Assembly (NCBI GenBank): GCA_036785375.1
Contig: JAWMAR010000061.1
Span: 9,238,001 to 9,302,000, forward strand
Length of the DNA: 64,000 bases
Source: Leucoraja ocellata
Lineage: Eukaryota
Direction of reading: 5' to 3'
This document shows positions 1 to 64,000 of this stretch, piece after piece (position 1 is the stretch's first letter; the number at the start of each line of letters is the position of its first letter). The notes under the pieces were generated by a model. The model did no database searches, was not told the DNA's origin, and saw only the letters and a program-made list of their open reading frames with translations. Made by a program: the position numbers and the translations under genes.

Positions 1-96
1 GAGAAGGAATGGGTGACGTTTCGGATCGAGACCCTTCAGACTGAAGAAACGTCACCCACCCAGAGATGCTGCCTGTCCTGCTGAGTTACTCCAGCT
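1..96. mobile_element. Penelope-like/hammerhead-motif short repeat, head-to-head palindromic copy (truncated by window start)
   Basis: gggtgacgtttcggatcgagacccttcag ... gaaacgtcaccc..agagatgctgcctgtcctgctgagttactccagc. Confidence 0.65.
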
Positions 97-673
97 TTAT
101 GTGGCTGTCTCTGGAAAGGGATATTGTGCTTGATTGGTCCTGTCCAACACCATAGCTGTAAAGGCTTTTGCACATCAGGCCAGACCAGAATTGTAGAAAC
201 AGGATTGTACCTAGTTTTGATGTCCTTCATTTGGGCAAACTAATGCCAGCCAGTGTGGGCTGTTTGGAGGAGGAGGAGGGTTCACTTTGGAGGTGTTTGT
301 GGTGCAAGGGATGGATGTTACAATGGAAGACGAGCAGTTGGCTCACTGCGCTGAGGTTTTGTTTCATTGCTTTCTGTGTGCTCTGGAGTTTGAATCAGTT
401 TTCAACAATCTGGTTTGTAAGCATGATGTCACTTTGTTCATACTGAGCTGTGTAATCGGTTGTGAATGGAGTGTCCACATGCTTGAGGCAAGTTTTCACG
501 ATGTCTGGCCTTGCCGCAGTCAGGCCACACGGGCTTGCATGGATATTTATGATGTTGGTAATGGTCCTGTCACAAGACTGGAACGCGAGTTTGAATCTAC
601 CCGTGAAGATTTAAATTGTTGAACTATTGCAATTAAGAAATTCCAATGGTAATTGGCGGCAGTTCCACATTGT

Positions 674-904
674 TCAATTCAATTCAACTTTATTGTCATT
701 GCGCAGATACAAGTATGGGTACAACGAAATGCAGTTTAGCGTCAGTCCGTAGTAATAGTGCAATATAGAAATAAAAATACAGAATAAGCAAACAATGTGG
801 ACGGAGAGACTGGAGAAATCTATCGGTGGGACTCCGACTTCAGCAATGTGATAGTGTTGTTGTACTAGTACGAGACCTGAGGCTCCTATACCGCCTCCCT
901 GATG
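674..904 (-). mobile_element. Rex1/Babar-type LINE 3' fragment
   Basis: Minus strand reads SGRRYRSLRS-like ORF end, then aatgacaataaa and a (ttgaa)n tail. Confidence 0.55.
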
Positions 905-1687
905 TACCGCTTCCTGATTTGTATACTTTGTTCTACATTGCTATTTCCAGGATCTGCAGTTTAACATTTACTGATTTGATATGGCCTATTTTACGTTGCA
1001 TTCCACAAGAAGTTATTTTACAACCAACCTGGATAGCATTTAAATTATAATGACTGGTTTAAAACAGTATTAAAATGTTAACTATTTGAAGCCCACATCA
1101 TGTCTGATGTTGCACGCAAAATATGATTGAGGTAATGACATTCAGACCTAGAACGGTCACCTGCTGGGGTTGTGTCATTGCTGGTCGTTTACCACATTCC
1201 AGATTATTTGAATTGAAGTTCCATAGATCTTGTGGTGAAAGTAGGGCTTGGTCCTGTGAAAGGTGAGGATATTGGCTGGGTAATTTAGTGTGGGAGGGAG
1301 ATTGGACCAGGAGGCCAAGGTTGTGCTCGGCTTCTCACCTGGTACAAACTCGGGTAGTGAATTGACAGCCAACCGATCTGTGAAACGTGTTGGAGGGACA
1401 AACATGGATTACTGAATGACATCAACTGTTTACACTCGAGCTGTTTCCACGGCAAGTACCATCACTCACCTAGCACCTAAGCCACTCTTGTTTAAAATCA
1501 GTAGCAAATGGAAGTTTCCGAAAAGACGAATCAATGGAACAGATGTTTAGAATTTTCTGATTATACATTCTTGCTCAAATTGAGCAGTTTTTTATCTCTG
1601 AATTTTAAAATTTTCCTATTTTTAACACTGTTCTATAAAAGAACTCTGTTGCTTTCAGAATTACCATCAATTGATTTGTTTTCTCAG

Positions 1688-1791
1688 AGTACGGTCTGCG
1701 ATTGGCAAGTCACATTTTTGTGAAAGAGATCTCTTCAGAAGGGCTGGCTGCCAAGGATGGTAACATCCATGAGGGAGATGTCGTATTGAAG
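1688..1791 (+). CDS. TJP1: TJP1 exon, PDZ2 ([35 protein letters not shown])
   Basis: ttctcag| acceptor, |gtcagt donor, 104 nt. Confidence 0.93.
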
Positions 1792-4700
1792 GTCAGTCAC
1801 GTTTAGGCTTCCCTTTTTCAACAGCTTGAATGTCAATCCTTTTTAGTTTTTCCTTCATCTCACTCTCCCATTCCATATTGAAATTGAGCTGAAAGTGCAC
1901 TGCCATTTGAAAGCGTTTTATAAGGAAGAGGTAAGGCCCTTGTCCTTAATTCTAAAAATTATTATTATTTATTTATTAAAATAATGAAATCTTAAGTAGA
2001 ATAGAATTACCTTTATCCAAATCTGAGGAAGGACATTATTGCCATAGAGGGAGTGCAGAGAAGGTTCACCAGACTGATTCCTAGGATGTCAGGACTGTCT
2101 TATGAAGAAAGACTGGATAGACTTGGTTTATACTCTCTAGAATTTAGGAGATTGAGAGGGGATCTTATAGAAACTTACAAAATTCTTAAGGGGTTGGACA
2201 GGCTAGATGCAGGAAGATTGTTCCCGATGTTGGGGAAGTCCAGGACAAGGGGTCACAGCTTAAGGATAAGGGGGAAATCCTTTAAAACCGAGATGAGGAG
2301 AACTTTTTTCACACAGAGTGGTGAATCTCTGGAACTCTCTGCCACAGAGGGTAGTTGAGGCCAGTTCATTGACTATATTTAAGAGGGAGTTAGATGTGGC
2401 CCTTGTGGCCAAGGGGATCAGAGGGTATGGAGAGAAGGCAGGTACGGGATACTGAGTTGGATGATCAGCCATGATCATATTGAATGGCGGTGCAGGCTCG
2501 AAGGGCCGAATGGCCTACTCCTGCACCTAATTTCTATGTTTCTATGTTTATTGTCATTCAGACCTTAATGTCTGAACGAGATTTTGTGCCTGCAGTCATA
2601 CATACAATAATACAATAATAAACAACCACAAACACAAATTAACATCCACAGTGAGTCCTCAAAACACCTCCTCACTGTGGTGGAGGCAAAAATCTTAGGG
2701 CTGCAGTCTTGTCCCTCCTCTTCTCCCTCTGCGCTGAGGCGATACCCCACCGGGCGATGGTACAACCAGTCCCGCGGCTCACCGAACCCCGCAAACGGGC
2801 CGGCTCAAACACCGCGGCCCGGGGTGGTTGAAGCTGCCGCCCTCTAGTCCAGCAGATGCAGCCGCTGGCCCGTGGCTGAACCCCGGACTCGGGTCACCGC
2901 CGCCAGAACGCCGTCCCAGCCACCGGAGCACCGTTCCAGCCCCTAGCCGGATCGCCCTCACGTGAGTGCCGTTCCTCCCTCGAGCTGGGCCGCTCCGATG
3001 GGAGCGCCACAGCCCCTCACGGGAGCGCCGTTCCAGCCCCGAGCCGGACCGCCCTCACGGGAGCGAGCCCAGGGCAAGTCCTGACTGGCTCTGCCTCCGG
3101 AGTCTCGCTCCGCCAGTAGGCCTCAGCGCAGACGGAGGCAGTGAAGGGGGATACGACAAAAAAGTCACGTTCCCCCGATGGGAGAGACAGCAAGCCCCGT
3201 TTCAACCCCCCCCCCCCCCCACCCCACATAAACACAACCTAAAAACCAAAAACTTAACTAGACAAAACTGAAAAAAACAACACAAAAAGTAAAAACAAAC
3301 GGACTGCAGGCGAGCCGCTGCTGCCAGGGCAGCACCGCCACTTCCGGATGTCCCACACAAGATCAAACCATCACGTCTAGCTTTATAATTTAGTTTATGG
3401 CGGATAGATTTTAATTTGGGTAAATGTGAGTGTTGCATTTTGATAAGATAAACTCTGGCAGGACATAGCTATGGTAGCGCCCTGGGGCATTTGTAGAACA
3501 GAGATTGTGGGATGCAGGTACAGTATATAGTTCCATGACAGTATTGACACGGGTAGATGGGGTATGAAGAAGGTATTTGGCACATCTGCCTTCGTCCGTC
3601 AGGGTATTGAGTATAGGAGTTGTGACATTATGTTCTAGTTTAGCTTTGAGATATAGCATGGAAAGTCTATGCACATATTATTGGAAATGTGTAAAGGAGC
3701 TGGGGAGGATGCAGATCCGGTAGGGAGAGGTTTCTGGGATGAAGAACTATTGTTCCAAGGAGAGGTTGGAGAAAGCCAAGGTGAGATTTGTTTGAAGTAT
3801 ATAAAATAATGTGAGCTGGACAGATGGATAGGGAAGGACGAGAGATCATAGGTATGACTTAGTGGGGAAACGAATTGAGCAGAATAACCTTTCTACACAA
3901 CTTGTGGGTGAATCTGAAATAATTACTGCAGTTGTGCTAGAGGCAGATTCGATTGGGGCCTCTAAGGAAGAAATTGGATAAATATATAGTGGAGAAAAAA
4001 GTGAAGCTGTTGAGAAAGGGCTGGTGGGAAGATCTAGCAGCTGGCTTTGGTGGGCAGCTGGTGTGGGCCAGGATCAACTGTCAGTGTTGTGACCATTTGG
4101 AGTGATGTGCAACAGGTTTTGGAAGTAAAGGAAACCTTAAGTATGTAGCTTTTGAAATAAGCAGCCATCTCAAGCAACAATGAAACTATATTTAAATTGT
4201 GTTTATAAAACAAAATTGTTGCTGTTGACCTGCCATTAAATGTTATGCTGTCACACTGTACATTCATGTTTCAAAGTGTTATCAGTTTGATATCTGTACA
4301 ATATGCTGAGCGACTCTGCACTGAATGGTGTGTTAGGTTATGCTTTGGGTTTAATATAATAGCATCTTGGTCAATTCATCAAATCATGTTGTAATTTGAG
4401 CTGACAAAGATCTGCTGAGGTGCAGAGTTGTGATTGCCGTTTGCTGCTTTGCTGATAAAGGAAATACTCTGCTCTTTCAGAAGAATGCTATCTATACAAA
4501 TGCAGAAACCAAGTGGTAATAGCATTGTTTGAACTGTGTGTACCATAGAGCATGCTATTGTCTTCCTTTGACTGTTGCTTATAGATAAGGTCTGTGGTAT
4601 TTGCATTTGGCTTCCAAGCTCAGTATTACTATGATTCTTTTGTTCCATTACAGATCAATGGCACTGTTACAGAAAACATGTCGTTGGGAGATGCAAAGAA

Positions 4701-7700
4701 ACTAATAGAGAGATCAAAGGGCAAACTTAAAATGGTGGTACAGAGAGATGAAAGAGCCACTCTCCTAAATGTGCCTGATTTGGAAGACAGCATTCCTTCT
4801 GCAAATGCTTCTGAAAGAGATGGTAAGTGTATGAACCAATGGGATAGGATTGTGGTCCCATTTGTTTCTGGCTTTGGAATGTAAGTGATGTGTTGAGCAG
4901 AGGTTTAATATCTGATTGGTAAAGAGCAGTAATTTAATTTGGAGATATAGCACGGAAACAGGCCCATCGGCCCACTGAGTCCGCGCCGACCAGCGATCCC
5001 TGCATATCAACACTACCCTGCGCACACTGCAGACAATTTATTTTACATTGATAGCAAGCCAATTAACCTACAAACCTGTACGTCTTTGGAGTGTGGGAGG
5101 AAATCTAAGATCTCGGAGAAACCCACATATGTCATGGGGAGAGCGTACAAACAACATAGAGACAGCACCAGTGGTCAGGATCAAACCTGGATCTCTGGCG
5201 CTGTAAGGCAGCAACTCTACTGCTGTACCACCATTCGTCCTCAAAGGAAATGGAGTCAGTTTAAGTTATGAGCCAGTCTAGGATCAGCACAACAGGGTAA
5301 CTGGGTTCACTGAGAGAGATGAGCGGTTGCAGTGTGCAGCCTGTGATACTGCCCACACAATGCTGTCTGCAAACAACTAAAGCAATGGAGATTCGCTTTT
5401 ATTGCAATTTGAGTTGGTGTTAAGTAACAGCACATGAGCCTGTGAATGTTGTTGTTAGATATTTCAGAAATCCATTCGCTGGTATCTGATCATTCCAACC
5501 ATTCAAATGAGAGGCCTCGCTTGCGCAGTCGTTCCCGCTCGCCTGACAAGCAGTCAGATTGGTCTGACCACTCGCACCATTCTCCACAGCCCATCAGCAA
5601 TGGAAGGTAGACCACTGCCTTTTCTCTTTTGGGGGGGGGGGTTAATTGCATTGTTTGGGGGGGAGGTTAATTGTATTGTGGGGGGGTTCAATGTATTGTG
5701 TGGGGGGCTTAATTCATTGTATTGTGTGGAAGGTTGTACTGTACACTAGTTTTTTTGGGCTGTATAATTTTTAGATTTCAGAAAATCCAGCTTCTGCACT
5801 CTTGTCTTATTTCTACATAATTGAGTTCTATGATCTCTCATACATTAGATGTTGATCATTTTGATATTTTTGATCATTGACAATATAACTAGAAAAATTG
5901 TATATTTTGGTCAGTTTTCATTGCAGAATATGTTGAATGCCCCCTGTCTGTGTCTGTATTACCTAGTCAGGGATGGGTCATTGTAACTCTTTGCCATGCA
6001 TTAAGGGACTGGCCTGATGATCCTCTGCAAAAAGCAGTTGGAGGAACTCAGCAGGCCAGGCAGCAGCTGTGGAGCAAAACCAAGAGGGGTCCCAACCCAA
6101 AATGATACCTACCCCTTTCTCTTCACAGATGCTGCCTGACACATTGACTACCTCCAGTAGTTTTTTTTTTTTTTTTTGATCAAATGCAGCATCTGTACCC
6201 TCTTGTGTCTCCCGGTTTTCCTATCCTCATTGTCTAACTGGGTGCCACCTTTCCTGTAAATGGGCAAAAGAACATCTCACTTGGGTTTGGGATCTGCACA
6301 ATGATTGGTGGTAGAGCTGGCTCTTCAGTAATTGGGAAACATCGACTGAATTACAGGGCCCCAGATCATGGTGACGATTCTGCGAGGGAAATTGGTTCTT
6401 AATTTTAAAATCCAGGAGCTGAGTTTTGGTGTTACTGTCTGAGCTTGCTGTCAGTGAGGTCTCTGCAGATTGACACATCCCCTTTACATGTTGCCTCCCA
6501 TAGAATTTTCACTCACTAATGCATGACTGTGAAAGGTTAACTTGTATATCCAGTGCCTCAGTTTCCTGCCTTTGTTCAGTATGGGAGCTGTCAGGCTACA
6601 AGGTCTGTGCCTTAAGCATAGGAAGCACTCTATTTTTGGCTCAGTTGTGCAGGATGACATCAGTGGAGAAGAATAACTGAAACTCACTTGAGAGATTGAA
6701 GAATGTAGTTCTGCTGGTATTTCAGGACTCTGTAAGTTGGTGAATGCCGTTTTCTGTTAATTCTGTATCTAGGGTCGATTCAAGTGTATTTTGACAGTGA
6801 TACAATGTGAAACTGTGCACCTGTTGGTATTTTTGTGCCTGATAGTGAAGAGTGCAGTCTGACAATGACCAGATGATGCAACTGTTTTACCCAATGTCAA
6901 ACCATGAAGCCAGCAGAGGATGGTGACTGAGCTTCTACCTGTAAGAGCAGCAGTAATCCAGGAGTTGTTGCCTTGGTATTTACTGCATGTACTGTTAGTT
7001 CCCAACTAGCGCGTCTCTCTCATGAGCACAGCCATCGTCGTTTTCTCTTCCTGGCTCCCTTTTACAATTTATTGTGATTCCATCTGTTCAATTGTTATTT
7101 ATGGTTGATATGGAACCTTGTTTCTCTTTTCAGCTTCTCCTTCCAAAATGTGTAGTCTTTCTTATCGTTCTATAGCTGTACAGATTTTCAAACTAACTTT
7201 TTAGTATGTGAATTTCTGTTTAAATATGATTTTACTGCATTTCCCAATTTCTGAATTTCTTGCAATCTGGTTGGGATGAGCTCCTGTGCTGCTACCAACA
7301 TCACTAACACCGAGCAATAGGACATCTTGCCTGACCCTCTCCCCTGAATCACTGCCTGGTGATCAGAATCAGGAGCTGTGTTCGACTCTCTAGCTCAGGG
7401 ACACAATATTTCTGTCTTAAGGATGTTATGGCTTCTTTAAGAAGACATGTAAAGTTGCAGCTTTCTTTTAAAAATTAAAATCTTATTTACCTTTTTGAAA
7501 CTGGTGGCTGATTGGTTGGGCCAGGCTTGGAGTGCTCTGTGTAGTTCTGGTCGCTGCTTTATAGGATGGCTGGGATTGAGCTAAAGGGGGTTTAAGGATT
7601 CACAGGAATGTTGCCCAGACCAAAAGGCTTGATTAAGGAGAGATAAGATTGACTGAGGCAGTTTTCCCTGAAGCAAAGGAAGCTGAGGGGTGAGTTGTCG

Positions 7701-10700
7701 AGGTTTGTATAATTATGAGAGGCAGAGCCGGGGGTGGGGTGGGGGGAGGGGGTTGTGTTGCTGTCCTTTTCCCATGACAAGGGAGTCTAAAACCTGAGGG
7801 GCCAGATTGTAAAGGGACAAATATAAAATTGAAGGTAGACAAAAATGCTGGAGAAACTCAGCGGGTGCGGCAGCAACTGTGGAGCAAAGGAAATAGGCAA
7901 CGTTTCGGGCCAAAACCCTTCTTCAGACTGGTTCCTTCGCTCCATAGATGCTGCCTCACCCGCTGAGGTTCTTCAGCATTTTTGTCTACCTTTGATTTTC
8001 CAGCATCTGCAGTTCCTTAAACAAATATAACATTGATCTAGGGATCATATTTTCCACATAGGTAGAGATTTAAGACATTCACATTGGTACCTGGATAGGA
8101 AAGGTTTAAAGAAATATGAACTAAATGCAGATAGGTCTTGGTAAGGTAGGTGTCTCGGATAGCATGGAGAATGTGGGCCGAACAGCCTGTTTCCGTGCTG
8201 TACGCTGATAAAGTAAAGAGTTCCTCGGTTCCTCGGTTCATCTGTGTATTGGGTTTTCTGAGGGAACGGCTCCACCTTCTGGTCAGAAATATTACTGATC
8301 AACTTCTGGCAAAACACTCTTATTTGCAGGCAGCCTCTTTTATGCAGTATGTGCTTGCTGGCTTTGCAACACTTATGTCTCTTTTTAGGAACCACTGATT
8401 CATAAACACCAATTATTATGTTATGTTGTTACAATTGTTATGTTGACAAAACTAAACTAATCTGGAAAGTGGCACTATCTTTTGTTTCCCATTCTATTGA
8501 AGTAATGTTGTCCGAATGACATTAGGAACATCTAATCTTTAGCTTTCATTAGATGCTCTGTAATATGAACTATTTTGTGTTTGTTGTGGATTAATCCAAC
8601 TAATTGGCAAGGAATGAACTGCAGATGCTGGAAAGTAAGGTGGATGAGGTCAGAGAGGACTGTGGACTATCATATCTATGTCCACCCATTTGCCCATCTA
8701 CACAAATCCCATTTGGACCATACCTTCAATGCCTATTTAATAGTCTGTCTGATTGTCATAACGAGGCATCTTAATAGTATTTGATTCCATCATTCCCTCT
8801 GACATCAAACACTCTTTATAAAAAAATTAAACCCTTGGATCTCCTTTAACATTTCTCCCTCTCACTTAAACCTGCTTTTCTTTTTTTTCTGGTACCCTAC
8901 CATGGGACAATGAATTTAAGTATCTGTGTCTCTCATAATCTTACAAATTTCCATCGGGTCACTGCGTAGCCTCCTTTGCTCCAGGGAAAACAAGACCCAC
9001 CTCCCACCATAACAAGCCCTCGGCTGCAGGCAGCATCCTGGTGAATCTCCTCTGCACACCAGGCGACATCCTGGTAAATCTCCTCTGCACTCCATCCATC
9101 TTTCCTCAGTTGGAAGAAGGGTCCCAACCCAAAAGCCATCAATCTATTTGCTCAACAGATGCTGCCTGACCACTGAGTTCCTTCAGTGCATTGTGTTTTG
9201 CTCATGTCTCCCATCGTGTGACAACCAGAATTGCACACAAAACTCCCAATAGCGGCCTAAGTAGTTCAAGTAAAGTTGGGTGATTGGTTCCCAAGCCACA
9301 TTCTCTGCATCTATCTATGAAGGCAAGATGACATATGCTCCCTTCACCACCCTACCTACCTGTGTTGCCATTTTCAGGGAATGATGGACGGCCCCCAAGG
9401 TCTCCATTAATCAACGATCTTTAATGCCTGACCATTTACTGTCCGTGTTCTGTATATGTCTGACTTCCCAAAATGCATAATCTTAATAATAACCAAGTAG
9501 AAAGATCCTAGCCTCCATTCAGAAACAGCACCCTTCCACCACTTTCGGCTGCCTCCTTTCAAGCCAATCTTGGATACAATTTAGTTTAGTGTAGCGATAC
9601 AGTGTGGAAACACTTTGGTGCACTGAGTCCGTGTCGATCAACAATCACCCGTACACGAGTTATATCCTACGCATTAGGGACAATTTACGGAAGCCAATTA
9701 ACCTACAAACCTGCACGTCTTTGGAATGTGGGAGGAAACCGGAGCACCCAGAGAAAATCCACGCTGTCACAGGGAGAACATACAAACTCTAACAGACAGT
9801 GCCCATAGTCGGGATCGAACATTACTACTGTGCCGCCCAAATTAACCAGTTTGCCATGGAATCTATATGCTTGAATCTTCTAGACTAGTTTACAGGATTT
9901 TCCTTGCACCAATCCATGCTGATTCTCTATAATCAGTCCCTGCCTTTACAAATGAATATATATAGGCACGGTTCAGAAGGTTATTGGTTCTTCACTCACC
10001 ATCTTCCTTCTAGTGAAGGGGCACTCACTGTGCTGTTGCAGAGAAGTTGATGATTTAACCACAGCCATTAGGGACCGAGTGTACTTCCATAAGAGGCAGT
10101 ATGCAGCGTGAAAGAGCTCCTCACTGATACCGTAGGCAAATAGGTGTGGTATATTTTGTAGATTCACATTGCAACCATTATATATCGGTGAGTAGGGTTG
10201 CTGTATTTTGTTCTTTGTGCTTCACCCTCCGTAGTCTGCAATTTAAAACACATTTTGACATGATGAAAAGCCTTCAACATAAAATGTTATCTGTATCTCC
10301 CCACAGATGCTGCCTGATCCGAGTGTTTCAAGCATTTTGTTTCTTAATTTCTATAATCTGTAGTGTTTTGCTTTTCTGCAAGTATCTGGGGCCATTGAGG
10401 GAGGTGAATCAGATGGGAAAGGGCAGCTCCATGAAGAGGAGAATGGAGAGATAAAGTAAACCAGAGCTTCCTGAGGGGGAATTGTTGAATGGGAGAGAGA
10501 ACGGAATATCTGGATGAGATGTTAGTCACTGAGTCTGAAACGTCAGTGCGCAGGACTGATGTTTTTGACCAGTACTTGTAGGGCCTGGCTAAACATTAGT
10601 CTAAATTACAGTAGCAGCTATGTTTCAAGTGTTGCATTGCAAAGCATTTTAATGTGTGACTAATTTAATCATTGTGCCCATGGCAGAACAGTGTTGTGAA

Positions 10701-13700
10701 GCTGGGAGATTCACCAAGTGTGCACTGTTGTTGTGCTCTGGCAACACAAGCAAATGGTTTGTGAGTACACCGTGCAGGGATTTTGTTGCTGGAGCAGGAA
10801 TAAAATAACCGTTAAACCGTGGCAAATTCTGTGTTCACTTCTCAGTCAGAGGTCCCGTGAAGATGATGTGATCAGAGGACCCAAGCCAGAAGCAGTCTCA
10901 ACACCAGTGAAGAACACGGACGAGGCAGTTAAAGTTGTTGAAGAGCCCGTTTCTGCAGTTGTTGAGGAGGGAACAGAGAAGCAAGCTCCTCCATTGCCAG
11001 GTCTGCTCATGACCATTATTGATTTAGAAGCGGTACTTTTTCAAGGGCATTTTTGTTGGGAAGGATTCCATTCGTAGGTTTGGCATGTACAACTAATATA
11101 ACCAAAACTAAAAAATGGATTAATGTTGGATTTGTGTAAATGGGTGTTTTGTGCAGAATTGATGGGCCTTGTGTTGTGTATCTTTAACTCAGTGACTCTA
11201 ACGTGTGCATTCTGGCACAAGATTTAAATTAGTTTAGTTTATAGTTATTGTCACTGGTGCAATGAAAAGCTTTTTTGTTGATTGCTATCCAGTCAGCGAA
11301 AAGACTATACATGATTACAATCAAGATGTCCACAGTGTACAGATACAGGATCATGACGTTTAGTACAAGATCCACAGTGTACAGATACAGGGTAAAGGAA
11401 TGACGTTTAGTACAAGATTAGGTCCGATTATAGATGGTTCCAAGGTCTCTATAGTGAGGTAGGTGGGAGGTCCGGGCTGTTCTCTAGTTAGTGATAGGAT
11501 GGTTCAATTGCCCGATAACAGCTGGGAAGAAACTGTTCCTGAATTTGGACTGTCTCTACTGTTATAAAGTTACATTTCTTTTGCGGTAGATATATATTGA
11601 GAAACATTCACCGCATGTTTCCAAATACACGTAGTTATACTAGTTGTTCCCCTTTAAAATAGGAGTGCAATTGATCAACCTATGAGAGCCCAGTCAGAAT
11701 GAGAGACCATTTATATGTTGAAGTTATTTTCCAAGTGGCATCTAACTTGTGTGTTTCTGCAGAGCCGAAGCCAGTGTATGCTCAGCCTGGGCAGCCCGAT
11801 GTAGATTTACCAGTCAGTCCGTCCGATGCACCTATTCCAAACTCAACTCACGATGAAGGGATGCTGAGGTAATTCTGCTAAGTTGCATTAACTTTATTGG
11901 TTCACAGACATTTTATGTCATATGCTTCAATCTGCAATGACTACGATTTGAATTCAAACTTTGTTTCCCCAGTATGTTGCCTTTATAGAACAGAGCTTTT
12001 ATATAATATATAATATATTCTGTGGGTGATTGCGTCCACAGGATGTACTTGGCATTCAAATATCCAAAATGAATCAATAGCTTGGCTTTGTGCACTGGGT
12101 AGGTATTGGAAATTAAAGTTCTGGTTGTGCATTTTTCTAAATGAATGCCAGCGTTCGAAAAAAGAGATCGAGACCACTCCATGTGAGTGTTAATTGTATC
12201 CATGTTCTGCGGGATGCATTTGTTGAAGCCAACAGCATTGGTTTATGTGGGAAGCCTTGATGGATTTGGGAAGGGTGATGGATGTAAACTTTTGCAGGGA
12301 CCATGTGCGGATGTTCTTGTGTGGAGAGTTAACACCGCCATGGCACAGTTAGTGATTGGCCTTTATCTGTGCTGTAGAAAGGTTACAGAAAATTAAATCT
12401 GAATGCAGAAAGGACTTCTGGAAGAAAAGCTGTCAACATTTAACGAATTCAGGGCCTGGATTTGGTTCTTTTTGCCTTTTATATGGATAGAAAAATATTA
12501 TAGAACGTTATTTGGAATTGGGTGAGGATCGATTGCATTCTATTCAGGGCACTAAACCATAGCAGGAATTTGAATACTAGATTCTCCCGATTAATTTTGA
12601 GACAAACAAGTTATGTGAGGACGTTGACGATTAATTCTGGGAAGGAGTGAACATAGTAAACACCAGGGTCATCCCATGTTCTGTAAACAAATGTGTGTGT
12701 GTTTTGTGGGCGGAGAATTAACTGCTATGTTTTTACTATGTAATCTTTTTCAGGCCCAGTATGAAGCTGGTTAAGTTTAAGAAGGGTGAAAGTGTTGGAC
12801 TCCGTCTGGCAGGTGGGAATGACGTGGGAATATTTGTGGCCGGAGTTTTGGAGGATAGTCCCGCGGCCAAAGAAGGTCTCGAGGAAGGAGATCAGATCCT
12901 CAGGGTGAGGCCATGTTGGCAATGATTGTTTGATTGACCCAAATGTGACTCAACATGCACTTGAGGATATCATATTTTGTCAGAGTAAACTTTGACATGC
13001 CAGTGTATTTTGTGATGCATCTTATGAAAGCCAGCAGTGCAACACCTTTCAGTAAAGTCAAAGAAAATAACCATGGAAACTAACTTCCATTTGTCATCAT
13101 ATCTAAAGTTTCAATTATATTACTGAGAGTAAGAATTGAAAATGTAATGTTCTTGGTGGAATTCCTAAATGTAGTTGAAGGGTGCTGACACATCCAACTT
13201 ATGCTTGTTGTGTTCTGCAAAATGGAACAGCAACATTTGTTGGTAGCGGAGCCAGTCTGAGTATGTACTACTGTGTATCTAACCTGCCTGTCACCACACA
13301 GGTCAACAATGTGGACTTTGCAAACATCATCCGTGAGGAGGCAGTGCTGTTTCTGCTTGACCTGCCAAAAGGCGAGGAGGTTACCATCCTGGCACAACAA
13401 AAGAAAGATGGTGAGCTGCACGACTGTAGTCACAAGCTCAGTACAAGCTAAATTAGTTCAGTATCCAGAGATGTAGTCATTTGTCAAGAGGGGTTTGCAG
13501 ATCTTTACAAAGAGAAGAGCTGTTAACGGTAAAAATATGAAATCTGAAAATGCTGCAAATACCTCGCATCCGATCATCAACGTTTGTGGAGAGAAAAAGT
13601 AATGTTTTTATTCCTGTCGACGATGGATAGAAACTATCATTTTGTTAAATGTGTTGGCAGGCTGCAGAGTTTGAATGATTTATGGTTTCTATTATTAGTC

Positions 13701-16700
13701 TTGTATTTGCAGTCTAGCCCGAACCTTTAATACAGCCGGGTCCTTTATATTCATCGTAAAAATATTTCCTATTCCAGTCTATCGACGTATTGTGGAATCT
13801 GATGTGGGTGATTCTTTCTACATCCGGACTCACTTTGACTATGAGAAGGAATCTCCCTACGGCCTGAGCTTTAACCGCGGTGAGGTGTTCCGTGTGGTGG
13901 ACACACTCTACAATGGGAAGCTAGGTTCCTGGCTCGCCATCCGAATCGGCAAAAACCACAAGGAGGTGGAAAGGGGTATCATCCCAAACAGAAACAGGTG
14001 TGTGAAGAACTTCCACTCAGTAGCACTTTATTATTTTGTGATAAGCTTTGTAGAATTTGGATAAATGATTGCTCAATCGAACACTGATTTTCCAGTCCTG
14101 TTGAAATGGTTAGACACGAGCCACTCTGAATTGAAAACATAACTGTTGCAAGATATATTTCCATCTGTTCTCCTGAAAACAATAGCCTGAATATTAGAAA
14201 TTTGCCTTAAGAAAATCTTAACTTTTAACTTAAGGAAAAAGTGCAGCATGATGTAGTTTCTTGACATGGTCACTGGTTGATGTTGAAATTTGTCTGTGGT
14301 TGTACTCAGAGCCGAGCAGTTATCCAGCGTGCAGTACACACTTCCAAAAACGGCCGGTGGCGATCGTGCTGACTTCTGGCGCTTCCGTGGACTTCGCAGC
14401 TCGAAGAGAAACCTGAGGAAAAGCAGGGAAGACCTTTCAGCTCAGCCAGTTCACACTAAGTTCCCAGCTTATGAGAGGGTCGTCCTTCGAGAAGGTATTG
14501 ACACCTTCAAAATGAGCCTTCATGCAAAGGAAAGTTGATGTTGTCTCTCTGCCCCGGCCTCGCATTCTGTCATCACATAGTGCTTGGAAAGATCGTCTGA
14601 AACTGCACATAATATACAGGTCATGCTCTTGGGAGCAGGGCATATATTCCCCTTCAGCATGTGGAACTGTCGCCACTGAGGCATTTACTTTATTGGATTA
14701 ACATGAGTCAGTGCCGAGCGAGGGAGTGGGAGCTGAGGGTGGTCTTGGTTCATAGTCCATGCCCAGTGTGGGAGCAGAGAGTGGTCTCAGTTCACAGTCC
14801 GTGCCTGGTGGGGACAGAGGGCGATCTAACCTGTGCAGAGGCAACTTTGTGAAGCCAGTGTGTGAAGATTGCTCGACATCGAACGTTCCTGTTCCTGTCT
14901 ATAGTTGGTCATTTTGTCAGTTGACACGGGGGGGGAGGGGAGGGGAGGGGGAGGGCGGCACTCTGCAGAAGGCTGATCTCATTGTTGTGAGGGGGGTTTC
15001 TATATTGTCCAATCACCATGGCCAGGCAGGAAGAGCTGGTGTGTGTCCCAGCAGTAACATGGCCAGGATGTTGACACTGGTACCCTGCTTGTCACTCAAC
15101 CAGGGACAGGACAAGGGTTCATGCACGGCCTGGATGCTGGCATTTGCACCCGGCTTGTCACTCAACGAGGGACAGGACAAGTTCATGTAATAATGCAAAT
15201 ATGTTATAAACGTGCAGAAACTACTACTAAAATTATTTATGTGAGTGCACTTGAAGGCCTGCCTACTGTGGAATTGATGAGATGCAGCACTCAGTGTTCT
15301 ACATAGTTCCTGATGTGTATCTGTGCATCTTTGGTTTAATTGTCATTAACTGCCCCAAGTCTTTTTGGTGTAAAGTCAATAATATTGGATGAGCCCCACA
15401 TTACCTGCTCCTGCCATCGCCTGTCTTCATCATTTGTGCTCAGGATTTGACCCACAGCATGAATTGTCCAAACGTGTCGTAACTGCTGATTTACTTTATG
15501 TTGATAGTAATTAATTTGTTTGTCTTCAAGCTGGGTTCCTGCGGCCAGTGGTCATCTTTGGATCCCTTGCTGACATTGCTCGGGAGAAGCTTGCCCGAGA
15601 GGAGCCAAACCTGTATGAAATTGCAAGTAAGTTTCAGCTGCCTCCACCTCCCACTCTGTTTCTGTGTCATGGCTGGGCAAGAGCACTGTCCAGGAGAAGC
15701 CACTGCCGTGACTCTGGATGTCATCTGATGCCACGGAGCAGTTCTCTTCCCAGGTGTCAGATGGCAGCAACAAAGTGAGAGCTCTGCAGCCCAGCCCACC
15801 ACATCCATGCCATCTTTTTGCCCATCTACACCACACTCTTTGCCTGTATTCTTGCTTTTGATGCCACAACCATGCCTCTTATAATCCTGTATACTTCTAT
15901 CAGGTTATCCCTCAGTCTACTTTGTTACAGTGGAAACAAGCCCAGCCTATCCATGTGTAGGAAAGAACTGCAGATGCTGGTTTAAATCAAAGGTAGATGC
16001 AATGCTGGAATAACTCAGCAGATCAGAGAGCATCTCTGGAGAACATGGATAGGTGAGGTTTTGAGTCGGGACTCTTCTTCTGTCCAGCCTGAAGAAAGGT
16101 CCTGGCCTGAACCGTAACCTATCCATGTTCTCCAGAGATGCTGCCCAAACCCGCTGAGTTACTCCAACACTTTGTTTTGTTTTTTTGTAAACCAGAATCG
16201 GCAGCTCCTTATTTCAACATTCTAAGAAACGTGGAAAATGTGAATTAGCAATGAGACAAAATGTTTGCTTTGCTTTAAATGTTGAGTGGCTGACGTGGTC
16301 TGTTATGTCGCAGGGAGCGAGCCCAGAGATGCCGGCACGGATCAGCACAGCTCGGGTATTATCCGGCTGCACACAATCAAACAAGTCATTGACAGGGTAA
16401 GATGCCTTTCTGACGTTGCTGATGGACCAATTTATGTTTGTCGAGTCTGAAGTGATCTCTGTATTTACAATTGCCTTTTTGCTGTTGTAGGATAAGCATG
16501 CAGTATTAGACATTACTCCAAATGCAGTGGATCGGTTGAATTATGCTCAGTGGTACCCAATTGTACTATTTCTAAACCCTGATTCTAAGCAAGGCGTGAA
16601 AACAATGCGACAAAGACTCTGTCCCGAGTCTCGAAAGAGTGCTCGCAAGCTGTTTGAGCGTGCCTTGAAACTACGGAAGAACAATCATCATCTGTTCACG

Positions 16701-19700
16701 GGTGAGTGTAACATACAAACCTGAACATGGAACAAGTAATTAGACCACAGCATTGTGGCTACGTCAATATTGTAACAAATGTGACATAAATGTTTTACAA
16801 GTTGACAAGTGGTAAGAAGCAAAAGGGTGGTGTAATTTGGAACGAGCAGCAGTGTGTTGGGCAGGACTCTGCCTGATGGAGAAAAGTGGAAGCTGCACGG
16901 TGGTGATCGGGAGAGGGTTGTACATGCAGGTCAGAGATGGATGATGTTAATGGTGAGAATATGGTCAATGGAATGTGGCAAAGTAGAATACTACAATTAG
17001 AAATAGTCTGGTTGAGTCTTTACTTTAGAGATACATTGTGAAAACAGGCCATTCGACCCACCAAGTCCGTGCCGACCAACGATCACTATGTACTCTGCGC
17101 TATCCTACACACTAGGGACAAATTACAATTTTTACCGATGCCAATTAACCTACAAACCAGTACATCTTTGGAGTGTAGGAATAAACCGAAGCACTCGGAG
17201 AAAACCCACGAGGTCACGGGGAGAATGTACAAACTCCGTACAGACAGCATCTGCAGCCAGGATTGAACCCAGGTCTCTGGCGCTGTGAGACTGCAACTCT
17301 ACCACTGTGCCACCCTATTATTATTATTTTTTTAATCTCAAATTTATACCCATCAGTGTTTAGTGTTTGAGGTTTGACGAGAAAAAGATAGAGTTTGTGG
17401 ACAAAATTGAAGACTTTAGTTTTGCAGTAATTTGGAGTTAAAGCAACTGAATGTAGGTTGCTTGTTGTGACAGTGGAAGAGGTCTGGAGGGAGGTGGAGA
17501 TGGGTGTGCTGAGCCTGCACGTCGACACAAGCATGTGGTTGTGGATGAGAAAGGGGAAGAGGTCGTGAACAGACCGGTCCGATACGTCACCTATTCCTTC
17601 ACTCCATAGATGCTGCCTCACCCACTGAGTTTCTCCAGCATTTTTGTCTAGGTCTGATACTCAAAATCAAATTGTAGGTATCGGAGAGCAGCCGCTTTGG
17701 GATGATGCATCGTCACTGCATAGCATCACACGCCAAAGAAGCAGATCTTTGTCAATACTGTTTGTGTGAGAGCATTGTTACTTCTGCCAGAGTTGTCTGA
17801 TCCCCAGAATAATTATGAGCTGTGTTTGTGTTCTGTTCCTGCAGTTATATTGCAGGATGCAGGGTGAGTCAGGATCCTGAGACCAGCAGTTTAAACTTTC
17901 CAAAATTATCAATGGCCCGTTGTTCAACTTCTAAGTGTTGGAGTAAATTGTGCATTGTGTTACTGTGTCCGTTTATCGGGTGAACGTGGGGATTAAGTCT
18001 CTGCGCTTGGGTGTGATGGCCGTACACTGGTGTTTCCTGCTGATTGGGCAAGATATGCCGGGCATGCTGAGGGGAAGTTCATTGTTCACCTTTGTGCCAC
18101 TGCATCATGGATTCTCAACACACAACCTCATGTTTCGCTGTGTAGGAAGTTTGTGCAATCTGACATTTCGACCACAAATAAAGGCTGTTGGGGGAAAATA
18201 AGTGATAACAGTTTTCCTGACTTTTTTTTACAGCGAACATCAATTTGAATTCAATGAATGATGGCTGGTATGGGGCATTGAAAGAATCTGTCGAGCAGCA
18301 ACAGAACCAGTTAGTTTGGGTATCAGAGGGAAAGGTATGATGGAAGTTGTGCTTTTTAGAATGTTCCTTTCCCCTTGTTCCCACCAACCATGCGCCATGA
18401 GCTGCTGTATTAACGTTTAAAGATACAGCGCGGAAACAGGCCCTTCAGCCCACAGAGTCCACACCGATCAGCGATCCCGGTACACTAGCACTATCCTACA
18501 CACAAGGGATAATTTACCATTTTTACCGGAGCCAATGAACCTACAAACCTGTACATTTTTGGAGTGTGGGAGGAAACCTGAGCACCCAGAGAAAACCCTT
18601 GCGGTCACGGGGAGAACGTACAAACTCTGTGCAGACAGCGGCAGTAATCAGGATGGAACCCGGGTCTCTGGCGCTGTGAGGCAGCAACTCTACTGCTATG
18701 CCCACTGTGCCTCCCCTAGGTCACGAGGCAATTTAGGTAATGTAAACTACCCTTAACATCGTGAAATTCGTCCTTGAATTCACATGCTGGAGTACATACA
18801 TTCTTTGTCCGTGTATGGAAATTAATCAAACCCTGGAAATGTGTGGAGTTGAAATAAGCTGAAAGTAAAAGGAGCTGCAAAAGTACAATTATTGTACTTG
18901 GACTGGCCTCTAACTTCAACAAAGTGAAAATAAAGCCATTCCAGTCAGAACCTGTTTGAACCTGGCAGGGCCATGCTTCCCACGTCTGATCTCTGCCAAG
19001 TGGAATTGTTTCTGAAGAATAGCCACAAGTATCGTTTGATTGTTGCATTCCCCTATCTCGTTAAAGTTAATCTCCTACAAGAGAAGCCATGAGGGTGAAA
19101 GGTTATCATCTAAGTTATAGAACAGCACGGGGATAGGGCACTTGGCCCATGATGTCTGCGCCAAACATGAGGCTGACATAAACTAATCCCTTATGCCTGA
19201 AGACGATCCTCAACTCTCAATTCCCTGAACTCTGATCAGCTCTTTAAACAACTCCCACATGTCAGTCTAAAGAAGGCTCTCGACCCGAAATGTCACTCAT
19301 TCCTTCTCTCCAGAGATGCTGCCTGACCTGCTGAGTTACTCCAGCATTTTGTGTCTAATCCCACATGTCAGATTTGCCTACAGATGTACTCTTTGTAGCG
19401 TTTGCCTCATGTTGTACTCTGCTTTGTCCAAAGGTCCAAACTTATCCTTATCGTATCTTTGTCCTTATCTTAACATTTATGGGATTGTGATCACCGTTTC
19501 CATAATGCTCTCGCACTGAAATGCATGTAGCCCAGCCAGCCTCATTTCCCTATATATGGTCCCTCGTCCAGTTGACTATACAAAAAACCTTCTTGGATAT
19601 GCCCAACAAATTATTTGGTTAATAAACAATTTGCATTGTTAATGATCTAGCAGATGCCCAAATGCTGAAATGTTTTATTGAGTGAGTGTAGTTTGGACAG

Positions 19701-22700
19701 TTGCATGATTGTGTGCTCTGGTTTGGTGTGTTGTCTCATAGGCTGACGGTGCAGCAGAAGATGACCTTGACTTGCACGATGACCGTTTATCGTACCTGTC
19801 GGCTCCAGGTAGCGAGTACTCCATGTATAGCACAGACAGTCGGCACACTTCCGATTACGACGACACAGACACAGAAGGTGGTGCCTACACTGACCAAGAA
19901 CTGGATGAGACTCTCAATGATGATATTGGACTCACCGAGGCTGCCATAACTAGGTCTTCGGAGCCAGTAAGGGAAGATTCGTCGATGATGCACCCAGAAT
20001 CCATGCCGCAAGCATTCCCATCTTTGCCAGTACAAGTGCACACTGTTGATTCTTCTGCCTACAAACCTTTGCCGAATCAACCGGTGAGTCAGCCTGTGAC
20101 CAAAGCATTTTCGTTTATGAGTCGTCCTTAAATACAGGAGAGGTGCCGGGAGACTGGAGGGTGGCAAATGTTGCACCTCTTTTCAAGAAGGGATGCAAGG
20201 AAAATGCTGGGAACGATAGGCCAGTGAGCTGAACATCTGTAGTGGAAAGTTACTAGAGAGTATTCTGAGGGATAGATTATGCAGGCATTTGGATGGGCAA
20301 GGGCTGATGAGGGATAGTCGGCATGGTTTTGTATGTGGGAGGTCGTGTCTCACTAATCTGATTGATTTTTTTGAAGACGTGACCAAAAAGGTTGATGAGG
20401 GCAGAGCTGTAGATGTTGTGTACATGGACTTTATTAAGGCGTTTGACAAGGTTCTGCATGGTAGGCTGTTCTGGAAGGTTAGATCGCATGGGAGAGATAG
20501 CTGAATGGATAGCAAATTCAATCAATCTCTTCTGTCTGCACATGATCTATATCCCTCCATATCCAAATGCCCGCCAACAAGCTTCTTAAATCCTACTATT
20601 GTATCTGCCTCCACTATCACCCCTGGCAGCTCATTCTAGGCTCCCATCATTCTCTGTGCAAAACACATTTGCCCTGCATATCTCCTTTAAACTTTGCCCA
20701 ACTCTCCTTAAAGTTATGCCCTCTATAGTCTTTGACATTTCCACCCTGGGAAAACTGTCTTCTCTATCTGTCTCCAATAATTAACCTGGCTCATTTAGTC
20801 CAAGCCTTTCCTATCCACATAGCTGTCCAGGTGTCCTTTAAGTAGCATCATTCTAGTGAGATATCAGAATATCATGACAATCAAGCAGGATTGCCATGGT
20901 TTTATGATGAGATAATGTTGTTTGATGGGTGCTACTGTGCTTTGAGGATGTAGTGGGCTGGGCAGGTGGGAGGGGTCCAGTGGATGTTGTATAAGTGGAT
21001 GTCTAAAGGGCATTGGGTGAAGTGCTGGATGAGGTGTGAGAACGATGGGGTCTGTTAATGGTTGACCCGGTTTCTTTGAGTTCCATCAACTGTTAGACGG
21101 AGATGAAGGAAGGGCCTTGGCCTTGGAATTCTCCACCCAGAGAACTATGGAGGTGGTCATTGGCAGATATCGGACTGACAAAGCACAAGGGTACATAGAG
21201 TGGGGAAGTTGGTGTTGAGACCATGATGCACAGCCATGATTGTGTTGAATAGTGCAGGAAACGAGAGGCAGATTGGCCCTTTCATCTGTTGTATGTTCTT
21301 GGCAAACGGGCGGTGTAAAATAAGTTGGGCAGAATATCTGCAAAGTAGGTGATTATCTGATTTATTTGAAGGTGAGAGGCAGGCAGAATGATTTGTAGCT
21401 AGTGGTGACAATAGTGATGGGGATTGTGTTTGTCAGAGTTGTAAATTAATTTTGTTTTTAATGTTTTGATAAACTGTCCTGCATTATGCGAATTATTTAA
21501 GAATAGTGTTGTAATCGATGTTTCCCCCAAGGATGCACCTTGTAGGTACCGTGACTTGCATTAAACTATCTAATTTTATCTTGGACATTTCACAGAAAGC
21601 AGATATTCTTCCTGCAGTACTCAGTTCATCCCAGCAGCTTGAATCTATTCCTGTGGTGACAATGTCCCCCACAGTCAATGCCACAATAGATCTAAACAAT
21701 GTGAGACGTGAGGAGATGGCCTCTCCCTCCCACAGCAGCCCTGAGCCTCACATCGACCCCCACAGCAGCCCCAGCCCTGAGCCTCCAAGCTTCATTAATC
21801 CTGTCAGTCCAGAGAGGCTGAGAGATGCAGAACCGGCAGCAACTCGAACTGCAGAACCAACAAAGGTACCACTCACTTGCTGCAAACACCTTGCATGCCT
21901 ACTGCACACATCTGCTTGCTCATGTTCAACCACCTGCTCTCTCTCGTTTCCAAGCTAAACACTTTGCTGAAGTTAGAGGCCAGACCAAGTGTGTGGTAAG
22001 CAAATTAACAACCTTTATGATGCAGAAGGGAAAGTGGAGTTTGTAGTGCCCAAGCTCAAGAGATAGCACTGATCTGCCTAATTATTCTAATGAATATTAC
22101 ACAGGCACTAACTGTATTAACATTTTAAGTATATTTCTGAGTTTCCTTTCTAACAGCAGAATGTTATCCAAAGCATTACATTTTAAAAGCTAATAAAAGT
22201 TGATCCAATCGAGGGTAACATTAGACTCTCAGTATAACACTGTCTTAAGCAGTTTGAATAAGGGCTTTAACTCTGATATAGTTGGTTTGGCCTATACCTT
22301 GACTGTTCTGCTTGTGCATCTTTCCTCCAGTTTCTTACTGCTTCACTTCATTGCAAGGCTCTCTGCTGGGCTGGCCCCTGTACCAGTTGTGGACTGCAAG
22401 TAGTATTCTTGTGGCATGGGTGGAGGGCATCTTGCTCTCACGGCAGGCATCAGCATTGTTTTTGGACAATTTATTTTACTTAATCCTCACAGATCTGTTT
22501 CTAAATGAATATTCGTCTGGCTGTTCACTGCGATCAAGGGGTAGCTCTGAATTTAATGAGAGCAATGCAAGGTCAGCATTTGGTCTGCATTGTTTTCAAA
22601 TGTAACCTTTCTACTTTTTTTAAACATAGAAGTTGTAGGCATTCGATGCTGTGGGGAGAAAGTCGTATTGTCCTGAAACAATTGCATTTATAATCCAGTT

Positions 22701-25700
22701 TTATACAGACGCATTACTTTAATTGGAAAGAACGTTATGAATCATTGCATGAATTCAACTCATTACAATTGTGCTCAAAACATACAATCTTTCTGAGTCA
22801 CTGTTTAAAATTATTTGTTTAAAGTTGTTGATCTATGATTGAGACTGGTATTTGAAAGCTCCCATATTGAGCATATCCTAGGAGACAAAGTACTCCTGCA
22901 GCCATCAGTGCAAGGCCTCTGCATGGTGCTGAGACGTCAGCATGGTTGTTCGTGTTTCCCCTGAGTGAATGGCCACGGTTTAGACAGGAAAGTTAGTCGT
23001 GAAGGGGCCAGCTTCTCTTTCACTCTTCAGTAATGATACATGTGATGTCAATTCCTGCATTTAACATGTTGGATTGGTGTGTAGTCTAATTGTTGTGGCT
23101 TGGATAACATTTTCACACGGGTTTTGATGTAAAAACTTCAATTATAGTCAGCTTGAAGCAATCATCAACTTTAATGTGAAGAGCAAAACAGATGGGCTGT
23201 AAAGGTAAGTGACAATTTATTCTCCCCCACAAGCAGGCCTAGCTCGTTATAATTAGTGATCAGGCAGAGCTTTGGGTGGGCCAGATATCAACTAAATGGC
23301 TGCAGAGGGAGAGCTGATCAGCTGTCTTCAATCTAGTAATGCCATGCTGCATCTTAAAACACTTCTGTGTTGCCCAATGAGTTAACCAGACACATTTTAA
23401 AACGTACATTTGAAACCATCCAATTGAAGCAAAATTCAATTAAAAAAGGATACAAATATTGGAATTAAGGAAGGAACGGCAAATCCTGTCGTCCTGTGAA
23501 CAGATGTTAGAGGTGTCTCTGGATCGACAGTTGAATGGCAGGTTTGGAGCAAAGATCTGGAATTGTGTGGCAGGTAGTGAGACTGATGTGTACTCCAAAC
23601 CTTTCTGTGTTGTTTCTTCACATGAGTATCTGCACACTGCTACAGAGTTTCTCTCTTGTTGTGTAGATGTACAAGGACTCGCACAACGATGGCAATCTGG
23701 GTCGTAATTACGAGATGAAGCAGCCGATGGGCAACCACTCTGTACTGCGGTCTGAGAGAGCGAGGCCAAATAATGAACCTCCGCAGCAGCAGCAGCAGCA
23801 GCAGCACAGGGAATATGAGCAGCAGCACTTTGAGGAGCAACCTTACAGGCATCAATCACAAGCAAAATATGAACAGCTTCCTCCAAGTTATGGTTCTATT
23901 TCACATTACGATGAAAACATGCCCGGTTACAATGACAAGTGGCCACATTACCATGAAAAGCACACTCCCTACCAACCTGCCCCCTACTATGAGGATCAGG
24001 ATCCACAGGACTATGAGCCAAAGCACCAGGAACATTACCCAGATCGTGCCTACCCCCCACAACACGATGACCCATCGCCACCTTCAGGCCATGAGAACAG
24101 ACTGCCACGTTATGATAAGCCACTTAAAAATTACAAGCCACCACAGCCGCAGTTCACTGACCCACTCCTGCACGGCTATGACCCTCGGTCTCGATATGAG
24201 AGCAGTCAGCAGGCTTTCCACCCACCAGCGTCCAGATCTCCAGAACCTCAGCAGCAGTATTTTGATCCCCAGCCCTATGACCAGGGCCCACCTCAAGGCT
24301 ACAACTCTCTCCCCCGCCAGCTGGAGCTGGTCCATAACACGGATGTCTCCTTCCCCCCTCCTCCTCCCCCCCACAGTAAACCTGTCGACACTCTGCATTC
24401 GGTGGGTAGACAGCTTCCCCCTCCTGTAAAGCCACAGGTGGAGGAAGATGTGGATCCAGCAATGAAACCCCAGTCAGTCCTCACCAGGGTCAAACTCTTT
24501 GAAAGCAAGACAACTACTTCAATGAAGAGCAAGGACCCAGCAGAAATAATACCAGTAAGGGTAGGTTCATCTTTTAAAACTTACTATATGCAGTAATGTT
24601 TTTACAATGGCTTGATATAAAGCATAGTTTTAGAATTTTAATATAAAGTGAATGTTTGCACCAATTTCTACGCTGTTTGGATTTACCCCTAATATTGATG
24701 CTGGGCTTCAGTATGAGAGGATGTGGTTAGCGTAACTGATCTCCTAGGTGCTGTGTCAGACACGAGGCAGCCGCACTTCTGCTAATTCTAAAACATTCAC
24801 GTGGTTACATTTTGATCTAATGATCACTGTTTTTCTGAGAAAGTTATTTGAATTAATCTGCATTTGTAGTTGTCACATGCCTTTAAGTATGACTTTTCCA
24901 CGCCACATGTTTTTGTGCAAAAGCTGGTTTTGCTGGTCAAGTGAAATAATTTGCAATCTTTTTTGTATATCTGTTTTGACTGTCCTGATTTTGGTGTTGC
25001 AATGTTGAGAAGTACAGTATAAAATGGTTCACAAATGCTAGAAGAATGAACTGTAAGTGCTGGTATACAAAAAATGTGCTGGAGTAACTAGGTCAGGTGA
25101 ACACGGATTGGTGATGTTTCTGGTCGGGACCCTTCTTCAGACTTGAATACCAGTTTGAAAAATCAAGGGAATATTGATGTTCAGAGCAGATTTAGGAGCT
25201 GCTGGTACCGGGAAAGAGCTGCATGAAATGGTTGTCTTTCTATTTTACTAAACTGACAATTCTACTTCTAATGTGTAGGCAGTGCCTTTCTAAACATTAG
25301 AAGTAGATGGACACAAAATACTGGAGTAACTCAGCAGGACAGGCAGCATCTCTGGAGAGAAGGAATGGGTGACGGTTTGGGTCGAGACCATTCTTCAGAC
25401 CAAAGACCCGAAACATCACCCATTCCTTCGCTCCAGAGATGCTGCCTGGCCCGCTGAATTACTCCAGCGTTACTTCTAATGTTTTCTGCCTAGTCGCATC
25501 TTTTGGCTGAAACATTTCAAAACAAACCCAATTAAGTTGACTTTTAACCAGAAAGGCTCATTATTTGGCTAGGCCCATACCCATTCTGAAAACAAGTTAT
25601 TCTGCTATTTAAGGTGTGTTCCCAAGAGTGGTGTCAGAGCCACTGCCTGCAAAGGAGATTTTTCACATTAGTGAAAGGAAGACCATTTTCAACTGTCTTT

Positions 25701-28700
25701 TTGTTTGGCTGAATCATAGTCACTGTTGCACAATTTCAATTAATTCCAGCTGTTGAATTGGGATACATAGGTTGCTGTTTTTTGGTAGTGATGTTGATAA
25801 CTAGCATGCCAAGCAAGAGTTAGATGCTTGAAGCCATCCTGTTGAAATATATCTTTCTCAATTTTATACATGAGACTGTGGCTTGACTTTTGGGGACAAT
25901 AAATGAATTGTTACTTTGGTTTTATTGGAAAGTTGATTGTGGAGATGTTGACGATGATGTAACTTGTCTTCTTTCAGTCTCCTGAAGTTGCTCCTAAGCC
26001 TGTGTTACCTCCTGCTCCTGTTGCTGTTGCTGCTTCCAAGCCAATCTTTCAGTCTGCACCGGAGCAAGAAAAGCCTCCACATTTGTACAGGTACTGCCGT
26101 TGTATTCAACCTTTGTTCAATTATGTTATCTGGCCGATTGGACAGGAATTATTGGATTCATTACTTTTGGCCTTGGTACAGTGCTTTTGTATATAATCCT
26201 CATATTTTTGGATTCTCTGTCCCTGCATCTGATGTTCTTGCATTGATTTGTCCATGGGTATACAGCAACAATGTAAATGCTGCCCGAATGGACACTGGAG
26301 GTTCTGCAAATGCTTTGTGGGTTGAGCAAAACGTCAAAATTCAGACGTTAAAACAAGATGATGTTCCTGGTTGGGAGGCCTCGGCCAAAACCGCAGCTGA
26401 TCGCTATGACCTGCAGTAGCTGTTTTGACCCGATTTTAAAATGTCAGCATTGAAGTTTACATTAATTTCACATTTGGAGCATCGCACAGCTTCATTGACG
26501 GCCTCTGAAGGGAATGGGTCTGCTGGCTTTGGCCTCTAAATAGGCCGTAGTATGTAGAATGTGGATGAGAAAGTGGAATAACATAGAATGAGTGATTGAT
26601 GGTCAGCCTGAAGGCCTTGTTTCCATACTGTATCTGTAAACTAATCTAAATGGTCATGCTGGTTCAGGCTGAGCATAAATGCAAATTCTTTGTTATTTTG
26701 ACCTGGGATCATCTGCTGTTGAAATATTCTTACTGAATCATTCAGTAATTGACGTTATTCACCTGCAGGAGCTCGGAGCCTCCAATGAAGATTCTTGAAG
26801 AAACTTTACGATCAAACAGTTATAGCGCAGATGAAGATGAGGAAGATTATCGGAAGCAATTGTCTTATTTTGGCCGCAGAAACGTTGATCTGAAGCCTGT
26901 AACACATCTCCCTCCCAGCAGCTTCCCAGAGCCATCTAAATCATCTGACTTTATGCATCAGCCCAACTACCCCAGTTACCTGCCCAGGTAAGCACCAGCT
27001 GCACACGTTGAGGTTGAAATTATTGAAGGATGCTCTCAGGTTTCCTCACTCTGATCCTGAGATCTACAGTGACTGGAGATATAATGGGGATAATCTGACC
27101 AGGGTAAACGCAGACATGTGCATCCTTCACTGAAGTTGAAGACTAGTATCCTGTCTTCCACTGTGTAGTAGATAATAAAATACAACCTGTTGAAAGAATC
27201 AACAGCAAAGCAAGGAAAGATGTCTATTGCAATGCTATCAAGCATTATTTATTGTCCAAAAAGTGGGAATACAATTTATACCTAAGCTGTCATACTAAAG
27301 TTATGCAAAGTAAATGATGTAACTTCAGTAATTGTGGAGAAACCTCACCAATCATCTAACACTGTGGGTTTTATCACAGCACTGAATCCTTTTACCACCA
27401 CGATATGAGTGAGATGAGTCACTCCCTGTGACATCAAGATTACATTAGATGCCGTGTGCATCAAAGAGCCCTGTTAAAAGTGAAAATATTTAGCATTATA
27501 GTGAAATTGCAATTAGAACAAATCCCTGTGTTTGTTGGTCAGCTGTCTTGACCCATTTGTTAGCATCTTGCAGAAACTCTTCAAAACCCAATCATTTTTT
27601 GCAAATTCATCTTCCGTGTAAGGTCCGGTGTGAGGATGTTTGCCGATGAATGCACAATGTTCAACTCTCCGATTAGTCCTTCAGTCTTAAACGTCCCAGG
27701 AAGAGAGTGGAGGTAGCTACTCTGAACATTCAGTGGGTTCCTGATTATCAACGAGCTGAGATATAGCGGGCAAATTCTCGACTGGACTTAATGTGCTGAT
27801 ATCCCATGTATCATGGAGCCAATCTCATGACGTTCTAGGCAGGATCATGCATTGTGCTGGGACGTAAACTGTTTCACATGTCTCAGTCAGTGCAGTTTGT
27901 GTAGGGCCATGACCATTTCTGTTGTACTCTGCCAGAGTCCAATCTCATAGTGGATGAACTGCAGCAGGCTGCATTGAGGCATGTTGTTGATTTGTTTGAT
28001 GTCTGGCATGTTGTAAGAGCTGTCCTGTTATTCCCAGGAACACAACGGCAGAGTTTGACCACGTGATCAAGCCCAGCATCGCTGAGAAGAGATATGATTC
28101 TGGGTCCCAGCTGCCTGGCTTTCAGTCCCGTTATGGACCTCCACTGCAACCTGTGCACCCCAAGGTGTCTCCATCTGAAGGTAGGTTTGTGGCCTCCACT
28201 ATGTGTTGGGTCTATACCTAAAGATACCTAAATAACTGCTGCCTTTTTACTGACTGCCTTTGGAACAATGTGTATCCACAGAATTAATTAACTTAACAGT
28301 TGTAATTACAAATCCACCCTCAGTGGATCAACAAAAGTTGTGTTGTTTCATCAAAAGATATGTTACCATACTTGGGGACGAGCAAACTAACTGGCCCTTT
28401 TGTATGCCAACCATGTTACAGCCAGTGAGCTGAGATTTCCAGGCCCCTTTGCCTGTGAGCACCCGCTGTGTGCAAATCGCAGCAGTGAGAATGCTTCAGA
28501 GATGTTGGCTTAGCAGTGTAAAGACGAGCGCACCACTGAGGTTGTGGGAAATACTGCATAAATACACATTTTTATTCTGTAGCAGGGACATATATAATGA
28601 GGTTCCTGACTTGTTAATTTAATTTGATCTTGGTTTGGGGGCAAGTATTGGTCTGACACCAGGAGAAATAATGCTGGAACCTCTACATCAAGCTGGGATG

Positions 28701-31700
28701 GCTTTTGTTCAATGTTTTTGAAACATAGAAAATAAGTGTAGGAGTAGGTCATTCGGCCCTTTGAGCCAGCACCGCCATTCAATATGATCATGGCTGATCA
28801 TCCAAAATCAGTACCCCGTTCCTGCTTTTTCCTCATATCCCTTGATAATGTTAGCCCTAAGAGCTAAATATAACTCTTGAATTGAGTAACATGTCTCTTG
28901 AATATGGTAACATATCTTTTGTGAAAGGGCAGCACTTCCAGCTATAGGTGCGATGAGCACCAGCTTGGATGGTGAGCTCGGCTCTGAGTGCATATTGATT
29001 GACTTACTGATGGCATCAATTACCATTTTCATAAGATGGTCAAACTCTGCACGATTTGACTTTAGGCGTAAACGTGGGTAGTGTAGATGGGGCGTCTTGG
29101 TCGACATGGGCAAGTTGGGCTGAAGGGCCACTTTCCATGCTGTACAATCACCCCCTCATCTCTAAGGGGAGACACTCATTCCCCGCCTCTTAATCCTGAC
29201 ATTCTTGCAATCTTAGGATAAGCAAGAATTTTACATTGCTCCCTTTTCCCCTCCTAATGTCTTTATATTCTCTCTGATACACTCTATTTGAGACTCCCTC
29301 AATCCCATTTACCTCCACCTGCTGTGTGTTTCACTCACTCACCGAGCGACTGCTTGTACTTTATCCTTACAATAAAATGTTCGAATCAAAGCAAAGTATA
29401 TTTTGTTGGTTGTAAATTGTGTGGCTGGAATATGAGTATGGAAAATGAGAGATTGGCTCGTGACTTTGCTAAAAGTCGCCTCATTCACTCAGTACGACAT
29501 GGGGGGAATCTTGTGTGTTGGTGAAACCTCCTGATCGGGATGGGCTGGTTTGCTACACATGAGGGAGGAGCAGGCATTTCAGTCAGCTGCTTACGATGCC
29601 GTTCTGTAGCCAGCAGAGAGGGTTAGCATAAGCATGATGGGCCAAATAGTTTCCTGTGCATGATCACTTTGATCCTTCATGAGCTGTGGTTAACTCTTAT
29701 TTGCTCTTCTTTGCAGTGAGTTCGATGCCACAGGATATGCCTAGTGTCCTACAACTGAAGCCTGAAATGCCTCAAATCAAATCCCAGGCTCTGAGGCCCA
29801 CTGCTCGAGAGGAACCTTCTCATTCAAATTTTTACCTTCCGAAAACCTTCCCTGTTTCTGACAGAGCCCCTGTGAATGGGATGGAGCAGCCTCAGAGGCA
29901 ACCTGCCACAGCATACAACCGCTTCACTCCAAAACCGTACACAAGTGCCGCACGGCCCTTTGAACGGAAATTTGAGAGCCCAAAATTTGATCACAACCTC
30001 CTGCCGAGTGATCCTCCACTACAGCCCAAGCCAGAGCCGCTGGTAAAAGCTCACGCCTCTCCACAGCACATTGACTTCGACAGTGGCACAGACACATTCC
30101 CCAGGTCGTCGGACCACAGGCTGAAGTATCAGACAAACAATATCCACCCTGTCCCTAAAGCAGTCCCTATCAGGTGAGTGGCTTCAATTAACATGAAGTA
30201 TTTTATGATATTGAGTGTTTGAAGCTTGTTTTGGAACCTGTTTTGTTGCAGAGCCTATAATCAAAGTGTCAGATCATCAGGTGGATTCTGTTGTTGAAAG
30301 AACTGAGCTCGCCCAGACTAGGCCAGGGCTAAGCGAGCGGCGTAACAAATGCTTAGCAGCTTAGGAACATTGACCAGCACAGGAATGTTCCTCTATGTGT
30401 CCACCACAGTGCCAATTCAACTACCATCATTGTTCACGGCCCAAAAATAAGTATTTTTTATCCCTCTCCTTTTTTGTCAGACTGAGTGAGAACTTGTGAG
30501 TTCCCCAGATCCTGCCCTATCCCTTTGTTGATTTGGTCTTCCTGTTGGTCCTGTGGTACAGAGTGAGCAGGTGACCCTGCAGCCACACATAACGTGCTGT
30601 AACGGTGAGGGTTCAGGTGGGGCAGCATCAGTGGTGGGAGAAGTGATTCATAGTTCAGGGCATTGTGTGTCACAGCAGTACGGTCTGACGCCCTTGCTCT
30701 TTCTCAGTCCCAGTGCGTTGGAGGATGATGAGGATGATGATGGCCACACGGTGGTGGCGACTGCCCGCGGCATTTTCGACAGTAATGGAGGAGTGCTGAG
30801 CTCCGTGGAGACTGGCGTCAGCATCATCGTCCCAAAGGGAGCCATTTCTGAAGGAGTGGAGCAGGAAATCTACTTCAAGGTCTGCAGAGATAACAGCATC
30901 CTCCCACCTCTGGACAAGGAGAAAGGTTTGCACCACTTTCCTTCCTGCAATGTTCAATAAGGGTTTAATTAGTGTCCTGCCTTGAGCGTTGTGAAGTAAC
31001 TCGGCAGTGTCCGAGCTTGCTGTCCTATCACTGGCTCGGGGCCACTTGGCCGACATTTCAGCCAAACCTGAATGAAGCAATTTGTTGGGCTTGTCCAAGC
31101 AAGTAGAGGCAGCCAATGTAATAGCACTACCTGCTGCTGCAATGGGACGCCAGCATCAATCAGGTCCTGTCCATGTACAGGACAGTTTCCACGGCAACGC
31201 TGCCTGTTGTCGACTAATCACTAGTCCTGTACTGGAATAGTTTGGCTTGGGGTGGGATGTTTGAGCAGGGCTCTGTACTGCAGCACCTGGACTATTGTCT
31301 GGTCCATTTGCCTTCGCCTGTCCAAGGCTCTCAGCTCAGTCCTCGTGTAGTGTGAATCAAATTGTGGAGCTGGCGGGAGGAAACGACAGGATGGCGATTC
31401 GGGCACAAGCCGTGTCAGGGTCACGTTCCCTCCCTCTGCCTCCGCTGTCCACCTTCCACTGTTCCACCTTCACTAGCTTTTGTTTTGGATTTGGGCCATT
31501 GTGTCCTCATGTCAACTGTGCTAACTCTTTCCACTCCAGGTGAAACACTTCTGAGCCCGCTGGTAATGTGTGGACCACACGGCTTGAAGTTCCTGAAGCC
31601 CGTGGAGCTGCGGCTGCCCCACTGTGCGTCCATGACTCCAGATGGTTGGTCTTTTGTTCTAAAATCCTCTGACTCCTCGTCCGGTATGCTCCTATCTCTT

Positions 31701-34217
31701 CTTCTCCTCCCATTGCCCACCATTTTTACCCCGATTCAACTTCTCCCCAACCCACCTCTTACCCACCTCTTACCTCGTCCACTTCCCCCTAGCCACTCTC
31801 CCCCTCCCTTCTCCCCCCTCGCTACCCCCCTCTCTCTCCATACACTCCCCCCTCTCCATACACATCTCTCTTTCTCTCCCTACCCCATCTACCCCTTTCT
31901 CTCTTGCTCGCTTGCTCTCTACCCTATCTTTTTTCCTGCCCTCTCTCCCTTTCTTTCCCTGCTCCCTCTCCTCTCTCGCTCCCTATGGAGGTTAGCGGCA
32001 TGTAATGGTGCATTGCCTTTTCTGACTCTTGTCTCATTTGGAGTGTCATTATTTCACTCTTTAATTCTGTTTGCTTTAGAAAGAAAATCCATTCCAAAAA
32101 TATTGCATGCGTGTAATAATTAAACAGAAGGTGACGTCATTAATGTTTCCTGATTTTCACATTGAATTGATTCCTGGGAGGGAGGGACATTAAGCAGAAT
32201 CATCTGAAGTTCAGAAAACCAGGAGGCGACCTCAATAAGACTTACAAAGTTCTTTAAAGACTTAACGGGACAGATGCACATTTAACCTTTCCTTAGCCAG
32301 GATGTCTTGAAGTGAAATTGCAATCCCAAGATAAACAATCGATCATTCTTGGCGAGAAAACAGGCACCTTCTGTACCCAGTGCATAACGCCTGTTTAATA
32401 CTGAGCATTTTAACGCAGTAACTGGCATTTTGTTCCATGATATCAGTGCCAACGTAAACTAATCCCATCTACAATACGTGGTCAATATCCTCTATTATCC
32501 CCCTCACTCTTCACGTACCTGCCCAAATGTCCTATTGCTATCAGATCTGCTTCCACCACCTCCCCTGCAGCCCTGTTCTGGGCGCTCTGATTTAAAAATA
32601 AACATTTCCCCCTCACATCCTCTGTAAATGTTCCACCTTTCACCAAATCTATGCCTTCTGGTATTTGTAAACAAAACCATTTCTCAAGAAGCATATTCTG
32701 TATTTTCTACCCAGCATGTTTAGTAGCTCTGTATTCATGGTAGTGATTGTAGATTGGAGGATATTAAGGAAATCATGTCTAGGTGCAGCAAAGTGTTGAG
32801 CAAAATGATCAGCCATTACATTTGGTCGTTTGAGCAGCAGGTATGATGACATGGCCAATTGCTGCCACAGGATGCAGTCTCTGAATGTCCGTGCAAGTGA
32901 AGTGTGAGTGCTGCAGCTGATGTTACCTCCAGCATTTTGCTCGATCCCATCCACTTGGCTATTGTTTCTTTTTGCACAGCTTGGGAAATCGTACATCAGT
33001 GACTGGAGGATGGGGAAAATGGGAATAAGTAGCATAGTAGGTACAGAAAATTGCTGGAGAAACTCAGTGGGTGCAGCAGCATCTATGGAGCGAAGAAAAT
33101 AATAGGCGACGTTTCGGGCCGAAAGTAGCATGGTGTTCTGTTGGAGAGTTGGCAAGGACTTGATGGGTTGAAAAACCTTCCTCATTAGAGCACAGGTACA
33201 GGCTCTTCAGCCTAAGATGCCCCTGCCGACTAGACTGAGCCCATGCAAGAACGGTCCTCAGATTCACCGTGGTTAAATTAGCAAGGGCAAGGCAAGGGAG
33301 TGTGCTTGGGTGGGGAAACTGTTATACTTGCCAGCTCTGCAGATTTGTACGCAGGGAAAAGATCAGATAAACTTAGTGATTTTATTTTAAAACACTAAGG
33401 AAGATTTAACTGTGTGTGTGTGTGTGTGTGTAAAATTGCAGATCTAAACATAATAGGAAGATCCTATTGTCCTTGGGGGAGTTAAAGCAGGGGGCAGAGA
33501 CTGAGTGATTTTTGTGGGCATTAGAGGGAAGATAGGGGTGGTGATAGACTGATCCTCGTCTGAAGGGCTGGTGCTGAAACCCCAGCAAGTTGACAGTGTG
33601 ACACGAGTAGCTGGGTGTTGGGCACGGGTTGGTGGGGGGGGGGGCGATGGGACACACTGGGCTCCAGTGACAAGACACAACCTGCCCACAGGCTACATCC
33701 AGGGCCATAATAACAGGCAGATGTACACGCTGCCCCCTGGATAATTAATTCTCTTCTCTATCTGGTACTGATAAGTGTTTCATGTGGTCACCCCTTTTCC
33801 CTGGACTTCTCATTTTAGTCTAAGAATAAAAATAATATATTTTATTGTCATTGCACATAGGTGCAACGAGATTTGGTATACAGCTTCCATCCGATGTCAT
33901 TACTTAAACACTAATAAAATTTAGATACCACGAGTATCTAATGTGGATTAGATGGTCAGTCTGTTGTGGGAGAAGCATTGAAAGTTCAGCTCGCAGCTGA
34001 CAACTTGACAAGGATCTGTGTGTGGGATGGGATCCCTGCAGTGTTTGCTGCATCTAATCAATGTTCCACCGTTAAACCAGTCATGCTGCTGATTAACAAA
34101 GCTGTGCATTTATTTTTTTCAGGTGATCCTAAGAGCTGGCAGAACAAATCTCTCCCAGGAGACCCGAATTATCACGTGGGAACAAACTGCGTCTCGGTCC
34201 TGATTGACCACTTTTAA
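1688..34217 (+). CDS. TJP1: Tight junction protein ZO-1 (TJP1 or TJP1-like); 23 coding exons in window, 5' exons lie upstream of the window
   Basis: All introns are GT-AG and exon phases join into one open frame (4733 nt in window). The peptides match vertebrate ZO-1 PDZ2, PDZ3, SH3, GuK, the acidic U6 region and the ZU5 C-terminus (...CVSVLIDHF*). Among ZO proteins only ZO-1 has ZU5. Confidence 0.95.
2010..2549 (+). mobile_element. CR1-type LINE 3' end (young)
   Basis: RT C-terminal peptide [50 protein letters not shown]; (ttctatgt)n tail. Confidence 0.9.
2550..3348 (-). mobile_element. Non-autonomous about 800-bp GC-rich retroposon-like element inserted at the CR1 tail
   Basis: 5' end ccggaagtggcgg (on -), internal direct repeats of about 35 bp, and a 3' aatgacaataaa tail like the Rex-type fragments. 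Confidence 0.55.
4654..4822 (+). CDS. TJP1: TJP1 exon, PDZ2 C-half ([32 protein letters not shown]...)
   Basis: ttacag| ... |gtaagt, 169 nt. Confidence 0.95.
4935..5240 (-). mobile_element. tRNA-derived V-SINE (HE1-like) with CR1-type 3' tail
   Basis: A/B-box-like head (agtagagttgctgccttacagcgccagagatccaggtttgatcc), V-domain, tail gggcctgtttccgtgctatatctc. Confidence 0.8.
5459..5606 (+). CDS. TJP1: TJP1 exon ([30 protein letters not shown]...)
   Basis: gttag| ... |gtagac, 148 nt; RS-rich U2 region. Confidence 0.92.
7835..8025. mobile_element. Penelope-like/hammerhead-motif repeat, palindromic copy
   Basis: Inverted arms gtagacaaaaatgctggagaaactcagcggg / cccgctgaggttcttcagcatttttgtctac; minus-strand core at 7896-7929. 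Confidence 0.7.
9580..9838 (-). mobile_element. V-SINE (HE1-like)
   Basis: Homologous to 4935-5240. Confidence 0.75.
10846..11000 (+). CDS. TJP1: TJP1 exon (QRSREDD...AVSTPVK...EKQAPPLP)
   Basis: ttctcag| ... |gtctgc, 155 nt. Confidence 0.9.
11225..11550 (-). mobile_element. Rex/Babar-like LINE 3' fragment with internal tandem duplication
   Basis: ttattgtcac...gaaaagctttt...tgctatccagtcagc (shared with 55295-55375); cagctgggaagaaactgttcctgaat. Confidence 0.5.
11763..11868 (+). CDS. TJP1: TJP1 exon ([22 protein letters not shown]...)
   Basis: tctgcag| ... |gtaatt, 106 nt. Confidence 0.93.
12754..12904 (+). CDS. TJP1: TJP1 exon, PDZ3 ([30 protein letters not shown]...)
   Basis: tttcag| ... 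|gtgagg, 151 nt. Confidence 0.95.
13302..13410 (+). CDS. TJP1: TJP1 exon, PDZ3 C-half ([32 protein letters not shown])
   Basis: cacag| ... |gtgagc, 109 nt. Confidence 0.95.
13778..13997 (+). CDS. TJP1: TJP1 exon, SH3 ([26 protein letters not shown]...)
   Basis: ttccag| ... |gtgtgt, 220 nt. Confidence 0.95.
14310..14494 (+). CDS. TJP1: TJP1 exon, U5/HOOK (AEQLSSVQ...[11 protein letters not shown])
   Basis: actcag| ... |gtattg, 185 nt. Confidence 0.95.
15531..15626 (+). CDS. TJP1: TJP1 exon, GuK start ([21 protein letters not shown]...)
   Basis: ttcaag| ... |gtaagt, 96 nt. Confidence 0.93.
15957..16210. mobile_element. Penelope-like/hammerhead-motif repeat, full head-to-head palindrome
   Basis: About 120-bp imperfect inverted arms centred near 16085. 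Confidence 0.7.
16314..16396 (+). CDS. TJP1: TJP1 exon, GuK ([27 protein letters not shown])
   Basis: tcgcag| ... |gtaaga, 83 nt. Confidence 0.94.
16491..16701 (+). CDS. TJP1: TJP1 exon, GuK ([25 protein letters not shown]...)
   Basis: ttgtag| ... |gtgagt, 211 nt, after a 94-nt intron. Confidence 0.95.
17018..17315 (-). mobile_element. V-SINE (HE1-like)
   Basis: Homologous to 4935-5240. Confidence 0.8.
18234..18334 (+). CDS. TJP1: TJP1 exon, GuK end ([17 protein letters not shown]...VWVSEGK)
   Basis: ttacag| ... |gtatga, 101 nt. Confidence 0.95.
18415..18715 (-). mobile_element. V-SINE (HE1-like)
   Basis: Homologous to 4935-5240. Confidence 0.8.
19262..19357 (+). mobile_element. Penelope-like/hammerhead-motif repeat, single arm
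   Basis: cagtctaaagaaggctctcgacccgaaatgtcactcattccttctctccagagatgctgcc... Confidence 0.7.
19742..20083 (+). CDS. TJP1: TJP1 exon, acidic U6 region ([27 protein letters not shown]...)
   Basis: ctcatag| ... |gtgagt, 342 nt. Confidence 0.95.
20150..20520 (+). mobile_element. CR1 LINE reverse-transcriptase fragment
   Basis: [46 protein letters not shown]. Confidence 0.9.
21596..21865 (+). CDS. TJP1: TJP1 alpha-motif exon (alternatively spliced in mammals)
   Basis: tcacag| ... |gtacca, 270 nt, phase 0-0. KAD...LNNVRREE...LRDAEP...EPTK aligns with the human alpha exon (KAE...LTNVRLEE...LRDQEP...DPTK). Confidence 0.88.
23667..24560 (+). CDS. TJP1: TJP1 large Pro/Gln/Tyr-rich exon (...[21 protein letters not shown]...), actin-binding region
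   Basis: gtgtag| ... |gtaggt, 894 nt; contains (CAG)7 at 23784-23804. Confidence 0.92.
25305..25470. mobile_element. Penelope-like/hammerhead-motif repeat, palindromic copy (a second partial copy at 25050-25143)
   Basis: Inverted arms around 25400. Confidence 0.7.
25978..26090 (+). CDS. TJP1: TJP1 exon (SPEVAPKP...EKPPHLYR)
   Basis: ctttcag| ... |gtactg, 113 nt, phases fit neighbours. Confidence 0.85.
26769..26987 (+). CDS. TJP1: TJP1 exon ([24 protein letters not shown])
   Basis: ctgcag| ... |gtaagc, 219 nt. Confidence 0.9.
28038..28180 (+). CDS. TJP1: TJP1 exon (...SIAEKRYD...HPKVSPSE)
   Basis: ttcccag| ... |gtaggt, 143 nt, phase 2-1; EKRY motif shared with human. Confidence 0.82.
28720..28880 (-). 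mobile_element. CR1 LINE 3' end
   Basis: Reverse complement of the 2410-2549 tail ([10 protein letters not shown]; atgatcagccatgatcat). Confidence 0.8.
29717..30173 (+). CDS. TJP1: TJP1 exon ([26 protein letters not shown]...)
   Basis: ttgcag| ... |gtgagt, 457 nt. Confidence 0.94.
30708..30925 (+). CDS. TJP1: TJP1 exon, ZU5 start ([28 protein letters not shown]...)
   Basis: ttctcag| ... |gtttgc, 218 nt. Confidence 0.95.
31540..31683 (+). CDS. TJP1: TJP1 exon, ZU5 ([48 protein letters not shown])
   Basis: ctccag| ... |gtatgc, 144 nt; possible internal donor after 31623. Confidence 0.94.
34123..34217 (+). CDS. TJP1: TJP1 last coding exon ([31 protein letters not shown])
   Basis: tttttcag| acceptor, TAA stop. 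Confidence 0.95.
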
Positions 34218-34753
34218 AGGAGCCAGTGGGTGGCGGAGAGCAGTGCCAGTGGGTGACGGAGATTGAAGCAATAACTTCCTTTCACACAGTCGCATGAGGC
34301 TGCGTGATGACCTGAAATGCAAATATTCACATTCTAAGTGCTGTGAATGGAGTTGCAGGCAAGCTTGCAATGACCCAGTGTCTGAACTGTAACGTTTCCC
34401 CAGTTTCTGTTAACCAGCAGAGATGCCTTGGCATTAATAGCTATTATTTACAATACTAAATTGATTTTTCTATAACTTTGCAGCCTATACATGTTTATAT
34501 GGGTAACCATGTCCTGGTTTAAATGTAGAAGTTACATTTCTATGACCTTTAGTTATGAAGAGCAATTTGACGAGTGACCTGGTGGGTGTGGTCTGTGGCT
34601 GTACATAAACCCCAGTATCACCCTGACGCTCTGTTTGTAAATTAACATTTTTTATGTCTTATTTTGTATAAAACAAAACTGAAATCACTTTCTAAAGAGT
34701 ATCTTTATATTCTGCCAATATGGGGCCTTTTGAGCAGTTGTAAAATTTGGAGC

Positions 34754-34759
34754 AATAAA
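34754..34759 (+). terminator. Candidate proximal polyadenylation signal of TJP1 (AATAAA)
   Basis: AATAAA in AT-rich 3' UTR about 540 nt after the stop. Confidence 0.45.
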
Positions 34760-35099
34760 ATCAATACTGAGATTTAAAACAAAATCACTGAAGTTTTTGC
34801 AGCTTTGCATTAATGTTGCTGTGTTCTTTGAGGATGATGTTTGTGTAAAGGCACGGGTCCTTTATATTTGAGATAGTTGGCGTGCAGTGAGTGGGATCTT
34901 TGGGTAAAGTGGCAGGTCACTGTACTATGTGTCCCAAAGTGTATTTTTGTACTAATAGACAATATATTCTGGCACATCAGTACATGGCTTGCTGGAGATT
35001 CTAACACGGCATCTGTTAACCACTTCACCATTGATGTATGGCTGACTTGTTTTCTGAAGTTACTCAAACTACACCTTTCTAAATATACCACTATTATTG

Positions 35100-35105
35100 A
35101 ATAAA
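35100..35105 (+). terminator. Candidate distal polyadenylation signal of TJP1 (AATAAA)
   Basis: AATAAA followed by GT/T-rich sequence (gttgttgtcctttgcttgtct). Confidence 0.55.
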
Positions 35106-35959
35106 AACATTTTTAAGGTACTAAGTTGTTGTCCTTTGCTTGTCTGATGCTCCATTCATGTATTTCTTCCTGAAGGCACAGACTATTGCTGGAGAACGTT
35201 GGTGTGTGGAGGCCAGGCAGTGCCCAGGTGTCTGTGCTCAGTCAGAGCGCTGGGGCCAGTAAACCCAGGCTGCTGTTACTGCCGCAGTCAGTACAGTTTC
35301 AGTTCTGGCAGAAGATCAGGTACGCTGGTCTTTATTTCCTTGCACCTGAGCTAGCACACACTGGGAACCAGACTGTTATACTCTCGTCATTCACTCATTG
35401 GGATTTAGGAGTTCAAGTTGTTCTTCAGCTGCTGCAGTCCTGGGACATCCTCAACTGTTTAATGGGAATAGGCTTCTGCCATCGTGATGCATGGGCGTGT
35501 AACAAGTGATGCTTCTATGTTGAAAAGATAAGAAACCACTGGTCTAAATCAGTTGGCATAATTGACATGTATAGTAGTGAGAGCCCAGTTTATTCTGTCA
35601 TCTGTAAGTTATTCCAAGGGTTGCAGCTTCATCCGTTTCAGATTTCCAGCTTCTGCAGTTTATTATTTTTAATTTACTACTGAGTTTTCCACTTCTCGGT
35701 CAGGAAAGTCGACCTTAAAATTCTCCACCTAAAATGCTCGGGTAGCATTTTGCTTGTCAATTTGGCCTTGTTCAAACTTAGTGCATTCACTTTATCTCTG
35801 GGTTTTTGGTAAGTTGTTGACCAAAACTTACTTGGCAGCCACGTTTCTTTTCTTTACTGCTTCAGAACAGCTGAATTGATTGAATCCCGAGGGGTGTACT
35901 GCCCCAAGTGGAACAATGCAACTGTCATAGAAACACCCACCCTCTCCAGGCCTGGTGTC

Positions 35960-36560
35960 ACAGGTAGATCGGGTGGTCAGGATGGCTTTCAGCATATTGG
36001 CCTTCATCAGTTCGATCGAGCATTAAGTGTAGAGGTTGGGACGTTATGTTACCACATTTGGAGTATTATGTTTAGTTTTGGTCACCATGTTATAGGAAAG
36101 ATGTTGTCAAGCTGGAAATAATGCAGAGATTTTTGGGAATGTTTCCAGGATTGGATGCCTTTGGCTCTAGGTAGAGGTTGAGCAGGTTAGGACTTTATTC
36201 CTTGGAGCACAGGAGGATGAGGGTTGATCCATCAGAGGTGTACAAAATCGTGAGGAATAGATCAGGTAAATGCAGTCTTTTGCCTGGAACTCGAGGACAT
36301 GGGTTTAGGGTGAGGGGAGAAGATTTAGGAACCTGAGAGGTAACTTTCTCACACAGAGGGTGGTGGGTGTCTGGAACAAGCTGCCAGAGGAGGTAGTTGA
36401 GACGGGGACTATCGCAACATTTTAAAAACATTTAGCCAGGTACATGGATAGGAAAAATACAGGCAGGTGGGACTAGTGTAAATGGGGCATGTTGGTCAAC
36501 ATGGGCAAGTTGGGCTGAAGAGCCTGTTTCTGTGCGATCTGACCCTATGACTCTCACCGT
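35960..36560 (+). mobile_element. Degenerate CR1 LINE 3' part
   Basis: cacacagagggtggtgggtgtctggaacaagctgccagaggaggtagttgag... typical CR1 3' region. Confidence 0.7.
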
Positions 36561-38089
36561 TGGCATATTAAGTCTATAGTCCCAGTTGCTTGCTTTTGGC
36601 CCATAGCTCTCTACCCATCCTATCCATATATTTGTCCAAATGTCTTTTAATAATATTTCTTGTGATGCTATTGAAGGCACAGCAGGGGGAGGGGGGGATA
36701 CACATTAGAGGCAATTTACTGTGCCAGTTAATCTACAAACCTCTATGTCTTTGGGATGTCCTAACAAGTCTGTGCCCCTTTGTGTTGAGTCGAGGGACCC
36801 CAGATTATCAGCCTCTGCCAGCTCCTCCCTGTTTGACTCAGACAAGGGCAGCTCAGGGGGCTTTGCCCTGTTGTAACTGGACTGATCCAGCTGTGGGTTC
36901 CTCCCTCTCACTGTTCTTCTCTGTTGATAACTGGTGTTAATTCTCTCAGTAATAATCTTATTCCATGACACTTTTTAATGTTGCTCCTGGTGGGAAGGAT
37001 GTGTGCGTGGTCAGGAAGCTTGCAGCAGGATGCTGGACAAGAGCACATTCATCCAGCTCATTGTTTCAGTTTTGGCCACTTGCCTTCCACGTAAGCCTGG
37101 TGTATATTTAGAGTTCTCTCTGTAGGACGGTAACCCTTTCACACTACTGATTTTGCCGGTGTTTTCCTTCTCTCTATTCCCCCACATCAGAGGCCTCCCC
37201 CCCCCCCCCCCCCCCCCCCCAAACTCCTTGCCTCACCTCAACACCACAACCTCTAGTCCTGCTAACTCCCTCCACGCATGCGTATACACAAACGTACTGA
37301 AATCCACCTGCTTTGTTAATGGTTGCAGCTGGTGCAGTAAAATGTTCAGCTGTTCTGTCGTTGCAGTTAATGCTGAAAGGATTCAGGGCACTGAGCTCCC
37401 CTGTACAAGCCCCGTCGGGAGTGTTATCCAGTAGAACATCATGGGCTGAACATTGGGCTGTGGGGAATCACAGCTGATCATGTAGCCGTTTGCAGACCAG
37501 ATGGTGGAAATCTGTTCACTGTTTGCTTGGTCTCACAACTCATCACAAAGGGACACACAGACTTGTTAGGCCATCCCAATGACATGTGGGTTTGTATGTT
37601 CATTGACTGTAAATTGCCCCCTAGTGTGTGGGATAATATAAAACTAGTGTGGACTTGGTGGGCTGAAGGGCTTGCTGTATCTCTAAACTAAAGCACTACT
37701 TAACTAATGGTGACATGCAAGTAATAATGGAATCCAGCTACAGTTTCTTCAGAGGAAGTGTCGGGAAAAGAGCCCAGTGTCACCTAGCCGGCCCAAGGCA
37801 AGATTCCATTCACTCTTTGGTTACGGCACTGGAACAAATACACTTCCACTAAGACTGAAGACTGAGGCGCGATGGGCATAATGTGGTCAATATGGGGCAT
37901 GTCAGGAGCAAACTTGGACAAGAGGTAGGTTCATCATTAATGGTGTGCTGGTCTGGCCTCTCAGCAACTCTCCCGACAGATGAGTATTCAAGATCATATG
38001 AAGACCTTTCCCATTAGCTGGTGGGAAGACTGATTTTCCTGGACAGTTTCAGTGCCAGGAATGGGGAGATCACCAGACATTGTTGCAAT

Positions 38090-38670
38090 TACAAAGAAAG
38101 CTCATCAAGGCTTTGACTTCCTCAGAAGTTTGAGGAGATTTGGCATGTCGCCCAAGTCTCTGGAACTTTTTTTAATCTGTGTACGATAGGAAGCAGATTG
38201 ACCAGTTGCATCGCAGCCTAGTTTTGTAACTCAAAACACCCAGAAACAAAGGTTGTTGCAGAAACCTGTAGACGCTGCCCAGTCCATCACAGATATTGAC
38301 CTCTCCACCACTGAAGGGATCTATAGAGAGCAAATCCTCTAGAAGTAGTTTGTATCAGGAAATACCCACAGCACATTGGCCATTCTCTCATCTTACTGCT
38401 ACCAATGAGAAGCTACAGGAGCCCAAGAATAGTGATGTCTGGGTCCAATCACCCATCAGACTTGAACGACATTGCACATTGAACAGTGCCTTGAACCACC
38501 CAGGAGGCTGCAGAACTGGTTGACATTGCCCAGTCCCTCACAGATATTGACCACATCCATCTGACCTGATTGGTAATTTATCATATTATTGTATATTAGT
38601 TATTTTGTGTTTAATATGCCTGTAGCAAATAATAATCTCATTGTTCCAGCCCCAATGCATCCAACAATTA
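38090..38670 (+). mobile_element. Degenerate Rex/Babar-like LINE fragment
   Basis: aagaaagctcatcaagg..ttcctcagaagtttgaggagatttggcatg; gcccagtccatcacag duplicated. Confidence 0.5.
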
Positions 38671-39016
38671 CACTCTCTATTCTCTTGAAGTTACCTCAGA
38701 TCCAGTGTCTTGGGGGTGATGTGGAGAGGTCCTTTTGTGGGAGAACGTGGAGCAAGGGGTCATTGTTGTAAACAAGGGGTCAGCCCTTTCAGACAGGATG
38801 AGATGAGATGAGATGGGGTTCTGTGGAATTCTCTAACCGAGAGTCACGGAGCCGCTCCAGTGTTACTGCCGTTTCTGTGGCTGCAACAACCCTCAGGTTG
38901 ATTAGATTCTTCATGTTGCCCCCTCCCCCACACCCACCCCTCTTGCTCCCACCATGCCCCACTGCCACCAGTAATCACTCTAGATTTGTTCTAGTCACAT
39001 GTCAGCACCAACATCG

Positions 39017-39022
39017 TTTATT
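39017..39022 (-). terminator. Candidate APBA2 polyadenylation signal (AATAAA on -); a second one at 39720-39725
   Basis: tttatt on + about 780 nt past the stop. Confidence 0.4.
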
Positions 39023-39803
39023 TGCGATTGTGTTCCTCCAACTTCATACGTTGCTAAAACACTGCCCGCAGAATCTGTCCTGTTGCAACTGCACCATCGA
39101 GGGGGATAACGGCAAAGACCCCGCCCCTCGCGGCAGCTACAGCACGTCAAGATACAACGGTAAAGACTCAATACCACCAACGTTCCCACCAGCAACATCA
39201 CACGCTGCACAAACACAGGCCACCTCTGCTGTGTCCATCGACCACGTACACCAACATTTGCACACAGAGAGGAGGTAAATATACAGAGGAATGCCCCATG
39301 AGAAGCGAGCAGCCAAGTGCTCCGTGTCAGTCAACTGTCATGGTTTCCGTGTCCTCGACATTAACGGTAACAGGCTGTCACTGAGTTAATTATTGCACAT
39401 CCACATCACGGGCAGTGACATTTGTCTTCAAATACTGGAACGAAACTGGAACTGATTTAAAAAACGCAGTGTTTTCTGAACTTCCGGTGGGGGGGGGGGC
39501 AAGGGGCTAGAGGCAGGGGGCTAGAGGGCAGGGGGCTAGAGGGCAAGGGGCAGGGGCTGCTCGATGCCTCTGGGAGCAGCCGTAACAAGTAGGGGATCAG
39601 GGGAGCGACGTGCAGACACAGATTGACAAGACGCAGACACGAGGAGTGGGCACGCGTGTATGCACACACGCCACACACACACGCCACACACACAGGACAC
39701 ACCAGCAACTGGCATTGTCTTTATTCTACTCATCCTCATCCCCAGAGTGTCGACTTGGTTTGCTGGAGTTCTTGTTCACCATCTAGTTCAGGGACGCCCA
39801 CCG

Positions 39804-39875
39804 TCAGATGTACAGCGGTGTTTCTTGTCCAGTCAGGAGCCTGAACATGGCTGCAGGCATCGTCTTCATGTGAAT
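39804..39875 (-). CDS. APBA2: APBA2 last coding exon ([23 protein letters not shown])
   Basis: tgacag| acceptor, TGA stop, conserved autoinhibitory PLYI tail. Confidence 0.95.
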   Translation of the reverse strand: MHMKTMPAAMFRLLTGQETPLYI

Positions 39876-42800
39876 CTGTCAGCAAGAAGCTAAGCAATTA
39901 AAACTGCAACTTTCCCAATTGTACGTGGGGAGAGCGAGAGAGATGGGGACGGGTTGTAGATGGGAGAGAGGAAACCAGGAGATGGACGAGGGGATGTCAG
40001 GAGTTTCAGGCAGGGCTCACCTCTCCCACGGAGTTGGACAAGGCCTGGACGATCTTCTCATGGGCGGTTGCCACGACACTCTGCCCATTAATCTCGATGA
40101 TTCGATGCCCCACTCTCACGCCGCCACGCTCCGCGATGCCCCCTCGCATCAAGCTGCAGATCTGTAACGACACTCACAGTGGCCACAGTGGTCCCAATGT
40201 GACCCATGACCTCCACACTGGGGTTGAAGGTCAACGTGTGTTGGCGAGGTGAGGGGTGGGTTACCGCGGGAGTTACTGAGGTGTGAGTGGTTGCCATGAG
40301 GGTTGCCATGGTGTGGGGTGTTGCCGGGTGGGTTGCCGTGGGCTGTTGCCGGGGCGCTGGCTGTTGCCGGGCGGTTGCCATGGTGCGGGGTGTTACTGCG
40401 GACGTTAACGGGTGAGGGGTGGGTTGCCGTGGGAGTTACTGAGTGGTTGCCATGAGGGTTGCCATGGCGCTGGCTGTTGCTGGGTGGTTGCCATGGTGTG
40501 GGGTGTGGGTGGGTTGCCCGCCGGGCGTTACCGGGGTGCTGGCTGTTGTCGGGGTGGCGGGGTGTTGCCGGGCGGTTGTCGGGGTGCGGGGTGTTGCCGG
40601 GCGGTTGTCGGGGGTGGGGGGTGTTGCTGGGCGGTTGTCGTGGTGCGGGGTGTTGCCGGCGGTTGTCGGGGTGCGGGGTGTTGCCGGGCGGTTGTCGGGG
40701 TGCGGGGGTGTTGCTGGGCGGTTGTCGGGGTGCGGTGTGTTGCCGGGCGGTTGTCAGGGTGCGGGTGTTGTCGGGGTGCGGGGTGTTGCCGGGCGGTTGT
40801 CGGGGTGCGGGGTGTTGCCGGGCGGTTGTCGGGGTGCGGGGTGTTGTCGGGGTGCGGGGTGTTGCCGGGTGGTTGTCGGGGTGCGGGGTGTTGCCGGGCG
40901 GTTGTCGGGGTGCGGGTGTTGCCGGGTGGTTGTCGGGGTGCGGGGTGTTGCCGGGCGGTTGTCGGGGTGCGGGGTGTTGCCGGGCGGTTGTCGGGTGCGG
41001 GGGTCCATGCTACTCACGATGCCGTTCTGGACACTGAAGCCCAGCTGGTACTTGAGGTCGGGACGTTTAATCAACACAGTGGTGACCGGCGGCAGCTCAC
41101 GATGTTCAACTTCACCTGAACCTGATTCTTCAGCCCTGACAACAAGACAATGTGTTACAGCCACGGGGAGGGGGGAGGGGAGAGAGTGTGGGGACGGGGA
41201 CAGACCCAATCAAAGGCAGCAGTAGCAGAGACAGGGCAGGGAGGTCAGTGGCATTTGCCTGTATCACAGTGCAGAGTGGGCAAGCGGGGAATGGGGGTAC
41301 AGGCAGTGGGGAAGGGCAAGGTGGGGTACAAGGAGTGACACTGCTCCCCCCCATCTACAGGATTCATCTTGTCAGCTGTTGGACAATGGTCCATCCCGGA
41401 TATTGATGTACTGGAGACAGACACTGGAGTAACTCAGCGGGACAGGCAGCATCACTGGAGTGGAGGAATGGGTGATGTTTCGGGTGGAGACCCTTCTTCA
41501 GACAGTCAGTGTCTGGATCAGTGTTGTCACTCTGACTGCTCAGTGGTCCTTCAACTAAGAGTGACCAGTGGTTGACCGCAGAGTGACTGTAGAGACTGCA
41601 GCCGTACCTTGATGATGCCCTGGCAGGTAGCGAGTGGCAGCCCCACCAGGCTGGTGCCGTTGATGGACATGATCTGGTCACCGATGCTGAGTTTGCCCGA
41701 GCGAGCAGCTGGACCACCGTTCATCATGTTGGCCAGGATGACCGTGGGCAGAATGGACCCCCACCCCGACTCCACGATCACCACCCCAAATATCTCACTC
41801 TTCAGCTTGTCCACCTGCAGCTGGGGGACGGAGAGAGAGAGAGAGAGGAGTATGATGATGCTACTGATTATGATATGCCAATGTACCAGCTGACTGATCT
41901 TCTCCATAAAGACCTGGTCTATTGCTAGAAATTGTAATTTATTTACCTATCTGTTACGGACTTACAGCATATAATACAATAATATTAAAGTTCTGATCTT
42001 GAGAATATCACATTTTTGAATATTCAAGGCAGTCTGGGTGTTTATTACTATTTCCGTCATAACGGTCAATTTTGTAATTCGCTACAATTAGGTAATTAAA
42101 TAATTATATGCTTTAATTTAAGGTCATCCAAGTAGGATGTTTTATCTTTGTTTCAGAATGCTTCAATCTATAATAACTGATCATTTCTTTCAGTTCTCTT
42201 AATTTTTAAGAAAGTTATGGGCTTTTGACTGTCCTCGATCACAGCTTTTGTGTTAAGTCAATGGAAAAGCAGTAGGGACCAAGACGCTAATTTCCGAGTA
42301 TGGAAATGGCCATAACTTTTTTAATACTGAAGATATGAAAGTGAATTAGGTGTCAAATTAAACTACTTTTTATGCTTTATCTGGTGGGATAAATTGCAGA
42401 CTTGATTTTTCAAATCTCAAAATTTTGTAACATTGCTACTATATTCGTTACTTATTGAACTTTTTCTTTTTTTCTCTTCCCCGTTATGTATGTTTACATA
42501 TTCTGTTGTGCTGCAGCAAGTAAGAATGGGGGTGTGGCGTGGGTGGGGGGGTAAGTGGACGGGGCTGTTGCCACTGTGGGGCGTGGACACACTAACCTCC
42601 TTGCAGTTGGCAGAGTTGGAGTAGTGGATCAGGTCGTCGTTGTACATCTCCTGGGTGTTGATGATGTCGCTGTACTCCTTCTGGCTCAGGTCCTCGGGGT
42701 TTATGCCATTGGCTCGCAGAAACTCCTGGTAGGCCACGCTAAAGGCCTGACCAATGGACTGAGCAATGAGCTGGGCCTGCAAGTGAACAAACACCTTACT

Positions 42801-45800
42801 TAGAACAGCATCGATGAACGGGTAGAATGGCCTCACGCACGTTCACGGTCACACACACACACACGGTCACGCACACGTCCAGCATTGCCGCGTGTGCACG
42901 ATACACACCAAGCACAAGGACCTCTCTCCAACAAATTCCACAAAGCTGCTTAAACCCGTCTGGTTCAATCTTTCAAATAAACAAGGAACGCTCTCTCCCT
43001 CCGTCCCCTTCACCGTGACACGAGGGCAAGGTGGACACCCCGACACAGTGACCCCGACACCGTGACCCCTGCACCATGACCCTGCCAGCCTGACCCCAGG
43101 CTCTGGGGTGAGGCAGGGTCGGCATGAACATCCCACCCACCAAGTTCCCAGTCAGAGCAGCAGCAGCAGGGATGCAGAAACCCTCTCGTACTCACATCCT
43201 CCGACTCAAACACGTGGCACACCATCTTGTACTGTTTCTTGCCTTCCTGGCTTCCAGGGGTGGTCTCAATACAATCCTGGGAAGCTGCTCGCGGGACCCG
43301 TCTCCGGGCCATCAACACCACGATGTTACCGATGTCCGCGATGTATGAGATGGTGCGCAGTGCGTGGTCCATCATCGGTTCCTGCAACAGGTAGTAACAG
43401 GTCCAGGAGCTGCTGCCAGGACCAGCGCCACCCACTCCCTGACACCCCCCCAGTGGCCTCTAGCCCCCCCCCAGTGGCCTCTAGCCCCCCGACCCCCCCA
43501 GTGGCCTCTAGCCCCCCCCATGGTCCTAACACCTACCTCCCCCCTAACATCCCCTCCAATGGCTCCAACAGCCAACACCCTCCTCACCAACAGCCACGAG
43601 CACACACCCCTCCCAAACCAGCGTATCCCAACATTACACCACCTCCCCCCCCAAGCCCCTGCCCCCCCCCCCCCTGACACCACCCCAATGGCCCCTGCCC
43701 CCCCCCCCCCCCCCCATCGGCCCCTCGCTCCCGATTCCCTGCACCGTTCCCCTCACTCCGTAGTCAACTGCTTGTTGGCCACCTGCCGATACTCGTCGCT
43801 GATTCCTCCCGCCTCGTTACCTGCGAGTCCGCGTTGAGAACTTTAATCCTCTGAGTGGAGATGAAGAGATCCACTTCTGTCATTGGCTGAGAGTTCCCAT
43901 CTGCACCCTGAGCACAGGAGACATGGCCATGAAATGGGCCGAATGGCCTCACTGATCCAGGACTAGGGTCGCACACACACACGCACGCGCACGCACAAAG
44001 ACCAGGAACCAGCTGCCCCATGCACCCACACACACCCACACCCACGCACTCACACTCACACACACTCACACACACACACACACACCCCCACACCCACGCG
44101 CTCACACTCACACACTCACTCTCTCACACACACACACTCACACACACACACACACACTCATACACACACACCCACACCCACGCGNNNNNNNNNNNNNNNN
44201 NNNNNNNNNNNNNNNNNNNNNNNNNNNNNNNNNNNNNNNNNNNNNNNNNNNNNNNNNNNNNNNNNNNNNNNNNNNNNNNNNNNNNNNNNNNNNNNNNNNN
44301 NNNNNNNNNNNNNNNNNNNNNNNNNNNNNNNNNNNNNNNNNNNNNNNNNNNNNNNNNNNNNNNNNNNNNNNNNNNNNNNNNNNNNNNNNNNNNNNNNNNN
44401 NNNNNNNNNNNNNNNNNNNNNNNNNNNNNNNNNNNNNNNNNNNNNNNNNNNNNNNNNNNNNNNNNNNNNNNNNNNNNNNNNNNNNNNNNNNNNNNNNNNN
44501 NNNNNNNNNNNNNNNNNNNNNNNNNNNNNNNNNNNNNNNNNNNNNNNNNNNNNNNNNNNNNNNNNNNNNNNNNNNNNNNNNNNNNNNNNACCCGGACAAG
44601 GCACAGCAGCCATGCCACTCACATGGAGAACACTCACCACTTTTTTCTTGGGTTTTGATGTCTTCTGCACCCTCTGGTGAGAAACAATATGAAAGAAAAC
44701 AAGGTTAGACACGGGTAAAGCAAGCATGTAGTTGTGGGGGAGTGGAGGGTGGTAAGAGGGGTGCAGCTTGTGGAATGATGGGGAAGTGGGTGGGAATCGG
44801 CAGGAGAGGGAAGCAGGGGAGGGGTGAGGATGAAGCAGGGCAGGGCATGAGGAGGAAAGAGTGGGGAGGGGGGGGCAGGAGAGAGAAGGGAAAGGAGTTG
44901 AGGGAGGAAACATGAGTGTGGGGAGGAGGTATGGGTGGGTGAGAGAGAGAAGGTGTGTCGTGGGGGAGGTGACGCCATAGAAGGAAAAGGACAAGTGTGT
45001 TGTGGTGAGTGTATGTGATCCATGGTGATCCACAAGCGCAGCTCCCTAGGACAAGAGGAACAAACACATCTTGCCTTTCACCGTTCTGTGTTCTAGTTAT
45101 ACTGAACAAGGTTGTAACAGGTCAGTTCAATTGGGAGAGTGACCGGGGATTCTGAAAGGATATTGTGGATTAGTGATGAACTGTTTATGTCGGGTATTTA
45201 ACAAAGCATCTGAGAGCTTGTAGTTGGCAGAATGCTGACAAGAGTTTGAAGCTCAAATATGTTAGAGAACTTCACAATGGACCTTAACGCGGGCCACTGC
45301 CTCCTGGGCCTGCATCATACGTATGTGTTTGGAAGGATTGCGTTCAGACACCAGCTGTGTTGAGCCCAGGTAATTGGCTGCAAAAATGATCCCATCAATC
45401 AAATCTTCTGGCTCACAAGGGCCTGGAACTGAAACAGAAAGAGCACAGATTAGAGATTAGTGCCCCAGTGCCCCAGTGCCACACATTAGAGAGCCCCAGT
45501 GCCAGCATCAACAGCAACAAGGACCACACAGATTAGAGAGCCCCAGTGCCAGCATCAACAGCAACAAGACAGACAGACAGAAGTGACAAAACTGTTGTCC
45601 CTCAATGCTGCCCCTACACTTTACTAATCACTGATCTAGAGGCCACTCCGATCCTCTCGTTAGTCAGCACCAGTAGGCTTTGACATTGAGACGTTGACAT
45701 TTACTATGTTCCTAACTTTCTTCTCATTGGTTTGAAAATACCAAACGGCACATATGGAACTGAGTTCTGCACATCAGCTGATAATGTTCTACTCTCCTCT

Positions 45801-48800
45801 ACACTGGTGCTGTCAATCTTTCACTAATCCATTCACTGGGCTCCAAGTGACATCACTGTTACAACAATTACCATCTGCTGATATTCCCAAAACACTCACC
45901 ATCTACAAAGTTGGGAAAGGAGGATGGTGTCTTCGTTTGCTGCAAGATAAACCAGATGTTGACAGCTGTCCTTACACACAGTAACATAGTAAACAGTAAA
46001 TAAATGTGTCTGATAGAATAACAAGCTTGATAAGGTGGAAGCAGGGGACGGACTTCTCCACACTGGGCTTTTGGAACTGACTTCCTCAACCAGCAGCATC
46101 TTTGAACCAGCCAGAGATGGATGGATATGTGACGCTGACCTTACTGAGTGGCAGAGCAGGANNNNNNNNNNNNNNNNNNNNNNNNNNNNNNNNNNNNNNN
46201 NNNNNNNNNNNNNNNNNNNNNNNNNNNNNNNNNNNNNNNNNNNNNNNNNNNNNNNNNNNNNNNNNNNNNNNNNNNNNNNNNNNNNNNNNNNNNNNNNNNN
46301 NNNNNNNNNNNNNNNNNNNNNNNNNNNNNNNNNNNNNNNNNNNNNNNNNNNNNNNNNNNNNNNNNNNNNNNNNNNNNNNNNNNCACTGCACCCTCACACA
46401 CACATACATACACACACGCACACATACACTGTACACACACACGCACACATACACTGTACACACCCACACACATACACACACATACACACACACTACGCGC
46501 ACACACACACACACTGCACCCCCACACTGCGCACACATACACACACACACTGCGCACACACACACTGCACACATACACTGTACACACACACACACACACA
46601 CTGCACCCCCACACTGCGCACACATACACACACACTGCGCACACACACACTGCACACATACACACACACACTGCGCACACACACACTGCACACATACACT
46701 GTACACACACACACACACACTGCACCCCCACACTGCGCACACATACACACACACACTGCGCACACACACACTGCACACATACACTGTACACACACACACA
46801 CACACTGCACCCCCACACTGCGCACACATACACACACACACTGCGCACACACACACTGCACACATACCCTGTACACACACACACACACACACTGCACCCC
46901 CACACTGCGCACACATACACACACACACTGCGCACACACACACTGCACACATACACTGTACACACACACACACACACCTACACCCACACACTGGTCTATC
47001 CTGATGGGACAATCAGAAGAAGAAGAAGGAAGATTTGCACTATCAGTGTCACAGTCGGAGATCAGATGGGAAGTGTGACAGAGGAAGATGCCACAACCCA
47101 GCAGCAGATGTGAGCTGGCCCTTCACTACATGCCAGTCCAGATGGTCAATGAGAACTTGATTTTTCTAGCAATGTTTCACCCAGGCGATGGTTCCTCAGG
47201 ATAATGCTCCAAAGTTATCGAACAAGAATTGTACTTGAATTTCTCTTCTCTTCATTACTGTTCTGAAGCTAATTGTACATCTACTGGTTTCTCCCACCAA
47301 ATTCTAGCCAGTTCATTAGTGAACTCGTGGTCTTTCTAGGCTGCTGCCTCAATGATGGGCACTGCATGGAATGGTAATGGTCACAACAAAAGCAACTAAA
47401 CTCACCTCACAAACATAGTTGTTGTTGACGGGGCCATTGAGGTCAGAACGTTGCTGTTTCCGTGGCTGCCCTGTGTCCTGTCAACAGGTCAAAACACTTC
47501 TTTACAACTGGGACCTGAGCTTCACCAGACTGCATCCAACTCGAACTGTGAATATGCATCCACCTGACTGTCTACCAAGCCTCGCTCTAGTTCTCCATCT
47601 GACAATGCATCCATCGTAACCTGCAGCTTTCTGTCACCGATGGTTTAAATGGTGTAGATACAGAATACAGCAGTGACTGGTCTCCCCCCAAACAGATACA
47701 TCACAGGTAGAAACAAGTAAAGCTCCCTCCAGCACTGCCCTAGTCCTTCCATTCCCGTCCTGACCTGGTCTGCTGCTCCTTTAACAACACAAGATCTAAA
47801 TGCTACGACTCCTTTCTCAACAGCGCTGTGGGAGTGTGGCAGCAGTTCACCGACTCCTGGATGTATTCATTCCCAACAATACTTTCCTGGACAAAATAGA
47901 TGTTTCTCCCCTCACACTGACTTAGCCTCCAGTAATCAACGGCCCAGTCTGACAGATGTGTCTTTGGAACTCCGCTGATGTAGCTCGTGGTGGAGTTATT
48001 ACACAACTCACAGTCACATTAGTAATGTATTCAAGAGAGAGTTAGATTTAGCTCTTAGGGGCTAATGGAGTCCCTAAGGGATATGGGGAGAAAGCAGGAA
48101 CGGGGTATTGATTTTGGATGATCAGACTGAATGGCGATGCTGGCTCGAAGGGCCGAATGGCCTGCTCCTGCACCTATTTTCTATGTTTCTATGACAGTCA
48201 CTGATGCCCTTGCTAATGCTCCAAGCTCAACGTTGGGGGAATATGGTAACTGGCAGCTGCCAGTTTTATCTGATGTCACAACAGAATAAGGAGGATTAGG
48301 GTTGAGAAGGGAGAACTCGGCTCTCCCTCTTCCCTCTGACTCCTCCTCTTCCTTTCTTCTTCCTGCACCCCCTCCCCCCCCCCCCCCCCCACCCTGCATC
48401 AGTCTAAAGAAGGGTTTCGGCCCGAAACGTCGCCTATTTCCTTCGCTCCATAAATGCTGCTGCACCCGCTGAGTTTCTCCAACATTTTTGTCTACCTGTG
48501 ATTTTCCAGCATCTGCAGTTCCTTCTTGAACAGTATAAGGAGCCTCGGTGAAACCACTCCTGAATAAACTCTGCAGTGTCCCCAGCTCCGCTGCCCCATG
48601 ACCAGTGGATGACCAAGGCTCCTGTCCCTGTACGGTGGGTCCCTTGCTGCAAGGACTGCACATGGTGGATCCATGCATTGTCTCCACAGTTAAACCTTCC
48701 CCATTTCCCTATTACCCAACAGAATCAGCTGGGGGAGCCAAAGGAAAAGTAATCTCTAACGAATGTTAAAATGTGAGCAGTTTCAGGAGTGGAGGAAAGA

Positions 48801-49669
48801 GGGTTTAGACAGGTGAGAGAGGGACTGACTGAGGCAATGCCTACCTGTCCAGTACTTCTCTGCTTCCATTGATCAGATCCCTTGGCTCCAGATTTGTCAC
48901 TGAGTGAAGCATCACCACTGTTGCCATCGGTGGGTGAGGTCAGGCACAGTCTTGGCCAGCCCTCTTCTTTCACACTGTGTAACTCTGTGTCTGCCTTACT
49001 TTCCCCAGGGCTCTGTTCACCAACGCTGTTTAAGCTGCTTGTACTCATGCTCATTTTGATTTCAGCTACAATCTGGTCAATGTCCTCCTCCACATCCTCT
49101 GGCTCTGTTTCTGACTTGCTGCATTGGGATGTGCGTGGGGACAGAGGGTTAGGCCGGGAGGGGGAGTAACCCCATGGGGTTCCTTCACTGTTGCCAGTTG
49201 CCTCTCTGCTCACTGCAGGCTGGGTTGCAAGGACCGAATCCTCTGGCTCTTGGGCACATACATGTTCTTCAGACCCCTCCACCATGGTTTGGCAGAGACC
49301 ATCTGACTCTGCCCGTGTCTTGTTGTCTGCTGGCTGGCTATCATCAGGCTGGGCCGTGATGGTGGGGGCCACACAGCTGCTTCCAGTACATCCAATGTCC
49401 TCCAGGTAACTATCTTCCTCAGGACAGTACCTGATGTAATAGGTCACACCCTCCTCCTCAGGAACACCTTCATCATAGTCCTCTTCCTCTGATGTGTTGT
49501 TCACGTATTCAGAGCTGGAGTCACCATCGCCCATGTTGGCATGAAGATCCGTGTCAAGGAAGATGGGATCAGCCTCCCTGCCATCCTGCTGCACATCTGA
49601 CTGTTCTGGGCAGTCAGGAGGGGGGCTGGAGCAAAGGCCTGACCCAGCCTCCACTGAGCTGCTCTCCAT
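39804..49669 (-). CDS. APBA2: Amyloid-beta precursor protein-binding family A member 2 (Mint2/X11L), 12 coding exons, about 705 aa if the 41018-41135 exon is repaired
   Basis: The N-terminal [39 protein letters not shown] motif is APBA2-type. Also present: [12 protein letters not shown], a PTB domain, two PDZ domains and the C-terminus ETPLYI*. Introns are GT-AG. Confidence 0.93.
40021..40161 (-). CDS. APBA2: APBA2 exon, PDZ2 ([47 protein letters not shown])
   Basis: ttacag| ... |gtgagc, 141 nt. Confidence 0.95.
40260..41002. repeat. G-rich minisatellite (about 28-29-bp unit gggcggttgtcggggtgcggggtgttgcc)
   Basis: Many near-identical tandem units in the APBA2 intron. Confidence 0.95.
41018..41135 (-). 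CDS. APBA2: APBA2 exon, PDZ1/PDZ2 junction ([40 protein letters not shown]), frame-disrupted as assembled
   Basis: 118 nt versus the 120 needed; two single-base deficits near 41134 and 41091. Confidence 0.85.
41420..41505 (-). mobile_element. Penelope-like/hammerhead-motif repeat with intact core, sense to APBA2
   Basis: Minus strand reads gtCTGAAGAaGGGTctccACCCGAAAcATCac. Confidence 0.65.
41608..41820 (-). CDS. APBA2: APBA2 exon, PDZ1 ([27 protein letters not shown]...GIIK)
   Basis: ccccag| ... |gtacgg, 213 nt. Confidence 0.95.
42597..42776 (-). CDS. APBA2: APBA2 exon ([24 protein letters not shown]...NCKE)
   Basis: ttgcag| ... |gttagt, 180 nt. Confidence 0.95.
43196..43381 (-). CDS. APBA2: APBA2 exon, PTB ([28 protein letters not shown]...CHVFESED)
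   Basis: ttgcag| ... |gtgagt, 186 nt. Confidence 0.95.
43445..43520. repeat. Three copies of ccagtggcctctagcccccc
   Basis: Direct inspection. Confidence 0.85.
43821..43907 (-). CDS. APBA2: APBA2 exon, PTB ([29 protein letters not shown])
   Basis: gctcag| ... |gtaacg, 87 nt. Confidence 0.94.
43971..44184. repeat. (CA)n-rich microsatellite abutting a gap
   Basis: Direct inspection. Confidence 0.9.
44185..44589. other. Assembly gap (405 N)
   Basis: N run. Confidence 1.
44638..44673 (-). CDS. APBA2: APBA2 36-nt basic PTB-loop microexon ([12 protein letters not shown])
   Basis: ctcaccag| ... |gtgagt, phase 0-0; equivalent to human RMQKAAKIKKKA. Confidence 0.85.
45283..45428 (-). CDS. APBA2: APBA2 exon, PTB start ([25 protein letters not shown]...EAVARVK)
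   Basis: tttcag| ... |gtccat, 146 nt. Confidence 0.94.
45900..45939 (-). CDS. APBA2: APBA2 40-nt exon ([13 protein letters not shown])
   Basis: ttgcag| ... |gtgagt; equivalent to human TKKVASFPSFVA. Confidence 0.88.
46162..46383. other. Assembly gap (222 N)
   Basis: N run. Confidence 1.
46384..46991. repeat. Compound (CA)n minisatellite with a higher-order unit (ctgcaccccacactgcgcacacata...)
   Basis: Direct inspection. Confidence 0.95.
47406..47477 (-). CDS. APBA2: APBA2 exon ([24 protein letters not shown])
   Basis: ttgacag| ... |gtgagt; matches human [18 protein letters not shown]. Confidence 0.88.
48020..48192 (+). mobile_element. CR1 LINE 3' end
   Basis: ggctcgaagggccgaatggcctgctcctgcacc followed by (ttctatgt)n. 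Confidence 0.8.
48320..48532 (+). mobile_element. Penelope-like/hammerhead-motif repeat preceded by a pyrimidine-rich tract
   Basis: catcagtctaaagaagggtttcggcccgaaacgtcgcc...ccagcatctgcagttccttcttgaaca. Confidence 0.7.
48845..49669 (-). CDS. APBA2: APBA2 first coding exon (Munc18-interacting N-terminus); exon acceptor just above 49723
   Basis: gccATGg Kozak context; gtgacag| acceptor; cag|gtaggc donor; 825 coding nt. Confidence 0.88.
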
Positions 49670-50087
49670 GGCCCTGGGTACACACTGCCGCTTCACATTC
49701 CACACCTGGCCCAGAGAGGCAACCTGTCACAATGACAAACACAAACACAGTCATGAACAGAGTAGACGTGCATTAACCACACGCGCCCGGTACACGCAGA
49801 AATCCTTCCATTAGCATCAGCAAACTGCCCATTGAAGGAACATTGTTCTCTCTCTCTGGGTCCCACAGGTATGGACTCACTGGCTTCCCATCTTCTGATC
49901 GCAGCCTTCACTTCTGGCCAATGCTTCCTCACAGAAAGCATTTGATCCCGAGTTGGCAGAACATGCCCCTGCACAGAGTAAACGTACTCATCACTGTGTC
50001 CTCAACTGCAACCTCAGGCTGAACATACCTGCTAAACACCATTGTATCCTCAAAACTCTCCAATACTGCCCACTGGCCCCTCCACTA

Positions 50088-50275
50088 CCATATCCCCCAC
50101 CCCCTCCACCCTCCTCATCCCCCCAACCCCTCCCCCCCCTCCCTCCTCATCCCCCCCAACCCCTCCCTCCCCCATATCCTCCACCCCCCTCCACCCCCTC
50201 CCTTCTCATCCTCCCCCCCATATCCTCCACCCCCTCCACCCCTCCCCCCCCATATCCTCCACCCCCTCCATCCCC
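50088..50275. repeat. C-rich low-complexity repeat (ccatatcctccaccccctcc)
   Basis: Direct inspection. Confidence 0.85.
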
Positions 50276-50344
50276 GTCGATGTGCCATTTCATATCCATG
50301 TAGATTCTAGACAAATTATCTAATCTTCCCCACAATACACCTCT

Positions 50345-50644
50345 CCAGTGTTCCCCAGTGCCAGTGCAGCCCAGTGCAGTGTTCCCCAGTGCCAGTGCTG
50401 CCCAGTGCCAGTGCAGTGTTCCCCAGTGCCAGTGCAGTGTTCCCCAGTGCAGTATTCCCCAGTGCCAGTGCAGCCCAGTGCCAGTGCAGTGTTCCCCAGT
50501 GCCAGTGCAGCCCAGTGCCAGTGCAGTGTTCCCCAGTGCCAGTGCAGCCCAGTGCCAGTGCAGTATTCCCCAGTGCCAGTGCAGCCCAGTGCCAGTGCAG
50601 TGTTCCCCAGTGCCAGTGCTGCCCAGTGCCAGTGCAGTGTTCCC
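50345..50644. repeat. (C)CAGTG-based minisatellite (cccagtgccagtgcagtgttc)
   Basis: Direct inspection. Confidence 0.95.
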
Positions 50645-52126
50645 TAAGGACAGTGCATTTCCTTAGAACTGCACTGGATTACTAACCCAGATTTGTTTAA
50701 AGATGTACATAAGGGATCACCTCTCCTCTGCATCTGTCCTCTGGCAGGAACTATAGTGAAAATGCTGTATTATATTTCAACTACAAGGTGATGAAACTCG
50801 CTGGCTGGTCACTATGGAAACAACCACAGCTTTGATCAGTCTATTGTGCATTCTAGCACAAAGACAACGCCATGAAGCTCTGCTGAGAATCATAACCACC
50901 ATTTTCAGATCGCATTTAATCTCTACCTCTGTGGGACAAATGCTTTACGCAGTTTTCAAATGTGAATTACTTGTGGTCGGAACCAGTCCCCAACACTTCT
51001 CTAGTCTCATTAACATGCACACACACAAGTGCACACACGCACGCACACACGTGCACACACCCACACACCGCGAACACACGTGGATACACACACACAGATG
51101 CACACAGACACTGCACACATAGACACACACAGACACTACACAGACACACACACAACAAATGATTTCCATACCAAAATATTGTTCCCTTTGCCTGTTGCCG
51201 AATGGCTGGGAGTCTGGGTCTGATGGCAGGGGATCAGGATCCTGGGAGGAGATGATTCAGCACTGAATCTCTGTCAGTCTCCACAGCAAACACTGAAAGC
51301 TGCAGCCAGGCCCCAATGGCAGCCCTGATAAATAATTCATGCTCGCTCCCTCGCTCGCAAACAAAGCTGATGACAAGCAGCTGCGACAAGCTCATCACCG
51401 CCGGTCTCTACCACAGCTCGGTTTTAACACTGGGTGATTGGGCACTTCACTGACGGGCTTGAAGCAGTGCCAACCCAGCAATACAATCAGCAGCCCACAA
51501 CGACAGGTCAAATATTCTCACCGCTTCTAGTTTCATTTCACATTTTCCCTTTGTCACAACAAGAAGCAGTATTGATTCCAATCTGAATAGAACATATGGA
51601 GCATAGACAAGGGTGGACATTGTACAAAACTGGCCGTACTGAAGAAACAGCGGCTCGTGAGTGGGCAAGTGGCAGGACTGATGGGGTAGTTGGTCTGCAT
51701 GAGTGGGATTAGAAATAGAGCTCATGGATGAGAACGATGTCGTGTGGAAGGTGAGAGTGGGCAGTCTGTCTCTTGTAACTGTGGCTTGTGTTCCATGCAG
51801 AGGTGGCATAAAGTGCATGCCTTTGTGACAAACATAGTGAGGGGTTTGAGAAGGAGGACATTAGGGACGGATTGTTCAAAAGCCAACGTTACGGTCATTG
51901 TGCTGTCAGCAGTGTCTGGAGATAATCATGATCCCATTGCCGGTCCGATCAGAGACGACTTTCGTTTCACGGGCTCCGGTCAGTCGAGGCCAAATATAAA
52001 ATTATGGCTGAAGTAGAAACTCACGTAATTCAGATTATTGATTACAAATATTAGTGCTATTTAGAGCTGTGCAGATTCTGGGGCCACCAGCTCCATGATT
52101 AGGCCTCAGAGCAGACGGAGACGGAG

Positions 52127-52299
52127 AAACATAGAAACATTGAAATTAGGTGCAGGAGTAGGCCATTCGGCCCTTCGAGCCTGCACTGCCATTAAATATG
52201 ATCATGGCTGATCATCCAACTCAGTATCCTGTACCTGCCTTCTCTCCATACCCCCTGACCCCTTTAGCCACAAGGGCCACATCTAACTCCCTCTTAAAT
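52127..52299 (-). mobile_element. CR1 LINE 3' end (young)
   Basis: Near-identical reverse complement of 2375-2549. Confidence 0.88.
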
Positions 52300-54239
52300 A
52301 CGACAAAGAAAAGGATACTTTATACTTTATTTTATTTATTGAAACATAACGTCCTGGCAATAAATTTGGAGAAGATGGGATGAGATGCTTCAGTGGGATT
52401 CTAGAAGAGATCGTAAGATGCTACCCATTTAAGTCAGAAATGACATTTTTTCTCTGTTGTGAGCGTTTTGGAAGCAGAGACTTTGAAACTGTTTAAGACA
52501 GAGGTAAATAGATGAATGATCAGCATGGGGAAGTAACCTTGAGTCTCCAAAAGGCCTCCTCTAGCTCCTAGTTCATATGTTCAAACATATGTTCATATCC
52601 TAACAGAGACAAATTAAACAACAGCTTTATGTCTGTCTTTGGGGAAGAAGATAGAAATCCCACCAGAAATTTACAGGTCTAGCAAGAATGAACTGATTAT
52701 AATGATGTAATTATAACTGAAATAATTATTAGTCAAAATGTAGTCAGATTTGATCAATTTCAGGAACCAAATATGCTACAGCCCAGAGCTTTGAAAGACC
52801 TGAGTGGAAGATCTAGTCCTCACCTCCCAAATTCAATGAATTCTGGAACATTTTTTTGAGCAGAGGGGCCCTTTTTATGAATCTAAAAAATACAAGGTCA
52901 TTATCCACTGTTGCACAAAATAGATCGTGTATTTTGAAATGGAAGGAAGAATAGGTTGTTTTGATGTTCAAATGAAACTAGGATTGTCTAGACACAAGTC
53001 AATGAAAGCCAATGTGCATTTGCAATAAGCCAATAAGGTGACAAATTATATTTTAGCCTTTATTGAATGATGATTGAATACAAGACCAAGGAAGTCTTAG
53101 TACAATTATATTGATCTCCTTGCTTAAGAAAGCTTGCACCTGCCATAGAAAGAGTTTGGCAAAGATTCATAAACTGGTTTCAACAATGACAGGTTTGATA
53201 CATAAGGACCGGTTGAGGAGGTGAAGCCTGTGTTCTCTAGAGCTTAGATGAAGGAGAGGTGATCTCAATAAATATACTAAATTGTTACAGGACCTGGCAG
53301 GATGAACACGGAGAATGTTTCCCTTGCTGAGGAGTCAGCAGAGTAGGACTGAGATGAAGAGAAACATTTTCACTCAGAAGGTGAAGGTTTTGAATTCTCC
53401 AGCCTGGAGGTTACATTGTTGAAATTCACAACAGAGATTAAGATCTGGAAGGAATCAAGGGATATGGGCTCACAGCAAGAAAACAGCACTGAGGTCAATA
53501 ATGATCTTGATGAACGGCAGAACAGGATTATAGAGGCAGATGGCCCACTGCGGCTGCTGGCCTGCTATGTACATGGATGAACGGGCTGTGGAAGGGAACA
53601 CTAGGAGGCTAATCTCCTCAATCTGTTTCTAGCTATCTTCTTGTTGTTATAATGTTGTGTGGTCCATGTCAACACTCCACAACCTCCTCCTCCATGTTCA
53701 TGCCAATTACACCACGCCTCCAATCCCTCTTAAAGCTAAGCTCCATAGACTCACCATCCATAGTCTATAGGATATTAAACCCAAACCTTTGGTACATTGT
53801 CCTTGTTTGCCATCATCCAATGTGAGTGTGGCCTACACTGCAAATCTTGAACTTTCTCCTTAGTCTTTCAATAATAACATGAGGCCATTTAGCCCCTCAA
53901 TTGGATTATGCTTGATCTAAATCTTCATAATTCACCTAAATGCTGAACAGGAACAGGCCTTTGGACCCACCGTGTCTAAGACAAAGATGATGCCAATTTA
54001 AACTGTACATCTGCCTAAACACAGCCGATATCCCTCAACCCCCGCCACATGCACTGACTACTTGCCTCTTAAACGTTGCCAGCATATCTGCTTCCACCAT
54101 GTCCCTGACAGGCTCTACCACTCTGTGTAATAAAATCCTGCCTCATAAATCTCTTTTAAACTTTCCCTCACTCAACTTAAAGCTATTCCCATTAGTATTT
54201 GACATTCCCACCCTGGGAAAAATACTGACTATCTAAAGA

Positions 54240-54547
54240 TAGGCATAAAGTGCTGGAGTAACTCAGCAGATCAGGCAACATCTCTGCAGAAAATTAATCG
54301 GTGATGGTTTGGGTCGGAACCCTTCTTCAGACGCTTTGATTTTTATTTTTTATTACAGTCTAACTATCTACCCTATTTGTAGGAAGGAACTGCAGATGCT
54401 GGTTTAAACCGAAGATACACACAAAAAGCTGGAGTAACTCAGCGGGACAGGCAGCATCTCTGGAAGGAAGGAATGGGTGAAGTTTCAGGTCGAGACCATT
54501 CAAGGTCACTTTTTCCTTCCTTCCAGAGATGCTGCCTGTCCCGCTGA
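54240..54547. mobile_element. Two adjacent Penelope-like/hammerhead-motif repeat copies
   Basis: gctggagtaactcagc..ggcagcatctctgg..gggtcggaacccttcttcagac; the second copy has an inverted arm. Confidence 0.65.
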
Positions 54548-55724
54548 ATGAACGACCCCATTTCACATTCCTTGATTGCCCACTGACTGTTCCCTTTCAG
54601 AAATCCATTGATCACCAGTGCCCAGTCTTTCCATGACAAAGATCACAGATATCTCCTCTAAATGAAGTCCCACTTTCTTCTGAACCCCTGCAGAGGAAGT
54701 ATTGTCCCTCCAACCTATCCAATTATGTTCCGAAGAGCCTCCCTTGTGCTACCAATATCTTTCATTTCACCAACGTCAGTTAGAACCATTTTGTGTTATT
54801 GTCCGTTGCGGTATTATTAAACAATAGGCCTCCCATTCTTATCTTCAGTCACTGCCTTTAAACTGCACAATGACCCAAACGACTAAAGCCTTCGTATTTA
54901 CAAAAACACAGAAATTCTTAAAGAATAATTTTTGAATCAACTTATTCCCCTAACATAATTCATAACATTCAAAATTGCCAGGCTGTAATAAGTTTCCTCA
55001 AAGTCCCCTTAAAAGGAGCAGCTGGGAAGAGTGCAGAGAAGACTTATGAGGATGTAGCCAGGACTCAGAGTGTATAAGAGTCTGATGGTTTTTGGGAAGA
55101 AGCTATTCTTAAACATGGTGGTCACGGTTTTCAGACGGTATCCCGAAGGTCGGAGTGTAATGAGAGTGTGACATTGTTTGAAGAAGAGTCTCAACCCAAA
55201 ACGTCACCTATTCCTTTTCTCCTGACCCGCTGAGTTACTCCAGCCTTTTGCGTTTGACATGGGTCTATGATGATATTCGCTGTTTTTTTGTTTCAGTTTA
55301 GTTCAGTTTATTGCCACGTGTACCGAGGTACAGTGAAAAGCCTTTGTTGCTTGCTATCCAGTCAGCTGAAAAACATCCATTCGATGGTGGGAAGAGCATC
55401 ACCCCACCAATCCAATCCATCCCCCACCTCTCCGCACTCTGTAACCTCGCCTCCACTTTAACCCTGAATGGACCTGACTCCAGGCTGAAACAAGGGTGGG
55501 GCAAGGCTTCATGGAGACTGCACCTTCTCACTGGTCTCTCCTGAAGATGCAGATATTGGCTGGGTTGAACAATGCTCCATTTCTAGATAGGGGCTTTGCT
55601 CTATAGAAGGTGAACAGGGGGTCAGTGAGATATGTAACCCGGTGACATCAGACTTTAGATAGCAACTGGGGACAGCACATGTTTGGGGTTGGCTACTTGG
55701 TGGTGAATCACATCTCACAAATGT

Positions 55725-57470
55725 GGCAATGAATTCCACAAATTCACCACCCTTTGACTAAAGAAGTTCCTACTCATCTCCTTTCTAAAGGTACATCCTT
55801 TTATTGTGAGGCCAGGGCCTCTGGTCCTAGACTCTCCCACTAGTGGATCTATCCTCTCCATATTTACTCTATCCAGGCCTTTAACTATTCTGTACATTTC
55901 AATGAGGTTCCAGCTCATCCTTCTAAATACCTGCGAGTACAGGCCCAATGCCATCATTAGCTCATCATATGTTAACCCACTCATCACTGGGATCATTCTC
56001 GTAAACCTCCTCTGGATCCACTCCAGTGCTAATACTTTGCATCAGTATTCGATCAATAAGGTCATTAAACCAAGGAGGTGGAGATTTAATTTTTGAGAGC
56101 ATCGCAATCTTAAGGAGGAGGACTGTTTGGTGTCTTGAAAGATATTATGGTGGATGTCCCCAGAGCCTGCTGGATCTATTTCTGGGTCCAGGCAGAGGCA
56201 AACGAGGGATTGCTCGGGCTTTGATAGAAATTTGTGCATCCTTTGTAGCCGCAGGCAAGGACACAAACATTGGCAGATTTGTGGAATAATGAGCAAGGTT
56301 GTCAAAGGATACAGCAGGAAACTGACCAGATAGAAACTTTAGCAGAGAAATAGCAGACGGAATTTAATCTGGCCAAGTGTGAAGTGATGCTGCTTGGGAG
56401 GTCAAATACAAGAGGAAGAAATACAGTCAATGGCAAAACCCTATGAGCACTGATGTACAGAGGGATTATGGTGTACAAGCCCGAATGTGGCAACAAGTGA
56501 CAAGGTGGTAAAGAAAGCTTCCAGCATTCTTACATTCATCAAATGGAGAATTTAATATAAAAGTTGGGAGGTCATGTTGTAGCTCGGGGGTCGGCAACCT
56601 TGTTCTGCATCGGACCCAGGACCCATGTCTGTGAGTGGGCCGGGTGACGGGCCGGACCCGGCCCCTGGGCCGTAGGTCACCGACCCCCTGTTGTAGCTGA
56701 ATGGAAGTTTGGTTGGACCACAGTGGGAGTAATTGTGACAAAGTTGGTCATAAGATATAGGAGCAGAATTAGGCCATTCAGCCCATCGAGTCTACTCTGC
56801 TATTCAATCATGGCTGATCTATCTTTCTCTATCAACCCCATTCTCCTGCCTTCTCCCCATAATATTTGACACCCGTACTAATGCCCAATGACTTGGCCTC
56901 CACAGCTGTCTGTGGCAATTAATTCCACAGATTCACCACCCTCTGACTAAAGAAATTCCTCTTCATTTCCTTATAAAGGTACGTCCTTATATTCTGTTCA
57001 TAAGGATGTTGCCTGGACTCAAGTATATTCGCTATGAGGAGAATTTGGATAAACTTGGACTGCCTTCTCTGGAGTGTTAGAGGCTGAGGGGCAACCTGAT
57101 AAAGTTTATAATATGATGAGAGAAAATTATTATTATACGGTAGATGGTCAGAGCCTTTTCCCAGGTGCAAATGCCGAATAGACGGGCATAGATTTAATGT
57201 GAGTAGTGGAAAGTTTAATGGAGCATTGTGAGGCAAGATTTATTTTTACATGGTAAATGTTGGAAGATGCTGCAAGAGGTGGTAGAAGCAAATATGATGG
57301 CATATGAGGTATTTAGACAGACACATGAATGGACAGGGAATAGAGGGATATGGACAAGGCGCAGAGATGTGATTAGTTGGACTGGCATTATCTGAAGAAG
57401 AATTGGTGGGTGCAGTGATGTGCAGTTCTGTGTCCTGTTCTATGTAATGTTCTATGTTCTATGTAATAGA
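55725..57470. mobile_element. Cluster of CR1 fragments on both strands (- 55725-56030, + 56050-57470, nested - 56750-57000)
   Basis: RT/3'-end peptides such as [39 protein letters not shown]. Confidence 0.8.
56585..56690. mobile_element. 106-bp hAT-type MITE
   Basis: TIRs cgggggtcggcaacct / aggtcaccgaccccctg with a perfect 8-bp TSD ttgtagct (56577-56584 and 56691-56698). Confidence 0.85.
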
Positions 57471-59119
57471 GATCTCTCTGGGTAGTCTGATCTCCTTGTA
57501 ACTGGTGTTACCACATACAGACCAAAGATGCACGTTAGGCTCTGATCATTAGTGATTCTCTACTGGATTTCACCGTGAATAATTAAAAACATCCTATCAT
57601 GTACTGCATCCAGAATCACTTAACGTGGATTGTACACAGTTATCTGACCCTCTGTCAGTCACACACAGATTGCAACACCAACCAACTGAGCAACCTTCAG
57701 CACAATGACAAGACTTGTTACACCCCTCCTTTACTAGCTCGAATACGAACACTATTTCTCTTCTGTACGTTTGCATAATTTAATTCACTTCACAGCAGTC
57801 ACTGGGAACAGAGGTACTCTGGTTAAGTAATCACCACCACTGTTTATGAATGTAGCCATTATATCACAGAACAAGTCAGTATATCTATAATAACAAGGTA
57901 CATCTCTGAGGATAGACGCAAAAAGCTGGAATAACTCAGCGGGACAGGCAGCATCTCTGGAGAGAAGGAATGGGTGACGTTTCGGGTTGAGACCCAACAT
58001 ATCTGAGGTATAGTTACACCATGATACTGTACTAGTATGATTCTGTAACGGTGAGGTGAGCATACAAGTCTGTTACTCTGGTGTACATTATTGAAGTCTA
58101 TAACTGTACAATGCAGGTGGGTACAAGTGAGCAACTCTATGAAGTGAGATGCAGTTCAAGTAGAGCAGGTGTCAGTGTGCAACCCTGGAGTATAACACGT
58201 GAGAATGACCCAGCAGGATAAAGTTCAAGTTGGAACTGGCCTCTCACTGTGTGACCATGGAGTATAGTACAGATGGGGACAGATCTGTCACTGCATAACA
58301 TTGTATTACAGTTCAGGTGAGGATAGATGTGTTAAATACATTCTTGAGCTGCAATATTACTGTATGTCACTGGGATCAATTGCTGATGATTTTTCTTGAT
58401 CTTCCACCAAAACCAAAATAAAAATAGATATTTCCCCCCAACATAGGGTGATGGAATATGAGGGACCCAGCTCTGTTTTTCACCTGAACCTGCTATGCAG
58501 TAAAGAATTATTTAAAAGTTACAGACAGCACAGATGCTGCCCCAGATTCAAAGCAACAACGCTTTCCCTGCCACAAACTGGGAATGTTGAGCACTGCAAA
58601 GTTTTCCAGTCTGTTTGCAAATTATTCACTGTAAAGAAACCCGGCTGAGTTTTGCTGCTCACATCTCACTGTGTATTTGTTTACAGCAGATGGCTGGTTT
58701 GTCGCTGCCTCAGAGGTAACAAACTGCGAGAAGCACATTGCAAGGTTGGTGTTGGAACGGAGACACAGCACTGCCTGGTGTGGGCTCCCATTCCTGTCCC
58801 CGTTGCAGCAGAGACACCAAACCCACTCCAGATCACCTTATCATCATCAATGGGCCATTCTGGAAACCCTCTCAGCCTGAGTCCTTATCCATCCCGCAGC
58901 TGAAACATGGCCTTTCACTGCGTAACATTGGCATACAGTTCAGGTCAGTATCGACAGGTTCAATATCGTCGAGCTACAATAATTGGTCCGGCACTGGCTC
59001 TGTCACTGGCATCAATTGCTGATGATTTTTCTTGAGTTGAACTACTTACTCTTCCACCAAAACCAAGGTCCCTCTGAAGGTCCCTCACTCATAGGAGACC
59101 AATACAAGGCACGGATGAT

Positions 59120-59580
59120 TTCCTATTGTCATATGCTGAGAGAATGGAGCGGCTGGGCTTGTACACTCTGGAGTTTAGAAGGATGAGAGGGAATCCTATT
59201 GAAACATATAAGATTGTTAAGGGCTTGGACACGCTAGAGGCAGGAAACATATTCCCGATGTTGGGGGAGTCCAGAACCAGGGGCCACAGTTTAAGAATAA
59301 GGAGTAAGCCATTTAGAACGGAGACGAGGAAACACTTTTTCTCACAGAAAGTGGTGAGTCTGTGGAATTCTTTGCCTCAGAGGGCGGTGGAGGCGGGTTC
59401 TCTGGATGCTTTCAAGAGAGAGCTAGATAGGGCTCTTAAAAATAGCGGAGTCAGGGGATATGGGGAGAAGGCAGGAACAGGGTACTGATTGGGGATGATC
59501 AGCCATGATCACATTGAATGGCAGGGCTGGCTCAAAGGGCCGAATGGCCTACTCCTGCACCTATTGTCTATTGTCTATTC
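59120..59580 (+). mobile_element. CR1 LINE 3' end (young)
   Basis: [48 protein letters not shown]; (ctattgt)n tail. Confidence 0.9.
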
Positions 59581-60800
59581 ATCTCTGAATTGGACAGAAG
59601 TCACCAGCAGTAATTAGTGCAATAGAGTGTGAAGACAAAGAGTGCAGATGCTGGATTCTGGACCAAGGACCAGAATGCAGGTAGAACAGCTGCATCTGTG
59701 GAGGCCAAAGATGCAAGGTGATGTTTTGGCTGAAGACCCGGCATCAAGGCAGAGAGGGAAGGGGGTGGATTCCCATCATTTAGGATACTGGAGGATAGGG
59801 AATAAAGGCTGGGTAGATTTTAGCTCACCTGTCCACATAGTTTTCTTCTTCCTTTGTTCACCTCTCCCCATCGGCTGGTTCCACCTACCATGCATTTGCA
59901 CTGCTACATACTGCCAATGTTTCCTCATCCTGCTCCAAGAGTAACTTAGATAATTTGCAATTCGTAAGTGCAATACAACGCACCTCTAACTGTGACAAAC
60001 CAGCCATCAGGCCACAAACATTAGGAACATTCCTGGAGAGGAGATTTCTGCATCAGCTCTGTGGTTCCTGGCCTCCAGAATGTGCTTGCTGTTGGAGGCA
60101 GCTCCAGATCTCTTGGACATGCCTGTTATTCTGTCTGACTGTGCGATACTTTAATTAGAAAAAACTCAGCAAGATACATCCTTGTTAAAGCCTGGCACAG
60201 CATTTGTAACTCTATTTCGATTGATTGTTTCAACATGTCACTTTGGCCCTTATTGAGCTGAGCGATTCACTATCTGGAATCATTGCTGAGTCCACCTGCA
60301 CATACGCTCAATGCGATGCATGTATCTGCAAACCTGGCTCACACTGAAATCAACTCACGTGTGCGAGCAAAATGCCAAACATTCAACTGGTCATTATCAC
60401 AATGCAGTTTCCTGTGAGACTAAAGACTTGATCTAACATCTCATGTGAAAGAAGCGTCTGTCTGTGCACTGCTCATTTAATGCTGCACATCAGTGTCTGC
60501 TTGCACTTCTGCAGTTGCTGGAGTGGACTTGTGCATACTGACAGCCGGATTTCCCAAATTACAACAATGTTACCGTCATAGCATTAAACAGGCCCTTCGG
60601 CCCAACTTGCCCGTGCTGACCAAGATGCTCCATCTACACTAGACCTACCTGTCCACATCTGGTCTATATCCTCCAAACCTTTCCTATCCATGTACCTGTC
60701 CAAATGTAATCTAAATATTGTTATGGTGCCTACCTCAACTACTTCATCTGGCAGCTTGTTCCAAAAACCCACCACTCTGTTGTTTCTTAGGTTCCTATTA

Positions 60801-61465
60801 CAGTAAACCCTTGGTTTTACTGATTCTATATAACGGATTTTGGTTATAGCGGACTGACCCACTGACCTTCACTGCCAGATTGGGCTGGCCACGCCACTGG
60901 GCCGTGCTGCCCCTCCAGCCGCCACCCTCCCATCCCAGCTGACCATCAATGCCAGGCCGCTCCAGTTGCCGCCGACCCTTACCTGACCTGCTGAGTTACT
61001 CCAGTACTCTGTGAAACATCACCTATCCATGTTCTCCACAGATGCTGCCTGACCCACTGAGTTACTCCAGCACTCTGTGAAACATCACCTATCCATGTTC
61101 TCCACAGATGCTGCCTGACCCACTGAGTTACTCCAGCACTCTGTGAAACATCACCTATCCATGTTCTCCACAGATGCTGCCTGACCCACTGAGTTACTCC
61201 AGCACTCTGTGAAACATCACCTATCCATGTTCTCCACAGATGCTGCCTGACCCACTGAGTTACTCCAGCACTCTGTGAAACGTCACCTATCCATGTTCTC
61301 CACAGGTTCTGCCTGACCCGCTGAGTTACTCCAGCACTCTGTCCTATTGTGTATTAAGCAGCAGCTGTAGCCGTTTGTTTCTACTATTTATACAATGATA
61401 ATCCCTTACTGGGTTATAACAGTCACCACCTCCCCCCTATGGCCCATTATGTTGAGGGTCTCCTG
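60801..61465. mobile_element. Tc1/mariner (Tigger-like) MITE
   Basis: TA|cagtaaaccc ... gggtctcctg|TA imperfect TIRs with TA duplication, splitting CR1 sequence. Confidence 0.55.
60982..61341 (+). repeat. Tandem array of a 66-bp unit (about 5.5 copies) derived from the hammerhead-motif repeat arm
   Basis: acctatccat recurs at 61021, 61087, 61153, 61219, 61285. Confidence 0.95.
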
Positions 61466-62100
61466 TAATTATTTCCATGCTCACCTTAAACCTGCGTCTT
61501 CTAATTCTTTATTCCCCAACAATGGGTAAGCGACTGTGCATTCACCCTATCTCTTCCCCTCATGATCTTATACACCTTCATAACATTACCCCTTATCCTG
61601 CACTTCATGGAATAGAGTTCTAGCTTGCTCAACCCCTTGATATAACCCAGGACCTCAAATCTTCTCCGTATTCTTTCCATCTAAACGGCATCCTTCCTGT
61701 AGCAGGGTGAACAAAATACTGCAACTACAGCTTCACTATCATTTTGTACAACTGTAACATAACAGCCCAACTTCTATACGCTGACTGATGAAGGCCAATG
61801 TGACAATAGTTTCATTTACTACCTTATCCACCTGTGTTATCACTGTCAAGTAACTATGTACCTGCACTCCTCAATCCCTCTGCTCTACAGCAGCCCCCCA
61901 GATCCCTGCCATTCACTGTGAAGGACCTACCCTAGTTTGACCTAGAATGCAACACCCTGCACCTATCTGCATTAAACTCCATTCTTGTATTGAATTGTAT
62001 TGTAACCATTTCTCAGCCCTTTTACCCAATTGATCAAGATCTTGCTGTAATTTTTGATAACCATCTTCATTATCTACGATATCACTCCTTGATTGTCACC

Positions 62101-62382
62101 TTTGGAGATACAGCGTGGAAACAGGCCCTACAGCCGACCAAGTCCACATTGACTAGCGATCACCTTGTACACTAGCATCATCCTACACTAAGGACATTTA
62201 TAGATGCAATTTATCTACAAACCTGGAGGTTTTTGGAGTGTGGGAGGAAACCAGAGCACTCACAGAAAACCCACACTGTCATGGGGAGAACGTACAAACT
62301 CTATAAAGACAGCACCAAAGTCACGATCGAACCTGGGTCCCTGGCCGCTGTGAGGCAGCAACTCTACCGCTACACCACCGTG
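62101..62382 (-). mobile_element. V-SINE (HE1-like)
   Basis: Homologous to 4935-5240. Confidence 0.8.
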
Positions 62383-63844
62383 AAACATCTGTAAGTTTAC
62401 TATTCGTACCTTGTGCATTCTCATCCAAATGGTTTGTAAAAAGTCACAAAGCCGATTCCTGAAGCACACCACTGGCCTCCAGTCTGAAAAACAATCTTCC
62501 ACCATCACCCTCTGTTTCCTTCCAATTCTCTAACCAATCGACTCGCTCTTCATTGATCCCATGCGATCTAACCTTCCAGAGCAGCCTACCATGTGGAACC
62601 TTAGCAAATAACACTTCTTCTGTCCAGAGTACTTCGGGTTGGCTCGGGGTTGTGAAGGACACTCTTTAGAAACTGCCCAGAAATTGGCGTCTCATCCAGG
62701 CACATTTCCCCTACACGATCCCTTCACACCAAACCCTATCTCCCCGGGACGGCCAGCCCGACCTCCGCGGGGTGGAGCCCCAGTGATGGGAGTGAGGGAG
62801 GTTGGTACCCTGAGCCCACCCATCCCAGACCAGAGACACACACAAAGCTGGAGTAACTCAGCGGGACAGGCAGCATCCTTGACCAGATCACACACTGAGC
62901 ACTTTCTGAAGATGCAGAACCACGCCACTCGTCTGTAAACACCAACACGCGATTTCATAATATCCTCGTTCACAAAAGCCTCACAATTTCGAGCAAGGTC
63001 CTGTTGGTAAACACGACCCCCGGCCCCCCACCCACCCCCTCATCACACTACCAGTGGCCGCGCTGTACAGCGCATTCAGGGGGTGCAGTCTGCATCGGAT
63101 TCATTGCACCGAGCGCTTACAGACTGCAGCTCTGCAACAGATTGATGCACCGATTCATTGATTCCACCGAGCAATGATCGCACCAGTTTGTTTGCACCGA
63201 CCCGGACTCGGTACCGGATTCGTTGCTTGCATTGAATTAATTGTTTGCACCGAATGCATTGATTCCACCGTGTGCCTGCCTGGTGCACCGAGGTATCTCC
63301 GGTTGCACCAGCAGCAGTTCGCTATCCGGGTGCAGGAAGACCTCGGGCACCAGGCACAACCGAGTGGGTAGCTTATACTGGGCATCGCTGCGGGCATTGC
63401 CCACCCGATCCCACCTTACCTGTGTGGCCGCCTCCCGCTCACTTCCTTTGTGTTCCCTCCCGACTCACCAGTGCATGGAGCCCCCTACCCTGGATAGGGC
63501 ATACACATCGATACCCGGCAATCTGAATGCAGCAGTCACGTTACATATTCAGATTCCGGGGTGCCCCATACAAGGCGTGATATCAGCATTACCACCCACG
63601 ATCCTGAATGGTAAATAATACGCCTGGAGCCCAGGTTGGTGCATGGTTTATCATCAGAGTGGGCGCAATTGGGCTTTGCGTTTTAGTGTCGAGTGGGCAG
63701 CTCTGCTGAAGGAGCTTGCGAGCCGTTAGCATTGACGCCTCCCACCCGCGGAATGGGATTTGCGGAGATTTATTGCAACAAAAGGGTACAGGACACTGGT
63801 GGGACTAGTGCCTGTCATGGGGCAAGTCAAAATCGAAGGATAAA

Positions 63845-63985
63845 TAGACACAAAGTGCTGGAATAAGTCAGAGGGTCAGGCAACATCTCTGGGGAACATG
63901 GACACAAAATGCTGCAGTAACTCAGCGGGACAGGCAGCATCTCTGGAGAGAAGGAATGGGTGACAATGCCGAGACCCTTCTTCGG
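63845..63985 (-). mobile_element. Penelope-like/hammerhead-motif repeat with tandem partial duplication
   Basis: gacacaaagtgctgga...ctctggggaacatg then gacacaaaatgctgcagtaactcagcgggacagg...gagacccttcttc. Confidence 0.6.
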
Positions 63986-64000
63986 AATAAATCTCCTTTA

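Follow-up and report, generated by a model that had tools for sequence, protein, structure and literature searches.

A very abundant short repeat in Leucoraja ocellata is probably the pseudo-LTR end of a Penelope-like retrotransposon, with its hammerhead mostly broken

Minimal hammerhead ribozymes (min-HHRs) and the class of Penelope-like elements (PLEs) that hosts them were described in 2014 (Cervera and De la Pena, PMC4209133), with 4,000 to 9,000 motifs in coelacanth and Xenopus when only intact motifs are counted. Most are dispersed single copies, accompanied by some opposite-strand pairs, and a monomer of the minimal form is not expected to adopt an active fold. Among the endonuclease-containing (EN+) PLEs (Arkhipova 2013, PMC3846280; Craig 2021, PMC8557442; Frangieh 2024, PMC11167929), the recurrent features are 5' truncation, partial tandems, an inverted 5'-truncated copy, an optional 30- to 40-bp tail, target duplications of variable length and AT-rich flanks, and use of an uncleaved RNA template is listed as a common feature. 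In vitro, the PLE protein of an anole cleaves both strands, extends them and uses uncleaved RNA. Animal non-LTR retrozymes are also non-coding and carry type I hammerheads, for which an origin from PLE pseudo-LTRs (pLTRs) has been proposed; their hammerheads are mostly canonical, and they form whole-unit tandem arrays, mostly of 150 to 450 bp, that yield circular RNAs (PMC7229834; bioRxiv 10.64898/2026.07.22.740005).

The window, the whole 64,000-nt stretch of DNA analysed here, contains a family of 95- to 130-nt repeats that shares the anatomy of the EN+ PLEs. A profile built from the window's own copies recovered 33 fragments at 21 loci, amounting to 2,838 bp (4.5% of the window), and gave no match at E ≤ 0.01 in the reversed window. 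The family is real: all 19 positions listed in an earlier note on this DNA lie inside these loci, and the profile search added two more, at ~10.3 kb and 59.6-59.7 kb. Searched with up to three mismatches, a 28-nt pattern of the core occurs at six places; it has no exact match, and 100 shuffles gave none at all. In public contigs, summed depth reaches ~6e5 to 1e6 times the single-copy depth, which is not the true copy number; depth and density together suggest that copy number far exceeds the coelacanth and Xenopus figures, which are intact-only counts. A literature search, Dfam and Repbase aside, returned no description of this very abundant family, and exact pattern scans of viral, metagenome and prokaryote collections returned no match to the repeat. 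With considerable confidence, we regard the repeat as the pLTR end of a Penelope-like (probably Neptune-type) retrotransposon, present as very many short copies and with its hammerhead mostly broken here. The short copies are likely to be pLTR copies of an autonomous PLE rather than a separate retrozyme or MITE.

The hammerhead motif forms the element's 5' head. In the alignment it consists of CUGAAGA with an extra A, a 4-bp stem II with a 4-nt loop, GAAA, a palindromic ACGU, GUC and a helix I of 2 to 3 bp. Judged from sequence, this head appears to be a PLE-type minimal type I hammerhead, as the earlier note had proposed, an identity supported by its fit to the consensus in Fig S3 of PMC4209133: the two share CUGANGA plus one extra base, GAAA and NUH, a G-C pair at the base of stem II, a palindromic C-G without loop 3, and a short helix I. 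The stem II of this repeat is short by comparison, and no cartilaginous fish is among the rows of that figure compared here. Although the layout is present in the alignment, it had been overstated for individual copies, since the whole core (CUGANGA, GAAA, NUH and full stem II) is intact in only 2 of the 19 aligned copies. Both are on the minus strand: that at 7894..7929, antisense to a plus-strand host gene, has C3 at 7926 and GUU at the site, and that within the single copy at 41409..41504 has C3 at 41501, AUC at the site and a broken helix-III palindrome. Across the alignment, the ACGT palindrome is present in 7 of 19 rows and the stem-base G-C in 12 of the 17 rows with letters there, and the second-subfamily GGGTTTCGGCCC variant does exist, with U-G for U-A in 5 of 19 rows. 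In stem II, 84.9% of cells pair, and the covariation score was reached by 130 of 500 shuffles, so it does not rise above them; both values come from only 19 decayed copies. With 17 of the 19 cores broken, there is no sign of a host function.

Downstream of the head lie a body of ~65 nt and an optional tail of ~35 nt. Only 13 of the 33 fragments extend as far as the core's start. The 3' ends of the 33 fall in two zones, model positions 90-103 (20 fragments) and 120-133 (11), with none at 104-119. In the window, this bimodality owes something to the seeds and to a T-rich linker of poor conservation, and 5 of the 20 short ends come from one array. The two zones lie ~35 nt apart in the public contigs as well, and they match the optional 30- to 40-bp tail and the two reverse transcriptase start sites of PLEs, which argues for the PLE reading. 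In the public contigs, loose ends flanked by AT-rich sequence accumulate at 48497, and depth drops to near the single-copy level past 48540; the joints listed from these contigs include no empty-site joint. An open frame across the body and tail in two subfamilies lacks a start codon and was not regarded as coding.

The arrangement of copies also follows that of PLEs, with partial tandems, inverted 5'-truncated copies and target duplications of variable length. Inverted pairs account for 6 of the 21 loci, all six of them head-to-head, and direct tandems for 2; since pairs and tandems of this kind are the arrangement described for PLEs, they favour the same reading. Target duplications of 11 to 16 bp flank 8 of 20 loci, compared with 1 of 115 null pairings, and at the threshold of this boundary-anchored test are absent from the other 12. 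The earlier note had overlooked the tail, as well as the target duplications and the pairing of copies head to head. The pair at 2..109 is cut by the window start (minus arm 2-42, plus arm 46-109, deletions in both cores), that at 6029..6197 is decayed and has a tail on its plus arm, and that at 15956..16214 has head and tail on both arms, which are only 73% alike. The tailed minus arm of the pair at 54378..54548 was the source of query P0001. At 25263..25484, the pair 25305-25471 has a 14-bp duplication (25263-25276 and 25471-25484); an extra copy of this 14-mer, inverted, is present at 25292-25305. The pair at 7833-8020, within 7817..8036, is flanked by a 16-bp duplication (7817-7832 and 8021-8036, 15 of 16 matching), and its minus arm has the hammerhead without a tail and its plus arm a tail without the hammerhead. 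Each arm thus carries sequence absent from its partner, so fold-back copying cannot produce that pair. The tandems are a plus-strand array of 66-bp units at 60980..61372, running from GAAAC onward without CUGANGA, and two minus-strand copies in direct partial tandem at 63842..63985.

Duplications likewise delimit several single copies. At 19251..19371, a 15-bp duplication (14 of 15 matching) pins the 5' end of the plus-strand copy 19263-19357, mutated at core position G5, to the edge of helix I. Minus-strand copies with 12-bp duplications (11 of 12 in each case) are truncated in stem II (33027..33134) or begin at stem II (57900..58008). Three duplication-bearing copies reach 27 to 106 nt further 5'. 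At 54234..54332, on the minus strand and with GAAA mutated, an 11-bp duplication (10 of 11) lies 27 nt past the head. The longest copy (48280..48542, plus strand) has a 14-bp duplication (48280-48293 and 48529-48542), a head at 48404-48433 followed by body and tail (to ~48530), and ~106 nt of extra 5' sequence, in which a pyrimidine/poly-C tract ending in CAG directly precedes the core; this extra part has no repeat-level depth in the public contigs, where the region is partly masked.

The suggested link to Penelope/Neptune elements gains support from this insertion anatomy and, indirectly, from an endonuclease-like segment outside the window. The ENA contig record P0004 carries the element, sharing 25 identical residues with the translated 57.9-kb copy, and does so 62 codons (~190 nt) behind a segment that is homologous to P0003 (73%, E 7e-16). 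A shifted frame of this segment can accommodate the C-terminal motif of the Neptune endonuclease at 12 of 13 positions in P0003 (0 of 1,500 shuffles as good) and at 11 of 13 in P0004 (48 of 1,500), the motif positions having been taken from a published alignment and fixed after the shifted frames had been viewed, and the endonuclease frames of both records having been back-inferred from two spurious ORFs. The homologous records P0007 and P0006 did not exceed shuffles (390 of 1,500 and 1,231 of 1,500). The stretch upstream of the element in P0004 is consistent with a Neptune-type GIY-YIG end; the putative endonuclease end aligns in register with Neptune rows, which makes a Neptune-type parent probable. 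Pfam on P0002-P0007 gave nothing useful, an Atlas search gave no usable match, and further homolog searches contributed P0008 only. A single weak viral-contig match to P0003 (L001, 37% over 43 amino acids) was judged to be chance. Within the window, no PLE ORF was seen directly among the ORFs scanned, and a six-frame regular-expression search found no reverse transcriptase or GIY-YIG core. The 150 longest of the 435 window ORFs of at least 55 amino acids gave no Pfam match to GIY-YIG and a single match to RVT_1 (20220-20501), which resembles a CR1-type LINE.

The earlier note had instead favoured a distinct non-autonomous, retrozyme-like element. Such an element would be SINE- or retrozyme-like and derived from a PLE pLTR, transcribed from short masters of its own and mobilised in trans. 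Several observations fit it: 5' ends are tightly clustered, with 13 of 33 fragments beginning no more than 4 nt from the core, at about five loci the 5' end is pinned there by a duplication or an inverted junction, summed contig depth is very high, and pLTRs, the proposed source of animal retrozymes, can act in trans. We nevertheless consider it improbable. None of the 33 fragments begins or ends at the cleavage site, which 27 to 29 of them span, so the claim that the element is defined by self-cleavage is unsupported. Unlike retrozymes, the repeat is dispersed and its motif minimal; nowhere in the window is a whole hammerhead unit repeated in tandem, and the sole array there lacks half the core. 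The copies that run further 5' and the continuation of P0004 into the endonuclease-like segment also speak against a self-contained short unit.

The notion that the family is a DNA MITE, with its palindromic loci as terminal inverted repeats, is disfavoured, as the earlier note had expected, and seems to us the least credible of all. Six loci are indeed long imperfect inverted repeats, and one gave a miRNA-like hairpin in Rfam, below threshold, but 15 of the 21 loci are not inverted pairs, the junction differs in each pair, the arms are unequal and 72 to 93% alike, and the duplications are long and variable rather than short beside fixed terminal repeats. Scarcely more credible is a hammerhead look-alike that arose by chance at the end of an ordinary SINE or LINE. 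The covariation result would suit it, as would the outcome of the structural searches, in which Rfam at E ≤ 5 yielded no hammerhead (only sub-threshold hairpins) and monomer folds formed no hammerhead (z from -1.0 to +1.2). The latter is expected of a minimal monomer in any case, however, and a hammerhead descriptor found no match in 100 Markov controls. Features of the 2014 consensus outside the core are present (the extra base after A9, G10.1-C11.1 and the palindromic helix III), and a tRNA gene search found none.

Under the pLTR interpretation, an RT-GIY-YIG protein would nick both target strands in a staggered manner, and reverse transcription of uncleaved element RNA would be primed at either of two internal sites separated by ~35 nt. 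Synthesis of cDNA would pass back through the hammerhead, usually halting at or near its 5' edge, and priming by both nicked strands would give a head-to-head pair. The ribozyme, if active at all, may act as a dimer or with protein assistance in the parent transcript, the genomic copies afterwards decaying neutrally. A more specific version, which we hold only tentatively and think rather unlikely, is that the short copies arise as run-off ("strong-stop-like") cDNAs begun at the two tail sites within the transcript's first pLTR. The template RNA's 5' end, a start site or a spliced exon junction, would then lie at the CAGT edge of helix I, and the pairs would reflect a protein dimer priming simultaneously from both nicked strands. 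Were this so, intermediates of PLE integration would be naturally recorded in the genome on a scale of ~10^5 to 10^6, and the inverted PLE structure, so far unexplained, could be put to a direct test by counting. As motif and element class have been known since 2014, the earlier note's identification of them appears right and is not new in kind; the value of the family lies in its very high abundance, which offers a large natural sample for tests of PLE integration (two start sites, both-strand priming) and suits the question of whether PLE hammerheads matter.

The remaining loci are single copies or fragments in various states of decay. On the plus strand, the copy at 9108..9203 has a mutated core, that at 17574..17657 is truncated in stem II, that at 55176..55258 has an internal deletion, and the fragment at 10296..10353, one of the two absent from the earlier list, is body only. 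On the minus strand are a tailed copy with an internal deletion (25042..25143), a diverged copy with a tail (59642..59739, the other addition to the list) and a body-only fragment (62832..62881). The 41409..41504 copy is intronic and in sense orientation, ~100 nt beyond a PDZ-coding exon.

A profile made from the window copies recovers 33 fragments of the hammerhead family at 21 loci, amounting to 2,838 bp (4.5% of the window), and returns no match in the reversed window. All 19 positions at which the earlier note had listed an abundant repeat fall within these loci. In a genome spanning a few Gb, the window density of 331 loci per Mb would imply a number of the same order as the contig depth summed over the body, which is 6e5 to 1.1e6 times that of the unique flank and carries a warning that it is not a copy number. 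Read in the hammerhead sense, the element consists of a head, a body of about 65 nt, a T-rich linker, and an optional tail of about 35 nt. The head comprises 2 to 3 helix I bases, CUGAAGA, an extra A, a stem II of 4 bp with a 4-nt loop, GAAA, CGUC, and the helix I partner.

Cervera and De la Pena (PMC4209133) defined minimal type I hammerheads (min-HHRs) in the pseudo-LTR ends (pLTRs) of metazoan Penelope-like elements (PLEs). The min-HHR consensus combines CUGANGAH, a stem II with G-C at its base, and GAAAN with a palindrome, NUH, and a helix I that is short. The window consensus agrees with this description position for position. The PLE-type minimal hammerhead claimed previously was correctly recognized, and the family is real and of a known kind. 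Most published min-HHRs are single dispersed copies linked to truncated PLEs, some pairs sit on opposite strands, and the motifs cleave poorly as dimers and not at all as monomers (PMC4209133). The Fig S3 rows examined in that paper include no cartilaginous fish, and a search of the literature on this group, with repeat libraries outside its scope, returned no description of the family.

The hammerhead core is present in the family consensus but is broken in 17 of the 19 aligned copies. A 28-nt core pattern occurs at six places with three or fewer mismatches and nowhere exactly (shuffles, 0 of 100), and a structure descriptor detects two complete motifs in the window, with core position C3 at 7926 and 41501 (Markov controls, 0 of 100). 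Pairing in stem II holds in 84.9% of cells across the 19 aligned rows. The G-U variant of this stem described in the earlier note exists in 5 of the 19 rows, where U-A has become U-G, but stem II covariation does not exceed that of shuffles (130 of 500 reached the score), and Rfam gave no hammerhead match in the window. In the GGGTTTCGGCCC subfamily, a natural inverted repeat arises from stem II together with its loop and GAAAC, possibly a hot spot for inverted junctions and possibly an inactive alternative fold. In run X4, 87 contigs have an inverted arm joined at 48414, inside stem II of this subfamily.

The family had also been considered to be defined by self-cleavage, but fragment ends do not lie at the cleavage site: no fragment begins at model positions 33 to 36 or ends near there, 27 to 29 of the 33 fragments span the site (two alignments are uncertain), and three start 6 to 10 nt beyond it. 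Because fragments span the site rather than end at it, the templates were uncleaved or re-ligated. Retrozymes are described as tandem arrays of whole units (PMC7229834; bioRxiv 2026.07.22.740005), whereas the sole array in the window (60980-61372) lacks half of the core. This array is young, with 66-bp units that are 96 to 98% alike and built from the element body. That the repeat is a DNA MITE is unlikely, since most loci are single-armed, junctions differ between loci, and the duplications are long.

Target duplications with at least 10 matching bases, sought from the element boundaries, occur at 8 of 20 testable loci, whereas random pairings yield 1 of 115. Their lengths range from 11 to 16 bp, and their sequences differ between loci. 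Inverted pairs occupy 6 of the 21 loci, all six head-to-head, and there are two direct tandems. The 33 3' ends cluster into two zones, with 20 at model positions 90 to 103, 11 at 120 to 133, and an empty interval separating them; of the other two, one is internal and one is truncated by the window edge. This count is partly shaped by the seeds, and 5 of the 20 short ends come from one array. Public contigs support the two zones independently. In three runs with three organism labels, some 480 to 535 loose ends lie at 48497, with AT-rich, unrelated flanks, and depth drops from millions to about 100 to 250 past 48540. PLEs display 5' truncation, partial tandems, and an inverted truncated copy, along with an optional 30- to 40-bp tail and 8- to 10-bp duplications (Craig et al., PMC8557442; Arkhipova et al., PMC3846280), and the truncation, tandems, inverted copy, and optional tail are also features of the window copies. 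The PLE tail falls between two internal RT start sites, and the PLE protein cuts and extends both strands, with uncleaved RNA as its main template (Frangieh et al., PMC11167929).

Under a scheme of this type, a staggered double nick would provide two 3' ends; one primed end would yield a single copy, and priming of both would place a minus copy followed by a plus copy between direct duplications, the arrangement present at 7817-8036. In that pair the head is confined to one arm and the tail to the other, so neither arm can be a fold-back of its partner. Arms of pairs are 72 to 93% alike (median between loci, 80%): two pairs look independent (72 to 73%), three are closer than average (89 to 93%), and one has too short an overlap for a judgement, a spread that makes the evidence on independent priming mixed. 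The 14-bp target duplication of 25263-25276 / 25471-25484 has a further, inverted copy (25292-25305) where the left arm meets its outer flank, carrying a few extra bases of right flank, as if nascent DNA had been re-copied or target DNA captured during integration.

Starts within 4 nt of the core account for 13 of the 33 fragments, with about five loci pinned there, and three copies with duplications extend 27 to 106 nt further 5'. This pile-up could stem from an RNA start, a splice junction, or RT pausing at the pyrimidine tract. The longest copy (48280-48542, + strand) has a pyrimidine and poly-C tract at 48323-48403 that ends in CAG one base upstream of the core and resembles a splice acceptor or a start site. 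By analogy, the intron of D. virilis Penelope is described as ending at nt 491, just before C3 at nt 496, a possible parallel to this CAG.

A translated window copy (P0001, the minus arm of the pair at 54378-54548) retrieved two of six candidate protein records, one of which, P0003, brought five more; all are spurious ORFs of public contigs. P0004 contains a segment common with P0003 (73% identity), a pyrimidine-leaning spacer of about 62 codons, and then the element, in which 25 residues match the translated 57.9-kb copy (57900-58008, - strand) exactly. In a shifted frame, the common segment can accommodate the C-terminal pattern that Craig et al. (Fig S2, PMC8557442) give for the Neptune endonuclease: P0003 fits 12 of 13 positions (0 of 1,500 shuffles) and P0004 fits 11 of 13 (48 of 1,500). 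P0007 and P0006, which contain part of the segment, do not rise above shuffles (390 and 1,231 of 1,500, respectively). The 13-position motif was fixed only after the pattern had been recognized in the frames, and the match is therefore supportive, not proof. Taken at face value, P0004 would represent an endonuclease end, a 3' UTR of about 190 nt, and a pLTR, and P0003 a tailed pLTR that precedes a truncated second unit, forming a partial tandem. No GIY-YIG domain occurs among the 150 longest of the 435 window ORFs, and exact pattern scans of viral, metagenome, and prokaryote collections gave no match.

Copies of the hammerhead family lie on both strands in introns of two host genes, arranged tail to tail and marked by exons with Pfam domains: PDZ, SH3, and ZU5 at about 1600-32100 (+) and PID and PDZ at about 41550-44120 (-). 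We take these genes to be tjp1-like (tjp1/ZO-1) and apba-like (apba/Mint), respectively. A second very abundant repeat (2096-2549, 28720-28877, 48027-48193, 52127-52300, and 59127-59578), probably LINE 3' ends, has a contig depth at 48121-48204 even above that of the hammerhead family. A third interspersed family of about 290 bp (4933-5232, 9585-9820, 17019-17314, 18413-18702, and 62098-62379), for which ARAGORN reported no tRNA gene, is probably a SINE. An RVT_1 fragment at 20220-20501, unrelated to the hammerhead family, resembles a decayed CR1-type LINE. Minisatellites of GC-rich 29-bp, CA-type, and 37-bp units occupy 40150-41030, 44000-44185, 46383-47050, and 50080-50690, and N gaps span 44185-44589 and 46162-46383.
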